Shown: positions 1 through 64,000 of the stretch, in pieces
Layout: the number at the start of each line of letters is the position of its first letter
How positions within the stretch are numbered: the first letter of the stretch is position 1
DNA from: Candidatus Methylomirabilota bacterium
Lineage (GTDB): Bacteria > Methylomirabilota > Methylomirabilia > Rokubacteriales > CSP1-6
Assembly: GCA_046723845.1 (NCBI GenBank)
Contig: JBKOVG010000159.1
Location: 764-64,763, forward strand
Length of the DNA: 64,000 nucleotides
Direction of reading: 5' to 3'
Notes under the pieces: model-generated
Told to the model about the DNA's origin: nothing
Seen by the model: the letters and a program-made list of their open reading frames with translations, nothing else
Databases searched by the model: none
Program-made: the position numbers and the translations under genes

Positions 1-248
1 AGCACGCGCGGAGCGGTAGGCCCGCCTCGGGGCGGCGCGGGATCGCGCAGGCAGCGCGTGAAGGCGGCGATGAGGAAGGCCGCCGTCTTGCCCGTGCCCG
101 TCTGCGACTGCCCCGCCACGTCCTTGCCCTTCAAGGCCAGGGGCAGCGTGCCTTCCTGGATGGGCGTCATGGTCACGAAGCCCGCGTCCTGGATGCCCCG
201 CATCACCGGCTCGGGCAGATCGAGCGAGGTGAAGTCCACCGAGCTCAT
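1..248 (-). CDS. DEAD-box ATP-dependent RNA helicase, N-terminal fragment (gene continues past the left edge)
   Basis: My translation of the minus strand from ATG at 248-246 gives MSSVDFTSLDLPEPVMRGIQDAGFVTMTPIQEGTLPLALKGKDVAGQSQTGTGKTAAFLIAAF... It has a Q-motif (TPIQ) and motif I/Walker A (SQTGTGKT). The ATG overlaps the tatC stop (ATGA). The listed + ORF 58..321 is its antisense shadow. Confidence 0.8.
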   Translation of the reverse strand, partial: MSSVDFTSLDLPEPVMRGIQDAGFVTMTPIQEGTLPLALKGKDVAGQSQTGTGKTAAFLIAAFTRCLRDPAPPRGGPTAPRV

Positions 249-1039
249 GTGGCCGACGCCGTGGGCGTGGGGGGCGGCGCGGCCTGGCGCCGCCGGCGCG
301 TGGCGAGGCGGGCGCAAATGATGCCCACCTCGTAGAGGATGCACAGCGGCCCCGCCATGAGGGTCTGGTTGATCATGTCGGGCGTCGGGGTGAGGACGGC
401 CGCGATGATGAAGTTGACGAGGACGGCGTACTTACGGTTCTTCGAGAGGAACTGCGGGGTGACCACCCCGATCAGGCTCAGGATAGTGATCACCACGGGC
501 AGCTCGAACACGAGCCCGAAGGCCAGGGTGAACTTGATCACGAAGTCCGTGTAGGACGACACGGTGAGCATGGGCTTCCACCCCTTCTCCTGACCGAAGG
601 TCACGAGGAAGGTGGAGGCGTAGGGAATGATGATGAGCATGGCGAAGACACCGCCCAGGAGGAAGAGGAGCGAGCCCACCAGGATGAAGGGCACCGCGTA
701 CTTCTTCTCGTGGGCGTGGAGCCCCGGGGCCACGAACTTCCAGACTTGATAGAGGATGCCCGGCATGGAGATGAAGATGCCCAGCATCATGGCTACCTTC
801 ATCCACGTCCAGAAGGCCTCGGTGGGCGAGGTGAACACCAGCTCCGTCTTCATGTTGAGGAGCGGGCGCGAGATGAACCGCATGGCGGGATCGGTGATGA
901 AGAGTGCGATGACGATGCCGATGCCTGCGGCGACGAGGCTCCACATGATGCGCGTGCGGAGCTCGCCCAGGTGCTCCATGAACGACATCTTGCCGAGGGC
1001 GCGATCGGCCTCTGGGTCCGACACCTGCTCGTCTGCCAT
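245..1039 (-). CDS. tatC: Sec-independent (Tat) protein translocase subunit TatC
   Basis: ORF-track protein carries the TatC-typical N-terminus (MSFMEHLGELRTRI), multiple hydrophobic TM segments, and FELPVV...LTPTPD. ATG at 1039 overlaps the thiD stop (TGATG). GTG at 1045 is an alternative start. Confidence 0.9.
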   Translation of the reverse strand: MADEQVSDPEADRALGKMSFMEHLGELRTRIMWSLVAAGIGIVIALFITDPAMRFISRPLLNMKTELVFTSPTEAFWTWMKVAMMLGIFISMPGILYQVWKFVAPGLHAHEKKYAVPFILVGSLLFLLGGVFAMLIIIPYASTFLVTFGQEKGWKPMLTVSSYTDFVIKFTLAFGLVFELPVVITILSLIGVVTPQFLSKNRKYAVLVNFIIAAVLTPTPDMINQTLMAGPLCILYEVGIICARLATRRRRQAAPPPTPTASAT

Positions 1040-1827
1040 CACCACTCCGTCAGGAAGTGCCGTAACTGGCCCACCCCGCGCCCGAGGGCGAAGCCCTCGC
1101 GGATGGCGCGCGTGACATAGGCCTTGGCGTCACGCACGGCCTCGCCGAGCGGCCGCCCCTGGGCGAGGCTCGCCGTGATGGCCGCCGACAGGGTGCAGCC
1201 CGTGCCGTGGGTGTTGTCGGACTCGATGCGCGAGACCTGGTACGCGGTGAAGTCGCGGCCGTTGAAGAGCAGGTCCACCGCGTCGCCCTTGAGGTGGCCG
1301 CCCTTGACCAGCACGTGACGCGGGCCGAGCGCGTGGATGCGCCGGGCCGCCTCTTCCATCTCGGCGCGATTCGCCACCGGCATCCCCGCCAGCACCTCGG
1401 CCTCGGGAAGGTTGGGCGTCACCACGAGGCAGAGCGGCAGGAGGCGCGTGGTGAGCGCGCGCACCGCCTCCGGCTCGAGGAGGGATGCGCCGGACTTGGC
1501 GACCATCACGGGGTCGACCACGAGCTTCTCCACGCGCCGGGGCGACAGGGCGCCCACCACGGCCTCGATGATGGCCGCGTTGGCGAGCATGCCGCACTTC
1601 GCCGCGTCCACGCCGAAGTCCTCGAGCACGGACTCGATCTGCCGCGCCACGAAGGCGGGCGAGAGACACTCCACCGCCTGCACGCCGACGGAGTTCTGGG
1701 CGGTGACGGCGGTGATGGCGGACATGCCGAACACCCGGTACGCCGAGAAGGTCTTGAGGTCCGCCTGGATGCCCGCGCCGCCGCCTGAATCACTGCCGGC
1801 GATCGTCAGGGCTTTGGGGATCGACAT
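1039..1827 (-). CDS. thiD: Hydroxymethylpyrimidine/phosphomethylpyrimidine kinase
   Basis: 262 aa. [21 protein letters not shown] at the N-terminus and [14 protein letters not shown] near the C-terminus are the ThiD/ribokinase-fold signatures. Confidence 0.9.
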
Positions 1828-2164
1828 GGCCCCCTAGTATACGGGATACGCTGACACGGGCAAAGACGGCAGATACTTAGCCGACACTTCGTATTCACGG
1901 GTCCCCTCCGTCTCGAGGCCGGCGCCGCGGGCATCGAGAGCAGCGCATCGGTCTCCTCGGAAAGAACGGCGCAGTCCAATGACAGCGATCTCGGCCCTCG
2001 CCATTGGATGTGTCATTGCGAGCTGCTCCCTCGAAAAATCGCGACTCGGGGGTAGGAGCATCGGCGGAGATGTCATACCATCTCCCCCAGCCGAATCGCT
2101 GACGCCGCGGGCCTCCCCTGGCAGAGTTCACTCAGAATTCCCCACACACCAATGAGGGAACGCC

Positions 2165-5100
2165 ATGAGTCGGACGCAGCCTGACCGTTCTCCTGCCCTC
2201 CGCATCGAGGCCGAGAACGAGTGGGCGTGGTGTGGCGACCGGCGCCTCGAGTTGACGCCGAAGGCATTCGCCGTCCTGCGGCATCTGGTCGAGCACGCGG
2301 GAAGGCTCGTCACCAAGGACGAGCTGCTCTCCACCATCTGGCGCGACGCCGTCGTGAGCGACGCCGCCCTCGCCAGCGTCATCCGCGACGTGCGCAAGGC
2401 GCTGGGCGATGCGTCCCACTCGCCGCGCTACATCCAGACCGTGCACCGCAGAGGCTTCCGATTCATCGGCCCCGTGGCGCGGTCGGCGGCTCCGATCACC
2501 GACGAGACCACGCGCCCGGCTCCCGAGCGCTTCACCTCGCCGTCGGATGCCGCCTTGATGCTCGTGGGGCGGGAGAGCGAGCTGTCCGGGCTGCACGCGC
2601 GGCTCGCCAGGGCCCTCGCCGGAGAACGGCAACTGGTGTTCGTGACGGGAGAGCCGGGGATCGGCAAGACGACGCTGGTGGAAGCGTTCCTCGCCGACGT
2701 GGGCGAGGCGGGCGTGGCCCGCATCGGGCACGGACAGTGCGTGGAGCAGTACGGCGCCGGCGAGGCCTACCTTCCGATCCTCGAGGCGCTGGGGCGACTG
2801 GGCCGCGCGGCGGGAAGTGAGGTGCTCCTGCAGATTCTCAAGCAGCACGCACCGACCTGGCTGGAGCAGCTTCCCGGATTGCTGAGCGACCGCGAGATGG
2901 CCGCGGTGCAGCGCCGCGCCCAGGGAGCGACCCGCGGCCGCATGCTGCGCGAGCTGGCGGAGGCGCTGGACGCTCTCACGCGCGACGCTCCGCTCGTGCT
3001 GCTCCTGGAAGACCTGCACTGGAGCGATTCGGCCACCATCGATCTGCTCGGCATGCTGGCACGCCGGCGGGAAGCCTCGCGCCTGCTCGTCCTCGGGACG
3101 TATCGCCCGGCCGAGGTCGCGGCGGCTCCCGCGCATCCACTCAGGTGGGTCAAGCACGAGCTGCAGCTGCACGGCCACTGCGATGACATGCCGCTCGCCT
3201 TCCTGAGCGCGGCCGCCGTGGGCCAGTACATCTGCCGGCGGTTCCCCAAGCACGCGCTGCCCGGGGAGCTGGCGCTCGTGCTGCACCGGAACACCGAGGG
3301 CAATCCGCTGTTCCTCGTGAACACCGTCGACGATCTGATCGGCCAAGGCCAGCTTCGCGAGATCGAGGGCCAGTGGCAGCTCTGCGGCGCCGCCGAAGAC
3401 ATCGCGGCCCGGCCCCCCGACACCTTGTGGCAGCTCGTGGAGAGGCAGGTGGAGCGACTGACCGCGGAGGAGCAAGCGGTGCTCATGGCGGCGAGCGTGG
3501 CCGGCGTCGAGTTCTCCGCGGCGGCCGTGATGCCGGAGACGATAGATTCCCCGCGCTGCGGGCTCACCTGCGAGGCGCTCGCGCGCCGGAGCCAGCTCCT
3601 TCGCCCCGCGGGCGTCGCCGAGTGGCCGGACGGCACGGTGGCCGGTCGCTATGCCTTCATCCACGCGCTCTATCAGCAGGTGCTCTACCAGCGCGTGCCC
3701 GTGGGAGAGCGGGGCTCGATGCACCTGCGAACGGCGGAGCGGCTCGAGCGCGGCTACGGGGAGCGGGCGATCGAGATCGCCGGCGAGCTCGCCGTGCACT
3801 TCGAGCAGGGGAAAAACGTCGAGCGCGCCACGCGGTACCGGAAGCTCGCCGGCGAGCATGCGCTGCGCCAGCACGCCTACCGCGAGGCCGCCGATCACGC
3901 ACGGCGCGCCCTCGACCTGCTCGAAGCATCGCCCGGCTTGGCGCGGCGCCTCGAGCAGGAGCTGAGCCTCGAGATCATGCTGGGAGCGGCCCTGGCCGCA
4001 ACCCAGGGCTACGCGGCGCCCGAGGCCGCCCGCAGCTATGCGCGTGCGTGGGAGCTGTGCGCGCAGATGGGCGAGACGCCGCAGCTCCTCCCCGTCCTCG
4101 TGGGCCTCGGCCGCTACTATCTCGTGCGCGGCGAGTTCCCGACCGCCCATGCAGTGGCGACCCACCTGATGGCGGTGGCGGAGGCGACGCACGATCGTGC
4201 TCTGCTCTTGGCCGCCCACAATTCTCTGGGCGTGGTGTCCTTCTACACCGGCCGCTTCGCTGCCGCCCACGAGCATCTGGAGCAGGGCCTGGCGCTGTGC
4301 GAGTCGGACGTGCACGGACCCAATCCCTCGCCGGCGATCCGCCTCGTTCCCTCAGGAGTATCCTGCGCCATCCACGGTGCCCTGACCCTCTGGATGCTCG
4401 GGTTCCCTGATCGCGCGGTGGCGCGCGCCCGTGAGGGGCTCACGCTGGCGCGCTCGCTCGAGCACCCCTTCAGCGTGTCGTATGCCTGCCACCACACCGC
4501 GGGATTGCACGAGTGGCGACGCGAAAGCCAGGCCATGCACGAGCTGGAAGAGGAGGCTCTGCCCCTCGACACCGATCACGGCTTCGAGTTCATGCTGACG
4601 GCCGGCATCGTCCACCGTGGCTGGCTCCTCTTCGAGGGCGGCCAGGGAGACGACGGCCTCGCCCGGATGCACGAAGGTCTGGCGCGGCATCGCGCGATCG
4701 GCGCGGGCGCGCTGGTACCCGCTTTCCTCGCCTTCACGGCGGAGGCATACCGGAGACTCGGCCGGCCGGCCGAGGGGCTGGCCGCCATCACCGAGGCGCT
4801 CACCGCGCTGCCATCCGGGCTGCACTACTGGGAGGCCGAGCTGCACCGGCTGGCCGGCGAGCTCCACCGCGAGCTCGACGCGAGCCCGCAAGGCGACGCG
4901 GCTGCCGAGTCGGAGCTCCTCCGGGCCATCGAGATCGCGCGCCGGCAGCAGGCGAGGTCGCTGGAGCTGCGAGCCTCGACGAGTCTGAGCCGGCTCTGGC
5001 GCGATCAAGGGAAACTGCGAGAGGCGCAAGCGTTGCTGTCAGGCATCCACGACTGGTTCACGGAGGGATTCGAGTCCGGCGACCTGCGAGAGGCACGTGG

Positions 5101-5182
5101 GCTCCTCGAAGAGCTGACCATGAGGGCCCAGGGGAGCGGGGGGATGTCGCGCCGGCGGAGACCCCCGGACGTGGACCGTTGA
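2165..5182 (+). CDS. STAND-type transcriptional regulator: OmpR/PhoB-like winged helix + AAA(16)-type NTPase + TPR-like repeats
   Basis: 1005 aa. The N-terminal wHTH is LTPKAFAVLRHLVEHAGRLVTKDELL...YIQTVHRRGFRFIG. Walker A is GEPGIGKT and Walker B-like is LVLLLEDLHWSD. A long helical-repeat C-terminus follows. Confidence 0.8.
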   Translation: MSRTQPDRSPALRIEAENEWAWCGDRRLELTPKAFAVLRHLVEHAGRLVTKDELLSTIWRDAVVSDAALASVIRDVRKALGDASHSPRYIQTVHRRGFRFIGPVARSAAPITDETTRPAPERFTSPSDAALMLVGRESELSGLHARLARALAGERQLVFVTGEPGIGKTTLVEAFLADVGEAGVARIGHGQCVEQYGAGEAYLPILEALGRLGRAAGSEVLLQILKQHAPTWLEQLPGLLSDREMAAVQRRAQGATRGRMLRELAEALDALTRDAPLVLLLEDLHWSDSATIDLLGMLARRREASRLLVLGTYRPAEVAAAPAHPLRWVKHELQLHGHCDDMPLAFLSAAAVGQYICRRFPKHALPGELALVLHRNTEGNPLFLVNTVDDLIGQGQLREIEGQWQLCGAAEDIAARPPDTLWQLVERQVERLTAEEQAVLMAASVAGVEFSAAAVMPETIDSPRCGLTCEALARRSQLLRPAGVAEWPDGTVAGRYAFIHALYQQVLYQRVPVGERGSMHLRTAERLERGYGERAIEIAGELAVHFEQGKNVERATRYRKLAGEHALRQHAYREAADHARRALDLLEASPGLARRLEQELSLEIMLGAALAATQGYAAPEAARSYARAWELCAQMGETPQLLPVLVGLGRYYLVRGEFPTAHAVATHLMAVAEATHDRALLLAAHNSLGVVSFYTGRFAAAHEHLEQGLALCESDVHGPNPSPAIRLVPSGVSCAIHGALTLWMLGFPDRAVARAREGLTLARSLEHPFSVSYACHHTAGLHEWRRESQAMHELEEEALPLDTDHGFEFMLTAGIVHRGWLLFEGGQGDDGLARMHEGLARHRAIGAGALVPAFLAFTAEAYRRLGRPAEGLAAITEALTALPSGLHYWEAELHRLAGELHRELDASPQGDAAAESELLRAIEIARRQQARSLELRASTSLSRLWRDQGKLREAQALLSGIHDWFTEGFESGDLREARGLLEELTMRAQGSGGMSRRRRPPDVDR

Positions 5183-5285
5183 GCGACAGAGGGATATCAC
5201 GAGCGGCCGCTGGTCGCAGCCAGCGTCTGCCTCGATCTAGAACGTCTCCAACGAGTATTGACTACACGCCACGTGCTTCCGCAGA

Positions 5286-5411
5286 GTGCCGGGCTAAATT
5301 GCGAGCCAGACGAGGCCCGAGGGAGGCCGCAGCCCGAGGCGTATGTAGGTATACGTTGAGGGCGGCGGCCGACCGAGAACGAAGTATGGCGAAGTCAAGT
5401 TGGCCCGGCAC
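5286..5411 (+). repeat. Structured intergenic repeat, copy C (diverged member of the family also at 8597-8676 and 28893-28981)
   Basis: Closed by a perfect 9-bp helix, GTGCCGGGC (5286-5294) / GCCCGGCAC (5403-5411). An inner hairpin is GGCCGCAGCC (5325-5334) / GGCGGCGGCC (5361-5370). The core TTGAGGGCGGCGGCCGACCGAGAACGAAG..GAAGTCAAG resembles the A/B core. Confidence 0.45.
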
Positions 5412-5497
5412 TAGACGTGCCTGATCAGGCGACGACGACGGCGCCTCGCACTACGCGTCGGCGATCCTGGCGCTGCTCCTGGATCATGGCCCGCCGC

Positions 5498-6103
5498 TCA
5501 GGACTCGGGGGCGACCTGACGTAACGCCCAGCGCTGGCGCGCCTCGTGCACCCTCTCCTGCGACTCGGCGTCCCCCGTGGCGAGCTGCGCGGCGATGTGA
5601 AGGCACTGCTCGACCACCACGCGGTCGTCGAGCGCTTCGAAGGCCTCCGCGCTCCGGAGCGCGCCTTCGACCGAGTGTTCCCGACGGGCCCGGATGAGAG
5701 CGCTCAGGTAGGCCTCGCGCGCATTCATGCGCGCCCCTCGGGGAGTGCCGGCCGCGCGCCCGATGGCCACGAAGGCATCGCCCACCGCGATCATGCTCTC
5801 CCAGCTGCGGCTGCTGAGGGCAGCGCCGTAGGCGTCTTGCCAAGCCCTCACCGCCGCGTCGACACGTCCCTGCTCGAGTTCCTTGTCGACGACGGCCAGA
5901 TAGGTCCGCCAGAGCCCGTCATCTACCTTGCCGCCGGCGGGCAGGAGGCTCTCCAGCCCCTCGAGCTGCTCGTGCACGGCCGCGCGCGCGCCGCGCAACA
6001 CGCCGTCTTCCGGTCGGGGCACGGTCAGCCGCCCACCGTGGGCCAGGACGATACACAGGCCCAGGAGCGCGCTCGCGAGGAACAGCTGTCGTGGCGACGT
6101 CAT
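5498..6103 (-). CDS. Hypothetical secreted, mostly helical protein
   Basis: 201 aa. The N-terminal signal-like segment is MTSPRQLFLASALLGLCIVLAHG. I recognise no motif. Codon usage is consistent with neighbours. Confidence 0.55.
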   Translation of the reverse strand: MTSPRQLFLASALLGLCIVLAHGGRLTVPRPEDGVLRGARAAVHEQLEGLESLLPAGGKVDDGLWRTYLAVVDKELEQGRVDAAVRAWQDAYGAALSSRSWESMIAVGDAFVAIGRAAGTPRGARMNAREAYLSALIRARREHSVEGALRSAEAFEALDDRVVVEQCLHIAAQLATGDAESQERVHEARQRWALRQVAPES

Positions 6104-6242
6104 GACAATCGCCGTACCGGTATCATGCGCTGTCTGTTCATGGGGAACAGGCTTATCGCACGAGCCGGCTCGAGTCCTGGGAGAACCTAGGGATTACTCA
6201 GGGAGCGGGCGATCGGACCTGCGTGTGCTTACTGCGAGGGAC

Positions 6243-6944
6243 TCACTCGGTCTCGTCGGAGGCCGACGGCTTCACGTGCGGGATGACCAGCGTGAATTCC
6301 CCCCGCACCGTGCCCGCGGCGAAGCGCTCGTGCAGAGCGGAGGGGGTGCCGCGAAGGATCTCCTCGAACTGCTTGGTCAGCTCGCGCGCCACCACGATCT
6401 CGATCTGGCCGAACACCTGAGCGATGGCCTCCAGCGAGGCGAGCACGCGATGGGGAGACTCGTAGCAGACGATGGTCATCTCGAGATCGCGGAGCGCTTC
6501 CAGACGATGCACGCGCTTGCCCGGCTTCACGGGCAGGAAGCCGTCGAAGACGAAGCGATCGGCGGGGATACCCGCGGCGGAAAGCGCCGTCACCACCGCG
6601 GAGGGGCCGGGCACCGGCACCACCGGGATGCCCGCCGCCCGCGCCTCCCGCACGAGGAGAAATCCGGGATCGGAGATGCCGGGCGTGCCCGCGTCGGTGA
6701 CCAAGGCCACCGACGTGCCCTCGTGGAGCGTTCGCAGAATGGCCGGGCCCTTGGCCAGCTTGTTGTGCTCGAAGTAGCTCGTGACGGGCACGTGGATGCC
6801 GAAGTGAGTCAGGAGCGTACGCGTGCGGCGAGTGTCCTCGCAGGCGATCAGCCCCACTTCCTTGAGCACGCGCAGGGCGCGCATCGTCAGGTCCTCGAGG
6901 TTGCCGATGGGCGTGGCGACGACGTAGAGCGTGCCTGCACTCAC
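6243..6944 (-). CDS. rsmI: 16S rRNA (cytidine1402-2'-O)-methyltransferase
   Basis: The C-terminal 233 aa of the 457-aa track ORF read (V)SAGTLYVVATPIGNLEDLTMRALRVLKEVGLIACEDTRRT..., which is RsmI/tetrapyrrole-methylase fold. GTG at 6944 overlaps the upstream gene's stop (GTGA). The upstream part of the track ORF is Arg/Pro-rich shadow. Confidence 0.85.
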   Translation of the reverse strand: MSAGTLYVVATPIGNLEDLTMRALRVLKEVGLIACEDTRRTRTLLTHFGIHVPVTSYFEHNKLAKGPAILRTLHEGTSVALVTDAGTPGISDPGFLLVREARAAGIPVVPVPGPSAVVTALSAAGIPADRFVFDGFLPVKPGKRVHRLEALRDLEMTIVCYESPHRVLASLEAIAQVFGQIEIVVARELTKQFEEILRGTPSALHERFAAGTVRGEFTLVIPHVKPSASDETE

Positions 6945-7726
6945 GGCTTCGCCTGCACGGTGCGCGGGAAGTCGAGGATCATTTGGGCGAGGGCCTGGAG
7001 ACTCTCGTAGGGCTCGCCGCGCAGGGCCTGGCGAACGCGCTCCTCCTCGCCCACGACCAGCCGGATCATGACCGACCGGTGCGGCCCCGGCTCGCTGGGG
7101 TCCGCAGCTTGGGCGGGCCAGTCCTGGAGCAGCGCGGGAGAGTCGAGCACCTTGCCGACGAGGGTGACGTAGGCGGCCTCGTCGATGTCGCCCGCCCGCT
7201 CCCAGGCTGGCACCGCGACGCGCGTGCCGGACAGCGCCTCCGCCATCGCTCGCCCCTGTCTCGCCACGAGCCGCATCACCTGCCGGTCGCCCGCTGCCTC
7301 CAACGTCGGCCGCGTCTCGGTGAGCACGATGATGCGCGACTGCCGCGGGGCCAGCTCGAGGAGCGTGCGCCGCGCCCTGTCGATGCGGGCCTGCAGGACG
7401 TCGCGGCCCGCCGCGCCGGGCACCGCGATCAGGTACTGGCGCAGGCGAACGTAGGCGGCGAGCGGCCAGCCTGCTTCGGAGGCGGAGATCCCCCAGCGGC
7501 GGAGCACCTCGTCCGGCAGCGGCTCCTCCGAGAGGCGCGCGGCGGCCTCGAAGCTCACCAGGGCCTGCTCGAAGCGTCCCGCCTCGAATTCCTTGACGGC
7601 GCGGACGAGATACCACAGACGCTCCCGCCCGCCCGCCTCCGGCGCCTCCGCGCGCCCGGATCCCACCCCGGCCAGGATGAGCCAGGCGGCGAGCAGTGAC
7701 GTGACTGGACGAGCCATGGTCCTCAC
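6941..7726 (-). CDS. Hypothetical secreted protein
   Basis: 261 aa with signal peptide MARPVTSLLAAWLILAGVGSGRAEA. No recognisable catalytic motif. Stop-start overlap with rsmI suggests an operon. Confidence 0.55.
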   Translation of the reverse strand: MRTMARPVTSLLAAWLILAGVGSGRAEAPEAGGRERLWYLVRAVKEFEAGRFEQALVSFEAAARLSEEPLPDEVLRRWGISASEAGWPLAAYVRLRQYLIAVPGAAGRDVLQARIDRARRTLLELAPRQSRIIVLTETRPTLEAAGDRQVMRLVARQGRAMAEALSGTRVAVPAWERAGDIDEAAYVTLVGKVLDSPALLQDWPAQAADPSEPGPHRSVMIRLVVGEEERVRQALRGEPYESLQALAQMILDFPRTVQAKP

Positions 7727-7740
7727 GTCATCATTCTGGC

Positions 7741-8505
7741 ATGGACGGGCAATACACCGTGCGCACCCTCGCCGAAGCGCCGGAGCTGGAGCCGCATTTC
7801 CCTCGCCTCCACGCCGTGGCCTGGCCGCGCTTCGTGCACGAGGGCAACGGCACAGGCGGCCTCTGGGGCCGTCTCGGCAGCGACTTCCGGGACTTCCAGT
7901 TCGGGTTGTGGGACGAGACGGGCGCGCTCGCCGCGGTGGGCAACAGCATTCCCCTGATGTGCGACGGGACCAGGGGCGACCTGCCCCGCGACATTCCCGA
8001 GATCCTCCAGCGCGGCGTGGCCGTGCGTCGGGACGGGCGCCGCCCGAACGCGCTCTCGGCGCTCGCCGCCATCGTGGATCCGGCGCACCGCGCCCGCGGG
8101 CTGAGCCGTCGGATCATCGAGGCCATGCGGGACATCGCGCGTCGTCAGGGCCTTCTCACTCTCATCGCTCCCGTGCGGCCCACCCTCAAGGCGCTCTATC
8201 CCCTCACGCCCATGGATCGCTACATCACCTGGAAACGGGCCAACGGCTCGGCCTTCGATCCGTGGATCGGCGTGCACGAGAGCATGGGGGCGGAGATCCT
8301 CGCCGTGGCCCCCGCCGCCCTCGTGATCACGGACACGGTGGCGCGCTGGCAGGAATGGACGGGGATGGTCTTTCCGGAGAGCGGACGCTACGTGGTGACG
8401 GGCGCCTTCCAGCCCGTGACCGTGGATCTGCGGCGCAACGTGGGGCGCTACGAGGAAGCCAACGTGTGGATGAAGCACCCGCTCGCCCCGACCACGCACA
8501 CCTAA
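7741..8505 (+). CDS. GNAT-fold N-acetyltransferase-like protein with C-terminal extension
   Basis: 254 aa. An acetyl-CoA-binding motif-A-like segment is VDPAHRARGLSRRIIEAMRDIARRQG. The family assignment is approximate. Confidence 0.55.
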   Translation: MDGQYTVRTLAEAPELEPHFPRLHAVAWPRFVHEGNGTGGLWGRLGSDFRDFQFGLWDETGALAAVGNSIPLMCDGTRGDLPRDIPEILQRGVAVRRDGRRPNALSALAAIVDPAHRARGLSRRIIEAMRDIARRQGLLTLIAPVRPTLKALYPLTPMDRYITWKRANGSAFDPWIGVHESMGAEILAVAPAALVITDTVARWQEWTGMVFPESGRYVVTGAFQPVTVDLRRNVGRYEEANVWMKHPLAPTTHT

Positions 8506-8596
8506 GCTTCTGTGGGCCGCGAGGCCCAACCATGCACTGCCTGATGTACCGCTTCGAGCGCGGGCTTGGCCCGCGCAACCCGCTTCTGGGGGGAGG

Positions 8597-8676
8597 TTCG
8601 GAAGGGGACTGACTCGGTCCTCGTCTCGCGTCGGCCGCGGGCCGCCGCTCAACTCGAACTGCGGCCCCCCTCCGAA
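8597..8676 (-). repeat. Structured intergenic repeat, copy A
   Basis: Sits immediately 3' of the clpX stop. On the minus strand it reads TTCGGAGGGG-GGCCGCAGTTCGAGTTGAGCGGCGGCCC-GC-GGCCGACGCGAGACGAG-...-CCCCTTCCGAA. Identical 21-nt and 17-nt blocks are shared with copy B (28910-28930 and 28932-28948). Confidence 0.6.
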
Positions 8677-8678
8677 TA

Positions 8679-9929
<1,251 letters not shown>

Positions 9930-9939
9930 CCGCTGCCTC

Positions 9940-10569
9940 CTAACGCCCCGCCGCCACGACCGTGGCTTCGGCCACCGACCGCGTGGTGGGCTTAGAGGAG
10001 ATGACCTCGTCGACGATCTTGTATTCCCGGGCCTGCTCCGCGGTCATGAAGAAATCGCGGTCGGTGTCGCGCTGGATCTTCTCCATGCTCTGGCCCGTGT
10101 GGTGGATCAGGATGCGGTTCAGCTCCTCCCGCATGCGGAGGATCTCCTTGGCCTGGATGTCGATGTCCGTCGCCTGCCCCTGCACGCCACCCAGGGGCTG
10201 GTGGATCATGATACGCGCGTGGGGCAGCGCGAAGCGCTTCCCCTTGGCGCCGGCGCATAGCAGCAGAGCACCCATGGAAGCGGCCTGGCCCATGCAGATG
10301 GTGGAGATGGCCGGCTTCACATACTGCATGGTGTCGTAGATGGCCATGCCCGCCGTCACCGAGCCCCCCGGGGAGTTGATGTACAGCGAGATGTCCTTGT
10401 CGGGGTCCTCGGCTTCGAGGAAGAGCATTTGGGCGATGACGAGATTGGCGATCTCGTCCTCGATGTATGTCGGCAGGAAGATGATCCGCTCCTTCAGCAG
10501 ACGGGAGAAGATGTCGAAGGCCCGCTCGCCGCGGGGCGTCTGCTCCACCACCATTGGAACCAGACCCAT
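9940..10569 (-). CDS. clpP: ATP-dependent Clp protease proteolytic subunit ClpP
   Basis: Reads [32 protein letters not shown]...[11 protein letters not shown]...MIHQP, with the Ser-His-Asp context. An AGGAGG Shine-Dalgarno lies 7 nt upstream of ATG 10569. The track ORF starts 21 nt further upstream. Confidence 0.95.
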
Positions 10570-10604
10570 TGGGCGCCTCCTGGGTGCCATGCGGCCAGTG
10601 TACC

Positions 10605-11873
10605 CTAGGCCGCCACGCTAGACTTCGAGATGAGAAATTCAAGCGTCCGCGACTCGCGGAGGTTGTGCTTGAGCCCCTCCAGGTCGCCGTTCTGACTCAT
10701 GATCCGCCGGACGGCGGGGGCGGGGCGGTTGTTGGCCACCGCAATCTTCTCTACCTCGGCGTCGATGTCGCCATCGGTGGGGATGAGCCCCTCCTTCTCG
10801 GCGATGGCCTCCAGCACGAGGGACCGCCGCACCGCCTTCTCCGCTCCCGGCTTCAGCTCCTCCAGCATCTTGCCGTAGTCCCACGGCAGCTTGTCGGGGT
10901 CGATGCCCTGGCGCCGCATGCGCTCCCGGGTGTGCTCGATGAGGTGGCCGACTTGGCGGAGCACCAACGCATCGGGCACCTCGATCTGATGCCCGGCGAG
11001 CAGCGCCTCGATGACCGCGTCATCCAGCGCGCGCCGGTTCTCCGCGTCACGCCGGGACTGGAGGCCCTTGCGCACCTCGTCCCTGAGGGCGGCCAGGGTG
11101 TCGAACTGGCCCACCGTCTTGGCCAGCTCGTCGTCGAGGGCGGGCAGGATCTTCTCCTTCACCTCGCTCACCTTCACGCTGGCCACGCCCGACTTGCCGC
11201 GCAGCCCCTCGTTCCGGTGGTCGTCGGGGAAGCGCACGTTCGCCGTGCGCTCGCCGCCCGCGGCGAGCCCGATCACCGCCTCCTCGACCTCGCGCATCAC
11301 CGCGCCGGAGCCGACGAGAAAGCTGTAGCCCGTCTGGGTCAGCGGATCCATGCCCTCGGGGGTGAGGGTGTAGTCCATGATCACGAGGTCGTTGACGTCC
11401 GCGGGACGCTCCACCGTGCGGTACTCCGCGTGCTGCTCGCGGAGGCTCTCGAGGGCCTCGTCGACCTCACGCTCCTCGAAGGGCTTGGGCTGGTGCTTCA
11501 CGGCGAGCCCCGTGTACTGGCCGAGGGTGATGGCAGGCTTGATCTCGACGAGGGCCTCGAACTTGAGCGCCGCGCCCTCCTCGAGGGTTACTTCCTTCAG
11601 GTCGGGCTCCTCCACGGGACGGAGCTGCGTCTCCTCGAGCGCCTGGCGATAGACGTCTGGGATGAGGTGCCGAGCAACCTCCTGGCGCACGTCGTCGGAG
11701 AAGTGGAGCTTGATCATGCCCCGCGGCACCTTGCCCTTGCGGAAGCCGGGGAGCTTGGCCTCCTTCTGGACGCGGTTGAAGGCCTTCTCCCACGCCTTGC
11801 TGACGACGTCCGGGGTTTCCTCGACCTGCAGGCGGCGCTTGCAGGCGCCAAGCTCTTCGACGGCGACTTTCAT
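10605..11873 (-). CDS. tig: Trigger factor (ribosome-associated peptidyl-prolyl isomerase)
   Basis: 422 aa. N-terminal ribosome-binding motif GFRKGKVP. Conserved position upstream of clpP-clpX. Confidence 0.93.
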
Positions 11874-11896
11874 TCCGGCTCCTGAATGAGAAGGGC

Positions 11897-11982
11897 TGGT
11901 GCGAGAGGGGGGAGTTGAACCCCCACGGGGTTGACCCTCTGGATCCTAAGTCCAGCGCGTCTGCCAGTTCCGCCACTCTCGC
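11897..11982 (-). tRNA. tRNA-Leu (anticodon TAG), type II with long variable arm, CCA encoded
   Basis: The minus strand reads GCGAGAGTGGCGGAACTGGCAGACGCGCTGGACTTAGGATCCAGAGGGTCAACCCCGTGGGGGTTCAACTCCCCCCTCTCGCACCA. The acceptor stem is GCGAGAG/CTCTCGC. The anticodon stem is CTGGA/TCCAG with loop CTTAGGA. The T-arm is GGGGG-TTCAACT-CCCCC. Confidence 0.93.
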
Positions 11983-12074
11983 AGATGTGAGGGCAAGGAT
12001 ACCACAAGGCAACAACGGCGCCGCCGGGCGATCCGCCCGTCTCCACGGGGAGTTATGTCAACCGAGAGGCCGGG

Positions 12075-13802
12075 CTAGGTGTGGGGCCGGCCGAGCGCGG
12101 AGGGGGGGATGGGCGACCAGGCGACGATGGCCTCGAGCCAGCCCAGATCACGCGCGCTGAAGGCCGGCGCACTGGGATCTCGAGGCAGGAGCCAGCGCTG
12201 CACGTAGAGGGCGCCCACGAGAAGCTTGCGGAAGTCCTCGGCGCGGTCGCGCAGCACCTGCCCTTCGTGGAGGAGGAGGCTGGCCGCGAGCAGATGGTAG
12301 AGCTGATCGGCGGCAGGCTTGGCCTCGAGCTCGGCTTCCTCGCGGGACAGCGGCGCCCAGGCGTCGATGCGGTGCTTGAGGGACTCGACGGACTCCTGCA
12401 CGAGGTCGACCCAGGGCTTGGCCGCGGGTTCCGTCACCTGCTGGAGCTGCCCGCCGATGGCGGCGAAGAGCGGCTCGTGGCAGCGCTCGCGCACGATGGC
12501 GCGCTGTACGTCGAGGGCCACGATGGGGGTGGCGCCCTCCCAGATGGAGCCGAGGTAGGCGTCGCGTACGAGCCGCGCGTTGACCCACTCCTCGATGTAG
12601 CCGTTGCCGCCCCGCACGTTCATCGCCTCGCTCGTCACCGTGCGCGCCCGCGCGGTGATCCAACACTTGGCGATGGGGGTGAGGATGCGGAAGAGCTGCC
12701 GGTGCTCGGCCGAGCCGCGATTCCAGCGGTCGAAGATCGCCGCCGAGCTGAAGACGACGGAGGCGGCGGCCTCCACGTCGAGGAGCATCTCCAGCACGCT
12801 CGCGCGCAGCAGCGGGAGGGCGAGGAGCGGGCCGCCGAAGGCCGCCCGCCCGCGCGCGTGCACGAGCGACTCCAGGAGCGCCCGGCGCATGATGCCCGCC
12901 GCACGCATGGCGTTGGACAGGCGCGAGAGGTTGACCATCTCCATCATCTGCTTGAATCCCGCGTCGACTTCTCCCACCACGTAAGCCACTGCACCCTGAT
13001 AGCTCACCTCGCCCGAGGCCATGGAGCGTGAGCCGAACTTGTCCTTGAGCCGGTTGATGATCCAGCCGTTCTTGCTGCCGTCGGGCAGGCGCTTTGGCAC
13101 GAGGAACATGCCGAGCCCTCGCGTGCCCGCGGGCGCGCCCTCGGGCCGTGCCAGGGTGAGGGCAAGGTCGGTGTTGGCGTTGGAGCAGAACCACTTGTCG
13201 CCCCAGAGCCGCCACGTGCCGTCGCGGTCCTGCCGGGCGATCGTGGTGGCCGCGCCCACGTCGGAGCCGCCGGTCCTCTCCGTCATCCACTGCGTGCCCT
13301 GGAGGAGCTGATCGAAGTCCGTGGTGGTCAGCCGCGGGATCCAGGCCGCCTTCAGCTCCGGGCTGCCGTAGTGCTCGAGCATCCGCGCTGCCGAGTCCGT
13401 CATGTTGACGGGACAGAGCAGCCCGAACTCGGACTGGGCGAAGAGATACGAGAGCGCGTATTTCACGGTCTGGGGCACGCGCCCCGGCCAGCCGAGCACG
13501 CCGTCGCGATGCGAGAGCGCGGCGAGGCCGAAGCGGCTGAAGGCGATGCGCTCCATGGCCTTGTACGACGGGTGGAAGACCACTTCGTCCACGCGCCGGC
13601 CGCCCTGGTCGAAGGCGCGCAGGGTGGGCGGATTCTTGTCCGCCAGCGCCGCCAGCTCGTCCAGCTCGCCACCCGCCACCTCGCCCATCGCGGTGAGATG
13701 CGGGCGCGCGCGCTCGAATGTCGCGGCGTCCATCACCAGCTCGCACAGGAACTGGAGGTTCCTGTCCTCGAGGTAGAAGTTGAGGCCGCGCGTGGTCGGC
13801 AT
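12075..13802 (-). CDS. Acyl-CoA dehydrogenase family protein (AidB-like, long form)
   Basis: 575 aa from ATG 13802 (MPTTRGLNFYLEDRN...). ACAD-like segments include TERTGGSDVG, KWFCSN and GGNGYIEEW. The first 95 codons of the track ORF are Arg-rich shadow overlapping the next gene. Confidence 0.8.
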   Translation of the reverse strand: MPTTRGLNFYLEDRNLQFLCELVMDAATFERARPHLTAMGEVAGGELDELAALADKNPPTLRAFDQGGRRVDEVVFHPSYKAMERIAFSRFGLAALSHRDGVLGWPGRVPQTVKYALSYLFAQSEFGLLCPVNMTDSAARMLEHYGSPELKAAWIPRLTTTDFDQLLQGTQWMTERTGGSDVGAATTIARQDRDGTWRLWGDKWFCSNANTDLALTLARPEGAPAGTRGLGMFLVPKRLPDGSKNGWIINRLKDKFGSRSMASGEVSYQGAVAYVVGEVDAGFKQMMEMVNLSRLSNAMRAAGIMRRALLESLVHARGRAAFGGPLLALPLLRASVLEMLLDVEAAASVVFSSAAIFDRWNRGSAEHRQLFRILTPIAKCWITARARTVTSEAMNVRGGNGYIEEWVNARLVRDAYLGSIWEGATPIVALDVQRAIVRERCHEPLFAAIGGQLQQVTEPAAKPWVDLVQESVESLKHRIDAWAPLSREEAELEAKPAADQLYHLLAASLLLHEGQVLRDRAEDFRKLLVGALYVQRWLLPRDPSAPAFSARDLGWLEAIVAWSPIPPSALGRPHT

Positions 13803-13840
13803 CGCGTCCTGCGCCGGCGGCGGCGCGGGGCTGGTGAGGC

Positions 13841-15145
13841 TCACCGCGCAGCTCCGCCGGGAAGCGGGGCGCCGTCCATGCCATCCCAGGGCAACCCGAG
13901 ATGGGCGAGGACGGTGGGCGCGATGTTTACATGGGAGACGGGTGCCACCACGTCCGCGCCGTCGCGATAGCCGGGGCCGCTCGCGAAGAGGAACGGCCGC
14001 TGCTCGTTGGGGCCGGTCCCGCCGTGCTGACCGCAGCCCGTGAACTCCCGCCCCTCGAGATCGGCCGCGATGTCGCCGAAGCCCCACACCCCGAACTCGT
14101 TCGGCTGGTTCTCGGCGCGCAGCGAGACGGCGGCGGCCACGGGCCCGCCCACGGGCAGCGCGACCTGGGCGAGCTCGGCTCCCATGAAGAGCTGCCCCAC
14201 CCAGTCCTGCGTCTCCAGGAAGCGACGGAGATCGTCCTCGCTGATCTTGGCGTCTCGCGCGCGATAGATGATGGTCGCCGTCCCGTTGGGAGCGGTGACC
14301 ACGTCGGTGGAGTTACGCCCGGCCTTGAGACCGGCTTCGACGAGCACACCGTCCACGTCGATGGTGCGCGCCGTCGTCTCCATGCCGTGATCCGAGCAGA
14401 TGATCAGCAGCGTCTCGTCGTCGAGCGCGTGCAGGGTGTCGAGCACCTGCTGCACGCAGCGGTCGGCGGCGCGGATGGCCGCGAGATGCGCGGGAGAGCC
14501 CAGCGGCGACTTGTGTCCCGTGTAGTCGGGCTCGGAGAGCCAGAGGACACCCAGCGCGGGCCGACGGTCGTGTAGCACTTCCTCGCAGAAGCGCGCCGTC
14601 ATCACCGCGTCTCCCGCCTCCCCCTTTTGGATGTCGAAGTGCTCGGCGTCGGACACGGGCACGAGGCCGGGGCCGAAGGAACCCGCGGTGTGATAGACGT
14701 GGCCGAAGCCGTCGGGATCCTGGAAATAGGCGGCGCCCGCGGAGACGTTCGACATCACGATGACCCCGCCGTGGCCGGCGAGACGCTCGGCGAGAGTGGG
14801 AGCAAGGAGCGTGCGACCTGTGGCCTTGCGCATCCGCTCGCGAAACTCCGGCTTGGCCACGGAGAGGCAGACCAGCCCCGCCCCCTCGTCGAGGACCATG
14901 GTGTTGCCGAGGAGGCCGTGCCGGCCCGGATGACAGCCGGTGGCGATGGAGGCCGAGGTGACGCGCGTGACCGACGGGAAAACGCCCCGGCAGCCCGTGT
15001 AGCGTTTGACGGCACTCCCGGGGAGGCTGGCGAGGGTGGGGGCCGTGTCGGGGCGGATCATGTCCGCGCGAAGGCTGTCGCAGACCACGATGACGGCGCG
15101 ACGCGAGGGAGCAGGCACGAGGGAAGCGTACCAGACTTTGTGCAC
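13841..15145 (-). CDS. Alkaline-phosphatase-superfamily enzyme (nucleotide pyrophosphatase/phosphodiesterase-like)
   Basis: Metal and nucleophile motifs of the AP superfamily are present: VIVVCDSLRAD, FPSVTRVTSASIATG, EPDYTGH and IICSDHGM. The start is uncertain; I chose GTG at 15145, and the track ORF extends to 15391 through implausible sequence. Confidence 0.7.
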   Translation of the reverse strand: MHKVWYASLVPAPSRRAVIVVCDSLRADMIRPDTAPTLASLPGSAVKRYTGCRGVFPSVTRVTSASIATGCHPGRHGLLGNTMVLDEGAGLVCLSVAKPEFRERMRKATGRTLLAPTLAERLAGHGGVIVMSNVSAGAAYFQDPDGFGHVYHTAGSFGPGLVPVSDAEHFDIQKGEAGDAVMTARFCEEVLHDRRPALGVLWLSEPDYTGHKSPLGSPAHLAAIRAADRCVQQVLDTLHALDDETLLIICSDHGMETTARTIDVDGVLVEAGLKAGRNSTDVVTAPNGTATIIYRARDAKISEDDLRRFLETQDWVGQLFMGAELAQVALPVGGPVAAAVSLRAENQPNEFGVWGFGDIAADLEGREFTGCGQHGGTGPNEQRPFLFASGPGYRDGADVVAPVSHVNIAPTVLAHLGLPWDGMDGAPLPGGAAR

Positions 15146-15232
15146 TCCGGGACGCGCTCGACAAGCCGGCGGCCGCTCACTAGTATGCGGCGTGCCGTCC
15201 GACTCGATGCGGTGCCCAGAAAAGGAGCGCTC

Positions 15233-15448
15233 ATGACGCCGATCGGTCTCGCCCTCGCCCTGCTGCTGCTCGTGGTCGCCCCGCCCGCCCACGCCGCGGA
15301 TGCCTCGCAGCAGGAGCAGAACAAGAAGGCGGTGATCGACTTCTTCCCAGCCTCCCACAGCGAAATCAAGAACGGCAAGATTGTCGAGCACTGGGATGTG
15401 ATCCAGCCCGTCCCCGAGAAGGCGGCCAACTCGAACGGCATGTTCTGA
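15233..15448 (+). CDS. Small exported SnoaL/NTF2-like remnant (71 aa), possibly a decayed gene
   Basis: AAAGGAG Shine-Dalgarno lies 6 nt before ATG 15233. A signal peptide MTPIGLALALLLLVVAPPAHA is present. The rest reads QEQNKKAVIDFF-PASHSEIK-NGKIVEHWDVIQPVPEKAANSNGMF. From memory, that corresponds to three separated segments of ~150-aa SnoaL-like proteins. Confidence 0.4.
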   Translation: MTPIGLALALLLLVVAPPAHAADASQQEQNKKAVIDFFPASHSEIKNGKIVEHWDVIQPVPEKAANSNGMF

Positions 15449-15456
15449 CGCACTCG

Positions 15457-16632
15457 ATGGCCTTCTCGCGGCCCGGGAAGCTCCCCCTCATCCTGGGCGG
15501 GCTCACCGCCCTGGGTCCGCTGTCCATCGACATGTACCTCCCGAGCTTCCAGGCCATCGCGCGCGATCTCGCGGCCAGCCCTGCTCGCGTGCAGCTCACC
15601 CTCGCCGTCTTCTTCATCGCCCTCGGCATTGGCCAGGCCTTCTATGGGCCCATCTCGGATCGCTTCGGGCGCCGCCGCCCTCTCTGCATCGGCCTCTCCG
15701 TCTACGTGCTCGCCTCCGCCGGCTGCGCGCTCGCGCGCTCCGTCGACGGCCTGATCGCCTGTCGCTTCGTGCAGGCCCTGGGTGGCTGCGCGGGCATGGT
15801 GATCGCGCGCGCCGTCGTGCGCGATCGCTTCGACGAGCGGGAAGCCGCGCGCTTCTTCTCGCTCCTCATGCTCGTCACGGGTCTGGCGCCCATCCTGGCG
15901 CCGTCCATCGGCGGGCAGATCGTGGTCTTCCTGTCCTGGCGGGCGATCTTCTGGATCCTCGCGGGCTTCGGCGTCTACGGGCTCACCACCGTGCTCCTGC
16001 TCCTGCCGGAATCGCTGCCGCCGGAGCGGCGGGCCCAGGGGGGGGTGGGTGAGGCCCTTTACGTCTACGCGAGCCTCCTGCGCGACCGCTCCTTCATGCG
16101 CTACGCGCTGTCCGGGGCGCTCGTCATCTCGGGCATGTTCGCCTACATCTTCGGCTCACCCTTCGTCTTCATGCAGATCCACGGCGTGCGCCCGGAGCGC
16201 TTCGGGTGGATCTTCGGCGCCATCGCCTTCGGCCTGATCAGCGCCTCCCAGCTCAACCGCTTCCTCCTCGCCCGCATCGCCGCGCCACGCATCCTGTCGA
16301 GCGCGCTCGTCGTCACCGCGACGGCGGGGAGCGCGCTCGCCATCGTGGTATGGACGGGCACGGACGGGCTCCCCGCTCTCATCGCCCCGCTCTTCGTGTA
16401 CGTAGCGAGCCTGGGCTTCGTACTGCCCAACGTGATCGCCACCGCGCTCGCTCCGCAGGGCCGCCGGGCGGGCACCGCCTCTGCGCTTCTCGGCACGCTG
16501 CAGTTCGGGGCCGGCGCCACCGTGGGCATCCTCCTGGGAGTGCTGGGCAACGGCACCGCGCTGCCCATGGCGGGGCTGATCGCCGCCTGCGGCCTCGCCG
16601 CCCTCATCGTCCACCGCGCGACCGCGCCTTGA
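15457..16632 (+). CDS. Bcr/CflA-family MFS multidrug efflux transporter
   Basis: 391 aa and 12-TM-like. The family-typical N-terminus is LGPLSIDMYLPSFQAIARDL...GPISDRFGRRRPL. Confidence 0.85.
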   Translation: MAFSRPGKLPLILGGLTALGPLSIDMYLPSFQAIARDLAASPARVQLTLAVFFIALGIGQAFYGPISDRFGRRRPLCIGLSVYVLASAGCALARSVDGLIACRFVQALGGCAGMVIARAVVRDRFDEREAARFFSLLMLVTGLAPILAPSIGGQIVVFLSWRAIFWILAGFGVYGLTTVLLLLPESLPPERRAQGGVGEALYVYASLLRDRSFMRYALSGALVISGMFAYIFGSPFVFMQIHGVRPERFGWIFGAIAFGLISASQLNRFLLARIAAPRILSSALVVTATAGSALAIVVWTGTDGLPALIAPLFVYVASLGFVLPNVIATALAPQGRRAGTASALLGTLQFGAGATVGILLGVLGNGTALPMAGLIAACGLAALIVHRATAP

Positions 16633-16676
16633 CGCGCCGCGGAGACGTCCCTTACTCTCTCGCGGGGAGGACATCC

Positions 16677-17066
16677 ATGCGATCACTGGTCATCGCGCTC
16701 ATGGTCGGCGCCGCGCTCACGGGTTGCAACACCGTCACCGGCATGAAGCAGGACACCAACGCGGCCGCGGACTACACCTATGAGAAGAAAGAGGAGTACG
16801 AGCGGGCGCTCGCCGAGCAGATGCGCGACCTCGACAAGAAGACCGACGAGCTCAAGGCGAAGGCGGCGAAGTCGAGCGACTCGGTGAAGGCGGAGTTCAA
16901 CCGGAGCATGGAGTCGCTCGACAGGGAGAAAGCGGTGCTCAACGAGAAGATGGCGGCGGTGAAGACCTCCACCGCCTCGAGCTGGAACGAGGTCAAGGCC
17001 GGCGCCGACTCCGCCATGGCCTCCGTGAAGCAGGCCTACGAGAAGGCGAAGGCGAGCCTGCCGTAG
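16677..17066 (+). CDS. Small coiled-coil lipoprotein
   Basis: GGGGAGG Shine-Dalgarno lies before ATG 16677. The lipobox is MRSLVIALMVGAALTGC. The rest is Lys/Glu/Ala-rich and helical. Confidence 0.65.
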   Translation: MRSLVIALMVGAALTGCNTVTGMKQDTNAAADYTYEKKEEYERALAEQMRDLDKKTDELKAKAAKSSDSVKAEFNRSMESLDREKAVLNEKMAAVKTSTASSWNEVKAGADSAMASVKQAYEKAKASLP

Positions 17067-17080
17067 CCGCGCTCGCCTTC

Positions 17081-17120
17081 GCCTCCCCCGGCCTCCCCGG
17101 CGGAGAGGCCAGGGGAGGGG
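17081..17120. terminator. GC-rich hairpin between convergent genes (putative bidirectional terminator)
   Basis: GCCTCCCCCGGCCTC...GAGGCCAGGGGAGGGGGC forms a ~15-bp stem with one mismatch. It lies between the lipoprotein stop (17066) and the MaoC stop (17122). There is no clear U-tract. Confidence 0.4.
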
Positions 17121-17121
17121 G

Positions 17122-17580
17122 CTAGGCGTACTGCAGTCCCATCACCTCGGCGATGAGGGCGGGGCGGTCCTTCCCCTCCACCTCCATCACCATCTCTGAC
17201 GTGATGCGCACGCCGTTGCCCTCGACGTCCTCCACGTTCTTGATGGTCTGCTTGAGGCGGATGCGCGAGCCCGCGGGCACCGTGCCCGTGAAGCGCACCT
17301 TGTTGGAGCCGTAGTTGATGCCGCGCGTGCGCTTCTCCACCTTGAGGAGCTGGGGCACGAGGCGGGGCAGGAGCGAGAGCGTCAGGTAGCCGTGAGCGAT
17401 GGTCTTGCCTCCGGGCATCTCCTTCTTCGCGCGCTCCACGTCCACGTGGATCCACTGGTGATCGCCGGTGGCCTCCGCGAACTTGTCGATCATGGCCTGA
17501 TCGACGATGAGCCAGTCGGAGGGGCCGAGCGTCTTGCCGATGTGCTTCTTGAGATCCTGGGGCGTCTCGACGATGAGCAT
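17122..17580 (-). CDS. MaoC-like (R)-specific enoyl-CoA hydratase / hot-dog dehydratase
   Basis: 152 aa. The hydratase-2 motif context is ATGDHQWIHVDVERAKKEMPGGKTIAHGYL. Confidence 0.85.
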   Translation of the reverse strand: MLIVETPQDLKKHIGKTLGPSDWLIVDQAMIDKFAEATGDHQWIHVDVERAKKEMPGGKTIAHGYLTLSLLPRLVPQLLKVEKRTRGINYGSNKVRFTGTVPAGSRIRLKQTIKNVEDVEGNGVRITSEMVMEVEGKDRPALIAEVMGLQYA

Positions 17581-17672
17581 GGGCGGCTCCTTGATGGTGA
17601 GGGCTAGGCGTCCGGTCGCCGATTATGCCCCATCGGTTGCCGTCCCACCAGCGGCGGCCCGCGTCATCCCCG

Positions 17673-17681
17673 TGGTATATT
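17673..17681 (+). promoter_or_regulatory. Possible extended -10 promoter element for ispG
   Basis: TGgTATATT at 17673-17681 is AT-rich in a GC-rich context and lies 10 nt upstream of ATG 17692. No Shine-Dalgarno is present, so the leader would be very short. No good -35. Confidence 0.3.
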
Positions 17682-17691
17682 GGCCTCCATC

Positions 17692-18900
<1,209 letters not shown>

Positions 18901-18994
18901 CCGGGCCCGCCTCATTTCCGCCCGCGTTCCTGCCTGGCGCACCGTTGCGCCCCGTTTCCGCGATGCTCTCGGGCTCGCCCTCTCGGGTGTTCCC

Positions 18995-19822
18995 GTGCAG
19001 ATCGCGGCGGAGCGCCGCTACATCCGGCGCCCGGGTCGGAGAGAGATCCGGCGCGCCTTCGCCGAGGGCGCCACCATCTACATGCCGCAGATCCACCAGG
19101 TGCTGCCACGGGTAGCGCGGCTCATGGCTGGGCTTCGCGCCACGCGCTTCGGCCCCGGGCGCGAAGAGTGCTCGTTCCTCTTCCTCGTCAACGGGAGGGG
19201 ACGGCAGGGGTTGGGGCTCCACCACGACGGTGACGTCGACAGCGTGTGGCTCCAGCTCGAGGGACAGCGCACGGTGACGACCGGCCCCCCCATGCCGCGT
19301 GGCACTCCCCAGGATCTCGACGAGCGCATAATTGGCCGCGGCTGGGTCACGCGGGACCTGGCCCCCGGCTCGCTGTTCTACCTGCCGCCGCGCACTCCAC
19401 ACCGCGTCGTCTGTCACGGCCGCTCCCTCGCGCTTTCCCTCACGTGGAAGACGCGCGTGACGCCACTCACGGGGGCTCGCGCAGCGCGGGCCCTCACACG
19501 GTGGGACGTCACCTCCGGACAGGCGAAGCCCATGCCCCGTGGCGCGGCCGACGAGGTCTGGACCCAGGTGCCCGCCTGTCCCGGCCCGGTGGACCGGCGG
19601 CGCGGCGATTTCCCGCTCTGGCTCCCGGGCGGCGTGCTGCGTCTCCCCGCCCGCTCTCACCCGCTCGCGCGCCAGCTTTCCACCATGCCGACCCTCCGGC
19701 GCTCCACCCTGGGCGCGGCCGGGCAACCACTCCTCGACGCGGGCGTGCTCGGCCCGCGCGACCTGCCCCTTCGCATCGTGCCGGCTAGACCCAAGACCCT
19801 CGACGGCTGGCGATTCGCTTGA
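18995..19822 (+). CDS. JmjC/cupin-4-like domain protein
   Basis: 275 aa. Reads FLFLVNGRGRQGLGLHHDGDVDSVWLQLEGQR...LFYLPPRTPHRV, with HxD...H facial-triad spacing typical of JmjC/cupin oxygenases. The C-terminal ~100 aa are low complexity. Confidence 0.55.
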   Translation: MQIAAERRYIRRPGRREIRRAFAEGATIYMPQIHQVLPRVARLMAGLRATRFGPGREECSFLFLVNGRGRQGLGLHHDGDVDSVWLQLEGQRTVTTGPPMPRGTPQDLDERIIGRGWVTRDLAPGSLFYLPPRTPHRVVCHGRSLALSLTWKTRVTPLTGARAARALTRWDVTSGQAKPMPRGAADEVWTQVPACPGPVDRRRGDFPLWLPGGVLRLPARSHPLARQLSTMPTLRRSTLGAAGQPLLDAGVLGPRDLPLRIVPARPKTLDGWRFA

Positions 19823-19845
19823 CCGAAAGGAGATCCATCGCACTC

Positions 19846-20220
19846 ATGGCACTCAGTTACGAGATCAGTGCTGAGCGGAAGAACATCCGGGTCACGGCCA
19901 CGGGCGAGATCTCGTCCGAAGAGTTCGTCGACCTTCATCACCGCTTCGCGGCCACCCCCGCGGTGCAGGCGGATTTCTCCATCCTCTTCGACCTCCGCCA
20001 GGCGCAGGCTCCAGGCGACGGCTTCACCACGGACGGGGTGCGGGCCCTTGCCGCCCTCCCGCCCATCCTCGCCCGTGCCTCGCGTCGGGCCGTCGTGGTG
20101 CGTACCGACCTCGGCTTCGGCATCGCCCGCATGTATAGGCTCCGGCCGGGCGATCGCATGACGGCCTTCGAGGTCTTCCGCCACCTCGATGAAGCGGAGC
20201 GGTGGATCGAGCAGAGCTGA
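19846..20220 (+). CDS. Hypothetical protein (STAS/SpoIIAA-like fold suspected)
   Basis: 124 aa from ATG 19846 (MALSYEISAERKNIRVTATGEIS...). No catalytic motifs. The alternative start 19819 overlaps the preceding stop. Confidence 0.5.
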   Translation: MALSYEISAERKNIRVTATGEISSEEFVDLHHRFAATPAVQADFSILFDLRQAQAPGDGFTTDGVRALAALPPILARASRRAVVVRTDLGFGIARMYRLRPGDRMTAFEVFRHLDEAERWIEQS

Positions 20221-20240
20221 CGGCACCGGCCGCCCGGGCC

Positions 20241-20283
20241 TTGACAGCAGTTCGATAGTTTCATACCATTCGAAATATGAAAG
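20241..20283 (+). promoter_or_regulatory. ars promoter with ArsR-type operator palindrome; arsR mRNA probably leaderless
   Basis: -35 is TTGACA (20241-20246), followed by a 17-nt spacer and -10 TACCAT (20264-20269). The arsR ATG at 20277 is 7 nt after the -10 and has no Shine-Dalgarno. The inverted repeat TTTCATA (20259-20265) / TATGAAA (20276-20282) spans the -10 and the start codon. Confidence 0.55.
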
Positions 20284-20585
20284 CCATCGCCCGGCTACCC
20301 CTGTCCCAGCTGGAGGCCGACGAGACCCATGTCGAGGCGTTCAAGGCCCTCGGCCATCTCTCTCGCCTTCAGGTGTTCTTCTACCTCGTGCGCGCCGGTC
20401 GGGAAGTGCCCGCGGGCGAGATCCAGGCCGCCGTGGAGATTCCCGGGCCGACCCTCTCTCACCACCTGGATGCGCTCCGACGCGCCGGGCTCGTGGAAAG
20501 CCGGAAGGAAGAGCGGTACGTCTACTACTCCGTGCAACGGGAGACGGCGACCACCCTGGCCCGCTTGCTCACCGCCTGCTGCTAG
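20277..20585 (+). CDS. arsR: ArsR/SmtB-family metalloregulator (C-terminal Cys-pair type)
   Basis: 102 aa. The wHTH is FKALGHLSRLQVFFYLV...LSHHLDALRRAGLVESRKEERYVYY. It has no ELCVCDL motif but ends ...LLTACC. Confidence 0.85.
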   Translation: MKAIARLPLSQLEADETHVEAFKALGHLSRLQVFFYLVRAGREVPAGEIQAAVEIPGPTLSHHLDALRRAGLVESRKEERYVYYSVQRETATTLARLLTACC

Positions 20586-20596
20586 AGGAGGCCCCC

Positions 20597-21031
20597 ATGA
20601 GCGCAAAGGTCCACCTGCACCTCCACGTCTCGGATCTCGGCAAGAGCCGCGACTTCTACGAGCGATTCCTCGGCGCGGGTCCCGTCAAGGTGAAGACGGG
20701 CTACGTGAAGTTCCTGCCCGAATGGGCACCCGTCAACCTCGCCCTCTCACAAGGCCGACACGCCGCGGAGGGCACAGTGAATCACGTCGGCGTCCAGGTC
20801 GACACGGTGAGCGCCGTCATGGACCACCTCGCCCGCGTCAAGGCAGCCGGCCTGCCCGTGCGGGAAGAGATGGGGGTGAACTGCTGCCACGCCAACCAGG
20901 ACAAGTTCTGGGTCCAGGACCCGGATGGCGTGGAGTGGGAGGTGTACCACCTCAACTACGATCTCGAAGACGAGGCGTCCGCCGCCAAGGGGCTTCAGCT
21001 CGCCAAGAGCCGCGCCTGCTGCAGCTCCTGA
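20597..21031 (+). CDS. ArsI/CadI-family VOC (glyoxalase-fold) metalloenzyme, candidate C-As lyase
   Basis: 144 aa with GAGGAG Shine-Dalgarno upstream. The VOC fold is seen in HLHLHVSDLGKSRDFYERFLG. A vicinal Cys pair is present in GVNCCHANQDKFWVQDPDGVEWEVY. Confidence 0.75.
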   Translation: MSAKVHLHLHVSDLGKSRDFYERFLGAGPVKVKTGYVKFLPEWAPVNLALSQGRHAAEGTVNHVGVQVDTVSAVMDHLARVKAAGLPVREEMGVNCCHANQDKFWVQDPDGVEWEVYHLNYDLEDEASAAKGLQLAKSRACCSS

Positions 21032-21041
21032 GGGGTCGGCG

Positions 21042-21860
21042 ATGAGCGAGCACGAGATCAAGCAGATCGTCAAGGACAAGTACGGTAAGGTCGCGCTCGA
21101 CGTGGTGGCGGGCGGTCATGCCTGTTGCGGGGGCACATCCGGGTGCGAGGGCGATCCCATCACGTCCAACCTTTACTCGGCGAGCGAGATCGCGTGCGTC
21201 CCCGGCGAGGCCGCGGCCGCCTCGCTCGGCTGCGGGAACCCCACGGCCCTGGCCGAGCTCAAGGCCGGCGAGACGGTGCTCGACCTGGGGTCGGGCGGTG
21301 GCATCGACGTGCTGCTCTCCGCCCAGCGGGTGGGACCGACCGGCAAGGCCTACGGGCTCGACATGACGGACGAGATGCTGGCGCTCGCGCGCGAGAACCA
21401 GCGCACGGCCGGCGTCGGCAACGTGGAGTTCCTCAAGGGCGAGATCGAAGCGATTCCGCTCCCGGACGACTCCGTGGACGTGATCATCTCGAACTGCGTG
21501 ATCAATCTTTCTGCGGACAAGGACCGCGTGCTGAGCGAAGCCTTCCGTGTGCTCAGGCCGGGTGGCCGCTTCGCCGTGTCCGACGTCGTGGTGAGCGGCC
21601 CCGTGCCCCCCGCCATCCGGCGCAGTGTCGAGCTCTGGATCGGGTGTGTGGCCGGCGCCCTCGAGGAGCGGGAGTACCGCGACAAGCTGGCCAAGGCCGG
21701 CTTTGAGGCAATCGACGTCGAGCCCACGCGCGTCTATCGCATGGAAGACGCGCGGGAGTTCCTCGCTGGCGCCGGCATCGACGCCGACGCCGTCGCGCCC
21801 CAGGTGGACGGCAAGTTCATGAGCGCCTTCGTCCGCGCCGTCAAGCCCGGCGCACGGTGA
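21042..21860 (+). CDS. arsM: Arsenite S-adenosylmethionine methyltransferase
   Basis: 272 aa. SAM motif [11 protein letters not shown]. Conserved Cys positions are GHACCGG...[12 protein letters not shown] and WIGCVAGA. Confidence 0.88.
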
Positions 21861-22573
21861 GCCGGGCGCACCCTCATCGACCCCAACTCCGGCGTCGGGT
21901 CGTGGCAGAGGCCGTGGGCACGGCGTTGCTGCTGGCCACGGTGATCGGCTCCGGAATCATGGGGGAACGCCTGGCCGGTGGGAACGTGGCGCTGGCGCTG
22001 GTGGCCAACACGCTGGCCACCGGCGCCGCCCTCGCGGCGCTCATTCTCACCTTCGGGCCCATCTCGGGCGCTCACTTCAACCCCGCGGTGACCCTCTCGG
22101 ATGCCTGGCAGGGCGGTATCGGGTGGGCCGACGTTCTGCCCTACGTGGTCGCGCAGGTCCTCGGCGCCTTCGCCGGGACCGCGGTGGCGCACATGATGTT
22201 CGAGCTGCCGCTCTACTCCGCATCCCAGCACGTGCGGACCGGTCCCGCCCAGATGTTCAGCGAGTTTGTGGCAACGTTCGGACTCCTCGCCGTCATCTGG
22301 GGTTGTGTCCGGTCACGCACGTCCACGGTCCCCTTCGCCGTGGCCGCCTACATCACGGCGGCGTACTGGTTCACGGCTTCCACCTCGTTCGCGAACCCGG
22401 CCGTGACCCTGGCCCGCGCCGCGTCGGATACCTTCGCGGGCATCCGGCCCGCCGACGCGCCGGGCTTCATCGTGGCGCAGCTCTGCGGGGCGGCAGCGGC
22501 CACCGGCCTCTTCCGGTGGCTGGTCCCTGCCTTGCCCGAGTCCGCGCCGGACGTGGTGGTCCGCCCACGTTGA
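21857..22573 (+). CDS. MIP-family aquaglyceroporin (AqpS-like arsenite channel)
   Basis: 238 aa with two NPA boxes (SGAHFNPAVT and SFANPAVT). The start overlaps the arsM stop. Confidence 0.88.
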   Translation: MSRAHPHRPQLRRRVVAEAVGTALLLATVIGSGIMGERLAGGNVALALVANTLATGAALAALILTFGPISGAHFNPAVTLSDAWQGGIGWADVLPYVVAQVLGAFAGTAVAHMMFELPLYSASQHVRTGPAQMFSEFVATFGLLAVIWGCVRSRTSTVPFAVAAYITAAYWFTASTSFANPAVTLARAASDTFAGIRPADAPGFIVAQLCGAAAATGLFRWLVPALPESAPDVVVRPR

Positions 22574-22743
22574 GCCTTTTCGCGGCGGGCGAAAGTGGAT
22601 GGCTCCTCGCCATCTGCGCGTCGCGGGTGGGCGCCTACATGGTCTACATCGCGTACGCGGCGACGCTCCCCGTGTTGCAAGCTTCGGTCCTTCATCAGCG
22701 CCGGGGCCCTCACTCTGCTCCCGTGTCCGCACCCGCGCGATGA
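22570..22743 (+). pseudogene. Possible N-terminal remnant of an MFS transporter gene / 57-codon bridging ORF
   Basis: The frame reads (L)SLFAAGESGWLLAICASRVGAYMVYIAYAATLPVLQASVLHQ... Compare the N-terminus of the downstream MFS, VCAQIGAYTWPALLPGF...YAAYTLAVPVL. TTG overlaps the aqp stop and TGA overlaps the arsN ATG. Confidence 0.3.
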
Positions 22744-23255
22744 CGACCGGACCCCGTACGCGGCTGGCCACGGTCGCCGACGCGGCAGCGATCGCGGAGA
22801 TTTATAACGAGGGCATCGCCGATCGCGTGGCCACGTTCGAAACGACGCCTCGCACCGCCGAGCAGCTCAGGACACAGCTCGCCGACAAGGGAGACCGCTT
22901 CCCGACGGTGGTGGTCGAGCGAGACGGGCGGATCGTGGCATGGGCGAGCGCCGTGCCCTATCGCAGTCGGCCCGCATACTCCGGCGTGGCCGAGCACTCC
23001 GTGTACGTGGCGCGCGCCGCCCGCGGCACGGGCGCAGGACGGCAGGCGCTCGAGGCCCTCTGTCACGTCTATGCGGAGCGCGGCTTCTGGAAGATCGTGT
23101 CGCGGATCTTTCCGGAGAACACGGCGAGCCTGGCCCTTCACGAGCGATGCGGCTTCCGCGTGGTCGGCATCTATCACCGTCACGGCAAGCTGGACGGACA
23201 GTGGCGGGACTGCGTGATCGTGGAGCGGCTGATCGACGGGTCACCGGGAGACTGA
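22740..23255 (+). CDS. ArsN1/phosphinothricin-N-acetyltransferase-like GNAT
   Basis: 171 aa. Reads ATVADAAAIAEIYNEGIADRVATFETTPRT...[20 protein letters not shown]...ASLALHERCGFRVVG, the PAT-family pattern, inside an ars cluster. Confidence 0.8.
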   Translation: MTTGPRTRLATVADAAAIAEIYNEGIADRVATFETTPRTAEQLRTQLADKGDRFPTVVVERDGRIVAWASAVPYRSRPAYSGVAEHSVYVARAARGTGAGRQALEALCHVYAERGFWKIVSRIFPENTASLALHERCGFRVVGIYHRHGKLDGQWRDCVIVERLIDGSPGD

Positions 23256-23256
23256 C

Positions 23257-23673
23257 ATGGCCAGATCGCGGGTGCTGTTTCTGTGCACGCACAATTCGGC
23301 GCGCAGCCAGATGGCCGAGGGCTTGCTGCGCTCCATGGCCGGCGACCGCCTCGAAGTGGGCAGCGCGGGAACGGAAAAGACCTCGGTGAATCCGCTGGCG
23401 ATCCGGGTCATGGCCGAGCTGGGCATCGACATCACCGGTCATACCTCGAAGCGGTACGAAGACGTCATGAGCCAGGGATGGGACAGCATCATCACGGTCT
23501 GTGACGATGCCAACGAGCGCTGCCCGGTTGTTCCCGGCTTGGTCAAGCGATTGCACTGGTCGTTCGAGGATCCGTCGCGAGCCTCCGGCGTTGAGGAGCA
23601 GCGTCTCGCGGTGTTCCGTCGCGTGCGCGACCAGATCGAAGCGCGTCTCACGGCATGGCTGAAGAGCCCTTAG
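23257..23673 (+). CDS. arsC: Arsenate reductase, LMW-PTP (thioredoxin-coupled) type
   Basis: 138 aa. The P-loop is LCTHNSARS (CX5R), and the downstream Cys pair is in TVCDDANERCP. Confidence 0.9.
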   Translation: MARSRVLFLCTHNSARSQMAEGLLRSMAGDRLEVGSAGTEKTSVNPLAIRVMAELGIDITGHTSKRYEDVMSQGWDSIITVCDDANERCPVVPGLVKRLHWSFEDPSRASGVEEQRLAVFRRVRDQIEARLTAWLKSP

Positions 23674-23725
23674 TGCGGCCGAGTCCGCCCTGCGCACCCT
23701 GACCCCGGCTCGTCTGGTCACCGGC

Positions 23726-24952
23726 GTGTGCGCGGCGCAGGTGTGCGCCCAGATTGGAGCGTACACGTGGCCGGCACTCCTGCCCGGGTTCATCGCCGAC
23801 TGGCAGCTCAGCAACGGCGAGGCCGGCTGGATCACCGGGGTCTTCTACGCGGCCTACACGCTCGCCGTGCCAGTGCTCGTCACCCTCACGGATCGTGTCG
23901 ATGCCCGCGTCGTCTACCTGTCGGGAGTCGCCCTCACGATCGCGAGCCATCTGGGCTTCGCCGCGCTCGCGGATGGCTTCTGGAGCGCGCTGGTGGCGCG
24001 CACGCTGGCCGGGGTGGGGTGGGCGGGCACGTACATGACGGGATTGAAGCTCCTGGCCGATCGAGTGGATCCCGTCCTCATGTCGCGCGCGGTCGCCGGC
24101 CATGCCGCGAGCATCGGCATCGCCGGCGCGCTCTCCTTTGCGTTCGCCGGCACGCTGAACCGCTGGTACGGCTGGCGGGGAGCATTCGTGGGTGCGGGGC
24201 TGGCCGCGCTGGTCGCCTGGATCGTCGTGTTCTGGTGGGCGCCCTCGCGCGAGCGACGCCCGTCCCCGACCTCGCCGGCAGCGCTCTTCGACTTCCGCCC
24301 CGTGCTCCGCAATCGCTCCGCGATGGCATACGCCCTGGCCTACTCGGCCCACACGTGGGAAATGAACGCATTGCGAGGCTGGGCCGTGACCTTTCTGACG
24401 TACGTGGCCGCGGCGAGCAGCGAACAGAACCCTTGGATGGCGCCCACCCTCGTGGTCACGACCATGGGCCTCGTCGGCACCGGGGCGAGCGTGGCGGGGA
24501 ACGAAGCGTCGATCAAGCTGGGCCGCCAGCGCCTGGTCCGGCTGGTCATGCTGTCGTGCGCGATGTGCGCCGCCGGCATCGGGTTCCTGGGGCCCCGATC
24601 GTACCCGCTCGCGGCCGCCCTGGTCCTCGGCTACGGGCTCCTCATCTGGCTCGACTCCTCGTCTCTCACTGCAGGGGCGGCGGGCAGCGCCGATCCGTCA
24701 CGCCGGGGAGCCACGCTGGCCGTCCACTCGATGGCCGGCTACGCGGGCGGCTTCGTCGGACCGATCATGATCGGCTGGATTCTCGACCGCGCTGGCGGCA
24801 TGTCGCCTCTTGGCTGGGGACTGGCATTCCTGCACCTTGGCATTGTCGTCCTCGCCGGCCGGTTCGCATTCGTATGGCTTGCTCCGCGCGACCTGGCTGG
24901 CGATAGGGCCGAGCGGAGGCTATGGCGAGCGACCAACGGAGGCCGCCCATGA
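23726..24952 (+). CDS. MFS transporter embedded in the ars cluster (substrate unknown)
   Basis: 408 aa and 12-TM-like. The first canonical start is GTG 23726, but the frame is open and hydrophobic back to 23672 with only CTG codons, so the true start is uncertain. Confidence 0.75.
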   Translation: MCAAQVCAQIGAYTWPALLPGFIADWQLSNGEAGWITGVFYAAYTLAVPVLVTLTDRVDARVVYLSGVALTIASHLGFAALADGFWSALVARTLAGVGWAGTYMTGLKLLADRVDPVLMSRAVAGHAASIGIAGALSFAFAGTLNRWYGWRGAFVGAGLAALVAWIVVFWWAPSRERRPSPTSPAALFDFRPVLRNRSAMAYALAYSAHTWEMNALRGWAVTFLTYVAAASSEQNPWMAPTLVVTTMGLVGTGASVAGNEASIKLGRQRLVRLVMLSCAMCAAGIGFLGPRSYPLAAALVLGYGLLIWLDSSSLTAGAAGSADPSRRGATLAVHSMAGYAGGFVGPIMIGWILDRAGGMSPLGWGLAFLHLGIVVLAGRFAFVWLAPRDLAGDRAERRLWRATNGGRP

Positions 24953-25410
24953 TGCTCGTGACCATCGCCGCCGAACGTCCTGACACGCCCGACGCGACCA
25001 CGCTCATCAACGAGCTGCAGACGCACCTCGAATCGTTCTACCCGCCCGAGAGCCGCCACGGGTTCAGCGTGGACAAGCTGATCGCTCAAGGCGTTGGGTT
25101 CTTCGTCCTGCGTGTCGACGGCCAGGCGGCGGGGTGCGGCGGCATCATGCTCGTCGGAAACGAATACGGCGAGATCAAGCGCATGTACGTGCGGCCCGAG
25201 TTCCGCGGTCGCCAGTACGGCAAGCGACTCATCGACCACCTCGCGGCCCACGCGCGCAGCCACGGCGTCACGCTCCTGCGGCTCGAGACAGGCATCCACC
25301 AGCAGGCGGCCATTCGGCTGTACGAGCAATACGGCTTCCGGCGGATTCCACCCTTCGGCCCGTATTTCGACGATCCACTCAGTCGCTGCTACGAGTTGTC
25401 GCTGGCGTAG
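24949..25410 (+). CDS. GNAT-family N-acetyltransferase
   Basis: 153 aa from ATG 24949, in ATGA overlap with the MFS stop. Motif A is VRPEFRGRQYGKRLIDHL, followed by RLYEQYGFRRI. Confidence 0.8.
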   Translation: MMLVTIAAERPDTPDATTLINELQTHLESFYPPESRHGFSVDKLIAQGVGFFVLRVDGQAAGCGGIMLVGNEYGEIKRMYVRPEFRGRQYGKRLIDHLAAHARSHGVTLLRLETGIHQQAAIRLYEQYGFRRIPPFGPYFDDPLSRCYELSLA

Positions 25411-25459
25411 CTGGCTCGGGCGGCGCCCGCTCGCATAGACCTCTCGAAGCTCGACCGCG

Positions 25460-26659
25460 TCACCGTGGGGCGGGACGTCGACAGCGCGTGAGCTGGCGCT
25501 CGAGGAAGCGGCGCTCCGGCGCCGAGGTCGGGCGGGTCAACGCCTCCTCGTAGTACCGCGCGGCGCGCTCGGCGTCTCCCGCCTCGAGCCACAGGCGGCC
25601 GAGGGCCGCGGGCAGGAGATAGTAGCGGGCGAGCGCGGGATCGGCCTCGATGCGCTCGAGCGCGGCGATGCCGGCGGCAGGCCCCGTCGCCTTCGCCAGC
25701 GCGATCGCCCGGTTGAGCTCGACCACGGGCGACGGCTTGAGCTCCAGCAGGTCGTCGTAGTGCCGCACGATGCCGGGCCAGTCCGTGGAAGCCTCGTCGG
25801 AGGCTACTGCATGCGTGGCCGCGATGGCCGCCTCCACGTGATACCCGGTGATGCGATCGCCCGAAGCGGCACGCTCCAGATGGCGGAGCCCGCGCCCGAT
25901 CAAGGCCTGGTCCCAGGCGCGGCGGTCCTGCTCGGCGAGGAGGAGCAGGTCTCCCGTCTCGTCCACCCGCGCGGGGAGGCGGCTCGCCTGCAGCAGCATG
26001 AGCGCGAGCAACGCGTGCACGGCGGGCAGGTCGGTGACCGGATTGCCGCCGAGGATCTCCGCGAGCCGGATGGCCTCGCCGCAGAGCTCCGTCCGCGTCA
26101 GGTTCGGGCCGCCGTGCGCGCCGTAGCCCTCGTTGAAGAGCAGGTAGAGCACGTCGAGCACGCTGTCGAGCCGTGCGCCGATCTCGGCTTCGGGCGGAAT
26201 CTTGATGGAGATGTTCTGCTCGCGGATCTGCCGCTTGGCGCGAACCAGGCGCTGGGCGATGGCCTCGGGCTCCGCGAGGAACGCCGCCGCGATCTCCTCC
26301 ACGCTGAAGCCGCCCACCGTCTTGAGGGTGAGGGCCACCCGCGCGGGCGCGGGCAGGGAGGGATGACAGCACATGAACATCATGGCGAGCTCGTCGTCGC
26401 CCAGCGCCTTCGCGGGCTCGGACATCGGCGCGGACTCGGCCTCCGCGCGCACGCCATCAAGCTTGCTCCGGAGGGACGCATCGCGCCGCAGCAGATCGAC
26501 GGCGCGGTTCCGCGCCACCTGGAAGAGCCACCCGCGCGGCTCGGCCGGCACGCCGCTGAAAGGCCAGGTGGAGAGCGCCCGCACGAGGGCGTCCTGCACC
26601 GCCTCCTCGGCGAGATCGAGCCGCGCCGATCCGAGCCAGCGCGCCAGTCGCGACACCAT
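25460..26659 (-). CDS. ECF-type RNA polymerase sigma factor with long C-terminal TPR-like domain (YCII-associated type)
   Basis: Region 2 (DLAEEAVQDALVRAL...RGWLFQVARNRAVDLLRR) and region 4 (VALTLKTVGGFSVEEIAAAFLAEPEAIAQRLVRAKRQI) are followed by a ~230-aa helical domain. The conserved-looking N-terminal segment (VGELVEHLFRHSAGQ) lies upstream of ATG 26659 with no canonical start (see findings). Confidence 0.8.
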   Translation of the reverse strand: MVSRLARWLGSARLDLAEEAVQDALVRALSTWPFSGVPAEPRGWLFQVARNRAVDLLRRDASLRSKLDGVRAEAESAPMSEPAKALGDDELAMMFMCCHPSLPAPARVALTLKTVGGFSVEEIAAAFLAEPEAIAQRLVRAKRQIREQNISIKIPPEAEIGARLDSVLDVLYLLFNEGYGAHGGPNLTRTELCGEAIRLAEILGGNPVTDLPAVHALLALMLLQASRLPARVDETGDLLLLAEQDRRAWDQALIGRGLRHLERAASGDRITGYHVEAAIAATHAVASDEASTDWPGIVRHYDDLLELKPSPVVELNRAIALAKATGPAAGIAALERIEADPALARYYLLPAALGRLWLEAGDAERAARYYEEALTRPTSAPERRFLERQLTRCRRPAPR

Positions 26660-26703
26660 CTGCCCCGCGCTGTGCCGGAACAGATGCTCGACGAGCTCGC
26701 CGA

Positions 26704-26727
26704 CCTCGGGTCGGTCCTCGGGTCGGT
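26704..26727. repeat. Perfect 2 x 12-bp tandem duplication
   Basis: CCTCGGGTCGGT CCTCGGGTCGGT on the + strand. It is in frame with the sigma reading frame (DRPE-DRPE) and abuts the YCII stop codon. Confidence 0.9.
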
Positions 26728-27086
26728 CAGCCGAGATGGCTCAGGTCCTCGATCTCGCGGACCTCCAGGACGCCGGGACCATCGAGATGAGGGTGGTTCG
26801 CGAGCAGCTCGAGCATCTCGTCGTAGCTCTTGGCCTCGACGAGCCAGAAGCCTCCCACGACCTCCTTCGACTCGACGAAGGGCCCATCCGTCACCATCAT
26901 CTTTCCGCCCTGGCCGCGCAGGACGCGCCCTTCCCCGGCACGCAGCTTCTCCGAATGGAGGATGCGGCCGGCTTGTCGGAGGTTCGCGTTCCAGCTCATG
27001 TACTTCTGGATCACCTTCTGGACTTCCTGCGGGCTCAGCGTGCTCGGTATCCCCGCGCCACGAGCAATGACCAGATATTTCGCCAT
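26727..27086 (-). CDS. YCII-related (DGPF) domain protein
   Basis: 119 aa. Reads MAKYLVIARG...MVTDGPFVESKEVVGGFWLVEAKSYDEMLELL. AAGGAGG Shine-Dalgarno lies upstream. Confidence 0.85.
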   Translation of the reverse strand: MAKYLVIARGAGIPSTLSPQEVQKVIQKYMSWNANLRQAGRILHSEKLRAGEGRVLRGQGGKMMVTDGPFVESKEVVGGFWLVEAKSYDEMLELLANHPHLDGPGVLEVREIEDLSHLG

Positions 27087-27192
27087 GGTTGGCCTCCTTT
27101 TCGTCTCAAAGACGAACGGGGGCGTGGAGAATCGACAGGCCGGTGTGCCTACGAGCGCGTCTCCTGCCCCTGGAAAGCGGACTTCGGATGCG

Positions 27193-28032
27193 CTACGCGA
27201 GCTCGGGCCAGACCACCATGCCCGTCCCGGAGCGCCAGGCCAGGGCGGGCATATAGGCGAGCACCTCGGCCGGGCCCCTCGTGAATGCCATGGCGAGCAC
27301 CCACGCGATCAGCTCCGCGGTGCCGCCCGAGCCCGCCTCCTCCATGCGCTCGAGCGTGCACTCGCGCAGGAGGGCCTGGTGATCGCCCTTCTTGAGGAGA
27401 TCCAGGAACCAGAGATCGAACTCCTCGTCCACCCAGAAGTAGCGCGGCCCGCCCGGCTCGTGGGAGAGGCCGCCCGTGGCGAGGATGGCGATGCGCTCCT
27501 GGCCCGGATAGGCCTTGAGCATCTCCCGCAGCGTCGTGCCGACCTGATAGGCGCGCTCGGGGGTAGGAATGGGCGGCACCGTGCAGTTCATGGTCACGGG
27601 CACGAGGGGAATCGAGCCGGCGGGATTGAGATAGTGCATGGGCACGGACACGCCGTCGTCGAACTGCATCCGGCGCAGGTAGGCGAAGGCGATGCGCCGG
27701 CGCGCTCCCTCGTCGACGATGTAGCGCGCGAGGGCGGGGTGGCCGGGAATGCGGTATTGCTTCATGTCCAGCCACTCGTCGTACCACTCGGCGGGGCCCA
27801 CGTGCTCGGCGGCGATCCCCACGGTGTACTCCGGCGTGTTGTTGATGGGCCAGTTGAGCAGATGGTCGTTGCTGAACACCACGACGACGTCGGGGCGAGC
27901 TCGGGCGAGGCGCTCCCGCATCTCGCCCATGGCGCGCAGGGCCTGCTCTTGGTAGTCCTTCGGGGCGCGGTCGAACCAGCCCGTGAGCCCCGGGGAGTGC
28001 GTCATGGCCATGGCGGCGACGATCTGGACCAT
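27193..28032 (-). CDS. Class III extradiol ring-cleavage dioxygenase, LigB-type catalytic subunit
   Basis: 279 aa. Reads MAMTHSPG...VVVFSNDHLLNW...ATGGLSHEPGGPRY, a protocatechuate-4,5 / gallate dioxygenase beta-subunit-like pattern. Confidence 0.8.
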   Translation of the reverse strand: MVQIVAAMAMTHSPGLTGWFDRAPKDYQEQALRAMGEMRERLARARPDVVVVFSNDHLLNWPINNTPEYTVGIAAEHVGPAEWYDEWLDMKQYRIPGHPALARYIVDEGARRRIAFAYLRRMQFDDGVSVPMHYLNPAGSIPLVPVTMNCTVPPIPTPERAYQVGTTLREMLKAYPGQERIAILATGGLSHEPGGPRYFWVDEEFDLWFLDLLKKGDHQALLRECTLERMEEAGSGGTAELIAWVLAMAFTRGPAEVLAYMPALAWRSGTGMVVWPELA

Positions 28033-28035
28033 GGC

Positions 28036-28383
28036 TCAGCGCCCCCGCTTCTCGAGCTGGTCCTGGAGCCGCTCAGAGCGGGCCGCCTCTTCCGGATAGG
28101 CGCGCTTGTAAGCCTCCAGCGCGGGGTGGCTGTTCGAGTTGGCGGCCGCGCCGTAGAAGAGGCGGAGGATCTGCGGCACATAGTACTGGTGCACGCCCAG
28201 GTCGTGGAGGCGCCGCACGTCCTTGGTGCGAAGGGCGTCGAACTCCTCTGCGCTCAGTCCGAACTCGCGCGCGATGCCCTCGAGGTCGGTGAGCCAGCGC
28301 GCGCGCAGCCCGGCATCGCGCCGCACGTGGTACATCATCTCGTTCAGGGGCAGGGTCTTGATGCAGCGATCGACGTTACCCAT
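28036..28383 (-). CDS. LigA-type small subunit of aromatic ring-opening dioxygenase
   Basis: 115 aa. Reads LNEMMYHVRRDAGLRARWLTDLEGIAREFGLSAEEFDALRTKDVRRLHDLGVHQYY, directly upstream of the LigB-type gene. Confidence 0.7.
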   Translation of the reverse strand: MGNVDRCIKTLPLNEMMYHVRRDAGLRARWLTDLEGIAREFGLSAEEFDALRTKDVRRLHDLGVHQYYVPQILRLFYGAAANSNSHPALEAYKRAYPEEAARSERLQDQLEKRGR

Positions 28384-28753
28384 CGCTCGCCCCCTTCAGG
28401 ATCTTGGGATTGACCTTGAGGAACATGATCACGCAGCGGGTCGACCCGAGGTTGCGTACGTCGTGGAGCACGGCATTGGGAAACTTTACGATCGATCCCG
28501 CGGGCACCACCACTTCCTCGCCGCCGATGTTCATATTGGCGGTGCCCTCGAGGACGTAAATGGCCTCTTCCTCCTTCGGGTGCTGGTGCATCACCGTCGA
28601 CTGGCCGGGCTCGTAGCAGGCGATCTCCGACCAGAGCTGATCGGACTTGAAGAGCATCTTGCGCACGCGCTTGTCGGGCGCAAAGTCCTTGAGGGCGTGG
28701 AGATCGAAGAGCTCCGCGACCCCCTTCACCGTGGCCACCGCTGTCTCGTCCAT
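28376..28753 (-). CDS. Cupin-2 domain protein
   Basis: 125 aa from ATG 28753 with AAGGAGG Shine-Dalgarno. Cupin motifs are GQSTVMHQHPKEEEAIYVLEG...VVPAGSIVKFPNAVLHDVRN. There is an 8-nt overlap with the LigA-type gene. Confidence 0.8.
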   Translation of the reverse strand: MDETAVATVKGVAELFDLHALKDFAPDKRVRKMLFKSDQLWSEIACYEPGQSTVMHQHPKEEEAIYVLEGTANMNIGGEEVVVPAGSIVKFPNAVLHDVRNLGSTRCVIMFLKVNPKILKGASDG

Positions 28754-28892
28754 GAGCTGGCCTCCTTGCCTCGGGCCCGCATCATAGCCCCATCGCGCCC
28801 CTCGGGCCACCCGCAGACGGCCGAGAAGGGTCCAGATGCGAGGCGGCGCCCGACGGCAGCCGGCGAGGCGTAGTCTGTCTACGCTAGCCGGC

Positions 28893-28981
28893 GGCCGAGG
28901 GCGGCCGCCGTTCGAGTTGAGCGGCGGCCCTGGCCGACGCGAGACGAGAGCTGAGTCGAAGCAGATGGGCCCTGCTCGGCC
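28893..28981 (+). repeat. Structured intergenic repeat, copy B
   Basis: Reads GGCCGAG-GGCGGCCGCCGTTCGAGTTGAGCGGCGGCCC-T-GGCCGACGCGAGACGAG-...-CTCGGCC. The inner hairpin is GGCCGCCG/CGGCGGCC and the outer helix is GGCCGAG (28893-28899) / CTCGGCC (28975-28981). A wider GCTAG/CTAGC pair (28883-28887 / 28989-28993) includes the permease stop codon. Confidence 0.6.
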
Positions 28982-28988
28982 GTCTGCC

Positions 28989-29834
28989 CTAGCTCTTCAC
29001 CGATCCCGCGGTCAGCCCCGCCACGTAGTAATCCACGAAGAAGGAATAGATGATGGCCACGGGCACGGAGCCGAGGAGGGCGGCGGCCATGAGCTGCCCC
29101 CAGTAGAAGACGTCGCCCCGGATCAGCTCGGTGATGGCCCCCACGGGCACCGTGCGCACGTCGCTCTTGGCGAGGAAGATCAGGGCATAGAGGAACTCGT
29201 TCTGGGCGAGGGTGAAGGCGAAGATGCCCGCGGAGAGCAGGCCGGGCGTGCACAGGGGTAGCACGATGCGCGCCATGGCCTGGAAGCGGCTAGCCCCGTC
29301 GATGCGCGCCGCTTCCTCGAGCTCGCGCGGCACGCTCTTGAAGTAGCCCATGAGGAGCCACGCGCAGAAGGGAATGAGGAGGGTGGGGTACGTGAGCATG
29401 ACCGCGCTGAGCGTGTTGCCCAGGTCGAGCCGGTTGATGATCTCCGCCATGGGAATGAACAGGAGAGGTTGCGGCACCAGATAGGTCGCGGCCACGCCGA
29501 TGGCCACCACGGCCGCTCCGGGAAACTTCAGCCGGGCCAGTGGATACGCCATCATGGTGCCCAGCACGAGCGACACCGCGGTGGTGATCACGGCCACCAG
29601 CAGGGTGTTGTAGGTCCAGGTGATGAAGTTCGTCTCCGAGAGCAGGTCGTAGTAGTGCTTCAGGGTCGGCTGATGGACGATGAGCGGCATGACCTTCTGG
29701 CTGTACAGCTCGCGGTTCGGTTTGATGGAGGTGATGAGCATCCAGTAGAAGGGGAAGAGCATCAGGATCAGGCACACCGCGAGGGGCAGATAGAGGCGGA
29801 GCAACCGGGAGCCGAACCGCCGACCGCCGACCAT
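28989..29834 (-). CDS. Carbohydrate-type ABC transporter permease (MalG/UgpE-like)
   Basis: 281 aa from ATG 29834, in TAATG overlap with the upstream permease. The EAA loop is EAARIDGASRFQAMARIVLPL. Confidence 0.88.
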   Translation of the reverse strand: MVGGRRFGSRLLRLYLPLAVCLILMLFPFYWMLITSIKPNRELYSQKVMPLIVHQPTLKHYYDLLSETNFITWTYNTLLVAVITTAVSLVLGTMMAYPLARLKFPGAAVVAIGVAATYLVPQPLLFIPMAEIINRLDLGNTLSAVMLTYPTLLIPFCAWLLMGYFKSVPRELEEAARIDGASRFQAMARIVLPLCTPGLLSAGIFAFTLAQNEFLYALIFLAKSDVRTVPVGAITELIRGDVFYWGQLMAAALLGSVPVAIIYSFFVDYYVAGLTAGSVKS

Positions 29835-30766
29835 TACTCCCGCCTCAGATAGAAGGTCAGGCCGATGATGACCAGGATGAGAGCCGGCAGCATGGTCAGC
29901 GCCGCTGCCGCTCCCATGCCGAGCTGGCCGCCCGACATACCGAGATCGTAGGCGTAGGTGACGAAGACCTGGGTGGCGTTGGCGGGGCCACCGTGGGTCA
30001 ACGCGTAGACGATCTGGAAATCCGCGAAGGTGAAGATCACCGAGAACATCGTCACGATGATCAGGATGGGCTTGATGATGGGCAGGGTCACGTGCCAGAA
30101 GCGCTGATCGGTGCTGGCCCCGTCGATGGCCGCCGCCTCGTAGAGATCTGGCGAGATGGTCTGGAGCCCGGCCAGGATGGTAATGCCGTAGAAGGGAATG
30201 CCCCGCCAAGTATTCACGATGATGATGGCTACCATAGCTAGGGTGGCGTTGCCGAGCCACGAGAAGCCCTTGGCCACCAGTCCCGTGTTCACGAGGGTCC
30301 AGTTGATCACGCTGAAAGTCGGGTCGAAGATCCACATCCACGCGATGGTGCTGAGGATGGTCGGCACGATGAAGGGCAGGAGCAGGAAGGCGCGGGCGAG
30401 ATTGCGGCCCCGGAAGGTCTGGTTCATCACCAGGGCCATGGCGAGGCCACCCAAGAGCTTGAAGACGGTGGTGACGATCGTGTACAGGAAGGTGTTGCGC
30501 GTCACCTGCCAGAACACGCCGTCGCGCGCCAGGTTGACGAAGTTCGCCAGCCCAACGAAGAGCCCCGGCTTGGCCACCGGCCGGTCTTGAAGGCTCAGGT
30601 AGATACCGTAGAAGAAGGGATAGGCGACGAAGGCAAGGAGAAAGAGCACGCCGGGAGCCAGCATGATCCAGCTGAAGGCTCCCTCGCGCTCGAGCACGCG
30701 GCGCGGTAGCGCTCGCCGGTCCAGCCCCGGGGCCGGCCGGGCGACAGACGCGGGCCCTACCGCCAT
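29834..30766 (-). CDS. Carbohydrate-type ABC transporter permease (MalF/UgpA-like)
   Basis: 310 aa. The EAA loop is EAAAIDGASTDQRFWHVTLPIIKP. Six TM-like segments. Confidence 0.88.
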   Translation of the reverse strand: MAVGPASVARPAPGLDRRALPRRVLEREGAFSWIMLAPGVLFLLAFVAYPFFYGIYLSLQDRPVAKPGLFVGLANFVNLARDGVFWQVTRNTFLYTIVTTVFKLLGGLAMALVMNQTFRGRNLARAFLLLPFIVPTILSTIAWMWIFDPTFSVINWTLVNTGLVAKGFSWLGNATLAMVAIIIVNTWRGIPFYGITILAGLQTISPDLYEAAAIDGASTDQRFWHVTLPIIKPILIIVTMFSVIFTFADFQIVYALTHGGPANATQVFVTYAYDLGMSGGQLGMGAAAALTMLPALILVIIGLTFYLRRE

Positions 30767-30769
30767 GAC

Positions 30770-32044
30770 CTACTTTACTCTGTAGATCTGCTTGAGCTGC
30801 CCTGTCGCGGTGGCGATCACGTCCTTGGTCGACGCACCCTGGCAGGCCTTGGCGAACATGTCGACGAGAACGTATTTGGCCACACTCTCGGACATGGCGT
30901 GGCTCGGCGGCCCTGGCCACCCATGCAGCCGCGTGGTCTTGAGCGACTCCTTGTAGGGTAGGTAGCGCGGCTCCGGATTCCACATCGGGTGGTTCTCGTA
31001 GGACTCCAGGAAGGGCGCGTAGTACGCTTCACCGGCGGCGAGCCACCGCGACAGTTGCTTGTCATCGTAGAGCCACCGGAGAAAGGCCTTGGCGGCCGCC
31101 TGGTCCGGGGCGTGGGTCATGATCGCGTGAGACGCCGCCTGCATGATGTGGAAGCGGCCCTTGGGTCCCTGCGGGTTGAGCGAGTGGTCAGTGACCTTGG
31201 CGATCTCGGGAAAGTCGCGCTTGGCCACCACCAGGATGGATGAGGCGTTGTTCGTGCAGGAGATCTGCTCGCCCAAGAAGGCCTTGTTGTTGTTCACGTC
31301 GGTCCAGCCGAGCACATCTTCGATCATCGTCTCCTTGTAGAAGCGCCGGCAAAAGTCCACGGCCTTGGCCGTCTCGTCGGAATCGAGGAGCACCGTCTTG
31401 CCGTCCTTGTCGACCTCACGCCCGCCGTAGGACCAGAGCAGCGGGTAGAGCCAACCGTGGTTATCGCCGAAGCCATGGCCCAATTCGAAGCCAAAGGGGT
31501 GGCCCTTCTTCTTGAGCAGCCGACCCGCCGCGAGCAGGTCTTCCCAGTTGTCGGGGAACTTGTTCACGCCCGCCTCTTTGAACCAGTCCGTCCGGTACAC
31601 CTCGAGCTGGCCGATATTGCCCCAGGGCAGCGCCTTCCACTTCTTGTTGACCACCACCGCGTCGAGGACGTTGTCATGCCACGGTCCGATCTTCTTGCCG
31701 ATTTCCGTGGCGAGGTCCGTGACGTCGACGAGGCTCGGGTCGAAGAGCCAGGGCCAGTTGACGCCGGTTCCCACGATCTCGGGGCCCGACTTGGTCTCCG
31801 CGATGGTGGTGAGCCGGGTGAGCATGCCGCCCACGCTCACCGCTTCGTAGATGATCTTGATTCCCGTCTGCTTCTCGTACTCGGCGGCGAGCTTCTGCGA
31901 GAAGAAGTCGTCGAACGGCTTGATGAAGGAGCTCTCGCGGGCCACGGACATGGACTTCAGAGCCGCGGTGGACAACCGGGGCGCGACGAGCGCGCCTGTG
32001 GCGCCGGCGATGCTCCCGGTGAGGAATTCCCGACGTGTGCTCAT
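30770..32044 (-). CDS. ABC transporter extracellular solute-binding protein (family 1), Tat-exported
   Basis: 424 aa from ATG 32044. The twin-arginine signal is MSTRREFLTGSIAGATGALVA. No ATPase gene is adjacent. Confidence 0.85.
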   Translation of the reverse strand: MSTRREFLTGSIAGATGALVAPRLSTAALKSMSVARESSFIKPFDDFFSQKLAAEYEKQTGIKIIYEAVSVGGMLTRLTTIAETKSGPEIVGTGVNWPWLFDPSLVDVTDLATEIGKKIGPWHDNVLDAVVVNKKWKALPWGNIGQLEVYRTDWFKEAGVNKFPDNWEDLLAAGRLLKKKGHPFGFELGHGFGDNHGWLYPLLWSYGGREVDKDGKTVLLDSDETAKAVDFCRRFYKETMIEDVLGWTDVNNNKAFLGEQISCTNNASSILVVAKRDFPEIAKVTDHSLNPQGPKGRFHIMQAASHAIMTHAPDQAAAKAFLRWLYDDKQLSRWLAAGEAYYAPFLESYENHPMWNPEPRYLPYKESLKTTRLHGWPGPPSHAMSESVAKYVLVDMFAKACQGASTKDVIATATGQLKQIYRVK

Positions 32045-32134
32045 GAAGATGGCCTCCGCTTCGAGGGTTTCGAACCGCCCCTGGGTGGGCGGGATAGTAG
32101 GTGGACGCAATAGGGGCTGTCAAGCCAGGGGCGG

Positions 32135-33586
32135 CTACATCACCACCCCGGACACCCCCTCGTGGAGCGTGGGCTTGAGAGGGCCGAACTGGCCCTCGGT
32201 GGGCTCGGCTCAGCAGAACCAGGCTTCGGTGAGCCGGGGGGGCCGGCGGCGGTCGGGCGCGAGCGGCGGCATGGGCTCCGCCGTGCGTCCCGCCGCCGCC
32301 TGGGCCAGCGCTTTGAGGCGGTAGAAGGTGCAGGCGGGGTCCGCGCCGCCCGCCTGCTCCACGAGCCGGCTCGCCTCGCGCTGGAGCGCATCCATGCGCG
32401 GATCGGGATGCGTCCAGCGGTGGATGAAGTCCGCCTGATCGAGCGCGCCCAGGTATGGTCGGATGGCCGCGCGGGTCAGCAGCGAAGAGCCGGGCGGCAC
32501 GAGAAGCCGGAGGGTGAACTGCACCGGGTCGACGTAATCGATCAATCCCTCCACCTCCAGGAAGGCGAACATCTCCAGGTAGTCCTCGAGGGTCGTCCAC
32601 GGCGTGAAGGCGATCCAGGTCGGGCGGAACGCGATGCCCGCCCCGCGCACCACGCCGAGCGCGCGGCCGACGTCAGCTCGCGTGTGTCCCTTCTCGAGGT
32701 TGGCGAGCACGTCGTCGCTGAGCGACTCCACCGCGGAGACCATGAAGACGCAGCCGAGCTTGCGCAGCTCGGGAAAGAGATCCGCCCGCTCCAGGATGTG
32801 CTCCACCTTGGCGGTGAAGTCGAAGGTCAGCTCCGGCCGCTCTCGGTGCATTGCCCGCACGATGGCCAGCGAATGACCAGGGCCGTTGAGGAAATCGGGG
32901 TCCCCGAAGGTGATGTGGGTGGCGCCGTCCTGGGCGAGCCGCCGAATGTCGTCGAGCACGATCGCCTGCGGCACGACGAAGAAGCGACCGCCATAGACGG
33001 GCGGGATGGGGCAATGCAGGCACAGGTGCAGACAGCCCCGGCTCGCCTCGACGTAGCCGACCAGCTCCTTGCGCCCGTCGCGATCGAGATGCGCGTAACG
33101 CTTGAGGCCGGGCAGCGCGCCTCGGCTCGGCGCCGCGAAGGGCAGCCGCTGCAAGACGGGCATCGCCGCGTGCTCACGCTGGCGCACGCCGTCGATGGGG
33201 CCGGAGCGCCCGCTCGTCACCGCGTCCACGAGGGCGAGCAGGGCCGCCTCGTACTCGCCGCCGATCACCGAGTCGCCGCAGTGCTCGAGGAGATAGTCGG
33301 CGTTGAGCGAGGCGTAGAGGCCGTAGAAGCAGACGTGACAGCGCGGATTCACGCGGCGGATCTGCTCCGCCACGCGCACCCCGAGGCGAAGCGCGGTGTG
33401 CATGGGCACCGAGATGGCGACGAGGCGGGCGCGCGCGAATCGCCCCGACTCGAACGGCTCCACGGAGATGTCGAGGGCCTCCGCGGCGTACCCCGCGCGC
33501 TCGAGGAAGGCGAGCGGCGAGGCGAGGGCCAGGGGCTGGTGCCCCAGTTCGTAGCAGGAGACGAGGAGGATCGTCCCCTGGTCCAT
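32135..33586 (-). CDS. Radical SAM enzyme with B12-binding-like N-domain and predicted selenocysteine-containing C-terminal CUAEP tail (UGA at 32212-32210 recoded)
   Basis: The radical SAM cluster motif is SRGCLHLCLHC (CxxxCxxC). The track ORF stops at TGA after ...LTEAWFC. Read-through gives U-AEPTEGQFGPLKPTLHEGVSGVVM, then TAG at 32137-32135. A SECIS-like hairpin starts 12 nt after the UGA. Confidence 0.7.
32179..32197 (-). promoter_or_regulatory. SECIS-like stem-loop (selenocysteine insertion element candidate)
   Basis: The mRNA reads UGA-GCCGAGCCCACC-GAGGGCC-AGUUC-GGCCCUC. It has a perfect 7-bp GC-rich stem and a 5-nt loop containing G-U. The loop begins 19 nt after the UGA. Confidence 0.6.
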
Positions 33587-33587
33587 C

Positions 33588-34355
33588 TCAGCGCGCCTTG
33601 GCGAGGATGAAGAGACGGCGGAAGGGGAAGAGGGTGCGCCCGTCGAACTGCGGCGGATAGGCCCGCGCCGTCCGCGCCGCGTAGTCGGCCTCGAAGCGGC
33701 TGCGCTCCGGCTCGTCGAGCGCGGCGAGAAGCGGGCGCAGCCAGGTGCCCTTGGTCCACTCCTTCACCGGATTCTCGCCGTCAAGGATCTGGAGATATTC
33801 CGTCTCCCAGATGTCGAGGGCGGCCGCGTGCGGCGCGAGGAGGCCGTAGTAGTAGGCGGGATCGCCGGTCGGCGACGGACGCAGGAGCGGCTCGAGCTTC
33901 GCCCGCCACGGGCCGCTGCGCGCGGCGTCGGAGATTGAGGTGTGCGAGGGGGCCGAGAAGTTTCGTGGCATCTGCACGGCCAGCACCCCACCGGGGGCGA
34001 GCGAGGAGAAGAGCGAGTCGAAGAGCTTGTCGTGCCCGTCCACCCAGTGCAGCGCGGCGTTGGAATAGATGAGGTCCACGGGCCGCGCCGGCCGCCATGC
34101 GCCGAGGTCGGCGAGCTGCCACTGTATCTCCGGTGCCGAGCCGGCGGCCTTGGCCAGCATCTCCGGCGAGGTGTCGACGCCAGTGACGCGGGCGTTCGGC
34201 CACCGTAGCCTGATCAGCTTCGTCACGTTGCCGGCGCCCGCGCCGAGATCCACGACTTCGGCGGGGTCGGCGAGGTCGATGCGGTTCAGGAGATCGATCG
34301 CGGGGCGGAGCCGCTGGTCGGCGAACTTGAGGTATTGCGCAGGATCCCAGGCCAT
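33588..34355 (-). CDS. Class I SAM-dependent methyltransferase, trans-aconitate 2-methyltransferase (Tam)-like
   Basis: 255 aa from ATG 34355. Reads MAWDPAQYLKFADQRLRPAIDLL...VVDLGAGAGNVT...IYSNAALHW, the Tam-family pattern. Its stop is 1 nt before the radical SAM ATG. Confidence 0.8.
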   Translation of the reverse strand: MAWDPAQYLKFADQRLRPAIDLLNRIDLADPAEVVDLGAGAGNVTKLIRLRWPNARVTGVDTSPEMLAKAAGSAPEIQWQLADLGAWRPARPVDLIYSNAALHWVDGHDKLFDSLFSSLAPGGVLAVQMPRNFSAPSHTSISDAARSGPWRAKLEPLLRPSPTGDPAYYYGLLAPHAAALDIWETEYLQILDGENPVKEWTKGTWLRPLLAALDEPERSRFEADYAARTARAYPPQFDGRTLFPFRRLFILAKAR

Positions 34356-34492
34356 GGGTTTCTCAGCATACTCCCTCTCGCGTTTTTGGCACGGGGTGAC
34401 AGTTTTGGTATCCGGCTTCTCCCGCCCGAGCCATAACCCCCTGTTTCCGTTGGCCTGATGAACGGGCCCGAGGTTTGCTTTGACAAAGAGGC

Positions 34493-34879
34493 ATGGCAAA
34501 GAACAGCGGCTCCCTTCGCGTGCTCGTGGTCGAGGACGATGCTCCGATCGGGCGGATGCTCGCGAGCATCCTGGCCGACGAAGGCTACGTGGTCGATCTG
34601 GCCAGTGACGGCCTCACCGCGCTCGGGAAGATCGAGGCCCGTGAGTACGATCTGATCCTCACGGACCTGCGCATGCCCGAGCTCGACGGGGTGGGCCTCT
34701 ACCGCGAGCTGGAGCGGCGTCAGCCCGAGATGCTCCGCCGCGTGATCGTCATCACGGGCACGAGCGGCCACCCCGAGTACGAGAGCTTCCTCGAGGAGAC
34801 CAAGGTTCCCTACCTCGAGAAGCCCTTCAGCCTCCAGGCTCTCCAGTCCATCACGCGCCGAGTCCTCGCCTCCGCCTGA
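34493..34879 (+). CDS. Stand-alone response regulator receiver (CheY-like)
   Basis: 128 aa. Reads LVVEDDAPIGRML...DLILTDLRMPELDG...KPF, with the Asp pocket and phospho-acceptor Asp context. Confidence 0.88.
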   Translation: MAKNSGSLRVLVVEDDAPIGRMLASILADEGYVVDLASDGLTALGKIEAREYDLILTDLRMPELDGVGLYRELERRQPEMLRRVIVITGTSGHPEYESFLEETKVPYLEKPFSLQALQSITRRVLASA

Positions 34880-34883
34880 GCGG

Positions 34884-35930
34884 CTAGCGGGGCTTGGCGC
34901 GCACGCGCCACTCGAAGCACGCGTCCCCCCGATCGAGGCGGCGGCGCACGTCCAGGAGCAGGTGGCGGTTGTGCACCGAAAGCGCGCCTTGCCATAGCGC
35001 GTTCCAACCCTCGAAGACCGCGGGGCTCGGCGAAGACACGCCCTGCATCAGTCGCCACGAGTGCTGCCGCACCATCATCTCGTCGCCCTCGCGCAAGCAT
35101 TCCACGCGATCGTCCTGCGCCTGGCCAAGGCGCGCGAGGTACTCGGCGAAGTCATCTTGGCTGGTGCCCTTGACGCCAAGGAGTTCCGCCGTCTCGGCGT
35201 AGTACTGCATGCCGATGAGGGTGCCGGTGACGCCGCCCAGGTAGCGCGCCTCCGCCTCCCCAAAGGTCTCTGCGAGCACGGGCAGGATGGTCCGCACGTA
35301 GTCCATCGCGTAGTTGCGCGTGATCTTCCGCAGGCGCTCGGGCGGCCAGTCCGCGCCTTCCACCCGCGGCGCGCGGGCAGGATCGAAGTCGGGGCCGTCC
35401 TCGCCCGGCGCGAAGCGCAGGCGCTCCTCGGGCTCGAGATCGCGATCGTGCTCGAGGTAGTAGCCCTCGAGGCCCGGCTGGCCGTCGGTTGTCTGCTTGG
35501 TGCACACGAAACCCAGGCGCGGGTTGCCGAGCGACACGCCGTTGTGGGCGTGCCAGCCGCGGAGCATGGCGCGCGAGACCTCGCTGGGCACCCCGCAGAT
35601 GGCCGTGCCCTCGTAGATCCAGCGCGGCGGCACGTAGCGCACCCACGCTTTCGTATCCGACTCGAACATGTACTCGACGCGCACCCCGCCCAGGTGGTTG
35701 GACAGGTAGTGGTACTGGGCGCAGGCCACGGCGTGCGGCAACTTTGCGAGGCCGAGCTTCTCGAGCCCGGGGAGGAACTTCTCCAGGTGCTGGCGCCGGA
35801 AGGTGCGGAAGACGAGCTCGGCGGCGGCCGTGCCTCCACGCCGGCTCATCGTGGTGAGGATGAGGCCGGTGAGGTAGGCATGATAGATGGTCTCGACGGC
35901 CCCGTATCCCGCGGAGAGCGAGTCGCGCAC
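34884..35930 (-). CDS. Hypothetical protein with apparent internal two-domain duplication
   Basis: 348 aa and no motif I can name. The two halves show parallel patterns: EKLGLAK..AQYHYLSNHLGGVRVEYMFESDTKAWVRY..RGWHAHNG versus ELLGVKG..AEYLARLGQAQDDRVECLREGDEMMVRQ..EGWNALWQG. Confidence 0.5.
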   Translation of the reverse strand: MRDSLSAGYGAVETIYHAYLTGLILTTMSRRGGTAAAELVFRTFRRQHLEKFLPGLEKLGLAKLPHAVACAQYHYLSNHLGGVRVEYMFESDTKAWVRYVPPRWIYEGTAICGVPSEVSRAMLRGWHAHNGVSLGNPRLGFVCTKQTTDGQPGLEGYYLEHDRDLEPEERLRFAPGEDGPDFDPARAPRVEGADWPPERLRKITRNYAMDYVRTILPVLAETFGEAEARYLGGVTGTLIGMQYYAETAELLGVKGTSQDDFAEYLARLGQAQDDRVECLREGDEMMVRQHSWRLMQGVSSPSPAVFEGWNALWQGALSVHNRHLLLDVRRRLDRGDACFEWRVRAKPR

Positions 35931-36042
35931 GGCGACATCTTACGCCGGGAGTCCCGCAGAATGTGTCCGCCAGGAAATAACCTTCCTAGCCGTCGGCCGT
36001 CGCGCTATGCTGTGCCGCTTCCATCCTGAACCGGGGGTCGGC

Positions 36043-37035
36043 ATGAGGACGTCGCACTTTGCTCGCATGGGCATTCTGATCCTGAGCATGCTCTCCCTCC
36101 CTGCCGCCCTGGAGGCGCAGCCGAAGGGGAAACTGGTGCGGATCGGCCTCCTGGACTTCGGTGCGCCGAATCCCTCGAGCGAGGCACGATGGAAAGCGCT
36201 TCGCGAGCAGCTGCGCGAGCTGGGCTTCGTTGAGGGACAGAACGTCGCCTACGAGCCCAGGTGGGCAAACGGACAGGTGGATCGCCTGCCCGCCCTGGCT
36301 GGCGAGCTGGTCAGCCTCAAGGCCGATATCATCGTGACGGCCACCGGCGATGCCGCCCTCGCAACCAAGCGGGCGACCAGCTCGATCCCCATCGTCTTTG
36401 CCACCACCCCTGATCCCGTGCGCTTGGGGCTCGTGCCAAGCCTGGCCCGGCCAGGCGGAAACGTTACCGGAGTGACCTCGCTGAGCAGTGAACTGTCGGG
36501 GAAGCGTCTGGAGCTTCTCAAGCAGACGCTCCCGCGCGCCTTTCGCATCGCTGTCCTGAACGATCCCGAGAATCGCTCCTCCGAGTTCATCCTGCACGGC
36601 GTGGAGAGCGTGGCGAAGTCCCTTGACGTCGTCGTGCAGACGGTGGACGTGCGGAGTCAAAACGACTTCGATGCTGCCTTCTCGTCCATGAAGCGATCAC
36701 GCGCCGACGCCGCCATCCTGGGCGTGAACACACCTTTCCTCGCCCATCGCCAGCGCCTCGCCGAGCTCGCGATGTCGCAGCGGCTCCCGATGATGACGCC
36801 GTCGAGGGAGTATGCCGAAGCGGGGGCTCTCCTCAGCTACGGCACCGACTATCCCGCTCAGTTCCGCCGGGTGGCCGTGTATGTGGACAAGATCCTCAAG
36901 GGCGCCCGGCCCGGCGATCTGCCCATCGAGCAGCCGACCAAGTTCGAGCTGGTGATCAATCTCAAGACGGCCAAGGCGATCGGGCTGACCATTCCGCAGT
37001 CGGTGCTGGGGCGGGCGGACGAGCTGATCCAGTAG
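36043..37035 (+). CDS. ABC-transporter-type substrate-binding protein (ABC_sub_bind / BMP-like family), orphan
   Basis: 330 aa with a signal peptide. Reads ...IGLLDFG...ADIIVTATGDAALATKRATSSIPIVFATTPDPVRLGLVPSLARPGGNVTG...PIEQPTKFELVINLKTAKAIGLTIPQSVLGRADELIQ. A paralogue is at 49888-50886. Confidence 0.8.
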   Translation: MRTSHFARMGILILSMLSLPAALEAQPKGKLVRIGLLDFGAPNPSSEARWKALREQLRELGFVEGQNVAYEPRWANGQVDRLPALAGELVSLKADIIVTATGDAALATKRATSSIPIVFATTPDPVRLGLVPSLARPGGNVTGVTSLSSELSGKRLELLKQTLPRAFRIAVLNDPENRSSEFILHGVESVAKSLDVVVQTVDVRSQNDFDAAFSSMKRSRADAAILGVNTPFLAHRQRLAELAMSQRLPMMTPSREYAEAGALLSYGTDYPAQFRRVAVYVDKILKGARPGDLPIEQPTKFELVINLKTAKAIGLTIPQSVLGRADELIQ

Positions 37036-37081
37036 GGGCGGAGCGCTGGCGCGGCTCGGCCCGCGCGTATACACTCCCCCT

Positions 37082-39406
37082 GTGACCTCGCCTCAGGACC
37101 TGATCGGCGCCTCGCCGCGGCGGAAGGAAGACCGGCGGCTCCTCACGGGCGCTGGCCGCTACGTGGACGATCTCACCCGTCCCGGCATGTTGCACATGAT
37201 CGTGGTGCGCAGCCGCCACGCCCACGCCCGCATCGTCAAGATCGCCCTCGAGGCGGCGCGCGCTTTGCCCGGCGTCGCGGCCGTATGGACGGCCCTCGAT
37301 CTGCCCGAGATGAAGAACGCCATGCCCGCCGCCTACGGCGGCACCTACAAAGGCCGCGCCTTCCAGGTGCCTGTGCTCGCGCACGAGCGCGTGCGCTACG
37401 TCGGCGAGGGCGTGGCGGTGGTGCTCGCGGAGAGCGTGTATGCGGCGGCGGACGCGGCGCAGGCCGTGGAGATCGAGTACGATCCCCTGCCCGTGGCCTC
37501 GGACACGGAGGCGGCCGTCACCGCCGAGCCGCCGATTCACGAGTGGCCCGACAACACCACGCTGCCCGTGGGCGCGCACGTCGGCGACGTCGATCCGGTG
37601 TGGGGGCAGTGCAACCTCGTGGTCAGCGAGCGCATGCGGCATCCGCGCATCGCGGGCGCGGCCCTCGAGACGCGCGGGGCCTTCGCCTATCGCGACGCGG
37701 ACACCGGCGCCCTCACCGTGTGGTCCTCCACGCAGAATCCCTACTCGCTCCGCGACTCGCTCACCGCCGTGCTCGACCTGCCCGCAGAGCAGGTTCGCGT
37801 GATGGTGCCCGACGTGGGCGGCGGCTTCGGCCCCAAGGGCTCGATCTATCCCGAGGAAATGCTGGTGGCAGCGGCCGCCCTCAAGACGAATCGGCCCGTG
37901 AAGTGGATCGGGAGCCGCGCCGAGGACCTGATGACGAGCGGGCACGACCGCGACCAGGTGCATCAGGCGCGCGTGGGCTTCCGGAGTGACGGGACCATCC
38001 TCGCCGTGGAGGACGTCTTCCTCGCCGACGTGGGCGCCTATCCCATCGCGGGGGAAGGCCTCACCCTCAACACGGTGAACCACTTCTGCGCGCCCTATCG
38101 CGTGGCCAACTTCAGGAGCGCGGGTAAGAGCGTGGTCACCAACAAGACGCTCAACGGCGCCTATCGGGGCGCGGGACGGCCCGAGGCCAACTTCGTGATG
38201 GAGCGTCTCATGAACCTGGGCGCGCGCCGCCTCGGCATCGATCCCGCCGAGCTGCGCCGGCGCAATCTCGTCCGGCCCGCGGACATGCCCTACAAGCCCG
38301 GCCTCATCTACAAGGACGGCACGCCCATCGCGTACGACCCCGCGGACTTTCCCGCCTCGCTCGACCGCGCGCTTTCGCTCCTGCGCTACGACGAGTGGCG
38401 CGCGCGACAGAAGGCGCAGCCGCGCGGGCCTCGACACCTGGGCATCGGCGTGTCGTGCTACGCGCAGGGCTCGGGGCTGGGCCCCTACGAGGGCGCCACC
38501 GTGCGCGTGGATCCGAGCGGCAAGGTCTACGTGTTCATCGGCGTCACCGCGCAGGGTCAGGGACATGCGACCACGCTGGCGCAGATCGCCGCCTCCGAGC
38601 TGGGCGCGAACTTCGACGACGTCATCGTCCAGGCCGGCGACACCACGCAGTTTCCTTTCGGCATGGGCACGGGCGGCAGCCGCGTCATGGCCAACTCCGG
38701 CCCCGCCGTGGCCCAGACCGCTCGCGAGGTGAGGCAGAAAGCGCAGGCCGTGGCCGCCGAGCTACTCGAGGCGGCGCCGGCGGACATCCGCATCGAGCGC
38801 GGCCTCGCCTTCGTAGCTGGTGTGCCCAGCAAGAGCATCACGCTCGCGCGTCTCTCGCTGGCCGCCATCAAGTCCAAGGCGCTCAAGCCGCTCGGCGAGC
38901 CCGGCCTCAACGCCTGCACCTACTTCTATCCCGGCACCGTCACCTGGGCCTTCGGTACCCAGGCCGCCGTCGTCGAGGTGGACGCGGAGTCGTGCCAGGC
39001 GCGGCTGCTCGCCTACGCCGTGGTGCACGACCCGGGACGCGCCGTCAATCCCGTGATCGTGGAGGGGCAGCTCCAGGGCGGCGCCGTCCAGGGCCTCGCC
39101 GCCGGGCTCCTCGAAGAACTCGTGTATGACGAAGCGGGCCAGCTCCTCACAGGGAGCTTCATGGACTACGCGATTCCAAAGTGCGACGACGTGCCGTCGA
39201 TCACCGTCGCCCTCACCGAGCACCGCTCGGTCATCAATCCGCTCGGTGTGAAGGGCGTGGGCGAGAGCGGCGCCATCCCGGGTGCGGCGGTTATCGTCAA
39301 CGCCATCGAGGACGCGCTCGCCGATCTCGACGTGGTGCTGCGCGAGGGCCCCGCCACGCCCACGCGCATCTGGAAGGCCCTGCAGGACGCGCAGCGCCGT
39401 GGGTAG
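37082..39406 (+). CDS. Xanthine-dehydrogenase-family molybdopterin-binding large subunit (form-II CoxL-like)
   Basis: 774 aa. N-terminal PRRKEDRRLLTGAGRYVDD. Active-site loop LNGAYRGAGRPE (an AYRGAGR-type motif, not VAYRCSFR). No adjacent medium or small subunit genes. Confidence 0.85.
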   Translation: MTSPQDLIGASPRRKEDRRLLTGAGRYVDDLTRPGMLHMIVVRSRHAHARIVKIALEAARALPGVAAVWTALDLPEMKNAMPAAYGGTYKGRAFQVPVLAHERVRYVGEGVAVVLAESVYAAADAAQAVEIEYDPLPVASDTEAAVTAEPPIHEWPDNTTLPVGAHVGDVDPVWGQCNLVVSERMRHPRIAGAALETRGAFAYRDADTGALTVWSSTQNPYSLRDSLTAVLDLPAEQVRVMVPDVGGGFGPKGSIYPEEMLVAAAALKTNRPVKWIGSRAEDLMTSGHDRDQVHQARVGFRSDGTILAVEDVFLADVGAYPIAGEGLTLNTVNHFCAPYRVANFRSAGKSVVTNKTLNGAYRGAGRPEANFVMERLMNLGARRLGIDPAELRRRNLVRPADMPYKPGLIYKDGTPIAYDPADFPASLDRALSLLRYDEWRARQKAQPRGPRHLGIGVSCYAQGSGLGPYEGATVRVDPSGKVYVFIGVTAQGQGHATTLAQIAASELGANFDDVIVQAGDTTQFPFGMGTGGSRVMANSGPAVAQTAREVRQKAQAVAAELLEAAPADIRIERGLAFVAGVPSKSITLARLSLAAIKSKALKPLGEPGLNACTYFYPGTVTWAFGTQAAVVEVDAESCQARLLAYAVVHDPGRAVNPVIVEGQLQGGAVQGLAAGLLEELVYDEAGQLLTGSFMDYAIPKCDDVPSITVALTEHRSVINPLGVKGVGESGAIPGAAVIVNAIEDALADLDVVLREGPATPTRIWKALQDAQRRG

Positions 39407-39424
39407 GCTGACGGTGCACCCTCA

Positions 39425-39449
39425 CCCTCTCCCTCGGGGAGGGAGAGGG
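39425..39449 (+). terminator. Strong hairpin after the CoxL-like gene (putative terminator)
   Basis: CCCTCTCCCTC-GGG-GAGGGAGAGGG is a perfect 11-bp stem starting 19 nt after the stop. No U-tract follows. Confidence 0.4.
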
Positions 39450-39469
39450 AGCGAGTCGTTGACCGCGCG

Positions 39470-40114
39470 ATGAAAGACAAGAAGCCCCCATCCTCGACCA
39501 TCGTCCTCCTCGTGCGCCATGGCCTCACCCCAACCACGGGCGTGAAGCTGCCCGGCCGCGCGCGCGGCCTCCACCTCTCCGACGAGGGGCGCCGCCAGGC
39601 CGAGGCCGCCGCCGCCCGCATCGCCAAGATCGAGAAGGTGGTAGCCATCTACTCCTCGCCGCTCGAGCGCGCGCGAGAGACGGCGAGCATCATCGCCAAG
39701 GCCCGCAACATGGCCGTGCGCATCGAGCGCGGTCTTCTGGAGGTGGACATCGGCAAGTGGACAGGCCTGGCCCTCAAGGAGGCGGCGGCCAAGCCTGAGT
39801 GGCGCGCCGTGCAGCAGCACCCGAGCGGCTTCCACTTCCCCGGCGGCGAGTCCTTCACCGAAATGCAGGCCCGGGTTACCAGCGCGCTGGCGCGGATCGT
39901 GGCGCGGCACACGGGCAAGATCATCGTGGCCGTGTCGCATGCCGATCCCATCAAGGCCGCGGTGGCCCACGCCATCGGCACGCCGCTCGATCTCTTCCAG
40001 CGCATCGTCATCGGCACCGCGTCGATCAGCGCGCTCGCCTACAGCCTGTCGAGCAGCGCGGCCCTCACCGTCAACTCCGTGGACGGCGACCTCGCGCACG
40101 TGGGTATCAAGTGA
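39470..40114 (+). CDS. Histidine-phosphatase (phosphoglycerate-mutase) superfamily protein, putative phosphomutase of the three-gene system
   Basis: 214 aa. The catalytic RHG motif is LLVRHGLT, followed by SSPLERARETA and SHADPIK. Confidence 0.85.
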   Translation: MKDKKPPSSTIVLLVRHGLTPTTGVKLPGRARGLHLSDEGRRQAEAAAARIAKIEKVVAIYSSPLERARETASIIAKARNMAVRIERGLLEVDIGKWTGLALKEAAAKPEWRAVQQHPSGFHFPGGESFTEMQARVTSALARIVARHTGKIIVAVSHADPIKAAVAHAIGTPLDLFQRIVIGTASISALAYSLSSSAALTVNSVDGDLAHVGIK

Positions 40115-40626
40115 GCCAGTCCTTCGACTTCGAGCAGCCGGACTTCTTCACGGCGGGAGCCATCGGCAAGCCCGGTGAGCGCGTCTTCTACCTGCAGGCG
40201 CGGGAGCGAGGCTCGGTCATCACGCTGAAGTGCGAGAAGGGCCAGGTGAAGTCGCTCGGCGACTATCTCGCGGGGCTCATCACCAAGCTGGGGGCGCCCA
40301 AGGGCAAGGTGCCGACCCGGATGGACCTCCTCGACTTCGCCGAGCCGGCGTGGATCGTGGCCACCCTCGGCGTGGGCTACGACGAGGACAACGACCGCAT
40401 CATCGTGGAGGCCCACGAGCTGTTCGAAGAGGAAGAGGAAGGCCAGCGCGCGGGCGAGGAGGCCGCCTCGGCCCGCCTGCGCATCACGCGCGAGCAGGCG
40501 CAGGCCTTCGTCACCCGCGCGGCCGAGCTGATGACGGGCGGACGTCCCAGCTGTCCCGTGTGCAGCGAGCCCATGGACACCAGTGGTCACATCTGCCGGC
40601 GCAGCAATGGGCATATCCTTCACTGA
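40111..40626 (+). CDS. DUF3090-family protein
   Basis: 171 aa from GTG 40111, in GTGA overlap with the upstream gene. Reads FDFEQPDFFTAGAIGKPGERVFYLQARERGSVITLKCEKGQV... with C-terminal CPVCSEPMDTSGHICRRSNGH. Confidence 0.8.
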   Translation: MSQSFDFEQPDFFTAGAIGKPGERVFYLQARERGSVITLKCEKGQVKSLGDYLAGLITKLGAPKGKVPTRMDLLDFAEPAWIVATLGVGYDEDNDRIIVEAHELFEEEEEGQRAGEEAASARLRITREQAQAFVTRAAELMTGGRPSCPVCSEPMDTSGHICRRSNGHILH

Positions 40627-41314
40627 TGCGCTGGAGCTCCTGAGGCACGGCGCCGTCACCGTCAAAGGCCGCATGCCCTGGGCGAGCAACGTGACCCTGC
40701 TCGCCGAGGTGGAGCGCGATGGCGCCTGTGTGCGCGCCATCTACAAGCCCGGCCACGGCGAGCGCCCCCTCTGGGACTTCCCCCCCGGCCTCTACAAGCG
40801 GGAGGAGGCCGCCTATCTCTTCTCCGAGGCGCTCGGCTGGGGGCTCGTGCCTCCCACCATCGTGCGCGAGGGCCCGTTCGGTGAAGGCTCCTTCCAACTC
40901 TTCGTGGAAGCCGAGTTCGAGCAGCACTGGTTCACCATGCGCGAAGATCCGCGCCACCGCGAGCGCCTGCAGAAGATCTGCATCTTCGACTTCGTCGCCA
41001 ACAACGCCGACCGCAAGAGCGGTCACTGCCTCCTCGGGCCCGACAACCTGATCTACGCCATCGACAACGGCCTCTGCTTCCACACCGAGCTGAAGCTGCG
41101 CACGGTGATCTGGGACTACGCGGGCGAAGCCATCCCGAAGGACATGCTGGAGGACCTGAAGAGATTCGTGAAGGGCGGCCTGACCACGCCCCTCGCCAAC
41201 ATGCTCGCTCCCGACGAGCAGCAGGCCCTACTGGTGCGCGTGCAGGCTCTGGCCGACTACGCGCGCTTCCCGGAGGACAGGAGCGGCCACCGCTATCCCT
41301 GGCCGCTCGTGTAG
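40607..41314 (+). CDS. SCO1664-family protein (PI3/4-kinase-like fold)
   Basis: Reads AIYKPGHGERPLWDFPPGLYKREEAAYLFSEALGWGLVPPT...FDFVANNADRKSGHCL...IDNGLCFH, with kinase-like catalytic-loop and DxG-like motifs. ATG 40607 overlaps the DUF3090 3' end; 40583 is an alternative start. Confidence 0.8.
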   Translation: MGISFTDALELLRHGAVTVKGRMPWASNVTLLAEVERDGACVRAIYKPGHGERPLWDFPPGLYKREEAAYLFSEALGWGLVPPTIVREGPFGEGSFQLFVEAEFEQHWFTMREDPRHRERLQKICIFDFVANNADRKSGHCLLGPDNLIYAIDNGLCFHTELKLRTVIWDYAGEAIPKDMLEDLKRFVKGGLTTPLANMLAPDEQQALLVRVQALADYARFPEDRSGHRYPWPLV

Positions 41315-41447
41315 GAGAGGGCATCCACGTCGCGGAAGTTTTGCATCGAACCGAAAGTGTAGCGCAGGCGGGGCCGGAGTTTCGCTTGCCGACGGCGGGC
41401 AACCTCGCTACGCTCCGAGCGACCCTCTTCAACGAGGAGGAGCCGCC

Positions 41448-42677
41448 ATGCGGTACCTGTTCCGCAATGTGAAGCTGCTGGATCCGGCGCAGGATGAGCT
41501 CCTGGGCGGCCACGAGGTCCTCGTCGAGGGCGAGCTGATCCGTGAGGTGTCGGACCGGCCCCTCCAGGCCGGCAACGCCACCGTGATCGACGGCGGCGGA
41601 CGGACGCTCATGCCGGGGCTGATCGACTGCCACGTGCACGTGTTCCTGAGCGAGCTCAACATCCGGAGCCTGGAGCACGTGCCGCTCACCCTCATGACGG
41701 CGCGCGCGGCCGAGGCGATGCGCGCCATGATCGATCGCGGCTTCACCACCGTGCGCGACACGGGCGGCGCGGACTGGGGGATCAAGGCCGCGGTGGAGAC
41801 CGGGCTCCTCGCGGGGCCGCGCCTCTTCATCTCGGGGCGCGCCATCGGGCCCACGGGCGGGCACAGCGACTCGCGGCGGCGCACCGACGACGGCTCGTCG
41901 TGCGGTTGCTGCAACGCCATGGTGTTCTGCATGGCCCTGGCCGACGGCGCCGACGAGGCGCGGCGGAGCGCGCGCGAGCAGATGCGGCAGGGCGCCGACC
42001 AGGTGAAGATCATGATGTCGGGCGGCGTCGCCTCGCCTTACGACCCGCTCGACAGCCTGCAGTACAGCCCGGCCGAGGTGGCCGCCGTGGTGGAAGAGGC
42101 GCATGCTTTCGGCCGCTACGTGTGCGCCCATGCCTATACGCCCGAGGCCATCACGCGCGCCATGCAGGGTGGCGTGCGCACCATCGAGCACGGCAACCTG
42201 ATCGACGAGCCGGCGGCGCGCCTCATGGCCGCCCGGGGCGCCTTCCTCGTCGCCAACCTCGTCACGTACCAGGCCATGAAGGAACGCGCGGCGCAGTTTG
42301 GCATGTCCGCGGACATGCTCGCCAAGAACGACCTGGTCCTGGAGGCGGGCTATCGCTCGCTCGAGATCTGCAAGCGCGCGGGCGTACCCGTGGCCTACGG
42401 CAGCGATCTCCTGGGGCCGCTCCAAGAGGAGCAGAGCCGCGAGTTCCTCATCCGCGGCGAGGTGATGAAGCCCATCGAGGTGATCCGCGCCGCCACCACC
42501 ATCGGCGCCCGTGTGCTCCGCCGCGAGGGGAAGCTCGGAGTGATCGCGCCGGGAGCCTTCGCCGATCTGCTCGTGGTGAACGGCAATCCTCTGCTGGATC
42601 TGGGCCTCTTCCAGAAGCAGGGCGCGCATCTCTCGGCCATCATGAAGGGCGGAGCATTCCACAAGAACCTGCTCTGA
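41448..42677 (+). CDS. Amidohydrolase-superfamily metallohydrolase
   Basis: 409 aa. The HxH motif is MPGLIDCHVHVF, followed by VCAHAYT and HGNLID, then C-terminal GVIAPGAFADLLVV. Confidence 0.85.
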   Translation: MRYLFRNVKLLDPAQDELLGGHEVLVEGELIREVSDRPLQAGNATVIDGGGRTLMPGLIDCHVHVFLSELNIRSLEHVPLTLMTARAAEAMRAMIDRGFTTVRDTGGADWGIKAAVETGLLAGPRLFISGRAIGPTGGHSDSRRRTDDGSSCGCCNAMVFCMALADGADEARRSAREQMRQGADQVKIMMSGGVASPYDPLDSLQYSPAEVAAVVEEAHAFGRYVCAHAYTPEAITRAMQGGVRTIEHGNLIDEPAARLMAARGAFLVANLVTYQAMKERAAQFGMSADMLAKNDLVLEAGYRSLEICKRAGVPVAYGSDLLGPLQEEQSREFLIRGEVMKPIEVIRAATTIGARVLRREGKLGVIAPGAFADLLVVNGNPLLDLGLFQKQGAHLSAIMKGGAFHKNLL

Positions 42678-42721
42678 ACGCGCGCGAAAAGCTTCGCCCC
42701 CGCGGGCCGGCCTGAGACGAT

Positions 42722-43582
42722 GTGCCGGTGCGACTCTTCGACCGGAAGTTCGGCGCGGGGTTCCTCGCCCGGGTGCCGACCGAGCCCGGCGTCTACCGTC
42801 TCTACGACGAGGCCGGCACCCTCCTCTACGTGGGCAAGGCCGGCAATCTCCGCCGCCGCCTCGCCCAGTACCGCACGGCGGGGCGGCGGAAGAAGGAGCG
42901 CAAACGCCGCGCCCTGGTGAAAGCGGCGGCCAGCATCGCCTGGGAGGTCAGTGAGTCTGCCCTCGACGCCGCCCTCATCGAGATCCGTCTCATCCAGAGG
43001 CTTCGCCCGCCGCGGAACGTAACGAGTGCCTTTTCGTTCCTCTACCCCTTCGTGGGAATCCGCGTCGAGGGCGACGAGACGTACTTCTGCTTCACCACCT
43101 CGCCCGCGGCCTTTCCCGCCTTCGAGCTGTACGGCGCCTTCCGCTCCCGCGAGGTGACGGGCGAGGCCTTCTTCTCGGTCATGCGGCTACTCCACTTCGT
43201 CGGCCACCCTGTGCCGCGCCATCGCTGCCGGCGCTCCGTCGTGCCGCGCCGCTCGCACGTGCTGGGATTCCGCCGCCTGCCCGCGGGAACGGTGGCGGGG
43301 TGGAGGCGCCTGCTCCGCGGCGAGTCGCGCGACGCGCTCGAAGCGCTCACCCTCGAGCTCACCGACCACGCGGGCGCCCGAGCCCGCGCCGCGCAGATCC
43401 GCGAGCACTTGGTTGCCATCGACCGCTTCTTCGAGGAGGAGGCCCGCGCCCTCGCTCGGGTCGTCTCGGCCACCGGCCACCGGAGCTATCCGGTGACTCA
43501 GCAGGAGCGAGACCTGCTTTTCACGACCTGGCGGGAAGCCAGCGCTCTGGCCGAGGTCTCAGCGAAGCGCGGCGATCGCTGA
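42722..43582 (+). CDS. GIY-YIG nuclease-domain protein (UvrC N-terminal-like, no UvrC C-terminal domains)
   Basis: 286 aa from GTG 42722. The GIY-YIG motif is PGVYRLYDEAGTLLYVGKAGNLRRRLAQY...EIRLIQRLRPPRN. Confidence 0.75.
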   Translation: MPVRLFDRKFGAGFLARVPTEPGVYRLYDEAGTLLYVGKAGNLRRRLAQYRTAGRRKKERKRRALVKAAASIAWEVSESALDAALIEIRLIQRLRPPRNVTSAFSFLYPFVGIRVEGDETYFCFTTSPAAFPAFELYGAFRSREVTGEAFFSVMRLLHFVGHPVPRHRCRRSVVPRRSHVLGFRRLPAGTVAGWRRLLRGESRDALEALTLELTDHAGARARAAQIREHLVAIDRFFEEEARALARVVSATGHRSYPVTQQERDLLFTTWREASALAEVSAKRGDR

Positions 43583-44761
43583 CCCGCCGGCGGCCGCGAA
43601 GGCGACCACAAGCCACGGCGGGATGCGCCAGAACGAGAGCAGGCCGAACGACGCCAGGGCGAGGGCGAAATCCGCAGGCGCGAGGATCGCGCTCGTCCAG
43701 ACTGGGTGATACAGGGCGGAGAGGAGAAGGCCGACCACCGCAGCGTTGATGCCCCGCAGGGCCGCCTGGAAGGACACGCGGGTCCGAAGCACGTCCCAGA
43801 ATGGCAGCGCGCCCACCACGAGGAGGAAGGCGGGCAGGAAGATGGCGCCAAGGGCAAGAGTAGCGCCCGCCCACCCGTTCATCACCGCGCCCAGATACGC
43901 CGCGAAGGTGAACAGCGGTCCGGGCACCGCCTGCGCCGCGCCGTAGCCGGCGAGGAACTGTTCGTTCGACACCCAGCCGGGTGGCACCACCTCGGCCTGG
44001 AGCAGCGGCAGGACGACGTGGCCGCCTCCGAAGACGAGGGCGCCCGCTCGGTAGAAGCTGTCGAACACGGCGATCCACGAGCGTGGCGCGAAATAGCGGC
44101 TGACGGGTAGGCACACGAGGAGCGCGAAGAACACGACGAGCGCGAGGGCGCCGAGCCCGCGGCCGATGGGCGCTCGCACGTCGGGAACGGCGAGGCTCGT
44201 GGACTCGCGGAGCAACCGCCAGCCGACGAAGCCCGCGACCACGATCACCAGCACCTGTGTCCCCGCGGTGGACCACCCGGTCAGGACCACCGCGGCCAGC
44301 ACCGCGATGGTGGCCCGCTCGCGATCGGGACAGAGCGTCCGCGCCATGCCCCACACGGCCTGCGCGACGACGGCCACCGCCGCCACCTTGAGGCCATGCA
44401 GCCACCCCGCGCCGGAGAGGTCGAGGCCGCGAATACCGAGCGCGAAGAGCATCAGCGCGAGAGCGGAGGGCAGCGTGAAGCCGATCCAGGCGGCGAGGCC
44501 ACCGAGGAGCCCCGCGCGTAGTATGCCGATGGCGATGCCGACCTGGCTGCTCGCGGGTCCGGGCAGAAACTGGCAGAGGGCGACCAGATCCACGTAGGTC
44601 TGCTCGTCGACCCAGCGCCGCCGCGCGACGTACTCCTGCCGGAAGTAGCCCAGGTGCGCGACGGGGCCGCCGAACGACGTCAGGCCGAGGCGTGTGGCCG
44701 CGGCGAGCACCTCGAGCGCGCCGCCGCGGCGCATCCCGCTCAGACCGGCTTCGCAGTTCAT
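43559..44761 (-). CDS. chrA: Chromate ion transporter (CHR family)
   Basis: 400 aa. Duplicated CHR motifs are FGGPVAHLGYFRQEYV...FLPGPASSQ and FGGGHVVLPLLQ...AVPGPLFTF. The 3' end overlaps the convergent GIY-YIG gene by 24 nt. Confidence 0.9.
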   Translation of the reverse strand: MNCEAGLSGMRRGGALEVLAAATRLGLTSFGGPVAHLGYFRQEYVARRRWVDEQTYVDLVALCQFLPGPASSQVGIAIGILRAGLLGGLAAWIGFTLPSALALMLFALGIRGLDLSGAGWLHGLKVAAVAVVAQAVWGMARTLCPDRERATIAVLAAVVLTGWSTAGTQVLVIVVAGFVGWRLLRESTSLAVPDVRAPIGRGLGALALVVFFALLVCLPVSRYFAPRSWIAVFDSFYRAGALVFGGGHVVLPLLQAEVVPPGWVSNEQFLAGYGAAQAVPGPLFTFAAYLGAVMNGWAGATLALGAIFLPAFLLVVGALPFWDVLRTRVSFQAALRGINAAVVGLLLSALYHPVWTSAILAPADFALALASFGLLSFWRIPPWLVVAFAAAGGSAIAALR

Positions 44762-44874
44762 GAGCGGTCACCCAGACGCACGATCATCGGCGACCTCCAT
44801 GGAACAGCATGGGACAACAACATGAAGGGACGGTCGACACCCGTGGAGTGAAGCAGCCGGTCAGCTCGTCCAGA

Positions 44875-46908
44875 TCAGGACAGTTCGTCCCCGCCGAGCA
44901 GCCAGGCGTAGTCGAGGGCGATCTCCCGCAGGTAGTCGTAGCGGCCGGAAGCGCCGCCGTGCCCCGCGTCCATGTTGATCTTGAAGAGCACGGACTCCGC
45001 GCCCCCGTTGAGAGCGCGCAGCTTGGCGATCCACTTGGCGGGCTCCCAGTACATCACCTGGCTGTCGTTCAATGAGGTCTTGCAGAGGATGGCCGGGTAG
45101 GCGCGGGTGGCCAGGTTGGTGTACGGGCAGTAGCCGTTCATGTACTCGTACTGCTCGCGGATCTTGGGATTGCCCCACTCCTCGAACTCGCCCACGGTGA
45201 GGGGCAGCGTCTCGTCCAGCATGGTGTTGATCACGTCCACGAAGGGCACGCGGAGGATGGCGGCGCGGCAGAGGTCGGGGCGCAGGTTGAGGACGGCCCC
45301 GATGAGGAGGCCGCCCGCGCTCCCGCCCTCGATCACCAGACGCTCGCTCGACGAGTAGCCTTCCTTGGCCAGATGATCAGCGCAGGCGATGAAGTCGGTG
45401 AAGGTGTTGCGCTTCTCCATCATGCGGCCGTCGTCGTGCCAACGCTTGCCCAGCTCGCCTCCACCCCGGATGTGGGCGATGGCAATGGTGTAACCGCGGT
45501 CGAGGAGGCTCAATCGATTGGAGGAGAAGGTCACGGGATAGGGCATGCCGTACGCGCCGTAGCCCGTCAGATAGAGAGGCGCGGTGCCGTCGCACGGGCT
45601 CCGCACCCCGCAGACGAGAGAGATGGGCACCGCCACGCCGTCGGGGGCGGTGGCCCAGATGCGCTCGGAGCGATAGCGCGTGGGGTCGTAACCGCCCAGC
45701 ACCTCCGTCTGCTTGAGGAGCACGCGCTCGCGGGTGAGCACGTCGTAGTCGAAGACGGAGGCGGGCGTGATGAGCGATTGGTAGCGGAAGCGATAGAGCC
45801 GCGTGTCGAACTCCGCGTTGGCGTCCCCGCTTGCCTCGTAAGTCGGCTCGGGAAACTCGATGTGGTGGGTCGCCCCGGTGGCCAGCCACGTGATGTGCAG
45901 GCGGATGAGACCGCTCTCGCGTTCGTGCACGATGAAGTGGCTGGAGAAGGCCTCCACGTCTTCCAGCATCACGCTCTCGCGGTGGGCGACCAGCTCGGTG
46001 AAGCGCTCCGGACGCGGGTCACTCACGGGGGCGGCTACCAGGCGGAAGTTGCGCCGGCCGCCGCCGTTGGTGCGGATGTAGAACCGATCGTCGCCGTGAT
46101 CCACCGCGTACTCGTGGTCCTTCTCGCGTGGCATGAGCATCCGCCACTCGGCCGCCGGCTCGTGGGCGGGGAGATAGCGCCACTCGCTGCTCGTGAAGGA
46201 GCCCGCGGCGAGGAACACGAAGGCGCGGCTCCGCGACCGCTCCACGCCGATGCGGAAGAGCTGATCCGTCTCCTCGTAGACCAGCTCGTGGCCGGGCAGC
46301 GCCGGGCGATGGCGCCAGCAGCGGTACGGCCGCTTCGCCTCGTCCTCCGTCACGTAGAAGATGGTCGCGTTGTCGGCAGTCCACGCCACCGACGACACCT
46401 TCTCGATGGTGCCGGGCAGCAGCGCGCCGGTGCGGAGATCCTTCACGTAGAGGGTGTACTCGCGGAAGCCCGTGACGTCGGTCGAGTAGGCAAGGAGATG
46501 GCCGTCGTCGCTGGTGGCGTAGGCGCCCAGGGAGAAGAAGGGATGGCCGGCGGCGAGCGCGTTCAGGTCGAGGGTGATCTCCTCCGGCGCCTCCAGGCTT
46601 CCCGCCTTGCGGCAGTAGATTGGGTACTGCTTGCCCTTCTCCGTGCGCGAGTAGTAGAAGTGGCCGCCGCGGCGGTAGGGCACCGAGGAGTCGTCCTCCT
46701 TGATGCGACCAAGCATCTCCTGGTAGAGCGCCTCCTGGAAGGCCTCGGTGGGCTCCAGCGCCTCCGCGGTGTAGGCATTTTCCTCGCGGAGATAGGCAAT
46801 GACCTCGGGGTTGTCCTTCTCGCGCAGCCAGAAGTAGTCGTCTTGCCGGATGTCCCCGTGGAGCACGTCCGTCTTGGGAATTTTCTTCGCGATGGGCGGT
46901 GTCGGCAT
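44875..46908 (-). CDS. ptrB: Oligopeptidase B / S9A prolyl-oligopeptidase-family serine protease
   Basis: 677 aa. N-terminal DDYFWLREKDNPEVIAYLREENAYT. The catalytic Ser is in IEGGSAGGLL, and the His context is in DAGHGG. Confidence 0.9.
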   Translation of the reverse strand: MPTPPIAKKIPKTDVLHGDIRQDDYFWLREKDNPEVIAYLREENAYTAEALEPTEAFQEALYQEMLGRIKEDDSSVPYRRGGHFYYSRTEKGKQYPIYCRKAGSLEAPEEITLDLNALAAGHPFFSLGAYATSDDGHLLAYSTDVTGFREYTLYVKDLRTGALLPGTIEKVSSVAWTADNATIFYVTEDEAKRPYRCWRHRPALPGHELVYEETDQLFRIGVERSRSRAFVFLAAGSFTSSEWRYLPAHEPAAEWRMLMPREKDHEYAVDHGDDRFYIRTNGGGRRNFRLVAAPVSDPRPERFTELVAHRESVMLEDVEAFSSHFIVHERESGLIRLHITWLATGATHHIEFPEPTYEASGDANAEFDTRLYRFRYQSLITPASVFDYDVLTRERVLLKQTEVLGGYDPTRYRSERIWATAPDGVAVPISLVCGVRSPCDGTAPLYLTGYGAYGMPYPVTFSSNRLSLLDRGYTIAIAHIRGGGELGKRWHDDGRMMEKRNTFTDFIACADHLAKEGYSSSERLVIEGGSAGGLLIGAVLNLRPDLCRAAILRVPFVDVINTMLDETLPLTVGEFEEWGNPKIREQYEYMNGYCPYTNLATRAYPAILCKTSLNDSQVMYWEPAKWIAKLRALNGGAESVLFKINMDAGHGGASGRYDYLREIALDYAWLLGGDELS

Positions 46909-46970
46909 GGGCTCGAATGTACGGGCCGGCGGCGGGTTGTCAAGGCGGCCGGATGTGGTATATCCGCAGC

Positions 46971-48224
46971 ATGACGCCGCCCAATCCCTTCCTCAACACG
47001 CCCTACGGCGCGTATTTCGCGCGCGAGGTGCCGCCGGCCGACGACGAGCTGACGCGGGTGGGACCCGGCACGCCCTGCGGCGAGTACCTGCGGCGCTTCT
47101 GGCAGCCCGTAGCTTTCGCGCGCGACCTGCGCGAGGTGCCGCTGCGGATCCTGATCATGGGCGAGGACCTCGTGGTGTTCCGCGACAAGAGCGGGCGCGT
47201 GGGGCTGCTCCAGCTCCACTGCGCGCACCGGGGCACCTCGCTCGAGTACGGCCTCATCAGCGAGCGCGGCATCCGGTGCTGCTATCACGGTTGGATGTAC
47301 GACGTGGACGGCCGCATCCTCGAGACGCCGGGGGAGCCCGCCTCCAGCACCTTGAAGGATCGCCTCTGCCAGGGCGCCTATCCTGTCCTCGAGTTCGGCG
47401 GGCTCGTCTTCGCCTACATGGGGCCGCCCCCTAAGAAGCCCGCCTTCCCGCGCTACGACACCTTCGATCTGCCCGGCTACACGCTGCTGCCCGCGGGCAA
47501 GTTCGCCCTCCCGTGCAACTGGCTCCAGATCAAGGACAACAGCATGGATCCGGTGCACACCTCATTCCTCCACGCCATCTCCAGCGGCTACCAGTTCACG
47601 GAGGCCTTCGGCGCGCTCGCCGAGCTCGACTGGGAGGAGACGTCGTACGGGATGATGTACATCGCCACCCGGCGCATCGGCGACCTGGTGTGGGTGCGCG
47701 TGGCCGACTTCATGGCGCCCAACATCCATCAGTTCACCCGCGAGACCGAGGACGCCAGCCGCGAGAAGGCCTCGAGCCGCCCCGTGGTGCTTCGCTGGGC
47801 CGTGCCCATCGACGACACGCACACGTGGAACATGGAGCTGGCACAGGTGGATCCGGCCTGGGGACTCACCCCGGAGCAGGTCGCCCAGCCCGGCTTCGGC
47901 CAGTCCGACGACCGGCCCTACGAGGAGCGCCAGCGGCATCCCGCCGACTACGACGCGCAGGCGAGCCAGCGGGACATCGCCGTGCACGCCCTCGAGCATC
48001 TCGCGTCCACGGACCGCGGCGTGATCATGTTCCGCAAGATCGTGCGCGACGGCATCCGCGCGGTGGCCGCCGGTCGCGACCCACGCTTCCTGCTGCGCGC
48101 TCCCGCTCCGCCCATGGCCACCGCCTGCCAGGACACGGTGCTCCGCATTCCGCAGGAAGCCGATCCCGCCGCCGACAAGCGCCTCCTTCACGAGACGGGA
48201 CGCAAGGTCGCCCTCGGCCGCTAG
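46971..48224 (+). CDS. Rieske [2Fe-2S] aromatic-ring-hydroxylating oxygenase alpha subunit
   Basis: The Rieske motif is CAHRGTSL...CCYHGW, and the mononuclear iron motif is NSMDPVHTSFLH. The start at ATG 46971 (MTPPNPF) avoids overlap with divergent ptrB. Upstream ATGs at 46953 and 46899 are possible. Confidence 0.85.
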   Translation: MTPPNPFLNTPYGAYFAREVPPADDELTRVGPGTPCGEYLRRFWQPVAFARDLREVPLRILIMGEDLVVFRDKSGRVGLLQLHCAHRGTSLEYGLISERGIRCCYHGWMYDVDGRILETPGEPASSTLKDRLCQGAYPVLEFGGLVFAYMGPPPKKPAFPRYDTFDLPGYTLLPAGKFALPCNWLQIKDNSMDPVHTSFLHAISSGYQFTEAFGALAELDWEETSYGMMYIATRRIGDLVWVRVADFMAPNIHQFTRETEDASREKASSRPVVLRWAVPIDDTHTWNMELAQVDPAWGLTPEQVAQPGFGQSDDRPYEERQRHPADYDAQASQRDIAVHALEHLASTDRGVIMFRKIVRDGIRAVAAGRDPRFLLRAPAPPMATACQDTVLRIPQEADPAADKRLLHETGRKVALGR

Positions 48225-48388
48225 TGCCGGGCACTCTGCGGGGCTACGTGGCGTGTCGCCGATACTCCTTGGAGGCGCCCTAGTCGCACCTCGGCCGCGC
48301 GGCGCGACCTTGTCAAGAACGGCAGCCGGGCATAGGCTTGGCCTTCCCATGCTCACGTCGAGCGAGATCATGCTCCGAAGCGGCCCCC

Positions 48389-49333
48389 GTGCCTGAGCTG
48401 CCCGACGTCACCGTCTACATCGAGGCCCTCGACGCGCGCATCCGCGGCGCCCGCCTCGAGCGCGTGCGGTTGGCCAGCCCCTTCGTGGTCCGCTCGTTCG
48501 ATCCGCCCATCACCGCCGTGCACGGACGCACCGTCGGCGGGCTGCGCCGGCTCGGCAAGCGCATCGTGATCGAGCTCGACGGCGATCTGTTCCTGGTCAT
48601 CCACCTCATGATCGCGGGGCGGCTGCATTGGAGGCCGGCGGGAGCCAAGGTGCCGGGCAAGGTGGGCCTGGCCGCTTTCGACTTCTCCACGGGCACGCTG
48701 ACCCTGACCGAGGCCGGGACGAAGAAGCGCGCGGCCGTTCATCTGGTCAAGGGCGAGGCCGCGCTGGCCGAGCTGGACGCGGGTGGGATCGAGCCGCTCG
48801 GCTGCACGGCGGAGGAGCTCAGCGCCGCCATCACGCGCGAGAACCACACGCTCAAGCGCGCCCTCACCGACCCGCACATCCTCTCCGGCATCGGCAACGC
48901 GTATTCCGACGAGATCCTCCATCGCGCGAAGCTGTCACCGGTGCGGCAGACCCGTGCCTTGAGCGACGGAGAGCACGCGCGGCTCTTCGAGGCCATCCGC
49001 GCCACCCTCTATGACTGGATCGTGCGGCTGCGGGAAGAGGCCAGCGGGGAGTTTCCCGAAGGCGTCACGGCTTTCCGTCCCGACATGGCCGTGCATGGGC
49101 GCTACGGTCGCCCCTGCCCCGAGTGCGGCGCGCCCGTGCAGCGCATCCGTCATGCGGACAACGAGACCAACTACTGCGCGAAGTGCCAGACGGGCGGCAA
49201 GCTGCTCGCCGACCGCGCGCTGTCGCGCCTGCTCCGAGCCGACTGGCCGCGCACCCTCGAGGAGATGGAGGAGCGCCACGGGCGGGCCGTCCGGAGTAAT
49301 ATGGGCGGGCCCACGGGGAGGGGGCGTACATGA
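48389..49333 (+). CDS. Fpg/Nei-family DNA glycosylase/AP lyase
   Basis: GTG 48389 gives (M)PELPDV..., with the catalytic N-terminal Pro. H2TH is seen in DPHILSGIGNAYSDEILHRA, and the zinc finger is CPECGAPV...YCAKCQ. The track ORF starts 51 nt further upstream. Confidence 0.85.
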   Translation: MPELPDVTVYIEALDARIRGARLERVRLASPFVVRSFDPPITAVHGRTVGGLRRLGKRIVIELDGDLFLVIHLMIAGRLHWRPAGAKVPGKVGLAAFDFSTGTLTLTEAGTKKRAAVHLVKGEAALAELDAGGIEPLGCTAEELSAAITRENHTLKRALTDPHILSGIGNAYSDEILHRAKLSPVRQTRALSDGEHARLFEAIRATLYDWIVRLREEASGEFPEGVTAFRPDMAVHGRYGRPCPECGAPVQRIRHADNETNYCAKCQTGGKLLADRALSRLLRADWPRTLEEMEERHGRAVRSNMGGPTGRGRT

Positions 49334-49866
49334 TCACGGCACTCGAGTTCATCCAGGGCGGGCTCAAGCAGCTCCACGGCAACCTCGACAAGCAGCTCGA
49401 GAACATCACGCCCGATCAGCTTCACGCCGTCCCCGCGGGCAACCCCAAGGCCAACACCATCGCGTGGGGACTCTGGCACTACGCGCGCACCGAGGACAAC
49501 GTGGTCCAGTACATCCTGCAGAACAAGAAGCCGCCCATCTGGGTCGAGGGCGGCTACGCCGCGAAGACGGGCCTGCCCGAGATGGCGCAGGGCACCGGCA
49601 TGTCGACGGCGGAGGCGCAGGCCCTCCGCATCAAGGACCTCGCGGCCTTCAAGGAGTACATGGGCAAGGTGTGGGCCTCTACGGAGGCCCTCATCACCAC
49701 GAACGACCCCTCCCTCCTGGATCGGAATGTGACGGTGCGGCCGCTCGGCGAGATGCACGCCATGCGCGCTCTCGGCATGGTCTGCCTCACCCACGGCATG
49801 ACCCACTTCGGCGAGATCGAGCTGGCACGCACCATCGTGGGCGCGGGTCCGGTCTCCAGCGTCTAG
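49330..49866 (+). CDS. DinB-family (DinB_2) four-helix-bundle protein
   Basis: 178 aa, in ATGA overlap with the glycosylase gene. His-containing helices are WGLWHYARTED and LTHGMTHFGEI. Confidence 0.7.
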   Translation: MITALEFIQGGLKQLHGNLDKQLENITPDQLHAVPAGNPKANTIAWGLWHYARTEDNVVQYILQNKKPPIWVEGGYAAKTGLPEMAQGTGMSTAEAQALRIKDLAAFKEYMGKVWASTEALITTNDPSLLDRNVTVRPLGEMHAMRALGMVCLTHGMTHFGEIELARTIVGAGPVSSV

Positions 49867-49887
49867 CCTTCGAGCCCGCCGCTCGTC

Positions 49888-50886
49888 ATGACCGCGCCGG
49901 CGACGCCCGTGAGCCGCCGCGCGGCCCTGGCTGTTCTCCTCGCCCTCGGAACGCTCGCGCCCGCAGCCCCCCTGGCCCAGCAGCCGCCGCGAGCTCCCCG
50001 CGTCGGCGTGATCGGCGAGCGATCCGCGAGCGATCCCTTCCTCGTCGCCTTCCGACGGGGGATGAGCAAGCTCGGCTACGTCGATGGCCGCAACATCACT
50101 ATCGAGTATCGCTACGCGCAGGGGGCGCTCGACCAGGTCCCCCGCCTCGCCGCGGAGCTGATCGATCTCAAGGTCGACGTGCTGGTGGTGGGCGGCACGG
50201 TGTCCACGCAATCGGCCATGAAGGTCAGCCGCTCCGTGCCCATCGTCTTCACTACCGTGGGCGATCCAGCTGGGAGCGGCATCGTAGCCAGTCTCGCCCG
50301 CCCGGGCGGGAACGTGACGGGGCTGGCAAGCTTCACCTTCGAGCTGAGCGGGAAGCAGCTCGAGCTGCTCCACGCGGCGGTCCCGAAGCTGTCTCGCGTC
50401 ACCGTCCTCTACAATCCGCTCAACCCCGCCGCCAAGGTGGGTATCGACACGACCAAGAACGCCGCCGGCGCCCTCGGCGTCGAGCTTCAGCTCCTCGAGG
50501 TGCGCCGGCCGGAAAATCTCTCCGGCGTTTTCTCGGCGCTGACCCCGTGGCATTCCGGGGGCCTGCTCGTGCTCGCGGACCCCGTGTTCGGCAATCAGCT
50601 CCCGCGGCTGGCCAAGCTCGCGGCCGCCCAACGCCTGCCCGCGATCTACCTGCGGAGCGAGTTCGCGGAAGCGGGCGGGCTGCTCGCCTACGGCCCGAGC
50701 TTCGCCGACAACTATCGCCGCGCCGCCGCCTATGTAGACAAGATCCTCAAGGGTGCCAAACCCGCCGATCTTCCCGTGGAACAGCCGACCAGGTTCGAGC
50801 TCGCCGTCAACCTGAAGACGGCCAAGGCCTTCGGCCTCACCCTACCTCAGGAGTTGGTGGGCCGGGCGGACCAGGTCATCCAGTAG
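49888..50886 (+). CDS. ABC-transporter-type substrate-binding protein (ABC_sub_bind family), orphan paralogue
   Basis: 332 aa. Co-linear similarity to 36043-37035 includes SVPIVFTTVGDPAGSGIVASLARPGGNVTG...PVEQPTRFELAVNLKTAKAFGLTLPQELVGRADQVIQ. Confidence 0.8.
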   Translation: MTAPATPVSRRAALAVLLALGTLAPAAPLAQQPPRAPRVGVIGERSASDPFLVAFRRGMSKLGYVDGRNITIEYRYAQGALDQVPRLAAELIDLKVDVLVVGGTVSTQSAMKVSRSVPIVFTTVGDPAGSGIVASLARPGGNVTGLASFTFELSGKQLELLHAAVPKLSRVTVLYNPLNPAAKVGIDTTKNAAGALGVELQLLEVRRPENLSGVFSALTPWHSGGLLVLADPVFGNQLPRLAKLAAAQRLPAIYLRSEFAEAGGLLAYGPSFADNYRRAAAYVDKILKGAKPADLPVEQPTRFELAVNLKTAKAFGLTLPQELVGRADQVIQ

Positions 50887-50910
50887 CCGCGAGCCGCGCG
50901 GGCGGCTCCG

Positions 50911-51618
50911 TCAGCAGCCAAGCTCGTCGGCGAGATGAACGAAGTCGCGCGCGATGAAGTCCCAGTCCTGCTCGGCCTTGAGGTCCTTGCTCTGCCCCGG
51001 GCCGTACTCGTGGGGACGCGTGACGAAGCAGGTGCGGAGGCCGCCGCGGCGCGCGGCGGTGAGATCGCCGTTGTGGGCAGCGACCAGAGCAACCTCGGAC
51101 GGCTCGAGGCCGAGGAAGTCCACGGTGCCCAGGTAGCACTCGGGCTGCGGCTTGTAGTGCCGCGTCACCTCGGCGCCGAGGATGGTGTCCCACGGCAGCC
51201 CCGCGCGCTTGGCCATATTGACCATGAGGGCGACGTTGCCGTTCGAGAGCGTGGCCAGGATGTACTTCTTCTTCATGCGCAGGAGTCCGGGCACGGAGTC
51301 GGGCCAGGGGTCGAGGCGATGCCAGGCGCGGTTGAAATGATCCAGGTCCGCTTCGGTCAGTCCCTTGATGCCGAACTCGGCCACGAGCTTGTCCAGGCTC
51401 TCGCGATGGAGCACGTCGAGCTTCACGAAGGGCCGCCGACCGCTCCGCACCTCGTCCATGGCCGGCTGGTAGAGCCCTCGCCACTTGTCGGCGAAGAGCT
51501 GCCAATCCACGCCCGTGATCCCCTTCGCGCGCCCGAAGGCCTCGCCCTCGCGGAAGATGCTGGAGCGCCAGTCCACCACGGTGCCGAACACGTCGAAGGT
51601 CAGCGCCTTGATCGCCAT
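50911..51618 (-). CDS. Haloacid dehalogenase type II / HAD-superfamily hydrolase
   Basis: 235 aa from ATG 51618. HAD motif I is LTFDVFGTVVDW, followed by ATLSNGN and AAHNGDL. It starts 2 nt after the amidase stop. Confidence 0.8.
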   Translation of the reverse strand: MAIKALTFDVFGTVVDWRSSIFREGEAFGRAKGITGVDWQLFADKWRGLYQPAMDEVRSGRRPFVKLDVLHRESLDKLVAEFGIKGLTEADLDHFNRAWHRLDPWPDSVPGLLRMKKKYILATLSNGNVALMVNMAKRAGLPWDTILGAEVTRHYKPQPECYLGTVDFLGLEPSEVALVAAHNGDLTAARRGGLRTCFVTRPHEYGPGQSKDLKAEQDWDFIARDFVHLADELGC

Positions 51619-51620
51619 GG

Positions 51621-53033
51621 CTAGTCCACCTCGGGACGCTTGTGCTGCCACGGTTGCGCCTTCTCGAAGGCCGCCGCGGCCTGGAGCACGGTGAGATCGG
51701 CGAAGCGGCGGCCCACCACCTGCAGTCCCACGGGGAGGCCCGCCTTGGTGAAGCCCGCGGGGAGGGAGCACGCCGGCTGGCCGGTGAAGTTGAATGGATA
51801 GGAGAAGGAGGCCCAGGGCAGCCAGTCCCACGCGTGCTGCGGCCAGTGCTCGGGGTTGAGACGGCCGAGGGGGAAGGCGGCCACCGACACGCTGGGCGTC
51901 AGCAGCAGATCGTACTTCCCGAAGAGCGGCCGCACGGAATCCCAATGGGTGATCTTCTTGCCGCGCATGTCGATGTACTTCGCGACGCTCACCTTCAAGC
52001 CGTCCTCGATGCACGCCACGAAGCCGGGATCCATCTTGTCCCGCCACTTGGGCAGGTAGGAGCCCCACGCGCCCGCGTAGTGCGCGCCCCACATCACTCG
52101 GATCATGTCGTGCGTGTCGGCGAACTTGGTCTGCACCTCCTCGACCTTGGCTCCCAGCTCCTTGAACGCACCCACCGCCTTCTTGACCACGGCGGCGATC
52201 TCCGGGTCCACGGGGAGGTTGTCGAGGTTCGGGCTCCACGCCACGCGCAGCCCCTTGACGCCGCGGTCGAGCTTGCCCACGTAGTCCTCGGGCGCGGCAT
52301 CCAGCGAGGTGCGATCCCAGTCGTCGGGGCCCGCCATGATGCTCATCATGAGCGCGGAGTCGGCCACCGTCCGCGTCATGGGCCCGTTGTGGGTGGTGTA
52401 GTCGTTGTTCGACACGGGCCACTGCGGCACGCGCCCGTAGGACGGCTTGTGGCCGAACACGCCGCAGAAGGCCGAGGGCACGCGAATAGAGCCCGCGCCG
52501 TCCGATCCCTGGTGGAGCGGACCGAGGCCGGCGGCGGCGGCCGCTCCCGCGCCGGCGCTGGAGCCGCCCGTGTTCATGGCGAGGTTCCAGGGGTTGTGCG
52601 TGTCGCCGGTGAGCGGGCAGCCGCTCAGCGCCTTCCAGCCGAACTCGGGCGACGTGGTCTTGCCCGTGAGGATGCCCCCCGCCTCCTTGAGCCGCCGCAC
52701 GAAGGGCGCGTCATGATCAGGCACTCGGTCCGCGAAGATGTACGAACCCGACATCGTCCGCACGCCCTTGGTGAAGGCGAGGTCCTTGATGGAGAAGGGA
52801 ATGCCGTGGATCGGCCCCAGCTTCTTCTTCTTCTTCATCACCGCCTGCTCGGCGGCCCGTGCTCCCTTCATGGCGTCGTCGGCGGTGATGGTGCAGAAGG
52901 CGTTGAGTTTGGGATTGATCTTCTCGATGCGCTCGAGCACCGCTTTCATCAGCTCGACCGGGGAGAGCTTCTTCGAGCGGATGAGCGGGATCAGCTTGGT
53001 CGCCGGGGTGTAGCAGAGTTCGGTCGAGGTCAT
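51621..53033 (-). CDS. Amidase-signature (AS) family amidase
   Basis: 470 aa. Reads GIPFSIKD...GGSSAGAGAAAAAG...GSDGAGSIRVPSAFCG, with the Ser-cisSer-Lys signature region. Confidence 0.9.
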   Translation of the reverse strand: MTSTELCYTPATKLIPLIRSKKLSPVELMKAVLERIEKINPKLNAFCTITADDAMKGARAAEQAVMKKKKKLGPIHGIPFSIKDLAFTKGVRTMSGSYIFADRVPDHDAPFVRRLKEAGGILTGKTTSPEFGWKALSGCPLTGDTHNPWNLAMNTGGSSAGAGAAAAAGLGPLHQGSDGAGSIRVPSAFCGVFGHKPSYGRVPQWPVSNNDYTTHNGPMTRTVADSALMMSIMAGPDDWDRTSLDAAPEDYVGKLDRGVKGLRVAWSPNLDNLPVDPEIAAVVKKAVGAFKELGAKVEEVQTKFADTHDMIRVMWGAHYAGAWGSYLPKWRDKMDPGFVACIEDGLKVSVAKYIDMRGKKITHWDSVRPLFGKYDLLLTPSVSVAAFPLGRLNPEHWPQHAWDWLPWASFSYPFNFTGQPACSLPAGFTKAGLPVGLQVVGRRFADLTVLQAAAAFEKAQPWQHKRPEVD

Positions 53034-53117
53034 ACCGTCCTCCGGGCTCGGGGTGATTGCGTGGGCCGCATGGTAGCACGACGCTCCGGACGGTTCGCGG
53101 CCGTGGCGGAGGCGGGG

Positions 53118-53738
53118 CTAGCCGGAGGGCCTACTCCGGACGGAGACGGGCACGACCACGGGCAGCTGGCCGCGGCGCTCGATGCGGTAGCGCACGGTGG
53201 TGAGGCGCGAGGGGCAACAGAGGGGATCGGCGGCCGTGTAGCGGAGGAAGGTCACCTCGATCGAGGTCGTCGAGAGCAGGCGCACCTCGCTCAGGGCGCC
53301 GTCCGTCCGCGAGTCCATGGGCGTGGGCGACAGCGTGCCCGCGAAGTCGCCCTGCACGAAGACGAAGGCCTGGTAGTCCCAGGGGCGACACATCCCGTCC
53401 ACCGCGGCATCGGCAAGAAGCACGGTGGTGCGGCCCTTGACCCGCGCGGGGCTGTAGAGCGACCAGCCGGCCGTCACCACGTCACGCTCCGCCGCCGTCT
53501 CCGGCTCGCGCACGGAGCTTGCGCAGCGCGGATCGCGGGGCGCGGTGCCCTTGGGCGGGGGCGCCGTCGGCACGGCGGCGCCCATCTGATTCCAGGATGC
53601 GAGGGCGGCGTCGAGCCAGGCCCCGGTCTGCGCGGCGGCAGGCGAGGTGCCGAGCAGGAGCACAGCCACGATCAGGAGAGAGCGCGCGCGCACGTCGACC
53701 GCTGAGGGTATGCTCTCCACGGCGGAAAAGTATCCCAC
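53118..53738 (-). CDS. Hypothetical exported protein (LppP/LprE-like?)
   Basis: About 200 aa with a signal-like segment RSLLIVAVLLLGTSPAAAQ. The start codon is uncertain and the family assignment is weak. Confidence 0.5.
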   Translation of the reverse strand: MGYFSAVESIPSAVDVRARSLLIVAVLLLGTSPAAAQTGAWLDAALASWNQMGAAVPTAPPPKGTAPRDPRCASSVREPETAAERDVVTAGWSLYSPARVKGRTTVLLADAAVDGMCRPWDYQAFVFVQGDFAGTLSPTPMDSRTDGALSEVRLLSTTSIEVTFLRYTAADPLCCPSRLTTVRYRIERRGQLPVVVPVSVRSRPSG

Positions 53739-53752
53739 AGGGAGGAGAGGCG

Positions 53753-54307
53753 ATGTCGCGGACCGAGCGCCCGCATCCGGGCGCGGACATGGAGCGCTTC
53801 GTGCGGGAGCAGATGGCCTTCGTGGGCCTGCACGAGGAGGACGTGCAGGTCATCCGGCGCACCGCACCCCTCGTCCTCAAGCACGAGGCCACGCTCACCG
53901 CCGCCCTCTACGAGCACTTCCTCAAGTTCCCCGACACCGCACAGTTCTTTCTCGACGAGGACGGCACGCCCGATCGCACGCGTATCGAGCGACGCCGGCA
54001 CAGCCTCGGCCGCTGGCTGCGTGAGACGGCCGAGGTGGCCATCACCCATGGCTTCGTGTACTACAGCCTCGCCGTGGCCCTTTCCCACAGCCACCGCGAG
54101 TACGGACCGGGCGGCAAGATTCCCGCGCAGTTCATGGTGGGCGCCATGAGCCTGACCCAGAGCGCGCTCGCCTCCGTCCTCGGCGACGAGATCGCCGATC
54201 CGCGGGAGGCGCTGGAAGCGGTGACGGCGTGGAACAAGCTCCTCCTCGTCCAGCTCAGCGTGCTCCTCCTCGGCTACCTGTTGCCGCCGCGGGGCGGCCG
54301 CGATTGA
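53753..54307 (+). CDS. Protoglobin-domain protein
   Basis: 184 aa with GGAGGAGAGG Shine-Dalgarno upstream. Reads FVGLHEEDVQVIRRTAPLVLKHEATLTAALYEHFLKFPDTAQFF...RLGRWL...HSH, a globin-coupled-sensor-type globin pattern with no output domain. Confidence 0.65.
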   Translation: MSRTERPHPGADMERFVREQMAFVGLHEEDVQVIRRTAPLVLKHEATLTAALYEHFLKFPDTAQFFLDEDGTPDRTRIERRRHSLGRWLRETAEVAITHGFVYYSLAVALSHSHREYGPGGKIPAQFMVGAMSLTQSALASVLGDEIADPREALEAVTAWNKLLLVQLSVLLLGYLLPPRGGRD

Positions 54308-54332
54308 CAGGTCGCGGACCTCACGGCATAGT

Positions 54333-55727
54333 GTGCGCGTGATCAGGCCCAGCACGGTCGGCGAGCTGCGGGCGAGCGGATACACGAGCCAGTCGGTCAA
54401 GCAGGAACTGAGGGACAACCTGGTCACGCGCCTCAAGGCGGGCGCGCCGCTCTTCCCCGGCATCGTCGGCTACGAGGACACCGTCCTTCCCCAGGTGGAG
54501 AACGCGCTCCTCTCGGGACAGGACATCGTGTTCCTGGGCGAGCGCGGTCAGGCCAAGACCAAGATCGCCCGTCTCATGGTGAACCTTCTCGACGCCGAGG
54601 TGCCGGCCCTCGCGCGCTGCGAGACCAACGACGATCCCTTCGCGCCCATCTCGCAGGTGGGGCACCAGCTCATCGCCGAGCACGGCGACCGCGCTCCCAT
54701 CGTGTGGCTGCCGCGCGACCGCCGCTACGGGGAGAAGCTCGCCACCCCCGACATCACCATCGCCGACCTCATCGGCGAGGTGGATCCCATCAAGGTGGCG
54801 GAGGGGCGCTATCTCTCCGACGAGCTGACCATCCACTACGGGCTCCTCCCCCGCACCAATCGCGGCATCTTCGCCATCAACGAGCTGCCCGATCTCGCCG
54901 AGCGCATCCAGGTGGGCCTGCTCAACATCATGGAAGAGCGCGACGTGCAGATCCGTGGCTACAAGGTGCGCCTCGCCCTCGACGTGTTCGTGGTCGCCTC
55001 CGCCAATCCCGAGGACTACACGAACCGCGGCCGCATCATCACGCCGCTCAAGGACCGCTTCGGCTCGCAGATCCGCACGCACTATCCCAGGCGCATCCAG
55101 CACGAGATCGACATCATGGAAGCGGAGCGTACGAGCTTCGTCGATCCCGTGGAGACGCGCGCGCCGGAGTACATGAAGCAGATCGTGGCCGAGCTGACGC
55201 ATCTCGCCCGCCGCTCCTCGGAGATCAGTCAGCGCTCCGGCGTGTCCGTGCGGGTGAGCATCTGCAACTACGAGAACCTCCTGTCCAGCGCGCTCAAACG
55301 GGCCATCCGCCTGGGCGAGTCGGTGGCGTCGCCGCGCGTGAGCGATCTCGACGCCATGGTCGCCTCCACCTCGGGCAAGATCGAGCTCGAGTCGGTGGGC
55401 GAGGCGAGTGAGGAGAAGATCCTCGGCAAGCTCGCGCAGAAGGCGGTGCTCAACGTCTTCAACCGCGCTTTCACGGGGAGCGATCTCGACGACGTGATCG
55501 GCTCCTTCCAGGGCGGCATGAAGGTGGACGTCTCGGACGTGATGCCCTCCGAAGCCTACGTGCGGCAGATCGGCGAGGCCCGCCCCATCCATGCCGCGTG
55601 CAGGAAGCTCGGCGCGAAGGATCCCGCCTCCGTCGCCTCCGCGGTGGAGTTCGTGCTCGAAGGGCTGCACCTCTCCCGCAAGCTCAACAAAGACGTGAAG
55701 TCCGGCCAGACGAGCTATCGTAGCTAG
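54333..55727 (+). CDS. ChlI/MoxR-like AAA+ ATPase (Mg-chelatase-subunit-like)
   Basis: 464 aa. Walker A-like FLGERGQAKTK, Walker B/sensor FAINELPDL, then VVASANPEDYTNRGRIITPLKDRFG. No vWA-partner gene follows. Confidence 0.75.
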   Translation: MRVIRPSTVGELRASGYTSQSVKQELRDNLVTRLKAGAPLFPGIVGYEDTVLPQVENALLSGQDIVFLGERGQAKTKIARLMVNLLDAEVPALARCETNDDPFAPISQVGHQLIAEHGDRAPIVWLPRDRRYGEKLATPDITIADLIGEVDPIKVAEGRYLSDELTIHYGLLPRTNRGIFAINELPDLAERIQVGLLNIMEERDVQIRGYKVRLALDVFVVASANPEDYTNRGRIITPLKDRFGSQIRTHYPRRIQHEIDIMEAERTSFVDPVETRAPEYMKQIVAELTHLARRSSEISQRSGVSVRVSICNYENLLSSALKRAIRLGESVASPRVSDLDAMVASTSGKIELESVGEASEEKILGKLAQKAVLNVFNRAFTGSDLDDVIGSFQGGMKVDVSDVMPSEAYVRQIGEARPIHAACRKLGAKDPASVASAVEFVLEGLHLSRKLNKDVKSGQTSYRS

Positions 55728-55824
55728 CCTGCTCGCCGCTCCTGCAGAAGGAGGGCACCCATGACATTCCCGACTCGTACTCTTCTCGCCCTCGGTCTCG
55801 CGAGGTAACGCCACCCAAGCCCTA

Positions 55825-55905
55825 GCCTGAACTATTCACGAACACGCGGGGCGCGAGGCGGGTCGGGGCCCGATCGCACGTGCGGCAGCCGTGAAGAGTC
55901 AAGGC
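55825..55905. mobile_element. MITE-like palindromic element D1 with TA flanks
   Basis: The ends are GCCTGAACTATTCACG...CGTGAAGAGTCAAGGC (13/16 inverted match), flanked by TA (55823-55824 and 55906-55907). The left 38 nt are ~80% identical to the left end of D2. The right TA plus the terminal base forms the TAG stop of the dehydratase gene. Confidence 0.45.
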
Positions 55906-57890
55906 TAGCCAGTGGGACGCGGCGCACCTCCGAGGGCGGCGGCAATGGCGTCCACGTCGTAGACGCAGCCGCCCCAGGTCCCGCCGCCCGCCTGCTGGAG
56001 GAGAGCCCAGAGCCGCGTGTCCTCGGGCAGGCTCGCGTCCGGCGCCAGATCCCGACGCGGCGGCCGGCTCGCAAGCACGCGCGCGCCTTCCTCGGGGCCG
56101 AACAGCTGCTCGCCGTGCCCGACCAGGTCCACGCTGCCCTCGAGCCGATTCCTGTCCACCACGATGCGCACGAGATCGCCCTCGAGGACGCGGCCGATGG
56201 GTCCGCCCGCGAGCGCCTCGGGTCCCACGTGGCCGATGCAGGCGCCCGTGGAGACGCCGGAGAAGCGCGCGTCCGTCACCACCGCGACTTCCTTGCCCCA
56301 GGTCAGGTGCTTGAGGGCCGCGGTGATCTGGTAGATCTCCTCCATGCCCGCTCCCAGCGGGCCGCGGCAGATGAGCACGAGCACGTCGCCCGGCCGCACG
56401 CGCCCCGGACCTGTGCTCTTGATGGCTGCGATGGCGTCCCGCTCCCGGGTGAAGACGCGGGCGGGGCCCGTCTTGCGATAGACGCCGTCGGCGTCGACCA
56501 CCGTGGGATCGATGGCTGTGCTCTTGATCACCGAGCCCTCGGGGGCGAGATTGCCGCGCGGGAAGGTGACGGTGCTCGTGAGCCCGGCGCGGCGCGCGCG
56601 CTCCGGGCTCATGATGACGTCGTCGGGATCCACGCCGTCGACAACGCGCAGCCGCTCGCGCAGCGCACGCCGGCGGTCCGAGCCCTCCCACCAGTCGAGC
56701 ACGCGCCCGAGCCGGTCGCCCGACACGGTGAGAGCATCCAGGTCGAGCAAGCCCTCGCGGCGCAGGTGCAGCATCACCTCGGGAACGCCGCCCGCGAGGA
56801 ACACGCGCACCGTCGGATGATTGCGCGGTCCGTTGGGCAGCGCGTCGACCAGGCGCGGCACGCGACGGTTGATCTCGATCCAGTCCTCCACGGTGGGGCG
56901 CCGGAGGCCGGCGGCGTGCGCTGCCGCAGGCAGGTGCAGCAGGAGGTTGGTCGAGCCGCCGAAGGCCGCGTGGACGACCATGGCGTTGCGCACCGCCGCG
57001 TCGGTGACGATGTCGCGCGTGGCGAGGCCGCGCGCCTCCAGCCTGACCATGGCGCGCGCGGCGCGCCGGGCCATGTCGAGCCACACGGGCTGGCCCGACG
57101 GCGCCAGCGCGGAGTGCGGCAGGGAGAGGCCGAGGGCCTCGCCCACCACCTGCGAAGTGGCCGCGGTACCGAGGAACTGGCAGCCGCCGCCCGGCGAGCC
57201 GCAGGCGCGGCAGCCGAGATCGCTCGCCTCCTCGAGGGTGAGCTCGCCGTGGGCGAAGCGCGCCCCGATGCTCTGCACCTTGCCCGCGTCCTCGCCGTCG
57301 GTGGGGGGCAGCGTGACGCCGCCGGGGACGAGCACGCACGGCAGATCGCGCATGGCGGAGAGGGCCAGCATCATGGCGGGCAGGCCCTTGTCGCAGGTCG
57401 CGATGCCCAGCACGCCCTTGCGCGTGGGCAGCGAGCGGATGAGCCGGCGGAAGACGATGGCCGCGTCGTTCCGGTAGGCGAGGCTGTCCATCATGCCCAC
57501 TGTGCCCTGGGTGCGGCCGTCGCACGGATCCGAGCAGAAGGCGGCGAAGGGCAGGCACTCGAGCCGCGTCAATTCCTCCGCCGCGGCCTGCATGAGGAGC
57601 CCCACCTCCCAGTGACCGGTGTGATAGCCGAGGGCCACGGGATGGCCGTCGGCCGCGCGCACGCCGCCCTGCGTGGAGAGCATGAGGTACTGCGGGCGGC
57701 CGAGCTCGCGAGGGTCCCAGCCCATCCCCGCGTTCTGGGTCAACCCGAAGATGTCGCCGCTCGGACTCTCCTGCAGCATCTCCGCGGTGAGCGGGAGCCG
57801 GCCGCGCGGACCCGGCGCCGCGCTCTTCACCTCGAACAGATCGCTGGTGGACTCCACGATCTCGGTGAAGCCGAGGGATCTCGTGCTCAT
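55905..57890 (-). CDS. IlvD/Edd-family dehydratase (YjhG/YagF sugar-acid dehydratase-like)
   Basis: 661 aa from ATG 57890. Reads CDGRTQG...[11 protein letters not shown]...TDARFSG, with the Fe-S cluster Cys and family motifs. The upstream 41 codons of the track ORF are discarded. Confidence 0.85.
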
Positions 57891-58035
57891 GCCTGAATCG
57901 CGGTGACGTCGCTTGTCATGTCGTCTCCTCCCGTGAAGGTGCCGCCATCGCGTCGAGCCGGCGAGAGCGTAGATAGCATACACGCCGTGCCGAGTCACGG
58001 CAGCCCCCGCCATTGCCCGCGAGGCCGTCGCGGCC

Positions 58036-60270
58036 GTGGCGTATCATAGGCCTCCACTCATGGCTCGCTTGCTCCGGCTCGCCCCGGACGTGACCGCCGG
58101 CAGTATCTCGGCGCTCGTCACCCTCAGCTATTCCATCAGCTACGCCGTCCTCATCTTCAGCGGGCCGACCCTCGAGCCCTTCCTCGCTCGGGGCTTCCAC
58201 GCCGCCCTCGTGGCGGCCGCCCTCGTGGCCCTCGTAGTGGCGCTCAAGAGCTCCTTCCCCGCGGCCATCGCCGGTCCCGACTCCAACGCCAGCGCCATCC
58301 TCGCCGTCATGGCCGCAGGCCTCACGCGCGCCCTCGGTGACGCGCACGTCCCCGGCGAGCGCGTGGCCAATAGCGTCGTTCTCATGCTCGTACTGACCGC
58401 GATGGCCTCCGGCGCCATCGTCGCCCTCCTAGGCCTCCTTCGGTGGGGACGGCTCGTGCGGCTGATTCCCTATCCGGTGTGCGGCGGCTTTCTCGCCGGC
58501 TCGGGCTTCCTCCTGCTCGCCGGTGCCTTCAAGGTCCTCACCGGCCAGTCGCTGGGATGGACCACGGTGCACCTTCTGGCCGGCGAGCCCGCCCTCGCCT
58601 GGGCCACGGCCTTCGCGGTGGCCGTGGCGCTGCTCGTGCTCACGCGCGTCGTGCGTCACTTCCTCGTCCTGCCCGGCGTCTTCGTCGCCGCCGTCATGGC
58701 CTTCTATCTCGGGCTCTGGCTCAGCGGTCTCACCATGGACGGCGCGCGGGCGCAGGGCTTGCTCATGACGCCCATCGAGACGGGCGGCGGCCCGTGGTGG
58801 CCCTCGCTTGGCGTTTCCTGGCCGGCACTCATCGCGGAGTGGCGGAACTTCCTCGCCATGCTCGTAGTCGTCATCGTGACCATCCTCCTCAACGCGGCGG
58901 GGCTCGAACTGGCGACGCAGCGCGAGGTCGATCTCGATCGCGAGCTCCGCGCCAGCGGGCTGGCCAGCCTCGTCTCCGGGTTGGGCGGCGGCATGGTCGG
59001 CTATCTTTCGGTGAGCCGGAGTCTCCTGAACGCCCGCGCCGGTGCCGCGAGCCGCGCCGCGGGCGTCTGGACGGCGGCCGTCTGCGCGGGGATCGCCATC
59101 TTCTGCGTGCGCCTCCTCTTCTACTTCCCGCGGCCCGTTCTCGCCGGCCTCCTGATCTACCTCGGCGTCGCCCTCCTCCGCGAGTGGGTCTGGGACACGT
59201 TCTTCAGGCTCCCCATCCGCGAGCACGTCCTCATCGTGGCCATCCTCGTCCTGATCGCCGCGCAGGGGATCATCACGGGCGTGGTCTTCGGCCTCCTCGT
59301 GGCGTCGTTCTTCTTCGCCTACAGTTACAGCCGCGCCACCTACGTCCGCCACGATCTGTCCGTGGCGCGCCACCGCTCCAACAAGGAGCGCACTCTGGAG
59401 GACACCGCGATCCTCCAGGAGCGCGGCAACCTCGGCCGCGCGCTCTGCCTGCAGGGCTATCTCTTCTTCGCCCTCGCGAGCCGGCTCGTGGAGACATGCC
59501 GCGACCTCATCGTCCAGTCCGGCGTGCGCTACCTCCTCCTCGACTTCCGCATGGTCCAGGGCCTCGACGCCTCGGCGGCCCTCAGCCTGAGCAAGCTCCA
59601 TCAGCTCTGCGGGCGCTATCGCGTCACCCTCATCCTGAGCGGGCTCCGGCCGGAGCATCAGGCCGTCCTCCAGCAGATGCGCTTCCTTCCCCATCCGGAG
59701 ATCCACCTCGTCTCCGACCTCGATCGAGGCATGGAGTGGATGGAAGATCGCCTGCTCGCGGGCGCCCACGACATGCCCGGTGCGTCTCCCGCGCCAGTGC
59801 CCGCGAGTGGCCCCGGATCCAACGGCGCCGCGGCCAGCACGGACCTCCGCGGCATGCTCGCCGCGCACTTCTCGCCGGAGGCCCTCCAGGTGCTGCTCGG
59901 GCTCTGCGAGCGGCTCGACATTCCGCAGGAGACGGTGCTGATGAGGCGGGGCGACGCGGGAGACGCGCTCTACTTCGTGGAGCAAGGCGAGGTCTCGGTC
60001 ATGGTGCACCTCGAGGACGGCAAGCAGAGACGGCTGCGCACGCTGGGTCCCGGCAGCATGGTGGGCGAGATGGCCCTCTACTCCGGCCAGCCACGCTCGG
60101 CCGACGTGGTGGCGGAGACGCCCTGCCGGGCCTACCGGTTGAGCGCGGAGCGCTTCGCCCGGCTGGAGCGCGTGGATCCTGCGGTGGTCATCGAGTTCCA
60201 CAGCTTCGTGGTCAAGCTCCTCGCCCAGCGGCTGACCGCCGCCTCCGAGGAAATCCGCGCGCTGCTCTAG
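58036..60270 (+). CDS. SulP/SLC26-family anion transporter fused to STAS and cyclic-nucleotide-binding domains
   Basis: 744 aa. A polytopic N-terminal ~470 aa is followed by a STAS-like region ([19 protein letters not shown]). The C-terminal cNMP-binding domain is [14 protein letters not shown]...[26 protein letters not shown] 58060 is an alternative start. Confidence 0.85.
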
Positions 60271-60476
60271 CCCGGACCATTCACGAACTCGTGAGCGCGA
60301 GGCGGCCGGGTCCTGTCGTCGGGGGGAGGGTGCGCTCATGCTCCGTCACCCGCTCGCCTGATTCGCAGCCCTCCGGGCTGCGCGCAGGACGAGGGGGTCA
60401 CACTCCGCCTGCGCGCACCCCTCCCCCCGCCGCCACCCGGCCGGTCGGCCGCGCGGCGCTCGTGAATGGACCGGGC
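60270..60476. mobile_element. MITE-like element D2: 17-bp terminal inverted repeats, TA flanks, nested internal palindromes
   Basis: GCCCGGACCATTCACGA (60270-60286) pairs with TCGTGAATGGACCGGGC (60460-60476) with one mismatch. It is flanked by TA on both sides. Inner pairs are GGGGGGAGGGTGCGC/GCGCACCCCTCCCCCC and GCAGCC/GGCTGC. It exactly fills the gap between two convergent stop codons. Confidence 0.5.
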
Positions 60477-61633
60477 TATTGCTGCTGCTTCAGGAAGTCG
60501 AGGAGGAGCGCGCTCACCTCCTGCGGCCGCTCCTGCTGCACCCAGTGCCCCGCCCCCTCCACGAGGTGACAGCTCCGCATGTCCGTCACCGCATGCTTCT
60601 GCATCGCGATCATGTCGGCGCCCGGCCGCTGGTAGATGCCCCAGTCGCTCTTTCCCGCGATGAAGCACGAGGGCACGTCGATGGTGCGGCCGGAGAAAAC
60701 CTGGAGGTCGGCGGCGTTGCGCCCGCTCGTCGAGCATCGATACCACTGCAGCCCGCCCTGGAAGCCGTTCCTGCCATACTCCTCCGCGTACACCGCGAGC
60801 TCACGATCGGGCAGCCACGTGTTGCTGGCGATCTCGGCCGCCGACGGCATCTCCTTGGCCACCGTCTCCGCCATGCCCTCGTGTAGGTCCATGATGTAGT
60901 ACGTCGGCATCTTCGCGAGCTCGCTCGCCGTCCAGGACTCGAGGGGATGCGGGTGGTTCTGCTTCCAGTCCGCGCTCTTGTGGTGATAGTAGGCGCGCAG
61001 GAACGCCTGCACGCCCTGCGAGCACTTCCACATGTTGTCGTTGGCCTCGCGGCTCGAGTAGTACCACTGATAGTGCTTGCGCGGGCGCGGGAGCGCGGCG
61101 AGGTCGTCGTGAATGTTCCCCCCGGGCGGCCTGGCCGCGGCTCGGCGGTCCGTGTTGAAGGGCAGCGCGCGCGGCCCACCGAACGGCGCGCTCATCATCG
61201 CCACGGAACGGAAGACATCGGGCCGGATCAACGAGCACCACGCCGCCACCGTGGAACCCGCATCGTGGCCGAAGACGCCTCGCACAGATCGGTGACCGAG
61301 CGCGGAGGTCAGCGCCATGGCATCCCGCACCAGATTGAGCGTGCGGAAAGGCGCGAGGCCGCCATCGTAGCTGCCGTCCCATCCGGTGGTCCGCCCGTAG
61401 CCGCGCTGATCGGGGGCGACGACATGAAAGCCCGATGCGGCGAGCGGCCACATCACCTTTCTCCAGCTGTAGGCGAGCTCGGGGAAGCCGTGCAGCAGCA
61501 GCACGAGCGGACGGCCCACGGCCTCGAAGCCGGCTTCCAGGATGTGCATGCGGAGGCCGTTGACGTCCTCGACGAATCGCGACCGGACGCCAGACGGCAG
61601 GGTCGATGACGGAAGGGATGTGAGCTCGCTCAT
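60476..61633 (-). CDS. Alpha/beta hydrolase, epoxide-hydrolase-like
   Basis: 385 aa. The oxyanion motif is LLLHGFPELAYSWR, the nucleophile elbow is GHDAGS, and the C-terminal segment is GAGHWVQQE. Confidence 0.85.
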   Translation of the reverse strand: MSELTSLPSSTLPSGVRSRFVEDVNGLRMHILEAGFEAVGRPLVLLLHGFPELAYSWRKVMWPLAASGFHVVAPDQRGYGRTTGWDGSYDGGLAPFRTLNLVRDAMALTSALGHRSVRGVFGHDAGSTVAAWCSLIRPDVFRSVAMMSAPFGGPRALPFNTDRRAAARPPGGNIHDDLAALPRPRKHYQWYYSSREANDNMWKCSQGVQAFLRAYYHHKSADWKQNHPHPLESWTASELAKMPTYYIMDLHEGMAETVAKEMPSAAEIASNTWLPDRELAVYAEEYGRNGFQGGLQWYRCSTSGRNAADLQVFSGRTIDVPSCFIAGKSDWGIYQRPGADMIAMQKHAVTDMRSCHLVEGAGHWVQQERPQEVSALLLDFLKQQQ

Positions 61634-61758
61634 GACTCTCTCGGAAATTGCCGGTCGCGGTGTCCCATCGTCCGAGGCGCACCTCGCGCCCAGGTGAGCG
61701 GGATGCTAGCCTCGCCGACACGGCCGGTCAAGCAAGCCTCGACAGGGAGCGGGATCCT

Positions 61759-61798
61759 CGAAACAACGAAAGAGCCCGGAGCGGGCACTCCGGGCTCT
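61759..61798 (-). terminator. Intrinsic (Rho-independent) terminator
   Basis: The minus strand reads AGAGCCCGGA-GUGCCCGC-UCCGGGCUCU followed by UUCGUUGUUUCG. It has a perfect 10-bp stem, an 8-nt loop and a U-rich tail. On the + strand no U-tract follows. Confidence 0.7.
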
Positions 61799-62149
61799 CG
61801 CGTGGCGTCGCGATTGCGGACGACTGAGAGCGGCTACGTGGCAGGCTCCCCTACGATGGCCGTCACCACCTTTTGACCGCCACCCTCCTCGAAGCTGGCC
61901 TATGCCAATCCGGGTCATCACCTGATGACTCCAGAAATGGGGAAATTCCCACCGCGGGACTCGTGAACCCGAGCCAACGAGCGACGAGAAACTGCCTAGC
62001 GTGCAGAAACTCCCAAACCATCTTGCCCACCTATCCGCATTCCATTTCTTCCTGGACCTCGAGCTATCGTCTACATTTCCGGAGAGCAGGAAGATTTTTC
62101 AGCTCGCAGCCCGTTTCTTCCCGACCGCTAATATCTGGTCGCTCCCTGG

Positions 62150-62566
62150 CTACCGCAGCAGCGGTAGCTCGGTTGGCTGTGGGAACTCCTTGGGCGGGGG
62201 CGTCGGCATCAGATCGATGCGAGTGGCGAAGCTCTTGCCCAGCAGCGTCTCGTAGGAAGCCTTGACCCTCACGCCTTCTTGGATGTCATCCAGCGTCGCC
62301 GCCCGCCCCTCGTCGCGGATCTTGGTGCCGCTGGTCAATTCGAGTGTTTTCTCCCAGTGTCCTGAAGCTCCCGTGGACACCTCGATCGTCCTCTTTGCCG
62401 GATTGACCTTCTTGACCGTGCCCTCGATGGAGGAAGCCGCGTCTGGAGGTGGAGAGACTTGCATACGCGATCGGGGCGGCCGCGCCTGCGCACTCCAAGG
62501 GCCCGCGATCATGATCATGGCAAGCAACGCAGCCACCGCCACCAGGAACGGCAAATTCTTCCGCAT
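62150..62566 (-). CDS. Small exported hypothetical protein
   Basis: 138 aa from ATG 62566 with AGGAGG Shine-Dalgarno upstream. The signal peptide is MRKNLPFLVAVAALLAMIMIAGPWSAQA. The mature part is beta-rich (TVKKVNPAKRTIEVSTG...). The stop lies inside the hairpin GCTACCGC-AGCA-GCGGTAGC. Confidence 0.65.
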   Translation of the reverse strand: MRKNLPFLVAVAALLAMIMIAGPWSAQARPPRSRMQVSPPPDAASSIEGTVKKVNPAKRTIEVSTGASGHWEKTLELTSGTKIRDEGRAATLDDIQEGVRVKASYETLLGKSFATRIDLMPTPPPKEFPQPTELPLLR

Positions 62567-62726
62567 ACCCTTACCTCCTTTCCCCTTCGGCGCGACGGCC
62601 GACATCGAACGATACGCAACTGGCCGACGCCACCTAAGGAAAAGGCAAGCCGCGTGCCACGAGATACGCGAAGAAGAGCCCCCGGCGTGTTTCACGACGC
62701 AGCGCGCCCGCTGTATCATCGAAGTC

Positions 62727-63563
62727 GTGAGACGTGTGCTGCCGTCCGTGGAAGTCCTCGGAGTATTCGTGCGATCAATGGCCGTGGGCGCCACGATTGC
62801 TGTCCTTGGTGCAGGGTGCACCGTCGCACCCGCGCGTGAACCCAGCCGTGAGGACGTCCTGGACCGTCTGCTGCCATCCGCCGTCCAGATCGTCCTGGAG
62901 AATCCTGAGGGTCGGCGCCTCCGGACCGGATCGGGTGTGGTGATCGCGTCCCGACCGAAGGGTCAAGGCTCGGAGTGCTTCGTGCTCACGAGCGGCCACA
63001 CGGTGGCCGACACGAAAGGGCAGAAGGCGATCTATCTCCTGTTCGGCCGTCAGCGGGGAGCCGGCACGAAGGAAACCGGCAGCTTGTTGGCGTACCGCAC
63101 GAGGGCCGATCTCGACCTGGCCCTCCTCCGCGCGGAGAGCGATGAATGCGTACCCGCCCACCTGGCCGCGCCCCCCCGGCTCGGCGAAGCCATCTGGGTC
63201 GTCACCTTTCCGTGGGGTCGCAATCTGGTGCTGGCGCGGGGAATCGTCAGTCAGGTGAACGGAGATGCCGCCCCGGACCGGGAGTTGACGCCTCGGCTCA
63301 TGGTGGATGCGTCGGTCAGCTACGGGGCGAGCGGCGGCGGCGTGTACAACGCGCGCGACGGCGGCCTGATCGGACTCGTCGAGGGCTATCGCACCGCGCG
63401 CGTCACCTCCCAAGGGAGCGAGCCCTCGTGGTACATCGATGTGCCGATGCCCGGCCAGACATTGGTCACTCCCCTCTCGGACATTCGTCGATTCCTCGCT
63501 GAGACGGGCCACTCCGAGCTGATCCTCGGGACGCCAGGCTCCGCAGGCCACGTGTCACGCTGA
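62727..63563 (+). CDS. Trypsin-like (S1 family) serine protease lipoprotein
   Basis: The lipobox is AVLGAGC. The catalytic triad contexts are LTSGHTV, DLDLALLR and SYGASGGGV. The start is ambiguous: GTG 62727 gives an RR-containing signal, and ATG 62778 is the alternative. Confidence 0.75.
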   Translation: MRRVLPSVEVLGVFVRSMAVGATIAVLGAGCTVAPAREPSREDVLDRLLPSAVQIVLENPEGRRLRTGSGVVIASRPKGQGSECFVLTSGHTVADTKGQKAIYLLFGRQRGAGTKETGSLLAYRTRADLDLALLRAESDECVPAHLAAPPRLGEAIWVVTFPWGRNLVLARGIVSQVNGDAAPDRELTPRLMVDASVSYGASGGGVYNARDGGLIGLVEGYRTARVTSQGSEPSWYIDVPMPGQTLVTPLSDIRRFLAETGHSELILGTPGSAGHVSR

Positions 63564-63764
63564 CTCGGGCTCGGCGGAGATCTCGGCAGGCGACGTCACG
63601 ACGGGGCACGCTCTGCGCAGGCCGTCGTGTATTGTTCCCCCGGCATTACCGGGTGGTCGAGCGGCTGGGTCGTGCGGCTATCGTGTCGCCGATCGCGCTG
63701 GCGACCGTGCGCATCACAGTGGGAGACCGTCTGCCGTAGCGAGCGAGGGCAGACTCCGGGCTAG

Positions 63765-64000
63765 CTAGCGCGCGTCCTTGATGGCCTGGGCGAGGAGCCT
63801 GGCGCCCTCGTAGTTGCGCTCCGGCGTCTCCCAGCTGTAGGCGAGGCGGATGAACTCCTCGCCGCCGCCGTTGATGAAAAAGGCCGGGCCCGCCGTGTAC
63901 TGGATGCCGTGCTTCACCGCCCTCTCGCGCAGCTTCGTGGTGCTCGTGCCCATGGGCAGCTTGATCCAGATGAAGAAGCCGCCCTCGGGCTTGCTGATCT
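63765..64000 (-). CDS. PLP-dependent aminotransferase (class I/II), C-terminal fragment (gene continues past the right edge)
   Basis: Reads ...KPEGGFFIWIKLPMGTSTTKLRERAVKHGIQYTAGPAFF...EEFIRLAYSWETPERNYEGARLLAQAIKDAR, the typical C-terminal domain of fold-type I aminotransferases. Confidence 0.75.
   Translation of the reverse strand, partial: ISKPEGGFFIWIKLPMGTSTTKLRERAVKHGIQYTAGPAFFINGGGEEFIRLAYSWETPERNYEGARLLAQAIKDAR

Follow-up and report, generated by a model that had tools for sequence, protein, structure and literature searches.

Structured intergenic elements in a Rokubacteria genome as probable pieces of nested, hairpin-forming mobile repeats beside TAG stop codons

Three structured intergenic sequences of the window, i.e., of the whole 64,000-nucleotide stretch of DNA that was analyzed, had been presented in the first-pass annotation as copies A, B, and C of one conserved core with unrelated closing helices. 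They are probably pieces of undescribed, selfish, non-coding, hairpin-forming mobile repeats, nested in one another and located beside TAG stop codons in Rokubacteria, and not a new RNA gene. The sequences and coordinates reported for A (8597–8676, minus strand), B (28893–28981, plus strand), and C are correct, the three outer helices exist as written, and the element is indeed non-coding, structured, and multi-copy. A and B contain identical blocks of 21 and 17 nt, whose exact occurrences in the 6.3-Mb genome number only 2 and 4, and their likeness is far above chance (nhmmer, E = 6e-25 and 2e-22; blastn, 88.7% over 62 nt). What they have in common is a module of 52–57 nt, of which about 78 copies exist in the genome. 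C does not carry this core: a profile built from A and B misses it even at E ≤ 10, and the idea of three copies of one core is therefore rejected. The short words that C has in common with A and B reflect a shared grammar of motifs (CGAGG / UUGAG).

That the closing helices are unlike one another is due to the host repeats in which the module is nested: each helix belongs to a different multi-copy host, and none arose independently around one core. Copy A proper is the 57-nt module CCGCAGTTCGAGTTGAGCGGCGGCCCGCGGCCGACGCGAGACGAGGACCGAGTCAGT (8608–8664, minus strand; nhmmer E = 1.4e-11), which occupies the loop at the apex of hairpin 1 in a type 3 repeat, a post-stop-codon repeat of 130 nt (8545–8676, minus strand) that begins 2 nt past the TAA stop of clpX (8679–8681). 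This repeat consists of a hairpin TTCGGAGGGG / CCCCTTCCGAA, the segment CCTCCCCCC, a hairpin GCGCGGGC-caag-GCCCGCGC, and TCGAAGCGGTACA; about 20 type 3 copies are found in the genome, each directly past the stop codon of a co-oriented gene. For copy B, the module (28903–28957, plus strand; nhmmer E = 4.5e-13) occupies an internal loop in the 3′ arm of a 175-nt hairpin repeat, type 1 in its long form (28813–28987, plus strand), with the outer helix GCAGACGGCCGAG / CTCGGCCGTCTGC and the module map M1-M2-M3-M4-M5. This host ends 1 nt before CTA (28989–28991), the TAG stop of a minus-strand ABC permease, and the placement of B between the permease stop and the start of a cupin gene is confirmed. 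Copy C contains no module and is a complete basic type 2 repeat (5240–5411, plus strand), comprising a 46-nt leader (5240–5285) and a 126-nt hairpin (5286–5411), with a fold of −72.7 kcal/mol (z = −7.6) and with TA within CTAG on either side (5237–5240 and 5411–5414).

The covariance model R1, built from copies without the A/B core, gives a local match of 52.7 bits to the host of B and a full-length match to C (43.5 bits, E = 1e-8), and C is therefore a relative of the hairpin that hosts B. Types 1 (about 130–180 nt, about 22 copies in the genome) and 2 (about 172–350 nt) are related long hairpins. About 26 leader-bearing type 2 copies in the genome have the common ends CTAG-TGCGCC...GGCAC-TAG, and the only leader match without a hairpin is a remnant (48223–48282, minus strand) consisting of CTAG, leader, GTGCC joined to CGGCAC, and TAG, with the hairpin interior wholly deleted. 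The outer helices of type 1 have a consensus in common, GCAGGCGGC. The idea that this outer helix is an older terminator into whose loop an element jumped was rejected because of that consensus and because empty sites show no such hairpin there. Neighbors of the repeats are ordinary housekeeping genes, i.e., clpX (assigned by Pfam), the ABC permease, and the cupin gene. The proposed position of A in a convergent gap after clpX holds true, but no long ORF ends at the TAG that flanks C.

The fold of the module is a small rod of 3 bp, a tandem G·A, 3 bp, a second tandem G·A, and a variable apical stem, and the minimum-energy fold of the copy A module on the minus strand is this rod with its two tandem G·A loops. 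The rod pairs in 93.8% of cells versus 82.5% in shuffles (37 distinct module copies) and its covariation is 0.387 versus 0.200, with 0 of 500 shuffles as high in either case, although these controls overstate independence because copies within one genome are kin. The core hairpin proposed earlier, GGCCGC(A/C)G...CGGCGGCC, is a possible pairing for both A and B but not the conserved fold: across the 37 modules it pairs in 57.8% of cells versus 56.9% when shuffled, and covariation does not support it. Compensatory variation is present as expected, both in the rod and in the host hairpins, where 17 of 48 pairs show double changes and the alignment of 34 copies from about 25 genomes contains 1331 Watson-Crick cells. 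That all this similarity should reflect chance, a decayed coding relic, or low-complexity G+C-rich DNA has next to no probability. Short palindromes are common in a genome of 68% G+C, and the folding z-scores of the module itself are weak (−1.4 to −2.0), but within-genome E-values down to 1e-25, 78 module copies with ordered covariation, a z-score of −7.6 for a host hairpin, and hundreds of copies in relatives all speak against it, and copy counts together with covariation already refute it.

The module is found at three positions within type 1 and at two within type 2, in the loop of type 3, and beside a type 4 hairpin, and its insertion sites are always loops. It is also found as tandem units, and the relative L085 possesses a mirror-image copy in the opposite arm. 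The module has repeatedly been added into single-stranded loops of other hairpins and can amplify in tandem. In the sister species G004, the same hosts are present at both window sites without the module; at the site of copy A the same type 3 repeat has a CTTTG loop, and at the site of copy B there is a short-form type 1 orthologue whose CCAA stands in place of the module. Judging from these orthologous sites, both window modules are recent gains that postdate the divergence from the closest species sampled. A core enclosed by unrelated stems had been read as the signature of selection on structure; at both window sites, comparison with G004 reveals a module added to pre-existing hairpins instead. 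At site B, the outer helix shows a compensated G-C to A-U change between genomes. The module pattern is almost confined to MAGs of Methylomirabilota/Rokuibacteriota.

The behavior of types 1 and 2 is that of mobile DNA, i.e., of miniature transposable elements inserting beside CTAG, mostly that of a TAG stop. Seven orthologous sites were compared, and each is empty in one to eight congeners. The type 1 sites C72, C425, and C142 are filled in G000 and G004 and empty in G002, G003, G005, G006, G007, G008, or G009, and the type 2 sites C7, C237, and C226 are empty in several or all congeners. In G001 and G009, site B is empty and ends in ...CTAG, and the type 3 repeat is missing from the orthologous site of copy A in the same two genomes. 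CTAG is rare genome-wide (0.48 per kb), and the CTAG flanking the repeats is already present in empty sites. For type 1, CTA(G) follows immediately 3′ in 17 of 22 copies, CTA being the stop of a convergent ORF in 10 of those 17, and 15 of 20 type 2 copies touch the TAG stop of a gene. Type 2 has CTAG/TA on both flanks and an empty site with a single CTAG, which at C7 lies exactly where G000 reads CTAG-element-TAG. In contrast, type 1 has CTAG on one flank only, and at C72 insertion took place between the native spacer and CTAG without duplication; the missing target duplication of type 1 is a point against mobile repeats. R1 finds matches in 28 of 41 related genomes, with 21 to at least 79 copies in congeners and 0–3 in other genera of the family, and as far as scanned the repeat system is confined to the Rokubacteriales (Methylomirabilota).

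One-sided CTAG without duplication in type 1, a fold specific to one strand, and conservation of the hairpin shape rather than of the termini would also suit REPIN- or PATE-like repeats moved as ssDNA hairpins by an HUH transposase (Y1 or Y2), with CTAG as the recognized flanking tetranucleotide and without true target duplication, as in IS200/IS605 or IS91; moreover, Y2_Tnp genes occur in 23 of 41 related genomes. We consider this possible but rather unlikely. Y1_Tnp is absent from G000, G001, G002, G004, G006, G008, and G012, which contain 20 to at least 79 copies, and presence of Y1 or Y2 is uncorrelated with copy number and the ends are not in common, two objections that MAG incompleteness weakens. 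Also, type 2 sites resemble classical TA/CTAG duplication as in the IS5-derived MITEPsy1 (PMC3189936). Genes for Y1_Tnp, DDE_3, DDE_Tnp_1, and Y2_Tnp bear no relation to repeat copy number (Fisher p 0.5–1.0), and the repeat ends have no similarity to the loci encoding them. RAYT/IS200 (PF01797), IS630 (PF13358), IS5 (PF01609), and IS91 (PF04986) were rejected as partners, showing neither copy-number correlation nor matching ends; PF01797 is absent from 15 of 19 copy-rich genomes, with the incompleteness of these MAGs as a caveat. Within G000, there is no long element with these ends, each left end reaching a right end within 400 nt or a contig end. That no autonomous partner was found among the Y1_Tnp, DDE_3, DDE_Tnp_1, and Y2_Tnp genes is a further point against mobile repeats.

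No known RNA had been recognized in the elements, and this agrees with the Rfam results: in a scan of the window with Rfam 15 at the gathering threshold only a tRNA passes, and A, B, and C give nothing above 19 bits when scanned permissively. The repeats show no promoter or terminator consensus, there is no terminator-like site at B or C, and the flanks of aligned types 1 and 2 lack the T runs that would form the U tract after the G+C-rich stem of an intrinsic terminator. Integron attC sites are defined by R″/L″-L′/R′ boxes, GTTRRRY at the 3′ boundary, and bordering gene cassettes; inspection of the aligned ends reveals CTAG boundaries, not GTTRRRY.

The module and/or the apical core of the hosts might nevertheless be a functional structured RNA, e.g., a protein-binding motif, a 3′-end stabilizer, or an antisense element, that is spread by the repeats or domesticates them and whose fold is under RNA-level selection. 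The more stable strand is the same in 22 of 22, 20 of 20, and 74 of 78 copies by energy comparison, which is clearer than the count of G·U versus A·C in variable helices (a non-decisive 30 versus 22, after removing three conserved G·U positions), and the conserved G·U pairs and tandem G·A loops, which would be expected of a functional RNA too, count against a purely mobile-repeat reading. Across five families of the order, the type 1 apex CGAGGCGUA-loop-UACGUUGAG is nearly invariant while helices change and termini are most variable, the reverse of an ordinary MITE and hence another objection to mobile repeats; the conserved apex suggests that the folded core may have a function. In addition, type 3 hosts without exception follow directly on the stop of a co-oriented upstream gene, and copy A would therefore be transcribed in sense if clpX reads through. 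Still, we regard an RNA function as unlikely, since the elements do not keep to one direction relative to transcription: A lies in sense to clpX, B is antisense to its two neighbors, and of 22 type 1 copies 11 have a co-oriented gene upstream. Sites filled or empty between close species, at least six kinds of module position plus tandem arrays, the mirror copy in the opposite arm as a DNA-level event, and the lack of promoter or terminator consensus and of an Rfam family weigh in the same direction. The first-pass annotation had set its reading of selection on RNA or DNA structure against a simple REP-like repeat, and tens of copies per genome, presence or absence at orthologous sites, and inconsistent orientation are properties of a REP- or MITE-like repeat.

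For the mobile repeats that we favor, it would be one particular strand of the elements, folded as a single strand, that is active, because all of them fold better on that strand, and an enzyme supplied in trans would move the host hairpins. The module might owe its spread to that enzyme too, or else to copying at stalled hairpins, by template switching or mediated by microhomology. Arm complementarity would be maintained by selection on the fold together with intrastrand template switching, and any effects on neighboring genes, e.g., from a strong hairpin next to the stop codon, would be a by-product. It is doubtful, though conceivable, that the nearly invariant purine-rich loops (apical CGAGGCGUA...UACGUUGAG; module UUCGAG-YUGAG / GAGGCGAG) are the ligand of a putative trans-acting protein or RNP that recognizes the folded single strand and pastes hairpins into hairpin loops and beside CTAG, or alternatively that this partner makes use of the fold in RNA form. 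If true, the 52–57-nt module would be among the smallest autonomous-looking mobile units known, and it would bring to light a structure-targeted, loop-seeking mode of insertion of a kind not yet described.

Literature searches on Rokubacteria repeats returned nothing relevant, and neither did those on MITE, CTAG, and stop codon except for MITEPsy1. ERIC elements of enterobacteria are imperfect palindromes of about 127 bp and, to our knowledge, have no known transposase. Like them, the Rokubacteria repeats are long imperfect hairpins in intergenic regions near gene ends, with compensated arm changes, size variants due to discrete internal insertions at fixed inner positions, and no known transposase; however, they belong to another phylum and have no sequence relation to ERIC, their CTAG/TAG-stop neighborhood is strict, their purine-rich loops make one strand fold better, and what is inserted is a module with many copies of its own, in several hosts that are unrelated to each other. 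BOX elements of Streptococcus pneumoniae (boxA-boxB(n)-boxC, with a middle module of about 45 nt) are likewise modular mosaic non-coding repeats with a middle module in varying tandem number and a stable overall fold, but their modules keep one fixed order within one element, whereas the Rokubacteria module also occurs in loops of other repeat families or alone behind other hairpins. REPs and REPINs are short palindromes of 20–40 nt with the conserved flanking tetranucleotide GTAG and a RAYT (Y1 HUH) transposase. They resemble our repeats as hairpins by a conserved tetranucleotide, intergenic near stop codons, with a single-strand logic and compensatory arm changes, and differ in that the Rokubacteria hairpins are far longer (130–350 nt) and modular, that their tetranucleotide is CTAG and part of the target, and that the RAYT/Y1 gene is absent from most copy-rich genomes. 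MITEs derived from IS5/IS630, e.g., MITEPsy1 of Pseudomonas syringae, are non-coding elements of about 100–200 nt that insert at and duplicate CTAG or YTAA (PMC3189936), and type 2 shows exactly that CTAG duplication footprint; in contrast, the Rokubacteria elements have only minimal terminal repeats (GTGC...GCAC) around a long, conserved hairpin, searches turned up no parent IS, and type 1 lacks the duplication.

Rokubacteria genomes are unusually large, with 8–17% non-coding DNA (PMC5712423), a part of which consists of the hairpin repeats. Assemblies break at these repeats too, as several copies are situated at contig ends. For RNA discovery they advise caution: selection on one RNA is not needed to produce a conserved core with varied yet always complementary stems, which can come about through nesting of a module in different hairpins or DNA-level copying between hairpin arms. 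The inverted conservation, the one-strand fold, and the loop-directed additions are unexplained by textbook MITE biology and may point to a new mechanism of mobilization. REP elements near stop codons in E. coli have reported effects on termination or mRNA 3′-end stability. By analogy, the Rokubacteria hairpins, which begin 0–3 nt past TAG stop codons, may affect termination or mRNA 3′-end stability of dozens of genes.

The three intergenic sequences that the first-pass annotation had presented as copies of one structured element, A (8597-8676, minus strand), B (28893-28981, plus strand) and C (5286-5411, plus strand), are present as described when the window is read directly. Blocks of 21 and 17 nt are exactly common to A and B and occur two and four times, respectively, in the genome (6.34 Mb in 450 contigs, 68% G+C). 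A profile built from A and B finds about 10 strong relatives in this genome (E = 1e-21 to 1e-8) along with numerous weaker hits, but it does not recover C even at E ≤ 10, and C can no longer be regarded as a further copy of the A/B core. The three-copy observation was therefore real but wrongly assembled, as it consists of two copies of a small module of 52-57 nt residing in two different hosts and of one module-free relative of one of these hosts. Rfam searches of the window at gathering thresholds returned one tRNA only, and nothing scored above 19 bits when A, B, and C were scanned permissively. The best reading of these sequences is probably that selfish hairpin repeats form a layered system; the nested module, its rod fold, the recent gain of the module at two orthologous sites, and a mirrored copy are new results.

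Extension of the hits reveals that B is part of a larger modular element, termed here type 1. About 22 copies in the genome have two ends in common, 5' GGTCCAGATGCGAGGCGGCGCC and 3' GAAGCAGATGGGCCC, and their interior comes in two sizes, a short form consisting of a 96-nt core and long forms of 143-147 nt, which contain the A/B core. All type 1 copies possess a further enclosing helix with a conserved inner part (CGAGAAG/CTTATCG or CTCAAAA/TTTTCAG) and outer 9-10 bp that are variable around GCAGGCGGC. For ten short copies, RNAalifold predicts a single long rod; it comprises 48 pairs, of which 17 display double compensatory changes, and has conserved G.U pairs and purine-rich internal loops, e.g., GAGG/UUGA. 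A covariance model constructed from those ten short copies matches copy C over its full length (5280-5418, 43.5 bits, E = 1e-8) and B locally. Since the A/B core is absent from this model, C is a diverged relative of the host of B and not of the core.

The repeat represented by copy C (type 2) opens in about 26 copies of the genome with CTAG followed by TGCGCCTCCAACGAGTATTGGCTACACGCCACGTG..CCGCAGA, a leader of about 46 nt, continues with the hairpin GTGCCGGGCC...GGCCCGGCAC and ends at TAG, and the closing helix of C, GTGCCGGGC/GCCCGGCAC, is thus the conserved terminal stem of type 2. The hairpin part measures 126, 171, about 216, or 305 nt, a size set by the number of A/B-type modules inside (zero to several), and copy C is the basic, module-free form. 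At 48223-48282 (minus strand) the window also contains a type 2 copy reduced to CTAG, the leader, GTGCC joined to CGGCAC, and TAG, in which the whole 116-nt hairpin interior is precisely missing, as expected from a deletion across the palindrome. In the related genome G037 (L026:1450-1700), leader and hairpin are flanked by an 18-nt direct repeat, CTAGTCCCACGCGAGCCC, which is far longer than the usual CTAG and indicates that some insertions created a second copy of the neighboring gene's 3' end. Several contigs of the genome (contig ends C151, C184, C397, and C366) break off inside type 2 copies or tandem module units, so that the repeats contribute to assembly fragmentation.

Copy A resides in a third repeat. 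The 3' arm of its closing helix, CCCCTTCCGAA, opens a 63-nt stretch with about 20 other copies in the genome, which together with their upstream flanks define a type 3 element of about 85 nt (e.g., C418:4814-4876 and C51:15525-15587). Type 3 elements start 1-6 nt past a co-oriented gene's stop codon, which may be TAA, TAG, or TGA, and consist of CTCGGAGGGGGG-CTTCG-CCCCCCTTCCGAA, then CCTCCCCCC, then the hairpin GCGCGGGC-AAAG-GCCCGCGC, and finally TCGAAGCGGAACA. In the repeat containing copy A (8545-8676, minus strand), a 57-nt module takes the place of the CTTCG loop. The strict sense orientation of type 3 downstream of stop codons suggests that it acts as a 3'-UTR or terminator-like element or else obeys a very specific insertion rule.

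Stop codons also lie at many insertion sites of the other two hosts. CTA(G/A/N) directly follows 17 of the 22 type 1 copies, as CTAG in 13 of them, and in 10 of those 17 this CTA terminates a convergent ORF whose GC3 is of the coding type. The left side of type 1 has no sequence matching the right-hand CTAG, and on contig C72 the insertion has the native spacer on one side and the native CTAG on the other. For type 2, 15 of 20 copies touch the TAG stop of a gene, with the hairpin end in 11 cases and with the leader end in 4; the frequency of CTAG in the genome is 0.48 per kb. Diverged copies found in other families of the order have this right-hand TAG as well, and 4-60 nt upstream there is often a second CTAG. 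As the TAG already exists in empty sites, it is the target and not a stop supplied by the element.

Orthologous sites are found both filled and empty. At site B, the sister species G004, the closest one sampled (85% flank identity), has a short type 1 copy at the exact same place after the permease TAG, which, unlike that of the genome studied here, is devoid of the module; the outer helices of the two copies differ by a compensated change (GCAGGCGGC/GCCGCCTGC versus GCAGACGGC/GCCGTCTGC). The related genomes G001 and G009 lack the element, and their orthologous permease gene terminates in CTAG. At site A, the type 3 repeat of G004 is module-free and its loop reads CTTTG, and G001 and G009 have neither repeat nor module. 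Because the common forms represent the ancestral states and the modules in A and B have 89% identity, two gains in the lineage of the present genome are more economical than two precise losses. Further type 1 sites are empty in G002, G003, G005, and G008 (C72), in G006 and G009 (C425), or in G007 and G009 (C142), with C72 and C425 being filled in G004. The type 2 site on contig C7 is empty in eight congeners, and at the position of CTAG-element-TAG in the present genome, G001, G003, G004, and G005 have just one CTAG, with which the upstream gene stops; on C237 and C226 the type 2 sites are vacant in G004 as well as in others.

With the covariance model, nine congeners and one further genus each yield 21 to at least 79 copies, most other genera of the family 0-3, and other families of the order intermediate numbers. 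An exact-pattern scan for the module in 185,579 species genomes gave, among the matches listed, almost exclusively Methylomirabilota/Rokuibacteriota MAGs. The only others among these matches are on a 3.5-kb contig of a Vicinamibacteria MAG (L084) and on a contig of an Aquiluna sp. MAG (L150), which could reflect mis-binned contigs, transfer, or chance. No parent element of the repeats was found among the transposase families searched in related genomes. Genes were counted in 19 element-rich and 22 element-poor genomes (41 in total; PF01609 in 11 genomes only), where absence of a transposase gene is weak evidence since MAGs lose IS copies, and occurred in 4/19 versus 7/22 for Y1_Tnp (PF01797; Fisher p 0.5), 10/19 versus 11/22 for DDE_3 (PF13358; p 1.0), and 12/19 versus 11/22 for Y2_Tnp (PF04986; p 0.5). 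Ends common to repeats and transposase loci were absent among the sampled loci, those of PF01609 included. The footprint of type 2 equals that of MITEPsy1, an IS5-derived MITE duplicating CTAG or YTAA (PMC3189936). The same strand is the more stable one in 22/22 type 1 copies (by a mean of 15.7 kcal/mol), 20/20 type 2 copies (16.3 kcal/mol), and 74/78 modules, because both arms of the loops are purine-rich (G.A, G.U), and the one-sided, duplication-free footprint of type 1 together with this one-strand fold is closer to the logic of HUH elements (IS200/IS605, IS91).

Searches with eight seed copies (nhmmer) identify 78 modules in the genome: 11 inside type 1 at three different positions, about 36 inside type 2 (in the apical loop or the internal loop of the 3' arm, and in part as tandem units), one inside type 3 (copy A), about 22 directly behind a CCCTCTCCCC-N4-GGGGAGAGGG hairpin (type 4), three in a tandem array of three 105-nt units, and about 5 in other contexts. 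Type 4 modules (e.g., C355:9300-9400, C126:7775-7860, and C407:5168-5250) are followed by AGGGGG and have their own apical-stem variant, CGCTCG-CCT-CGAGCG; in G006, one lies in the intergenic region orthologous to site A. Each unit of the array (C198:13100-13480), which may overlap coding sequence, comprises one module and then AACAAGAGATGGACCGCGAGATGGCCTGACCCGCATGCGCTACGGCTTCGTGATCGAT. Conserved module parts are GTTCGAG-YYGAG and GAGRCGAG-RGCTGAG, and the intervening stem is variable. For 37 distinct copies, RNAalifold predicts the rod UUC / GA / GYU / GA / stem-loop / GA / GRC / GA / GAG. On this alignment 93.8% of cells are paired in the rod versus 82.5% in shuffles (0/500 as high), slid controls reach 54% or below, and 6 of 10 rod pairs show double changes (e.g., C-G 26 with U-A 9; C-G 21 with G-C 14). 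The GGCCGC(A/C)G hairpin drawn previously, with 57.8% of cells paired versus 56.9% in shuffles, does not hold as a conserved fold. In minimum-energy predictions A alone forms the rod and B alone that hairpin, and the two are alternatives of similar energy.

We regard it as unlikely that the invariant loops serve as a functional RNA or ligand. This is the most interesting point, because the conservation pattern, an invariant apex with variable termini, is the opposite of what an ordinary MITE shows. In the variable helices, G.U and A.C mismatches number 30 versus 22 after subtraction of three conserved G.U positions, without clear asymmetry. A type 2-like element of another Methylomirabilota MAG (isolate SMAG_U11643, L085:3786-4100) carries three modules, in the apical loop, the 3' arm, and the 5' arm, the last being a near-exact reverse complement opposite the 3'-arm copy. 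Several other contigs of that genome contain plus/minus module pairs 81 nt apart. A complementary insertion of 50 nt cannot come from point substitutions, and in L085 it indicates that one arm served as the template for the other. Quasi-palindromes are known to mutate by template switching, a process that can also yield "compensatory" changes without selection on RNA.

Follow-up and report, generated by a model that had tools for sequence, protein, structure and literature searches.

A radical SAM gene in a Methylomirabilota genome is broken, 24 codons before the end of the frame that continues behind it, by a single TGA. Does this codon end the protein or does it encode selenocysteine (Sec), and what might the resulting enzyme do? 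We addressed these questions on 64,000 nt of Candidatus Methylomirabilota bacterium DNA (assembly GCA_046723845.1, contig JBKOVG010000159.1, positions 764-64,763 of the forward strand; hereafter, the window). The gene lies on the minus strand with its ATG at 33586, and the uninterrupted frame, which carries the CxxxCxxC motif of the [4Fe-4S]/SAM site (GCLHLCLHC, C185/C189/C192 by direct reading, 33011-33034), ends ...RLTEAWFC and then meets TGA at 32212-32210, so that conventional gene callers halt at 32210. Past the TGA, GCC GAG CCC reads A-E-P, and 21 further sense codons (TEGQFGPLKPTLHEGVSGVVM) lead to the TAG at 32137-32135 that closes the extended frame. A WFC-UGA-AEP motif therefore stands at 32215-32201, with a C-U dyad of Cys458 (TGC) and Sec459 (TGA) at 32210-32215 and a translated tail of 24 codons after Sec (32138-32209; AEPTEGQFGPLKPTLHEGVSGVVM). 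At full length the gene spans 32135-33586, with 483 codons including Sec459, plus the TAG. Beginning 12 nt after the UGA there is a hairpin (32179-32197, minus strand) with a perfect 7-bp stem, GAGGGCC/GGCCCUC, and an AGUUC loop that begins 19 nt past the UGA. A first-pass annotation of the same DNA had read the tail and the hairpin in this way and proposed a selenoprotein; its sequence statements were verified throughout.

Comparative evidence for selenocysteine recoding at the in-frame UGA

The protein was first compared with curated families. It scored 687.5 bits (E = 8.3e-207, cutoff 500) against NCBIfam NF040546, "CUAEP/CCAEP-tail radical SAM (seleno)protein", and residues 6-468 aligned to positions 1-467 of the 468-position profile, reaching beyond the UGA. 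The CUAEP/CCAEP family that the first-pass annotation had named does exist, and because the protein passes the curated cutoff, neither this family nor its Sec site is new. The sole literature mention that we found describes the family as "uncharacterized". NF040546 proteins are widespread among soil and sediment phyla.

When 74 homologous loci, drawn from over 10 phyla, were aligned, 52 had TGA and 22 had TGC or TGT directly behind WFC, with no other codon at this position; TAA and TAG never occurred in the 52 stop-bearing loci. At the AEPT codons (+1 to +4), entropy was ∼0 at codon positions 1 and 2 and 0.64-1.80 bits at position 3. In nine loci of the window clade the 24-codon tail had a fixed length and was conserved with synonymous changes, and the final stop was TAG, TAA or TGA. 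The column thus holds only Cys and Sec, and AEP and the tail behind it show the third-position variation of coding sequence, as the first-pass annotation had anticipated for a selenoprotein. A reassigned genetic code was rejected because the adjacent methyltransferase gene terminates in TGA as an ordinary stop.

An RNA fold and SECIS scan of the single sequence, proposed by the same annotation, came out negative. The 66-nt region 32150-32215 folds no better than its shuffles (z = -0.97; 33 of 200 shuffles at least equal), which in GC-rich DNA speaks neither for nor against an element. Rfam returned nothing relevant and no SECIS family, whether the whole window was scanned at gathering thresholds or 32080-32280 permissively. 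A hairpin and a UGA in a single sequence of ∼70% GC are within chance, so the significance of this hairpin comes entirely from the comparison of homologues. There, a stem of at least 5 bp in the same register was found at 49 of 50 TGA loci and at 0 of 22 Cys loci (p = 5e-12). Five of the seven pairs showed double-sided compensatory changes, and the observed score was attained by 0 of 500 shuffles; 87% of cells were paired in the hairpin register versus at most 57% in slid registers. These comparisons support the view that the hairpin acts as a SECIS element, as had been suggested from its geometry.

Alternatively, the UGA could be a true stop, with a protein that ends ...WFC and a conserved downstream region and hairpin that belong to a terminator or a regulatory RNA. 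The non-significant fold of the single sequence and the missing Rfam SECIS match would suit this reading, and so would the absence of Sec machinery from the 64-kb window, where neither E. coli SelA/SelB/SelD probes nor ARAGORN detected selA, selB, selD or tRNA-Sec, a result that is uninformative at 64 kb. A true stop is, however, contradicted by the replacement of TGA by Cys codons only and never by TAA or TAG, by the codon-position periodicity downstream of the UGA, by a tail that stays at 24 codons while its final stop varies, and by a hairpin that is missing exactly where Cys stands in for the UGA; in addition, no U-tract terminator was found after the gene. The codon column, hairpin, periodicity and tail effectively refute this reading, whose likelihood we consider negligible. 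Methylomirabilota is a documented heavy user of Sec (PMC13188914). All in all, the comparative data make Sec recoding at UGA 32212-32210 near-certain, and we assign a probability of about 0.9 to the reading that this Methylomirabilota (Rokubacteria) genome encodes a Sec-containing NF040546 member of 483 aa, with a recoded UGA, a SECIS element within the coding sequence and 24 codons beyond the annotated end.

The first-pass annotation had also predicted that ordinary gene callers would truncate the protein, and in public gene sets 118 of 118 full-length database relatives are cut at ...WFC. Practically all public sets carry a wrong call for this gene, in which Sec and the conserved AEPT tail are lost, although catalysis probably takes place there.

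The neighbouring methyltransferase and the wider gene context

Directly upstream on the same strand (33588-34355), an ORF that runs from ATG at 34355 to TGA at 33590-33588 encodes a Tam-like class I SAM methyltransferase of 255 aa without cysteine, and a single base (G, 33587) separates it from the radical SAM ATG. The product matched Pfam Methyltransf_23/25/11. Its closest match was Tam (trans-aconitate 2-methyltransferase), with a full-length alignment, yet it stayed below both curated cutoffs (NF010703, 274.1 bits, cutoff 320; NF002463, 272.0 bits, cutoff 297). A sigma-70-like promoter (TTGACA-18-TACTAT, 32094-32123, minus strand), which is a consensus match only (10 of 12 positions; one site found versus 0.1 expected), lies between the tail stop and an ABC-transporter SBP gene and likely marks the 3′ boundary of the methyltransferase-radical SAM unit. 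The ABC transporter downstream was rejected as a member of the unit because it is absent from five clade loci (L082, L085, L087, L094 and L095) and the promoter-like site precedes it.

The first-pass annotation had described the two genes as a compact module. Neighbourhood statistics upheld the adjacency within the window clade (radical SAM identity of at least ∼79%), where the pair was kept in 9 of 9 contexts with an intergenic gap of 1-4 nt or an overlap. The description failed for the wider family, in which the pair was missing from 79 of 80 loci; as a family-wide trait the pairing was rejected (2 of 81 loci). Methylomirabilota relatives at 75% radical SAM identity had no pair and carried NifU and an L-amino-acid ligase instead. 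Methyltransferases 75-82% identical to that of the window had no radical SAM gene alongside in three of three long contigs, and solo and paired copies interleaved in the identity matrix and in an NJ tree. Because solo copies exist and interleave with paired ones, the methyltransferase is, judging from sequence, an ordinary Tam-like orthologue of the phylum and not a specialised partner. The pairing is a peculiarity of a single lineage within Methylomirabilota.

In most loci elsewhere in the family the neighbours include Nfu, L-amino-acid ligase and DUF169. The ligase occurs in 34 family loci, and in 27 an Nfu/NifU gene follows the radical SAM gene directly in the same orientation. Further neighbours encode a PLP decarboxylase and transport proteins (an Atg22-type exporter, an Opp-type transporter), which like the ligase act on amino acids or peptides. 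Searches of the whole window with HMMs for Nfu, L-amino-acid ligase, DUF169, PLP decarboxylase, Atg22 and crotonase turned up none of these genes (E <= 1e-8).

The window does contain an ars operon on the plus strand (20277-23673; HMM and tblastn), which we treat as context, its association with the pair being not proven. It comprises ArsR (20277-20582), ArsI (20597-21028; 129.6 bits, cutoff 116), ArsM (21042-21857; 371.5, cutoff 263), a MIP channel (21857-22573), ArsN1a (∼22758-23255; 213.4, cutoff 170) and ArsC (23257-23673; 146.7, below its cutoff of 174.3). An ars operon lay 0.09-8.4 kb from the pair in all six informative window-clade contexts. ArsM was present in four of them (the window, L082, L094 and L095), and ArsN1a exceeded the cutoff of 170 in five (the window, L082, L085, L087 and L095), with scores of 213-219 and 204 bits. 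An ars homologue was found near only one of the 80 other family loci. The proximity in the window clade may go back to one ancestral event.

Candidate chemistry of the enzyme and its alternatives

Pfam recognised PF04055 (Radical_SAM, 38.6) and PF02310 (B12-binding, 34.1) in the protein, both above gathering thresholds. An AF2 model built from a 67-sequence alignment reached a pLDDT of 96.7; an earlier model from a shallow 10-sequence alignment (pLDDT 65) was discarded. The fold predicted by this model combines a Rossmann-like cobalamin domain with a radical SAM barrel, and Foldseek placed the model close to AprD4 (TMq 0.71), OxsB (0.69), TsrM (0.62-0.66) and MgmA (0.59), with values of 0.59-0.71 across these proteins and TokK; PDB profile matches concur. 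To our knowledge, AprD4 has a Rossmann-like domain and does not use cobalamin, and because this best structural match is cobalamin-independent, the fold does not decide cobalamin use. The three cysteines of the radical SAM motif were kept in 71 of 72 family loci and in ArsL. C11, C83 and C86 are family-specific, with conservation of 99%, 86% and 75%, and all three are missing from ArsL, as is C279, which is near-invariant in the CUAEP family. Beyond the dyad the family tail has a median of 18-19 residues and a conserved AEPTxxQ.

ArsL (NF040542) was the second-best family for the protein, at 327.7 bits against 55.6 for the next, although the curated ArsL cutoff of 450 was not reached. Identity to an ArsL-type protein was 34% over residues 2-401, and the C-U dyad aligned with the CC of the ArsL motif RCCLKC, whose third tail Cys is missing here. 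By these alignments ArsL is the closest characterised relative, and a sister family, of CUAEP proteins. ArsL forms the C-As bond of arsinothricin, its Cys-rich tail binds As(III), and its products are MTA and 3-amino-3-carboxypropyl (ACP) species (bioRxiv 10.1101/2024.02.01.577332; 10.64898/2026.04.29.721666).

If the chemistry is modelled on this relative, the [4Fe-4S] cluster at CxxxCxxC would cleave SAM in the non-canonical way, so that the 3-amino-3-carboxypropyl group would be moved, with MTA as by-product, onto a soft heteroatom at the C-terminal Cys-Sec dyad, the positional homologue of the As(III)-binding Cys-Cys of ArsL. The product would be a gamma-substituted amino acid of the 2-aminobutyrate type. 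In most lineages an adjacent L-amino-acid ligase would take over this product; in the window lineage such partners are missing, and the gene follows an ordinary Tam-like methyltransferase and lies near an ars operon. We put forward such ACP transfer from SAM to a heteroatom held by the dyad as a tentative analogy, with which the amino-acid and peptide functions of the family's neighbours agree. A broader proposal has CUAEP enzymes as ArsL-like 3-amino-3-carboxypropyl transferases that bond carbon to As, Se or S on the Cys-Sec dyad and so make an undescribed non-proteinogenic amino acid, which in Acidobacteriota, Nitrospirota and Methylomirabilota the ligase beside them would convert to a dipeptide antimetabolite. 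In the window clade this would amount to a second, Se-dependent way of making an arsinothricin-type organoarsenical, linked to an ars operon that contains ArsM and the resistance enzyme ArsN1. Taken as a whole, the proposal is unlikely to hold. Several observations speak against ArsL-like chemistry: the missed cutoff of 450, the absent third tail Cys, C11 and C279, which could signal a different chemistry, the lack of ars genes at 79 of 80 wider-family loci, and the absence of Nfu, ligase and DUF169 from the window.

Two further readings start from the genes around the enzyme. The Tam-like methyltransferase and the radical SAM protein could form a dedicated co-translated module in which the former methylates the product or substrate of the latter, for instance by carboxylate esterification. 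Their tight spacing, the retention of the pair in all nine clade contexts though both flanks change, the separate promoter-like site beyond the radical SAM gene and the fact that ArsL likewise operates in tandem with a methyltransferase all favour a module. It is nonetheless doubtful, given that the pair is absent from nearly all other family loci and from the 75%-identical Methylomirabilota relatives, that close orthologues without a radical SAM gene interleave with the paired copies, that the methyltransferase, since it has no cysteine, is not an ArsM-type metalloid methylase, and that in so shallow a clade the adjacency may stem from a single inherited event. The ars operon, for its part, raises the possibility that the window-clade enzyme is a Sec-dependent functional analogue of ArsL that joins carbon to As(III) bound at Cys-Sec, after which ArsM would methylate the product to give a compound of the arsinothricin type and ArsN1 would confer self-resistance. 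The kinship with ArsL, the homology of the dyad to its As(III)-binding CC and the recurrence of the operon, with ArsM in four and ArsN1a in five of the six contexts, would be consistent with this role. However, the operon is convergent and not co-transcribed, with variable cassettes in between, as would be expected if the two had come together once in an ancestor and insertions had come later; soil ars operons often include ArsN1 and ArsM irrespective of biosynthesis; the other 79 of 80 family loci have no adjoining ars genes; and the dyad offers only two chalcogen ligands versus three Cys in ArsL. We regard an arsenic-specific role as improbable.

The remaining readings concern the cysteines and the tail. 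A methylthiotransferase-like enzyme could insert chalcogen, with C11/C83/C86 of the N-terminal domain, perhaps together with the tail, as the site of a per(sulf/selen)ide or of an auxiliary Fe-S cluster from which S or Se is donated, and with the adjacent Nfu rebuilding this site. The 27 loci with Nfu/NifU directly downstream, the conservation of these cysteines and their absence from ArsL, the presence of MiaB and RimO among structural and sequence neighbours (TMq 0.61-0.62) and an adjoining SelD in two loci (L046 and L057) point in this direction; C83 and C86 vary in part of the family, AprD4 as the best structural match has no cluster of this kind, and homology to ArsL lies far above that to methylthiotransferases (327.7 versus 20.8 bits), which together make this reading very unlikely. 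Mammalian TrxR ends in a GCUG tail, with a vicinal C-U pair near the C-terminus, and the Cys-Sec dyad could similarly be a redox tail in which a selenenylsulfide shuttles electrons or resolves an enzyme-product adduct and does not bind substrate. The position of the dyad near the C-terminus and a Sec/Cys interchange typical of redox sites agree with such a tail, as does the rarity of CU motifs according to Haft's 2022 preprint. The same preprint links other CU motifs to heavy-metal binding, though, and the homologous CC of ArsL binds As(III) and is no redox relay; the residues that follow the dyad, with their conserved AEPTxxQ, are unlike a free swinging end. A redox tail thus seems quite unlikely.

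ArsL sisterhood, the position of the dyad at the As(III)-binding site and the recurrent ligase and Nfu suggest a concrete, testable candidate function for the family. If the ArsL-like reading is true, this would be the first selenoprotein among non-canonical radical SAM enzymes of the ArsL class, and new antimetabolite amino acids could be obtained from it.

Comparison with known systems

At the protein level we found no difference from NF040546, with which the enzyme shares the B12-binding-like and radical SAM architecture and the C-[U/C]-A-E-P-T tail. Its locus departs from typical NF040546 loci, in that the window clade is without Nfu, L-amino-acid ligase and DUF169 and has a Tam-like methyltransferase and a nearby ars operon instead. 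AprD4, TsrM, OxsB, MgmA and TokK have the overall fold in common with it at 15-19% identity, and none has a Cys-Sec tail.

SelB-dependent selenoproteins with a SECIS within the ORF, of the E. coli fdhF type, resemble this gene in the in-frame UGA with a hairpin within ∼11-12 nt, in the G-U of the apical loop, and in the exchange of UGA for Cys codons in homologues, with loss of the hairpin in the Cys versions. The CUAEP hairpin differs in its short stem of 5-8 bp and its AGUU(N) loop of 4-5 nt, in that a bulged U is not evident, and in matching no curated Rfam model. With ArsL the enzyme shares the N-terminal domain, CxxxCxxC and a vicinal dichalcogen pair at the homologous C-terminal position. 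The tails diverge, C-U-A-E-P in CUAEP proteins versus R-C-C-L-K-C in ArsL, with Sec in place of one Cys, and the extra conserved C11/C83/C86/C279 belong to the CUAEP family. Finally, ArsL is encoded within ars operons that also include arsM, but ars genes are missing from most CUAEP loci.

The UGA codon and its hairpin in the window

The first-pass annotation had proposed a selenoprotein radical SAM enzyme (rSAM) with a SECIS-like hairpin, coupled to a Tam-like methyltransferase, and its description matched the minus-strand sequence exactly. The methyltransferase ORF (255 aa) extends from ATG 34355 to TGA 33590-33588, and rSAM starts one base past this stop (ATG 33586). The rSAM gene encodes GCLHLCLHC (C185/C189/C192; 33034-33011) and reaches an in-frame TGA (32212-32210) right after ...RLTEAWFC. 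Read-through adds Ala-Glu-Pro and 21 more sense codons before TAG 32137-32135, and the hairpin GAGGGCC-AGUUC-GGCCCUC (32197-32179) has its first nucleotide 12 nt past the UGA. Taken alone, the UGA and hairpin of the window are statistically unremarkable in such GC-rich DNA: the region downstream of the UGA folded no better than shuffled sequences (z = -0.97) and no SECIS model in Rfam matched the hairpin region. The 64-kb window contains neither selA, selB, selD nor tRNA-Sec, although a stretch of 64 kb says little in this respect; the largest predicted bacterial selenoproteome has been reported to fall within Methylomirabilota (PMC13188914). A reassigned genetic code was rejected because TGA is the stop of the adjacent methyltransferase gene.

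Selenocysteine recoding across the family

When Sec was entered as Cys, the read-through protein scored 687.5 bits (cutoff 500) against NCBIfam NF040546, "CUAEP/CCAEP-tail radical SAM (seleno)protein", in a match extending beyond the UGA position, and Pfam detected a B12-binding domain and Radical_SAM. The CUAEP/CCAEP-tail family named in the first-pass annotation is real and the window protein is a member. Its nearest database relatives (70-100% identity) come from Rokubacteria/Methylomirabilota, and some already carry the family name at NCBI. All 118 full-length database relatives end at ...PPRLTEAWFC and are therefore cut at the same codon, as predicted for ordinary gene callers. A representative library at 50% identity showed a family split about evenly between ...[FY]C and ...CCxEP ends, together with a few ArsL-type KRCC[IL]KC tails.

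Scanning 185,579 species genomes yielded 80 family loci, spread over Methylomirabilota, Acidobacteriota, Planctomycetota, Nitrospirota, Gemmatimonadota, Poribacteria, Nitrospinota, Tectomicrobia and other phyla. In the 74 motif-bearing loci, the window among them, the codon after WFC was TGA (52), TGC (16) or TGT (6), and never TAA, TAG or a non-Cys sense codon. The motif [U/C]AEPTxxQ[L/F] was found at this point in TGA-type and Cys-type loci alike. Across 49 TGA loci, entropy at codons +1 to +4 was near zero for the first two positions and 0.64-1.80 bits for the third, a pattern shared with codons upstream of the UGA. The 24-codon tail is kept as protein in nine loci of the window clade (close relatives, rSAM identity at least ~79%) as AEPTEGQFGPL[KQ]P[TSA]LH[EA]GV[SA]GVV[MVL], with synonymous changes, constant length and a final TAG, TAA or TGA. 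A hairpin with a contiguous stem of at least 5 bp, a 5′ arm whose last base is nt 22, counting from the U of the UGA, and an AGUU(N) loop was present in 49/50 TGA loci and in none of the 22 Cys loci (Mann-Whitney p = 5e-12). In the 5-nt-loop class (35 sequences), 87% of cells were paired, compared with at most 57% for slid registers, five of the seven pairs showed double-sided changes, and none of 500 shuffles reached the observed covariation score. Homologue alignment thus sustained both the Sec/Cys reading of the UGA column, with a downstream tail varying mostly at third positions, and the SECIS reading of the hairpin. We consider the selenoprotein call, SECIS and family assignment all correct with a probability of about 0.95; they are already curated knowledge (NF040546), in a family that a Haft 2022 preprint termed "uncharacterized" in one sentence.

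Sec forms predominate in Methylomirabilota (12/12 loci), Planctomycetota (10/10), Poribacteria (4/4), Acidobacteriota and Gemmatimonadota, and usage divides sharply by phylum, Nitrospirota being 17/17 Cys. One acidobacterial TGA-type locus (L017:2371-2430) has a divergent tail, AEPLRTSLV..., and an 8-bp stem with a 3-nt GUC loop one register off; it may be an indel variant of SECIS and tail. Two Acidobacteriota-type loci have SelD (selenophosphate synthetase) 1.5-1.8 kb upstream of rSAM (L046:3302-4219 and L057:4-261, both minus strand). Of these, L046 is Cys-type, and the placement may hint at a connection with selenium that goes further than Sec insertion.

Methyltransferase pairing and usual neighbours

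The Tam-like methyltransferase lies directly upstream of rSAM, with a 1-4 nt gap or overlap, in all nine window-clade contexts (window, L001, L081, L082, L085, L086, L087, L094, L095), while the genes flanking the pair on both sides vary. The pair is probably an operon, judging from a promoter-like site located after rSAM. This near-consensus sigma-70 sequence (TTGACA, 18 nt, TACTAT; 32094-32123, minus strand) falls within the 90-nt gap between the true selenoprotein stop and an ABC-transporter SBP gene with a twin-arginine signal (ATG ~32044). As a gene adjacency, the proposed coupling held within the clade and failed as a family trait: none of the 79 other genome loci had the pairing, and Methylomirabilota relatives at 75% identity have an rSAM-NifU-ligase arrangement in its place. 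In 3/3 long contigs, a methyltransferase 75-77% identical to the window copy occurred without rSAM, and solo and paired copies interleave (solo L092 and paired L087 are 82% identical, the window and L087 copies only 75%), which marks the window enzyme, by sequence comparison, as the phylum's ordinary Tam-like orthologue. It scored under both Tam cutoffs and has no cysteine. The adjacency is a lineage-specific arrangement and the "module" is clade-local. Also in the window, a 348-aa ORF matching neither Pfam nor NCBIfam (34884-35930, minus strand) is syntenic in L081, L085 and L086 (350-354 aa), flanked by response-regulator and ABC_sub_bind genes.

Clustering of flank ORFs, followed by cluster HMMs and Pfam and NCBIfam annotation, revealed other neighbours in the family: an L-amino-acid ligase (ATP-grasp_4 + LAL_C2; 34 loci, 29 same strand), nearest to BacD and DdaF but under their cutoffs; an Nfu/NifU Fe-S carrier (28 loci, 27 same strand, mostly directly downstream); DUF169 (16 loci, all same strand); an Orn/DAP-type PLP decarboxylase (six loci, Planctomycetota); and an Atg22-type MFS exporter (seven loci, Acidobacteriota). 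At least one of Nfu, ligase and DUF169 was present in 41/61 loci having at least 1.5 kb downstream. The cluster HMMs found none of the five anywhere in the 64-kb window.

Arsenic genes and likeness to ArsL

A complete ars operon on the plus strand of the window (20277-24952) encodes ArsR (20277-20582), an ArsI/CadI-type VOC enzyme, ArsM (371.5 bits, cutoff 263), a MIP channel, ArsN1 family A (arsinothricin-resistance acetyltransferase; 213.4, curated cutoff 170), LMWPc-type ArsC (ending at 23673) and then an MFS transporter. It lies 8.4 kb from rSAM; elsewhere in the clade the distances from rSAM to ars genes are 1.6 kb (L082), 1.7 kb (L094), 4.8 kb (L085) and 6.4 kb (L087). The shortest is that of L095 (0.09 kb), with a convergent ArsN1 that ends 90 nt past the rSAM tail. 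All six informative window-clade contexts thus have ars genes near rSAM, with differing intervening cassettes; the pattern fits one ancestral juxtaposition and so weighs as roughly one event. One of the cassettes between rSAM and the window operon is a cupin-LigA-LigB (class III extradiol dioxygenase) unit (27193-28810, minus strand), found again just downstream of rSAM in L085 and L094 and farther downstream in L081 and L086. ArsC and ArsN1 family A are fused in a single 308-aa ORF in L082 (8952-9878, minus strand), unlike the separate adjacent genes of the window and L085.

An arsenic-specific role of rSAM in the window clade would draw on this proximity; of the 80 other family loci, 79 lack ars genes, and the proximity is a lead, not a demonstration. 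Chalcogen insertion via an auxiliary cluster, or a Cys-Sec dyad serving as a redox tail, are further alternatives. On homology and genomic context, we tentatively favour ArsL-like aminocarboxypropyl transfer as the likeliest single chemistry, in which a heteroatom held by the Cys458-Sec459 dyad would receive the SAM-derived group.

We found no solved structure of a close rSAM relative. A deep-alignment AF2 model (pLDDT 96.7, pTM 0.94) matched AprD4 best (TMq 0.71), then OxsB, TsrM, MgmA, MiaB and TokK. ArsL (NF040542), which forms the C-As bond of arsinothricin, is the closest relative that has been characterised and was the second-best NCBIfam match by far (327.7 bits; next family 55.6), with 34% identity over residues 2-401. 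Although its CxxxCxxC is canonical, ArsL splits SAM into MTA and a 3-amino-3-carboxypropyl species, from which the C-As bond of hydroxyarsinothricin is made; As(III) is bound by its C-terminal RCCLKC cysteines and the product is then methylated by ArsM (bioRxiv 10.1101/2024.02.01.577332, 10.64898/2026.04.29.721666). In an alignment of 72 loci, including three ArsL-type sequences, Cys458-Sec459 aligns with the vicinal CC of ArsL, whereas the third tail Cys of ArsL is missing from the CUAEP-tail rSAM, and the CUAEP family has cysteines of its own at C11 (99%), C83 (86%), C86 (75%) and C279 (93%).

Follow-up and report, generated by a model that had tools for sequence, protein, structure and literature searches.

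Introduction

What does a small operon that is carried by M. tuberculosis and most actinomycetes do in a bacterium of another phylum? The operon (hereafter the trio) encodes a histidine phosphatase, a DUF3090 protein and a kinase of the SCO1664 family, and it is among the most widely conserved bacterial operons without an assigned function. The actinobacterial trio presumably corresponds to Rv2135c-Rv2134c-Rv2133c, MSMEG_4193-4191 and SCO1666-1664. A literature search for work on what DUF3090 or SCO1664 does returned no paper.

Here we describe a copy of the trio in a stretch of 64,000 nucleotides (the window) from a soil Rokubacteria genome, a MAG of Methylomirabilota (Rokubacteriales). An earlier note on this DNA had judged the setting of the genes to be non-actinobacterial, and the identity of the host bears this out. 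The Rokubacteriales copies serve as a natural control, in that the operon is intact in a phylum without mycothiol ligase and, in one family, without inositol-phosphate synthase (MIPS). This counts against the guesses that the trio provides MshA2 or an inositol head-group cycle, and shifts the focus to a self-contained kinase/phosphatase/adaptor module.

Gene layout and family assignment

Three co-directional and overlapping ORFs on the + strand span positions 39470-41314. The first (39470..40114, 214 aa) encodes the histidine phosphatase (His_Phos_1, MSMEG_4193-type; PF00300, TIGR03848), the second (40111..40626, 171 aa) the DUF3090 protein (PF11290, TIGR03847) and the third (40607..41314, 235 aa from ATG) the SCO1664-family kinase (TIGR03843). 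The GTGA overlap between the phosphatase and DUF3090 frames at 40111-40114, which had been noted before, matches the sequence exactly. The 20-nt overlap of the DUF3090 and kinase frames (40607-40626) holds if the kinase starts at ATG 40607. An alternative start, GTG 40583, also lies in the open frame; the ATG is favored because 120 close homologs measure 233-235 aa. The GC3 of all three frames is 0.90-0.93, as in real genes of the host genome. The fixed gene order and tight junctions support the predicted operon. A consensus scan of 36800-42000 found no promoter or terminator sites, and the sole match of the trio to the PADLOC defense-system models (13 bits) was at chance level.

Of the family assignments in the earlier note, two stood at the level of model thresholds and one did not. 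TIGR03847 gave 150.0 bits against a cut-off of 117.25 (PF11290, 147 bits against 27), and TIGR03843 gave 261.7 bits against 172.4; the whole-genome search of the host with the latter returned a single copy at 254.9 bits. TIGR03848 fell short by 8.5 bits (195.3 bits against 203.85; 194.9 bits in the genome search), although it was the top model of the phosphatase by 55 bits. PF00300 matched this protein with 169.4 bits. The gene was assigned as the trio phosphatase through synteny and phylogeny, not by the TIGR03848 cut-off. The three genes are almost certainly the Rokubacteriales ortholog of the catalogued TIGR03848 / TIGR03847 (DUF3090) / TIGR03843 (SCO1664) operon, and the trio here belongs to an already catalogued system type rather than to a new kind. 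The three-gene system of Actinobacteria described in the earlier note agrees with the names of the TIGRFAMs models and with Chandra & Chater 2013 (PMC4255298).

The kinase and the phosphatase

The kinase contains FDFVANNADRKSGHCL and IDNGLCFH, and the catalytic residues that these motifs had suggested are present. The Lys, Glu, catalytic-loop Asp, and metal-binding His and Asp (K47, E66, D135, H140 and D153) are invariant among 33 diverse sequences and among 82 sequences; R136 and K137 are invariant as well. PF00454 gave 24.1 bits, under its gathering cut-off of 27.1. No solved structure was found for the kinase by sequence search. The top PDB matches of its AF2 model (pLDDT 92.4) were human PI4KII alpha and beta (E 6.5e-8, TMq 0.63-0.64, 19-24% identity). 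Judged from the model, the relation to type II PI 4-kinases is at the level of the fold only. By its residues and its predicted fold, the kinase appears to be competent.

The RHG motif read earlier in the first gene is found as LLVRHGLTP, and the 21 Rokubacteriales orthologs keep RHG together with the second catalytic His (SHADP; SH(A)DP). Among solved structures, 4ij5, a metal-independent phosphoserine phosphatase, is the nearest (E 2e-21). We take Rv2135c of M. tuberculosis to be the ortholog of the trio phosphatase. Rv2135c is a weak hydrolase of pNPP, PEP and sugar phosphates and lacks activity as a phosphoglycerate mutase; phosphoserine is absent from the substrates given in that paper (PMC3866925). 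The label of a putative phosphomutase, used in the earlier note, conflicts with these data, and the small-molecule substrate suggested there is a guess. The phosphomutase is also the core of the original TIGRFAMs idea, in which the two enzymes would catalyze successive steps of a pathway, the kinase phosphorylating a small molecule and the phosphomutase shifting the phosphate to a different position. The family name and the dPGM-like superfamily fit this idea, as does the constant presence of the kinase and the phosphatase-family enzyme together in the surveyed loci. However, we consider it improbable, since Rv2135c, a weak acid phosphatase, lacks mutase activity on 3-phosphoglycerate (PMC3866925) and no extra pathway enzymes are conserved beside the trio in three phyla. 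A shared operon would also suit a kinase and a phosphatase that catalyze two separated biosynthetic steps, a point against the module proposed below.

Conservation and neighborhood

The co-occurrence of the three genes elsewhere was confirmed. All 21 Rokubacteriales loci have the same gene order, with the phosphatase immediately 5' of DUF3090, and so do 73 of 80 loci sampled across three phyla (Rokubacteria, Acidimicrobiia and Chloroflexota). Contig ends cut six of the remaining seven loci, and one is without DUF3090. The 4-nt overlap between the phosphatase and DUF3090 recurs in 11 of the 20 other Rokubacteriales loci. The tree of the phosphatase and kinase consists of one clade per phylum; the trio is therefore vertically inherited in this order.

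No neighbor besides the trio genes themselves is kept across the phyla. The neighbors in Rokubacteriales (SDR, Fpg/Nei, M20 peptidase, transporter, VWA/AAA, DLH and protoglobin) and those in Acidimicrobiia (UDG, FrhB-like, ETF, DAGK, GDPD and PdtaS) do not overlap.

Directly upstream of the trio in the window is an orphan gene for a CoxL-like molybdenum hydroxylase large subunit (37082..39406, + strand; Pfam Ald_Xan_dh_C, MoCoBD_1 and MoCoBD_2), with no CoxM or CoxS among the annotated genes neighboring it. Of the 21 Rokubacteriales loci, four have an ortholog of this type A directly 5' of the trio; a second paralog, type B, lies directly 3' of the trio in five loci of a sister family. The CoxL-like gene is a lineage-specific conserved neighbor of the trio and does not belong to it. 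A functional link, such as regulation or maturation of the hydroxylase by the trio in Rokubacteriales, would fit the two arrangements with two orthologue groups and the frequency of the association: a CoxL-like gene is within 10 kb of the trio in 12 of 21 loci and adjoining in nine, against a chance expectation of roughly 7% of loci (a rough estimate from about 22 paralogs in 6.3 Mb). Nevertheless, such a link seems highly improbable. These loci share descent, so that the counts are not independent, and a CoxL-like gene is not found beside the trio in Acidimicrobiia/Chloroflexota, where only one of 72 loci has one, at a distance. In the window, moreover, a REP-like GC-rich hairpin (39425..39449, no strand assigned; -36.2 kcal/mol, z -2.5) in the 63-nt spacer parts the CoxL-like unit from the phosphatase gene. 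The window contains this hairpin a single time, but genome-wide there are 61 copies of its motif CCCTCTCCC..GGGAGAGGG.

The DUF3090 protein

The DUF3090 protein begins with MSQSFDFEQPDFFTAGAIGKPGERVFYLQA and ends with CPVCSEPMDTSGHIC. The C-terminal CxxC...HxC knuckle that had been pointed out from the sequence reads C148-x2-C151...H160-x-C162. A sequence search found no solved structure for this protein. Its AF2 model (pLDDT 91.8) consists of two beta-sheet-plus-helix repeats in one chain, plus the zinc knuckle, and no enzyme-like fold was among the matches of the model. Invariant in the family are G19, G22, R24, F26, E42, K43 and R145, of which G19/G22/R24/E42/K43/R145 could form a ligand-binding or catalytic site. 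Going by sequence, DUF3090 evolves faster than its trio partners; identity to the window copy in the loci of other genomes is 29-56% for DUF3090 against 45-63% for the kinase. An Asn in the tail that follows the zinc knuckle is conserved in the sampled Rokubacteria, Acidimicrobiia and Chloroflexota copies, and it is the final residue in 41 of 76 sequences. In lineages in which the cysteines of DUF3090 are lost, no changes of the kinase motifs were found. Apparent DUF3090-kinase or triple fusions (P0167, P0124 and P0240) were rejected as evidence that the proteins interact, since their long Arg/Pro/Ala-rich wrong-frame stretches mark them as frameshift artefacts.

DUF3090 might itself be the substrate, phosphorylated by a PI4KII-like Ser/Thr protein kinase and dephosphorylated by the histidine phosphatase in a protein phospho-switch that would resemble partner-switching modules. 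Plant type II PI4Ks phosphorylate proteins, and PGAM5, Sts-1 and SixA are protein phosphatases of the histidine phosphatase superfamily; both points agree with such a switch, as do the phosphoserine phosphatase nearest to the trio phosphatase and the overlapping, tightly packed genes with near-constant co-occurrence, as for co-expressed genes. The T38 column is Ser/Thr in 93% of 76 sequences. However, T38 lies within a predicted beta-strand, and DUF3090 contains no invariant Ser, Thr or Tyr. In addition, the enzymes are found without their supposed substrate. An Arthrobacter genome carries an extra phosphatase-kinase pair, at a second locus, without DUF3090. C. glutamicum, known here from the score lines of a control genome in the profile searches only, has the kinase and is without DUF3090 by both DUF3090 models; it apparently keeps the phosphatase too, since the phosphatase model passes its cut-off in one control genome, presumably this one. 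A role of DUF3090 as substrate is therefore rather unlikely.

A different role is suggested by the fold. In a Foldseek search of the PDB, the four top matches of the DUF3090 model were all Pur-alpha, from fly and human (probability score 0.99). DUF3090 could accordingly be a PUR/PC4-like single-strand binder or mimic that guides the enzymes to DNA or RNA transactions, possibly end processing or repair. Several repair-related neighbors are in line with this role: a divergent upstream UDG-family gene in 50 of 80 loci, an Fpg/Nei-like gene no more than 10 kb away in five of the 21 Rokubacteriales loci, among them the window (48338-49333), and a GIY-YIG gene 1.4 kb downstream of the trio in the window. 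These genes nonetheless vary by lineage. Moreover, the model matches Pur-alpha only weakly (E about 1e-2, TM 0.42-0.50), none of 76 DUF3090 members matched the PurA, PC4 or Whirly Pfam models, and the family is uniformly acidic (median pI 4.56, median net charge -12). We know of no kinase of PI4KII-like fold that phosphorylates nucleic acids. Transposon mutants of Rv2134c are depleted at sub-MIC rifampicin, as are rnhC and uvrA mutants (PMC11329110), which again would suit a nucleic-acid role. On balance, we regard both the guiding role and the particular transactions as very unlikely.

Possible links to mycothiol, inositol and F420

PI4KII carries a membrane-anchoring Cys-rich insert, and the trio kinase sequence is without it. 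This counts against the explanation of the trio as an inositol/mycothiol module. In such a module the missing GlcNAc-Ins-P phosphatase (MshA2) or the PIP phosphatase would be the trio phosphatase, and inositol, an inositol glycoside or phosphatidylinositol would be the substrate of the kinase. In Actinobacteria, SCO1664 is "invariably closely linked" to mshC (PMC4255298), as late as 2026 the gene for MshA2 was listed as unidentified (PMC13156731), and the closest structures to the kinase are those of phosphatidylinositol 4-kinases; all three points agree with the explanation. MIPS is also present in the family of the window genome (f1).

The wider survey points the other way. MshC (TIGR03447) was over cut-off in 0 of 151 genomes of the phylum, with ordinary CysRS-level matches only, and no MshC-like gene was found within 8 kb of the trio in any locus of the three-phylum sample of 80. 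The mycothiol link was rejected on the first of these counts. MIPS was not found in any of the 11 genomes of the sister family f2 with a Pfam model and a protein query, and the kinase was over cut-off in 10 of them and a fragment in one. Several of these genomes are 95-99% complete in at most 30 contigs. PF07994 was useless as a MIPS probe because it also missed the positive controls. The inositol link was rejected as the kinase is kept while MIPS is missing from all f2 genomes; the absence of MIPS is compatible with imported inositol. CofD is widespread in the phylum, trio-less genomes included, and had no match in the kinase-bearing control genome C. glutamicum, and a link to F420 was rejected on these grounds. 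The trio is thus independent of mshC, MIPS and CofD. Since the phylum is without mycothiol ligase, the mycothiol and inositol explanations become less likely, and we consider both halves of the inositol/mycothiol module, the proposed phosphatase and the proposed kinase activity, quite improbable.

Proposed function

Our preferred reading, held tentatively and at slightly less than even chances, is that the trio forms a self-contained module for reversible phosphorylation, in which DUF3090 is a partner without catalysis of its own. It builds on the family membership, operon conservation, catalytic residues, folds and independence from mshC, MIPS and CofD described above. The small kinase of type II PI4K-like fold, catalytically intact by its residues, would phosphorylate a hydroxyl group, and the histidine phosphatase, in a phosphatase and not a mutase role, would take the phosphate off again. 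We infer that the two enzymes act on one common substrate. DUF3090, in which an acidic Pur-alpha-like domain of two repeats is followed by the zinc knuckle and a flexible tail, is presumably non-catalytic, and may dock on the kinase/phosphatase or present or regulate their substrate. The lack of an enzyme-like fold match, the acidity, the faster evolution and the missing DUF3090 in C. glutamicum and at the second Arthrobacter locus favor this role. In the Rokubacteriales lineage, neither mycothiol nor F420 synthesis would supply the substrate as an intermediate, and it is probably no product of de novo inositol-phosphate synthesis.

A bolder form of this proposal is that the trio is an ancient, pathway-independent phospho-switch of at least three phyla, in which the enzymes act on or through DUF3090. 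We think this unlikely, as we do its two further elements, that DUF3090 is an acidic Pur-fold carrier, adaptor or nucleic-acid mimic, and that its tail past the zinc knuckle enters the active sites of the enzymes. Such a DUF3090 would be loosely comparable to LysW and other acidic carrier proteins with a zinc finger. If the phospho-switch were true, the mshC link in actinomycetes would be a secondary, lineage-specific coupling.

Comparison with known systems

The phosphoserine phosphatase 4ij5 is iPSP1/PspA of Hydrogenobacter thermophilus. [quoted passage not shown]

The kinase has PI4KII alpha/beta (4hnd, 4hne and 4wtv) as its best structural matches and shares with them the catalytic Lys, the DRK-x-GH catalytic loop and IDNG in place of DFG. 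It differs in its size (235 aa, against 337-489 residues of the PI4KII PDB chains), in lacking the Cys-rich palmitoylation insert, in scoring under the PF00454 gathering cut-off and in being retained in the family without inositol-phosphate synthase, which speaks indirectly against phosphatidylinositol as its substrate. The topology of the DUF3090 model, with two beta-sheet-plus-helix repeats in one chain, fits that of the PUR-repeat (Whirly/PC4-like) domains 3k44 and 8chu, but the match is weak. These domains are basic whereas DUF3090 is acidic, and the zinc knuckle is additional in DUF3090.

The closest system is the actinobacterial one. Its host is Actinomycetota, whereas that of the window trio is Methylomirabilota (Rokubacteriales), a phylum without MshC in the 151 genomes sampled. 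The window trio has no mshC nearby, uppP and cysQ are not among its annotated neighbors, and its phosphatase is the one that scores below the TIGR03848 cut-off. The C-terminus of its DUF3090 carries a conserved Asn-Gly-His tail, which the canonical Arthrobacter copy is without. The three families, the gene order and the overlapping junctions are the same in the two systems.

Results

The three genes on the forward strand of the window are a genuine copy, correctly identified, of an operon family that is known but uncharacterised; the host phylum is an unusual one. They encode a histidine phosphatase (39470-40114, 214 aa ORF), a DUF3090 protein (40111-40626, 171 aa ORF) and a SCO1664-family kinase (40607-41314, 235 aa counted from the ATG, a start that agrees with the 233-235 aa of 120 close homologues). 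Reading of the ORFs bore out the GTGA overlap (40111-40114), the 20-nt overlap (40607-40626) and all of the motifs quoted in the earlier note. GC3 of all three frames is 0.90-0.93, the value of real genes in this genome, where the genes are single-copy save for distant histidine phosphatase paralogues. The family assignments proposed there also held for DUF3090 (PF11290, 147 bits; TIGR03847, 150 bits, cut-off 117) and the kinase (TIGR03843, 261.7 bits, cut-off 172.4; PF00454 sub-threshold at 24.1 bits). The first gene product is a branch-1 histidine phosphatase (PF00300, 169 bits); its best NCBIfam match by far is the proposed MSMEG_4193 family (TIGR03848, 195.3 bits), 8.5 bits under the curated cut-off.

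The nearest homologues belong to Rokubacteria (Methylomirabilota) MAGs; the window's genome is itself a MAG (6.3 Mb, 86% complete). Two kinase homologues 88-90% identical to the window's (P0007 and P0017) are labelled 'Candidatus Bathyarchaeia archaeon' and 'Terriglobales bacterium' at NCBI, probably from mis-binned or mislabelled MAG contigs. The kinase model exceeded its cut-off in 83 of 151 genomes of the phylum. By our count from the 151-genome table, these were 75/94 in the window's family and 10/11 in its sister family; the remaining sister-family genome has a kinase fragment, and one fragment was the only match beyond the two families. Phosphatase, DUF3090 and kinase follow in that order on one strand, with mostly overlapping or tight junctions, in all 21 Rokubacteriales loci (20 fetched loci and the window). 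A scan of named genomes gave 80 loci from Rokubacteria (kinase 59-63% identical to the window copy), Acidimicrobiia and other Actinomycetota (47-57%) and Chloroflexota (six, from Anaerolineae, Thermoflexus, Chloroflexia and others). The full trio recurs in the same order in 73 of these, so that the co-occurrence expected in the earlier note extends outside the window; six others are cut by contig ends, and one Arthrobacter locus lacks DUF3090. That locus, L100 of Arthrobacter sp. Leaf69, is an extra phosphatase-kinase pair, 52-57% identical to the window's proteins, which sits with the Acidimicrobiia-dominated clade in the phosphatase+kinase tree; the canonical trio of the strain lies elsewhere in its genome (L118, 29-41% identical). 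The DUF3090 and kinase genes usually overlap or lie near each other; in one locus of an uncultured bacterium (L045:574-1451) they are about 880 nt apart. Because the 78-row phosphatase+kinase tree resolves one clade per phylum (support: Chloroflexota 99%, Actinomycetota 93%, Rokubacteria 82%), the trio is, on this phylogeny, old and vertically inherited in Rokubacteriales and no recent import.

The upstream flank of the trio has a gene for an ABC_sub_bind protein and, at 37082-39406, one for the large subunit of a CoxL-like molybdenum hydroxylase; the latter is an orphan and one of about 22 CoxL-like paralogues in this genome (another is at C383:649-2955 of the assembly). Over the 21 Rokubacteriales loci, a CoxL-like gene is the sole recurrent neighbour: the orthologue of the window's gene is directly upstream in 4/21, a second paralogue type is directly downstream in five sister-family loci, and either type is within 10 kb in 12/21. 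The annotated neighbouring genes include neither CoxM nor CoxS. The adjacency is lineage-specific synteny. The neighbourhood common to the Acidimicrobiia loci (L046-L117) is another one: in 50 loci a UDG-family gene lies upstream in divergent orientation, 46 loci have a ferredoxin-FrhB-like gene, and genes for ETF alpha and beta, a DAGK-type lipid kinase, a GDPD phosphodiesterase and PdtaS are also part of it. A functional link between the trio and the CoxL-like gene is highly improbable. The 63-nt spacer between the CoxL-like and phosphatase genes holds a GC-rich hairpin, CCCTCTCCCTCGGGGAGGGAGAGGG (39425-39449); the 6.3-Mb genome holds 61 copies of its motif, CCCTCTCCC(3-9 nt)GGGAGAGGG, which is therefore a REP-like repeat family. 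Downstream are an amidohydrolase, a GIY-YIG protein (42722-43582) and ChrA, then an Fpg/Nei-like glycosylase (48338-49333; 5/21 Rokubacteriales loci have such a gene no more than 10 kb from the trio) and a DinB_2-superfamily protein (49330-49866).

Discussion

SCO1664 is 'invariably closely linked' to the mycothiol ligase gene mshC in actinomycetes (PMC4255298); as late as 2026, MshA2, the mycothiol phosphatase, was named without a gene (PMC13156731). MshC exceeded its cut-off in 0/151 genomes of the phylum, and none of the 80 named trio loci has an MshC-like gene within 8 kb; judged by profile scores, true MshC is absent from the phylum. A few Rokubacteriales genomes, the window's included, carry a CysRS paralogue to which the MshC model gives a higher score (359-392 bits; cut-off 485) than the cysS model does. 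It lies at C258:6-1154 in the window's genome (L016, cut by the contig end) and also in L014 (G049) and L015 (G116); the complete G049 protein has 442 aa, and its match to the cysS model (466 positions) is confined to positions 2-374. Inositol-1-phosphate synthase (MIPS) is present in the window's family. In 11/11 sister-family genomes neither PF01658 nor the MIPS protein of the window's genome as query found it, the positive controls for this query being genomes of the window's family (82-100% identity). Because several sister-family genomes, 95-99% complete in at most 30 contigs, keep the trio without MIPS, the substrate is unlikely to come from de novo inositol synthesis, though inositol might be imported. 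That the trio acts in an inositol or mycothiol pathway is improbable. The F420 marker CofD is widespread in the phylum whether or not the trio is present, and had no match in Corynebacterium glutamicum, which has the kinase. The main value of the Rokubacteriales trio is as a natural control that uncouples the operon from the synthesis of mycothiol and of inositol.

For the AF2 model of the kinase (pLDDT 92.4), the best matches are the human PI4KII alpha and beta structures, with E 6.5e-8 and TMq 0.63; Fam20 kinases and PI4KA come next. K47, E66, D135-R-K, H140 and D153 are invariant on alignment, as the proposed kinase-like catalysis demanded, so the kinase should be active. The presumed trio phosphatase of M. 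tuberculosis, Rv2135c, is a tetramer that acts weakly as an acid phosphatase and not at all as a phosphoglycerate mutase (PMC3866925); that the operon encodes a kinase-plus-mutase pathway is quite doubtful. The most economical reading, tentatively held and somewhat short of probable, is an autonomous reversible-phosphorylation module, in which the PI4KII-fold kinase and the histidine phosphatase would work against each other and DUF3090 would be an acidic, non-catalytic adaptor or regulator.

For neither DUF3090 nor SCO1664 did we find a functional study in the literature; sub-MIC rifampicin depletes transposon mutants of Rv2134c, the presumed M. tuberculosis DUF3090 (PMC11329110). C. glutamicum matched the kinase model and neither PF11290 nor TIGR03847, which makes DUF3090 probably an accessory subunit; that lineage may have lost it. 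One control genome, presumably that of C. glutamicum, scored above the cut-off of the phosphatase model. That DUF3090 is itself the phosphoprotein substrate is rather unlikely: no Ser, Thr or Tyr position is invariant in the family alignment. The residues kept throughout are G19, G22, R24, F26, E42, K43 and R145. The predicted architecture (pLDDT 91.8) comprises two beta-sheet-plus-helix repeats, an acidic linker, a long helix, a zinc knuckle and a flexible tail. Its top four PDB matches are all Pur-alpha, weakly (E about 1e-2, TM 0.42-0.50). This Pur-like fold and the scattered repair-gene neighbours suggest a role directed at nucleic acids, which we consider very unlikely; profile searches with Pfam gave nothing for PUR, PC4 or Whirly in the family, which is strongly acidic (median pI 4.56).

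The CxxC...HxC knuckle of DUF3090 is kept by 65 of the 76 members; four lack cysteine altogether. Directly after the knuckle, Asn166 of the window's protein (40606-40608) is 97% conserved among the 76 copies aligned, from Rokubacteria, Acidimicrobiia and Chloroflexota; this Asn is the C-terminal residue in 41/76 and is followed by 'GH' and a few residues in 29 of the other 33. The canonical Arthrobacter DUF3090 lacks this Asn.
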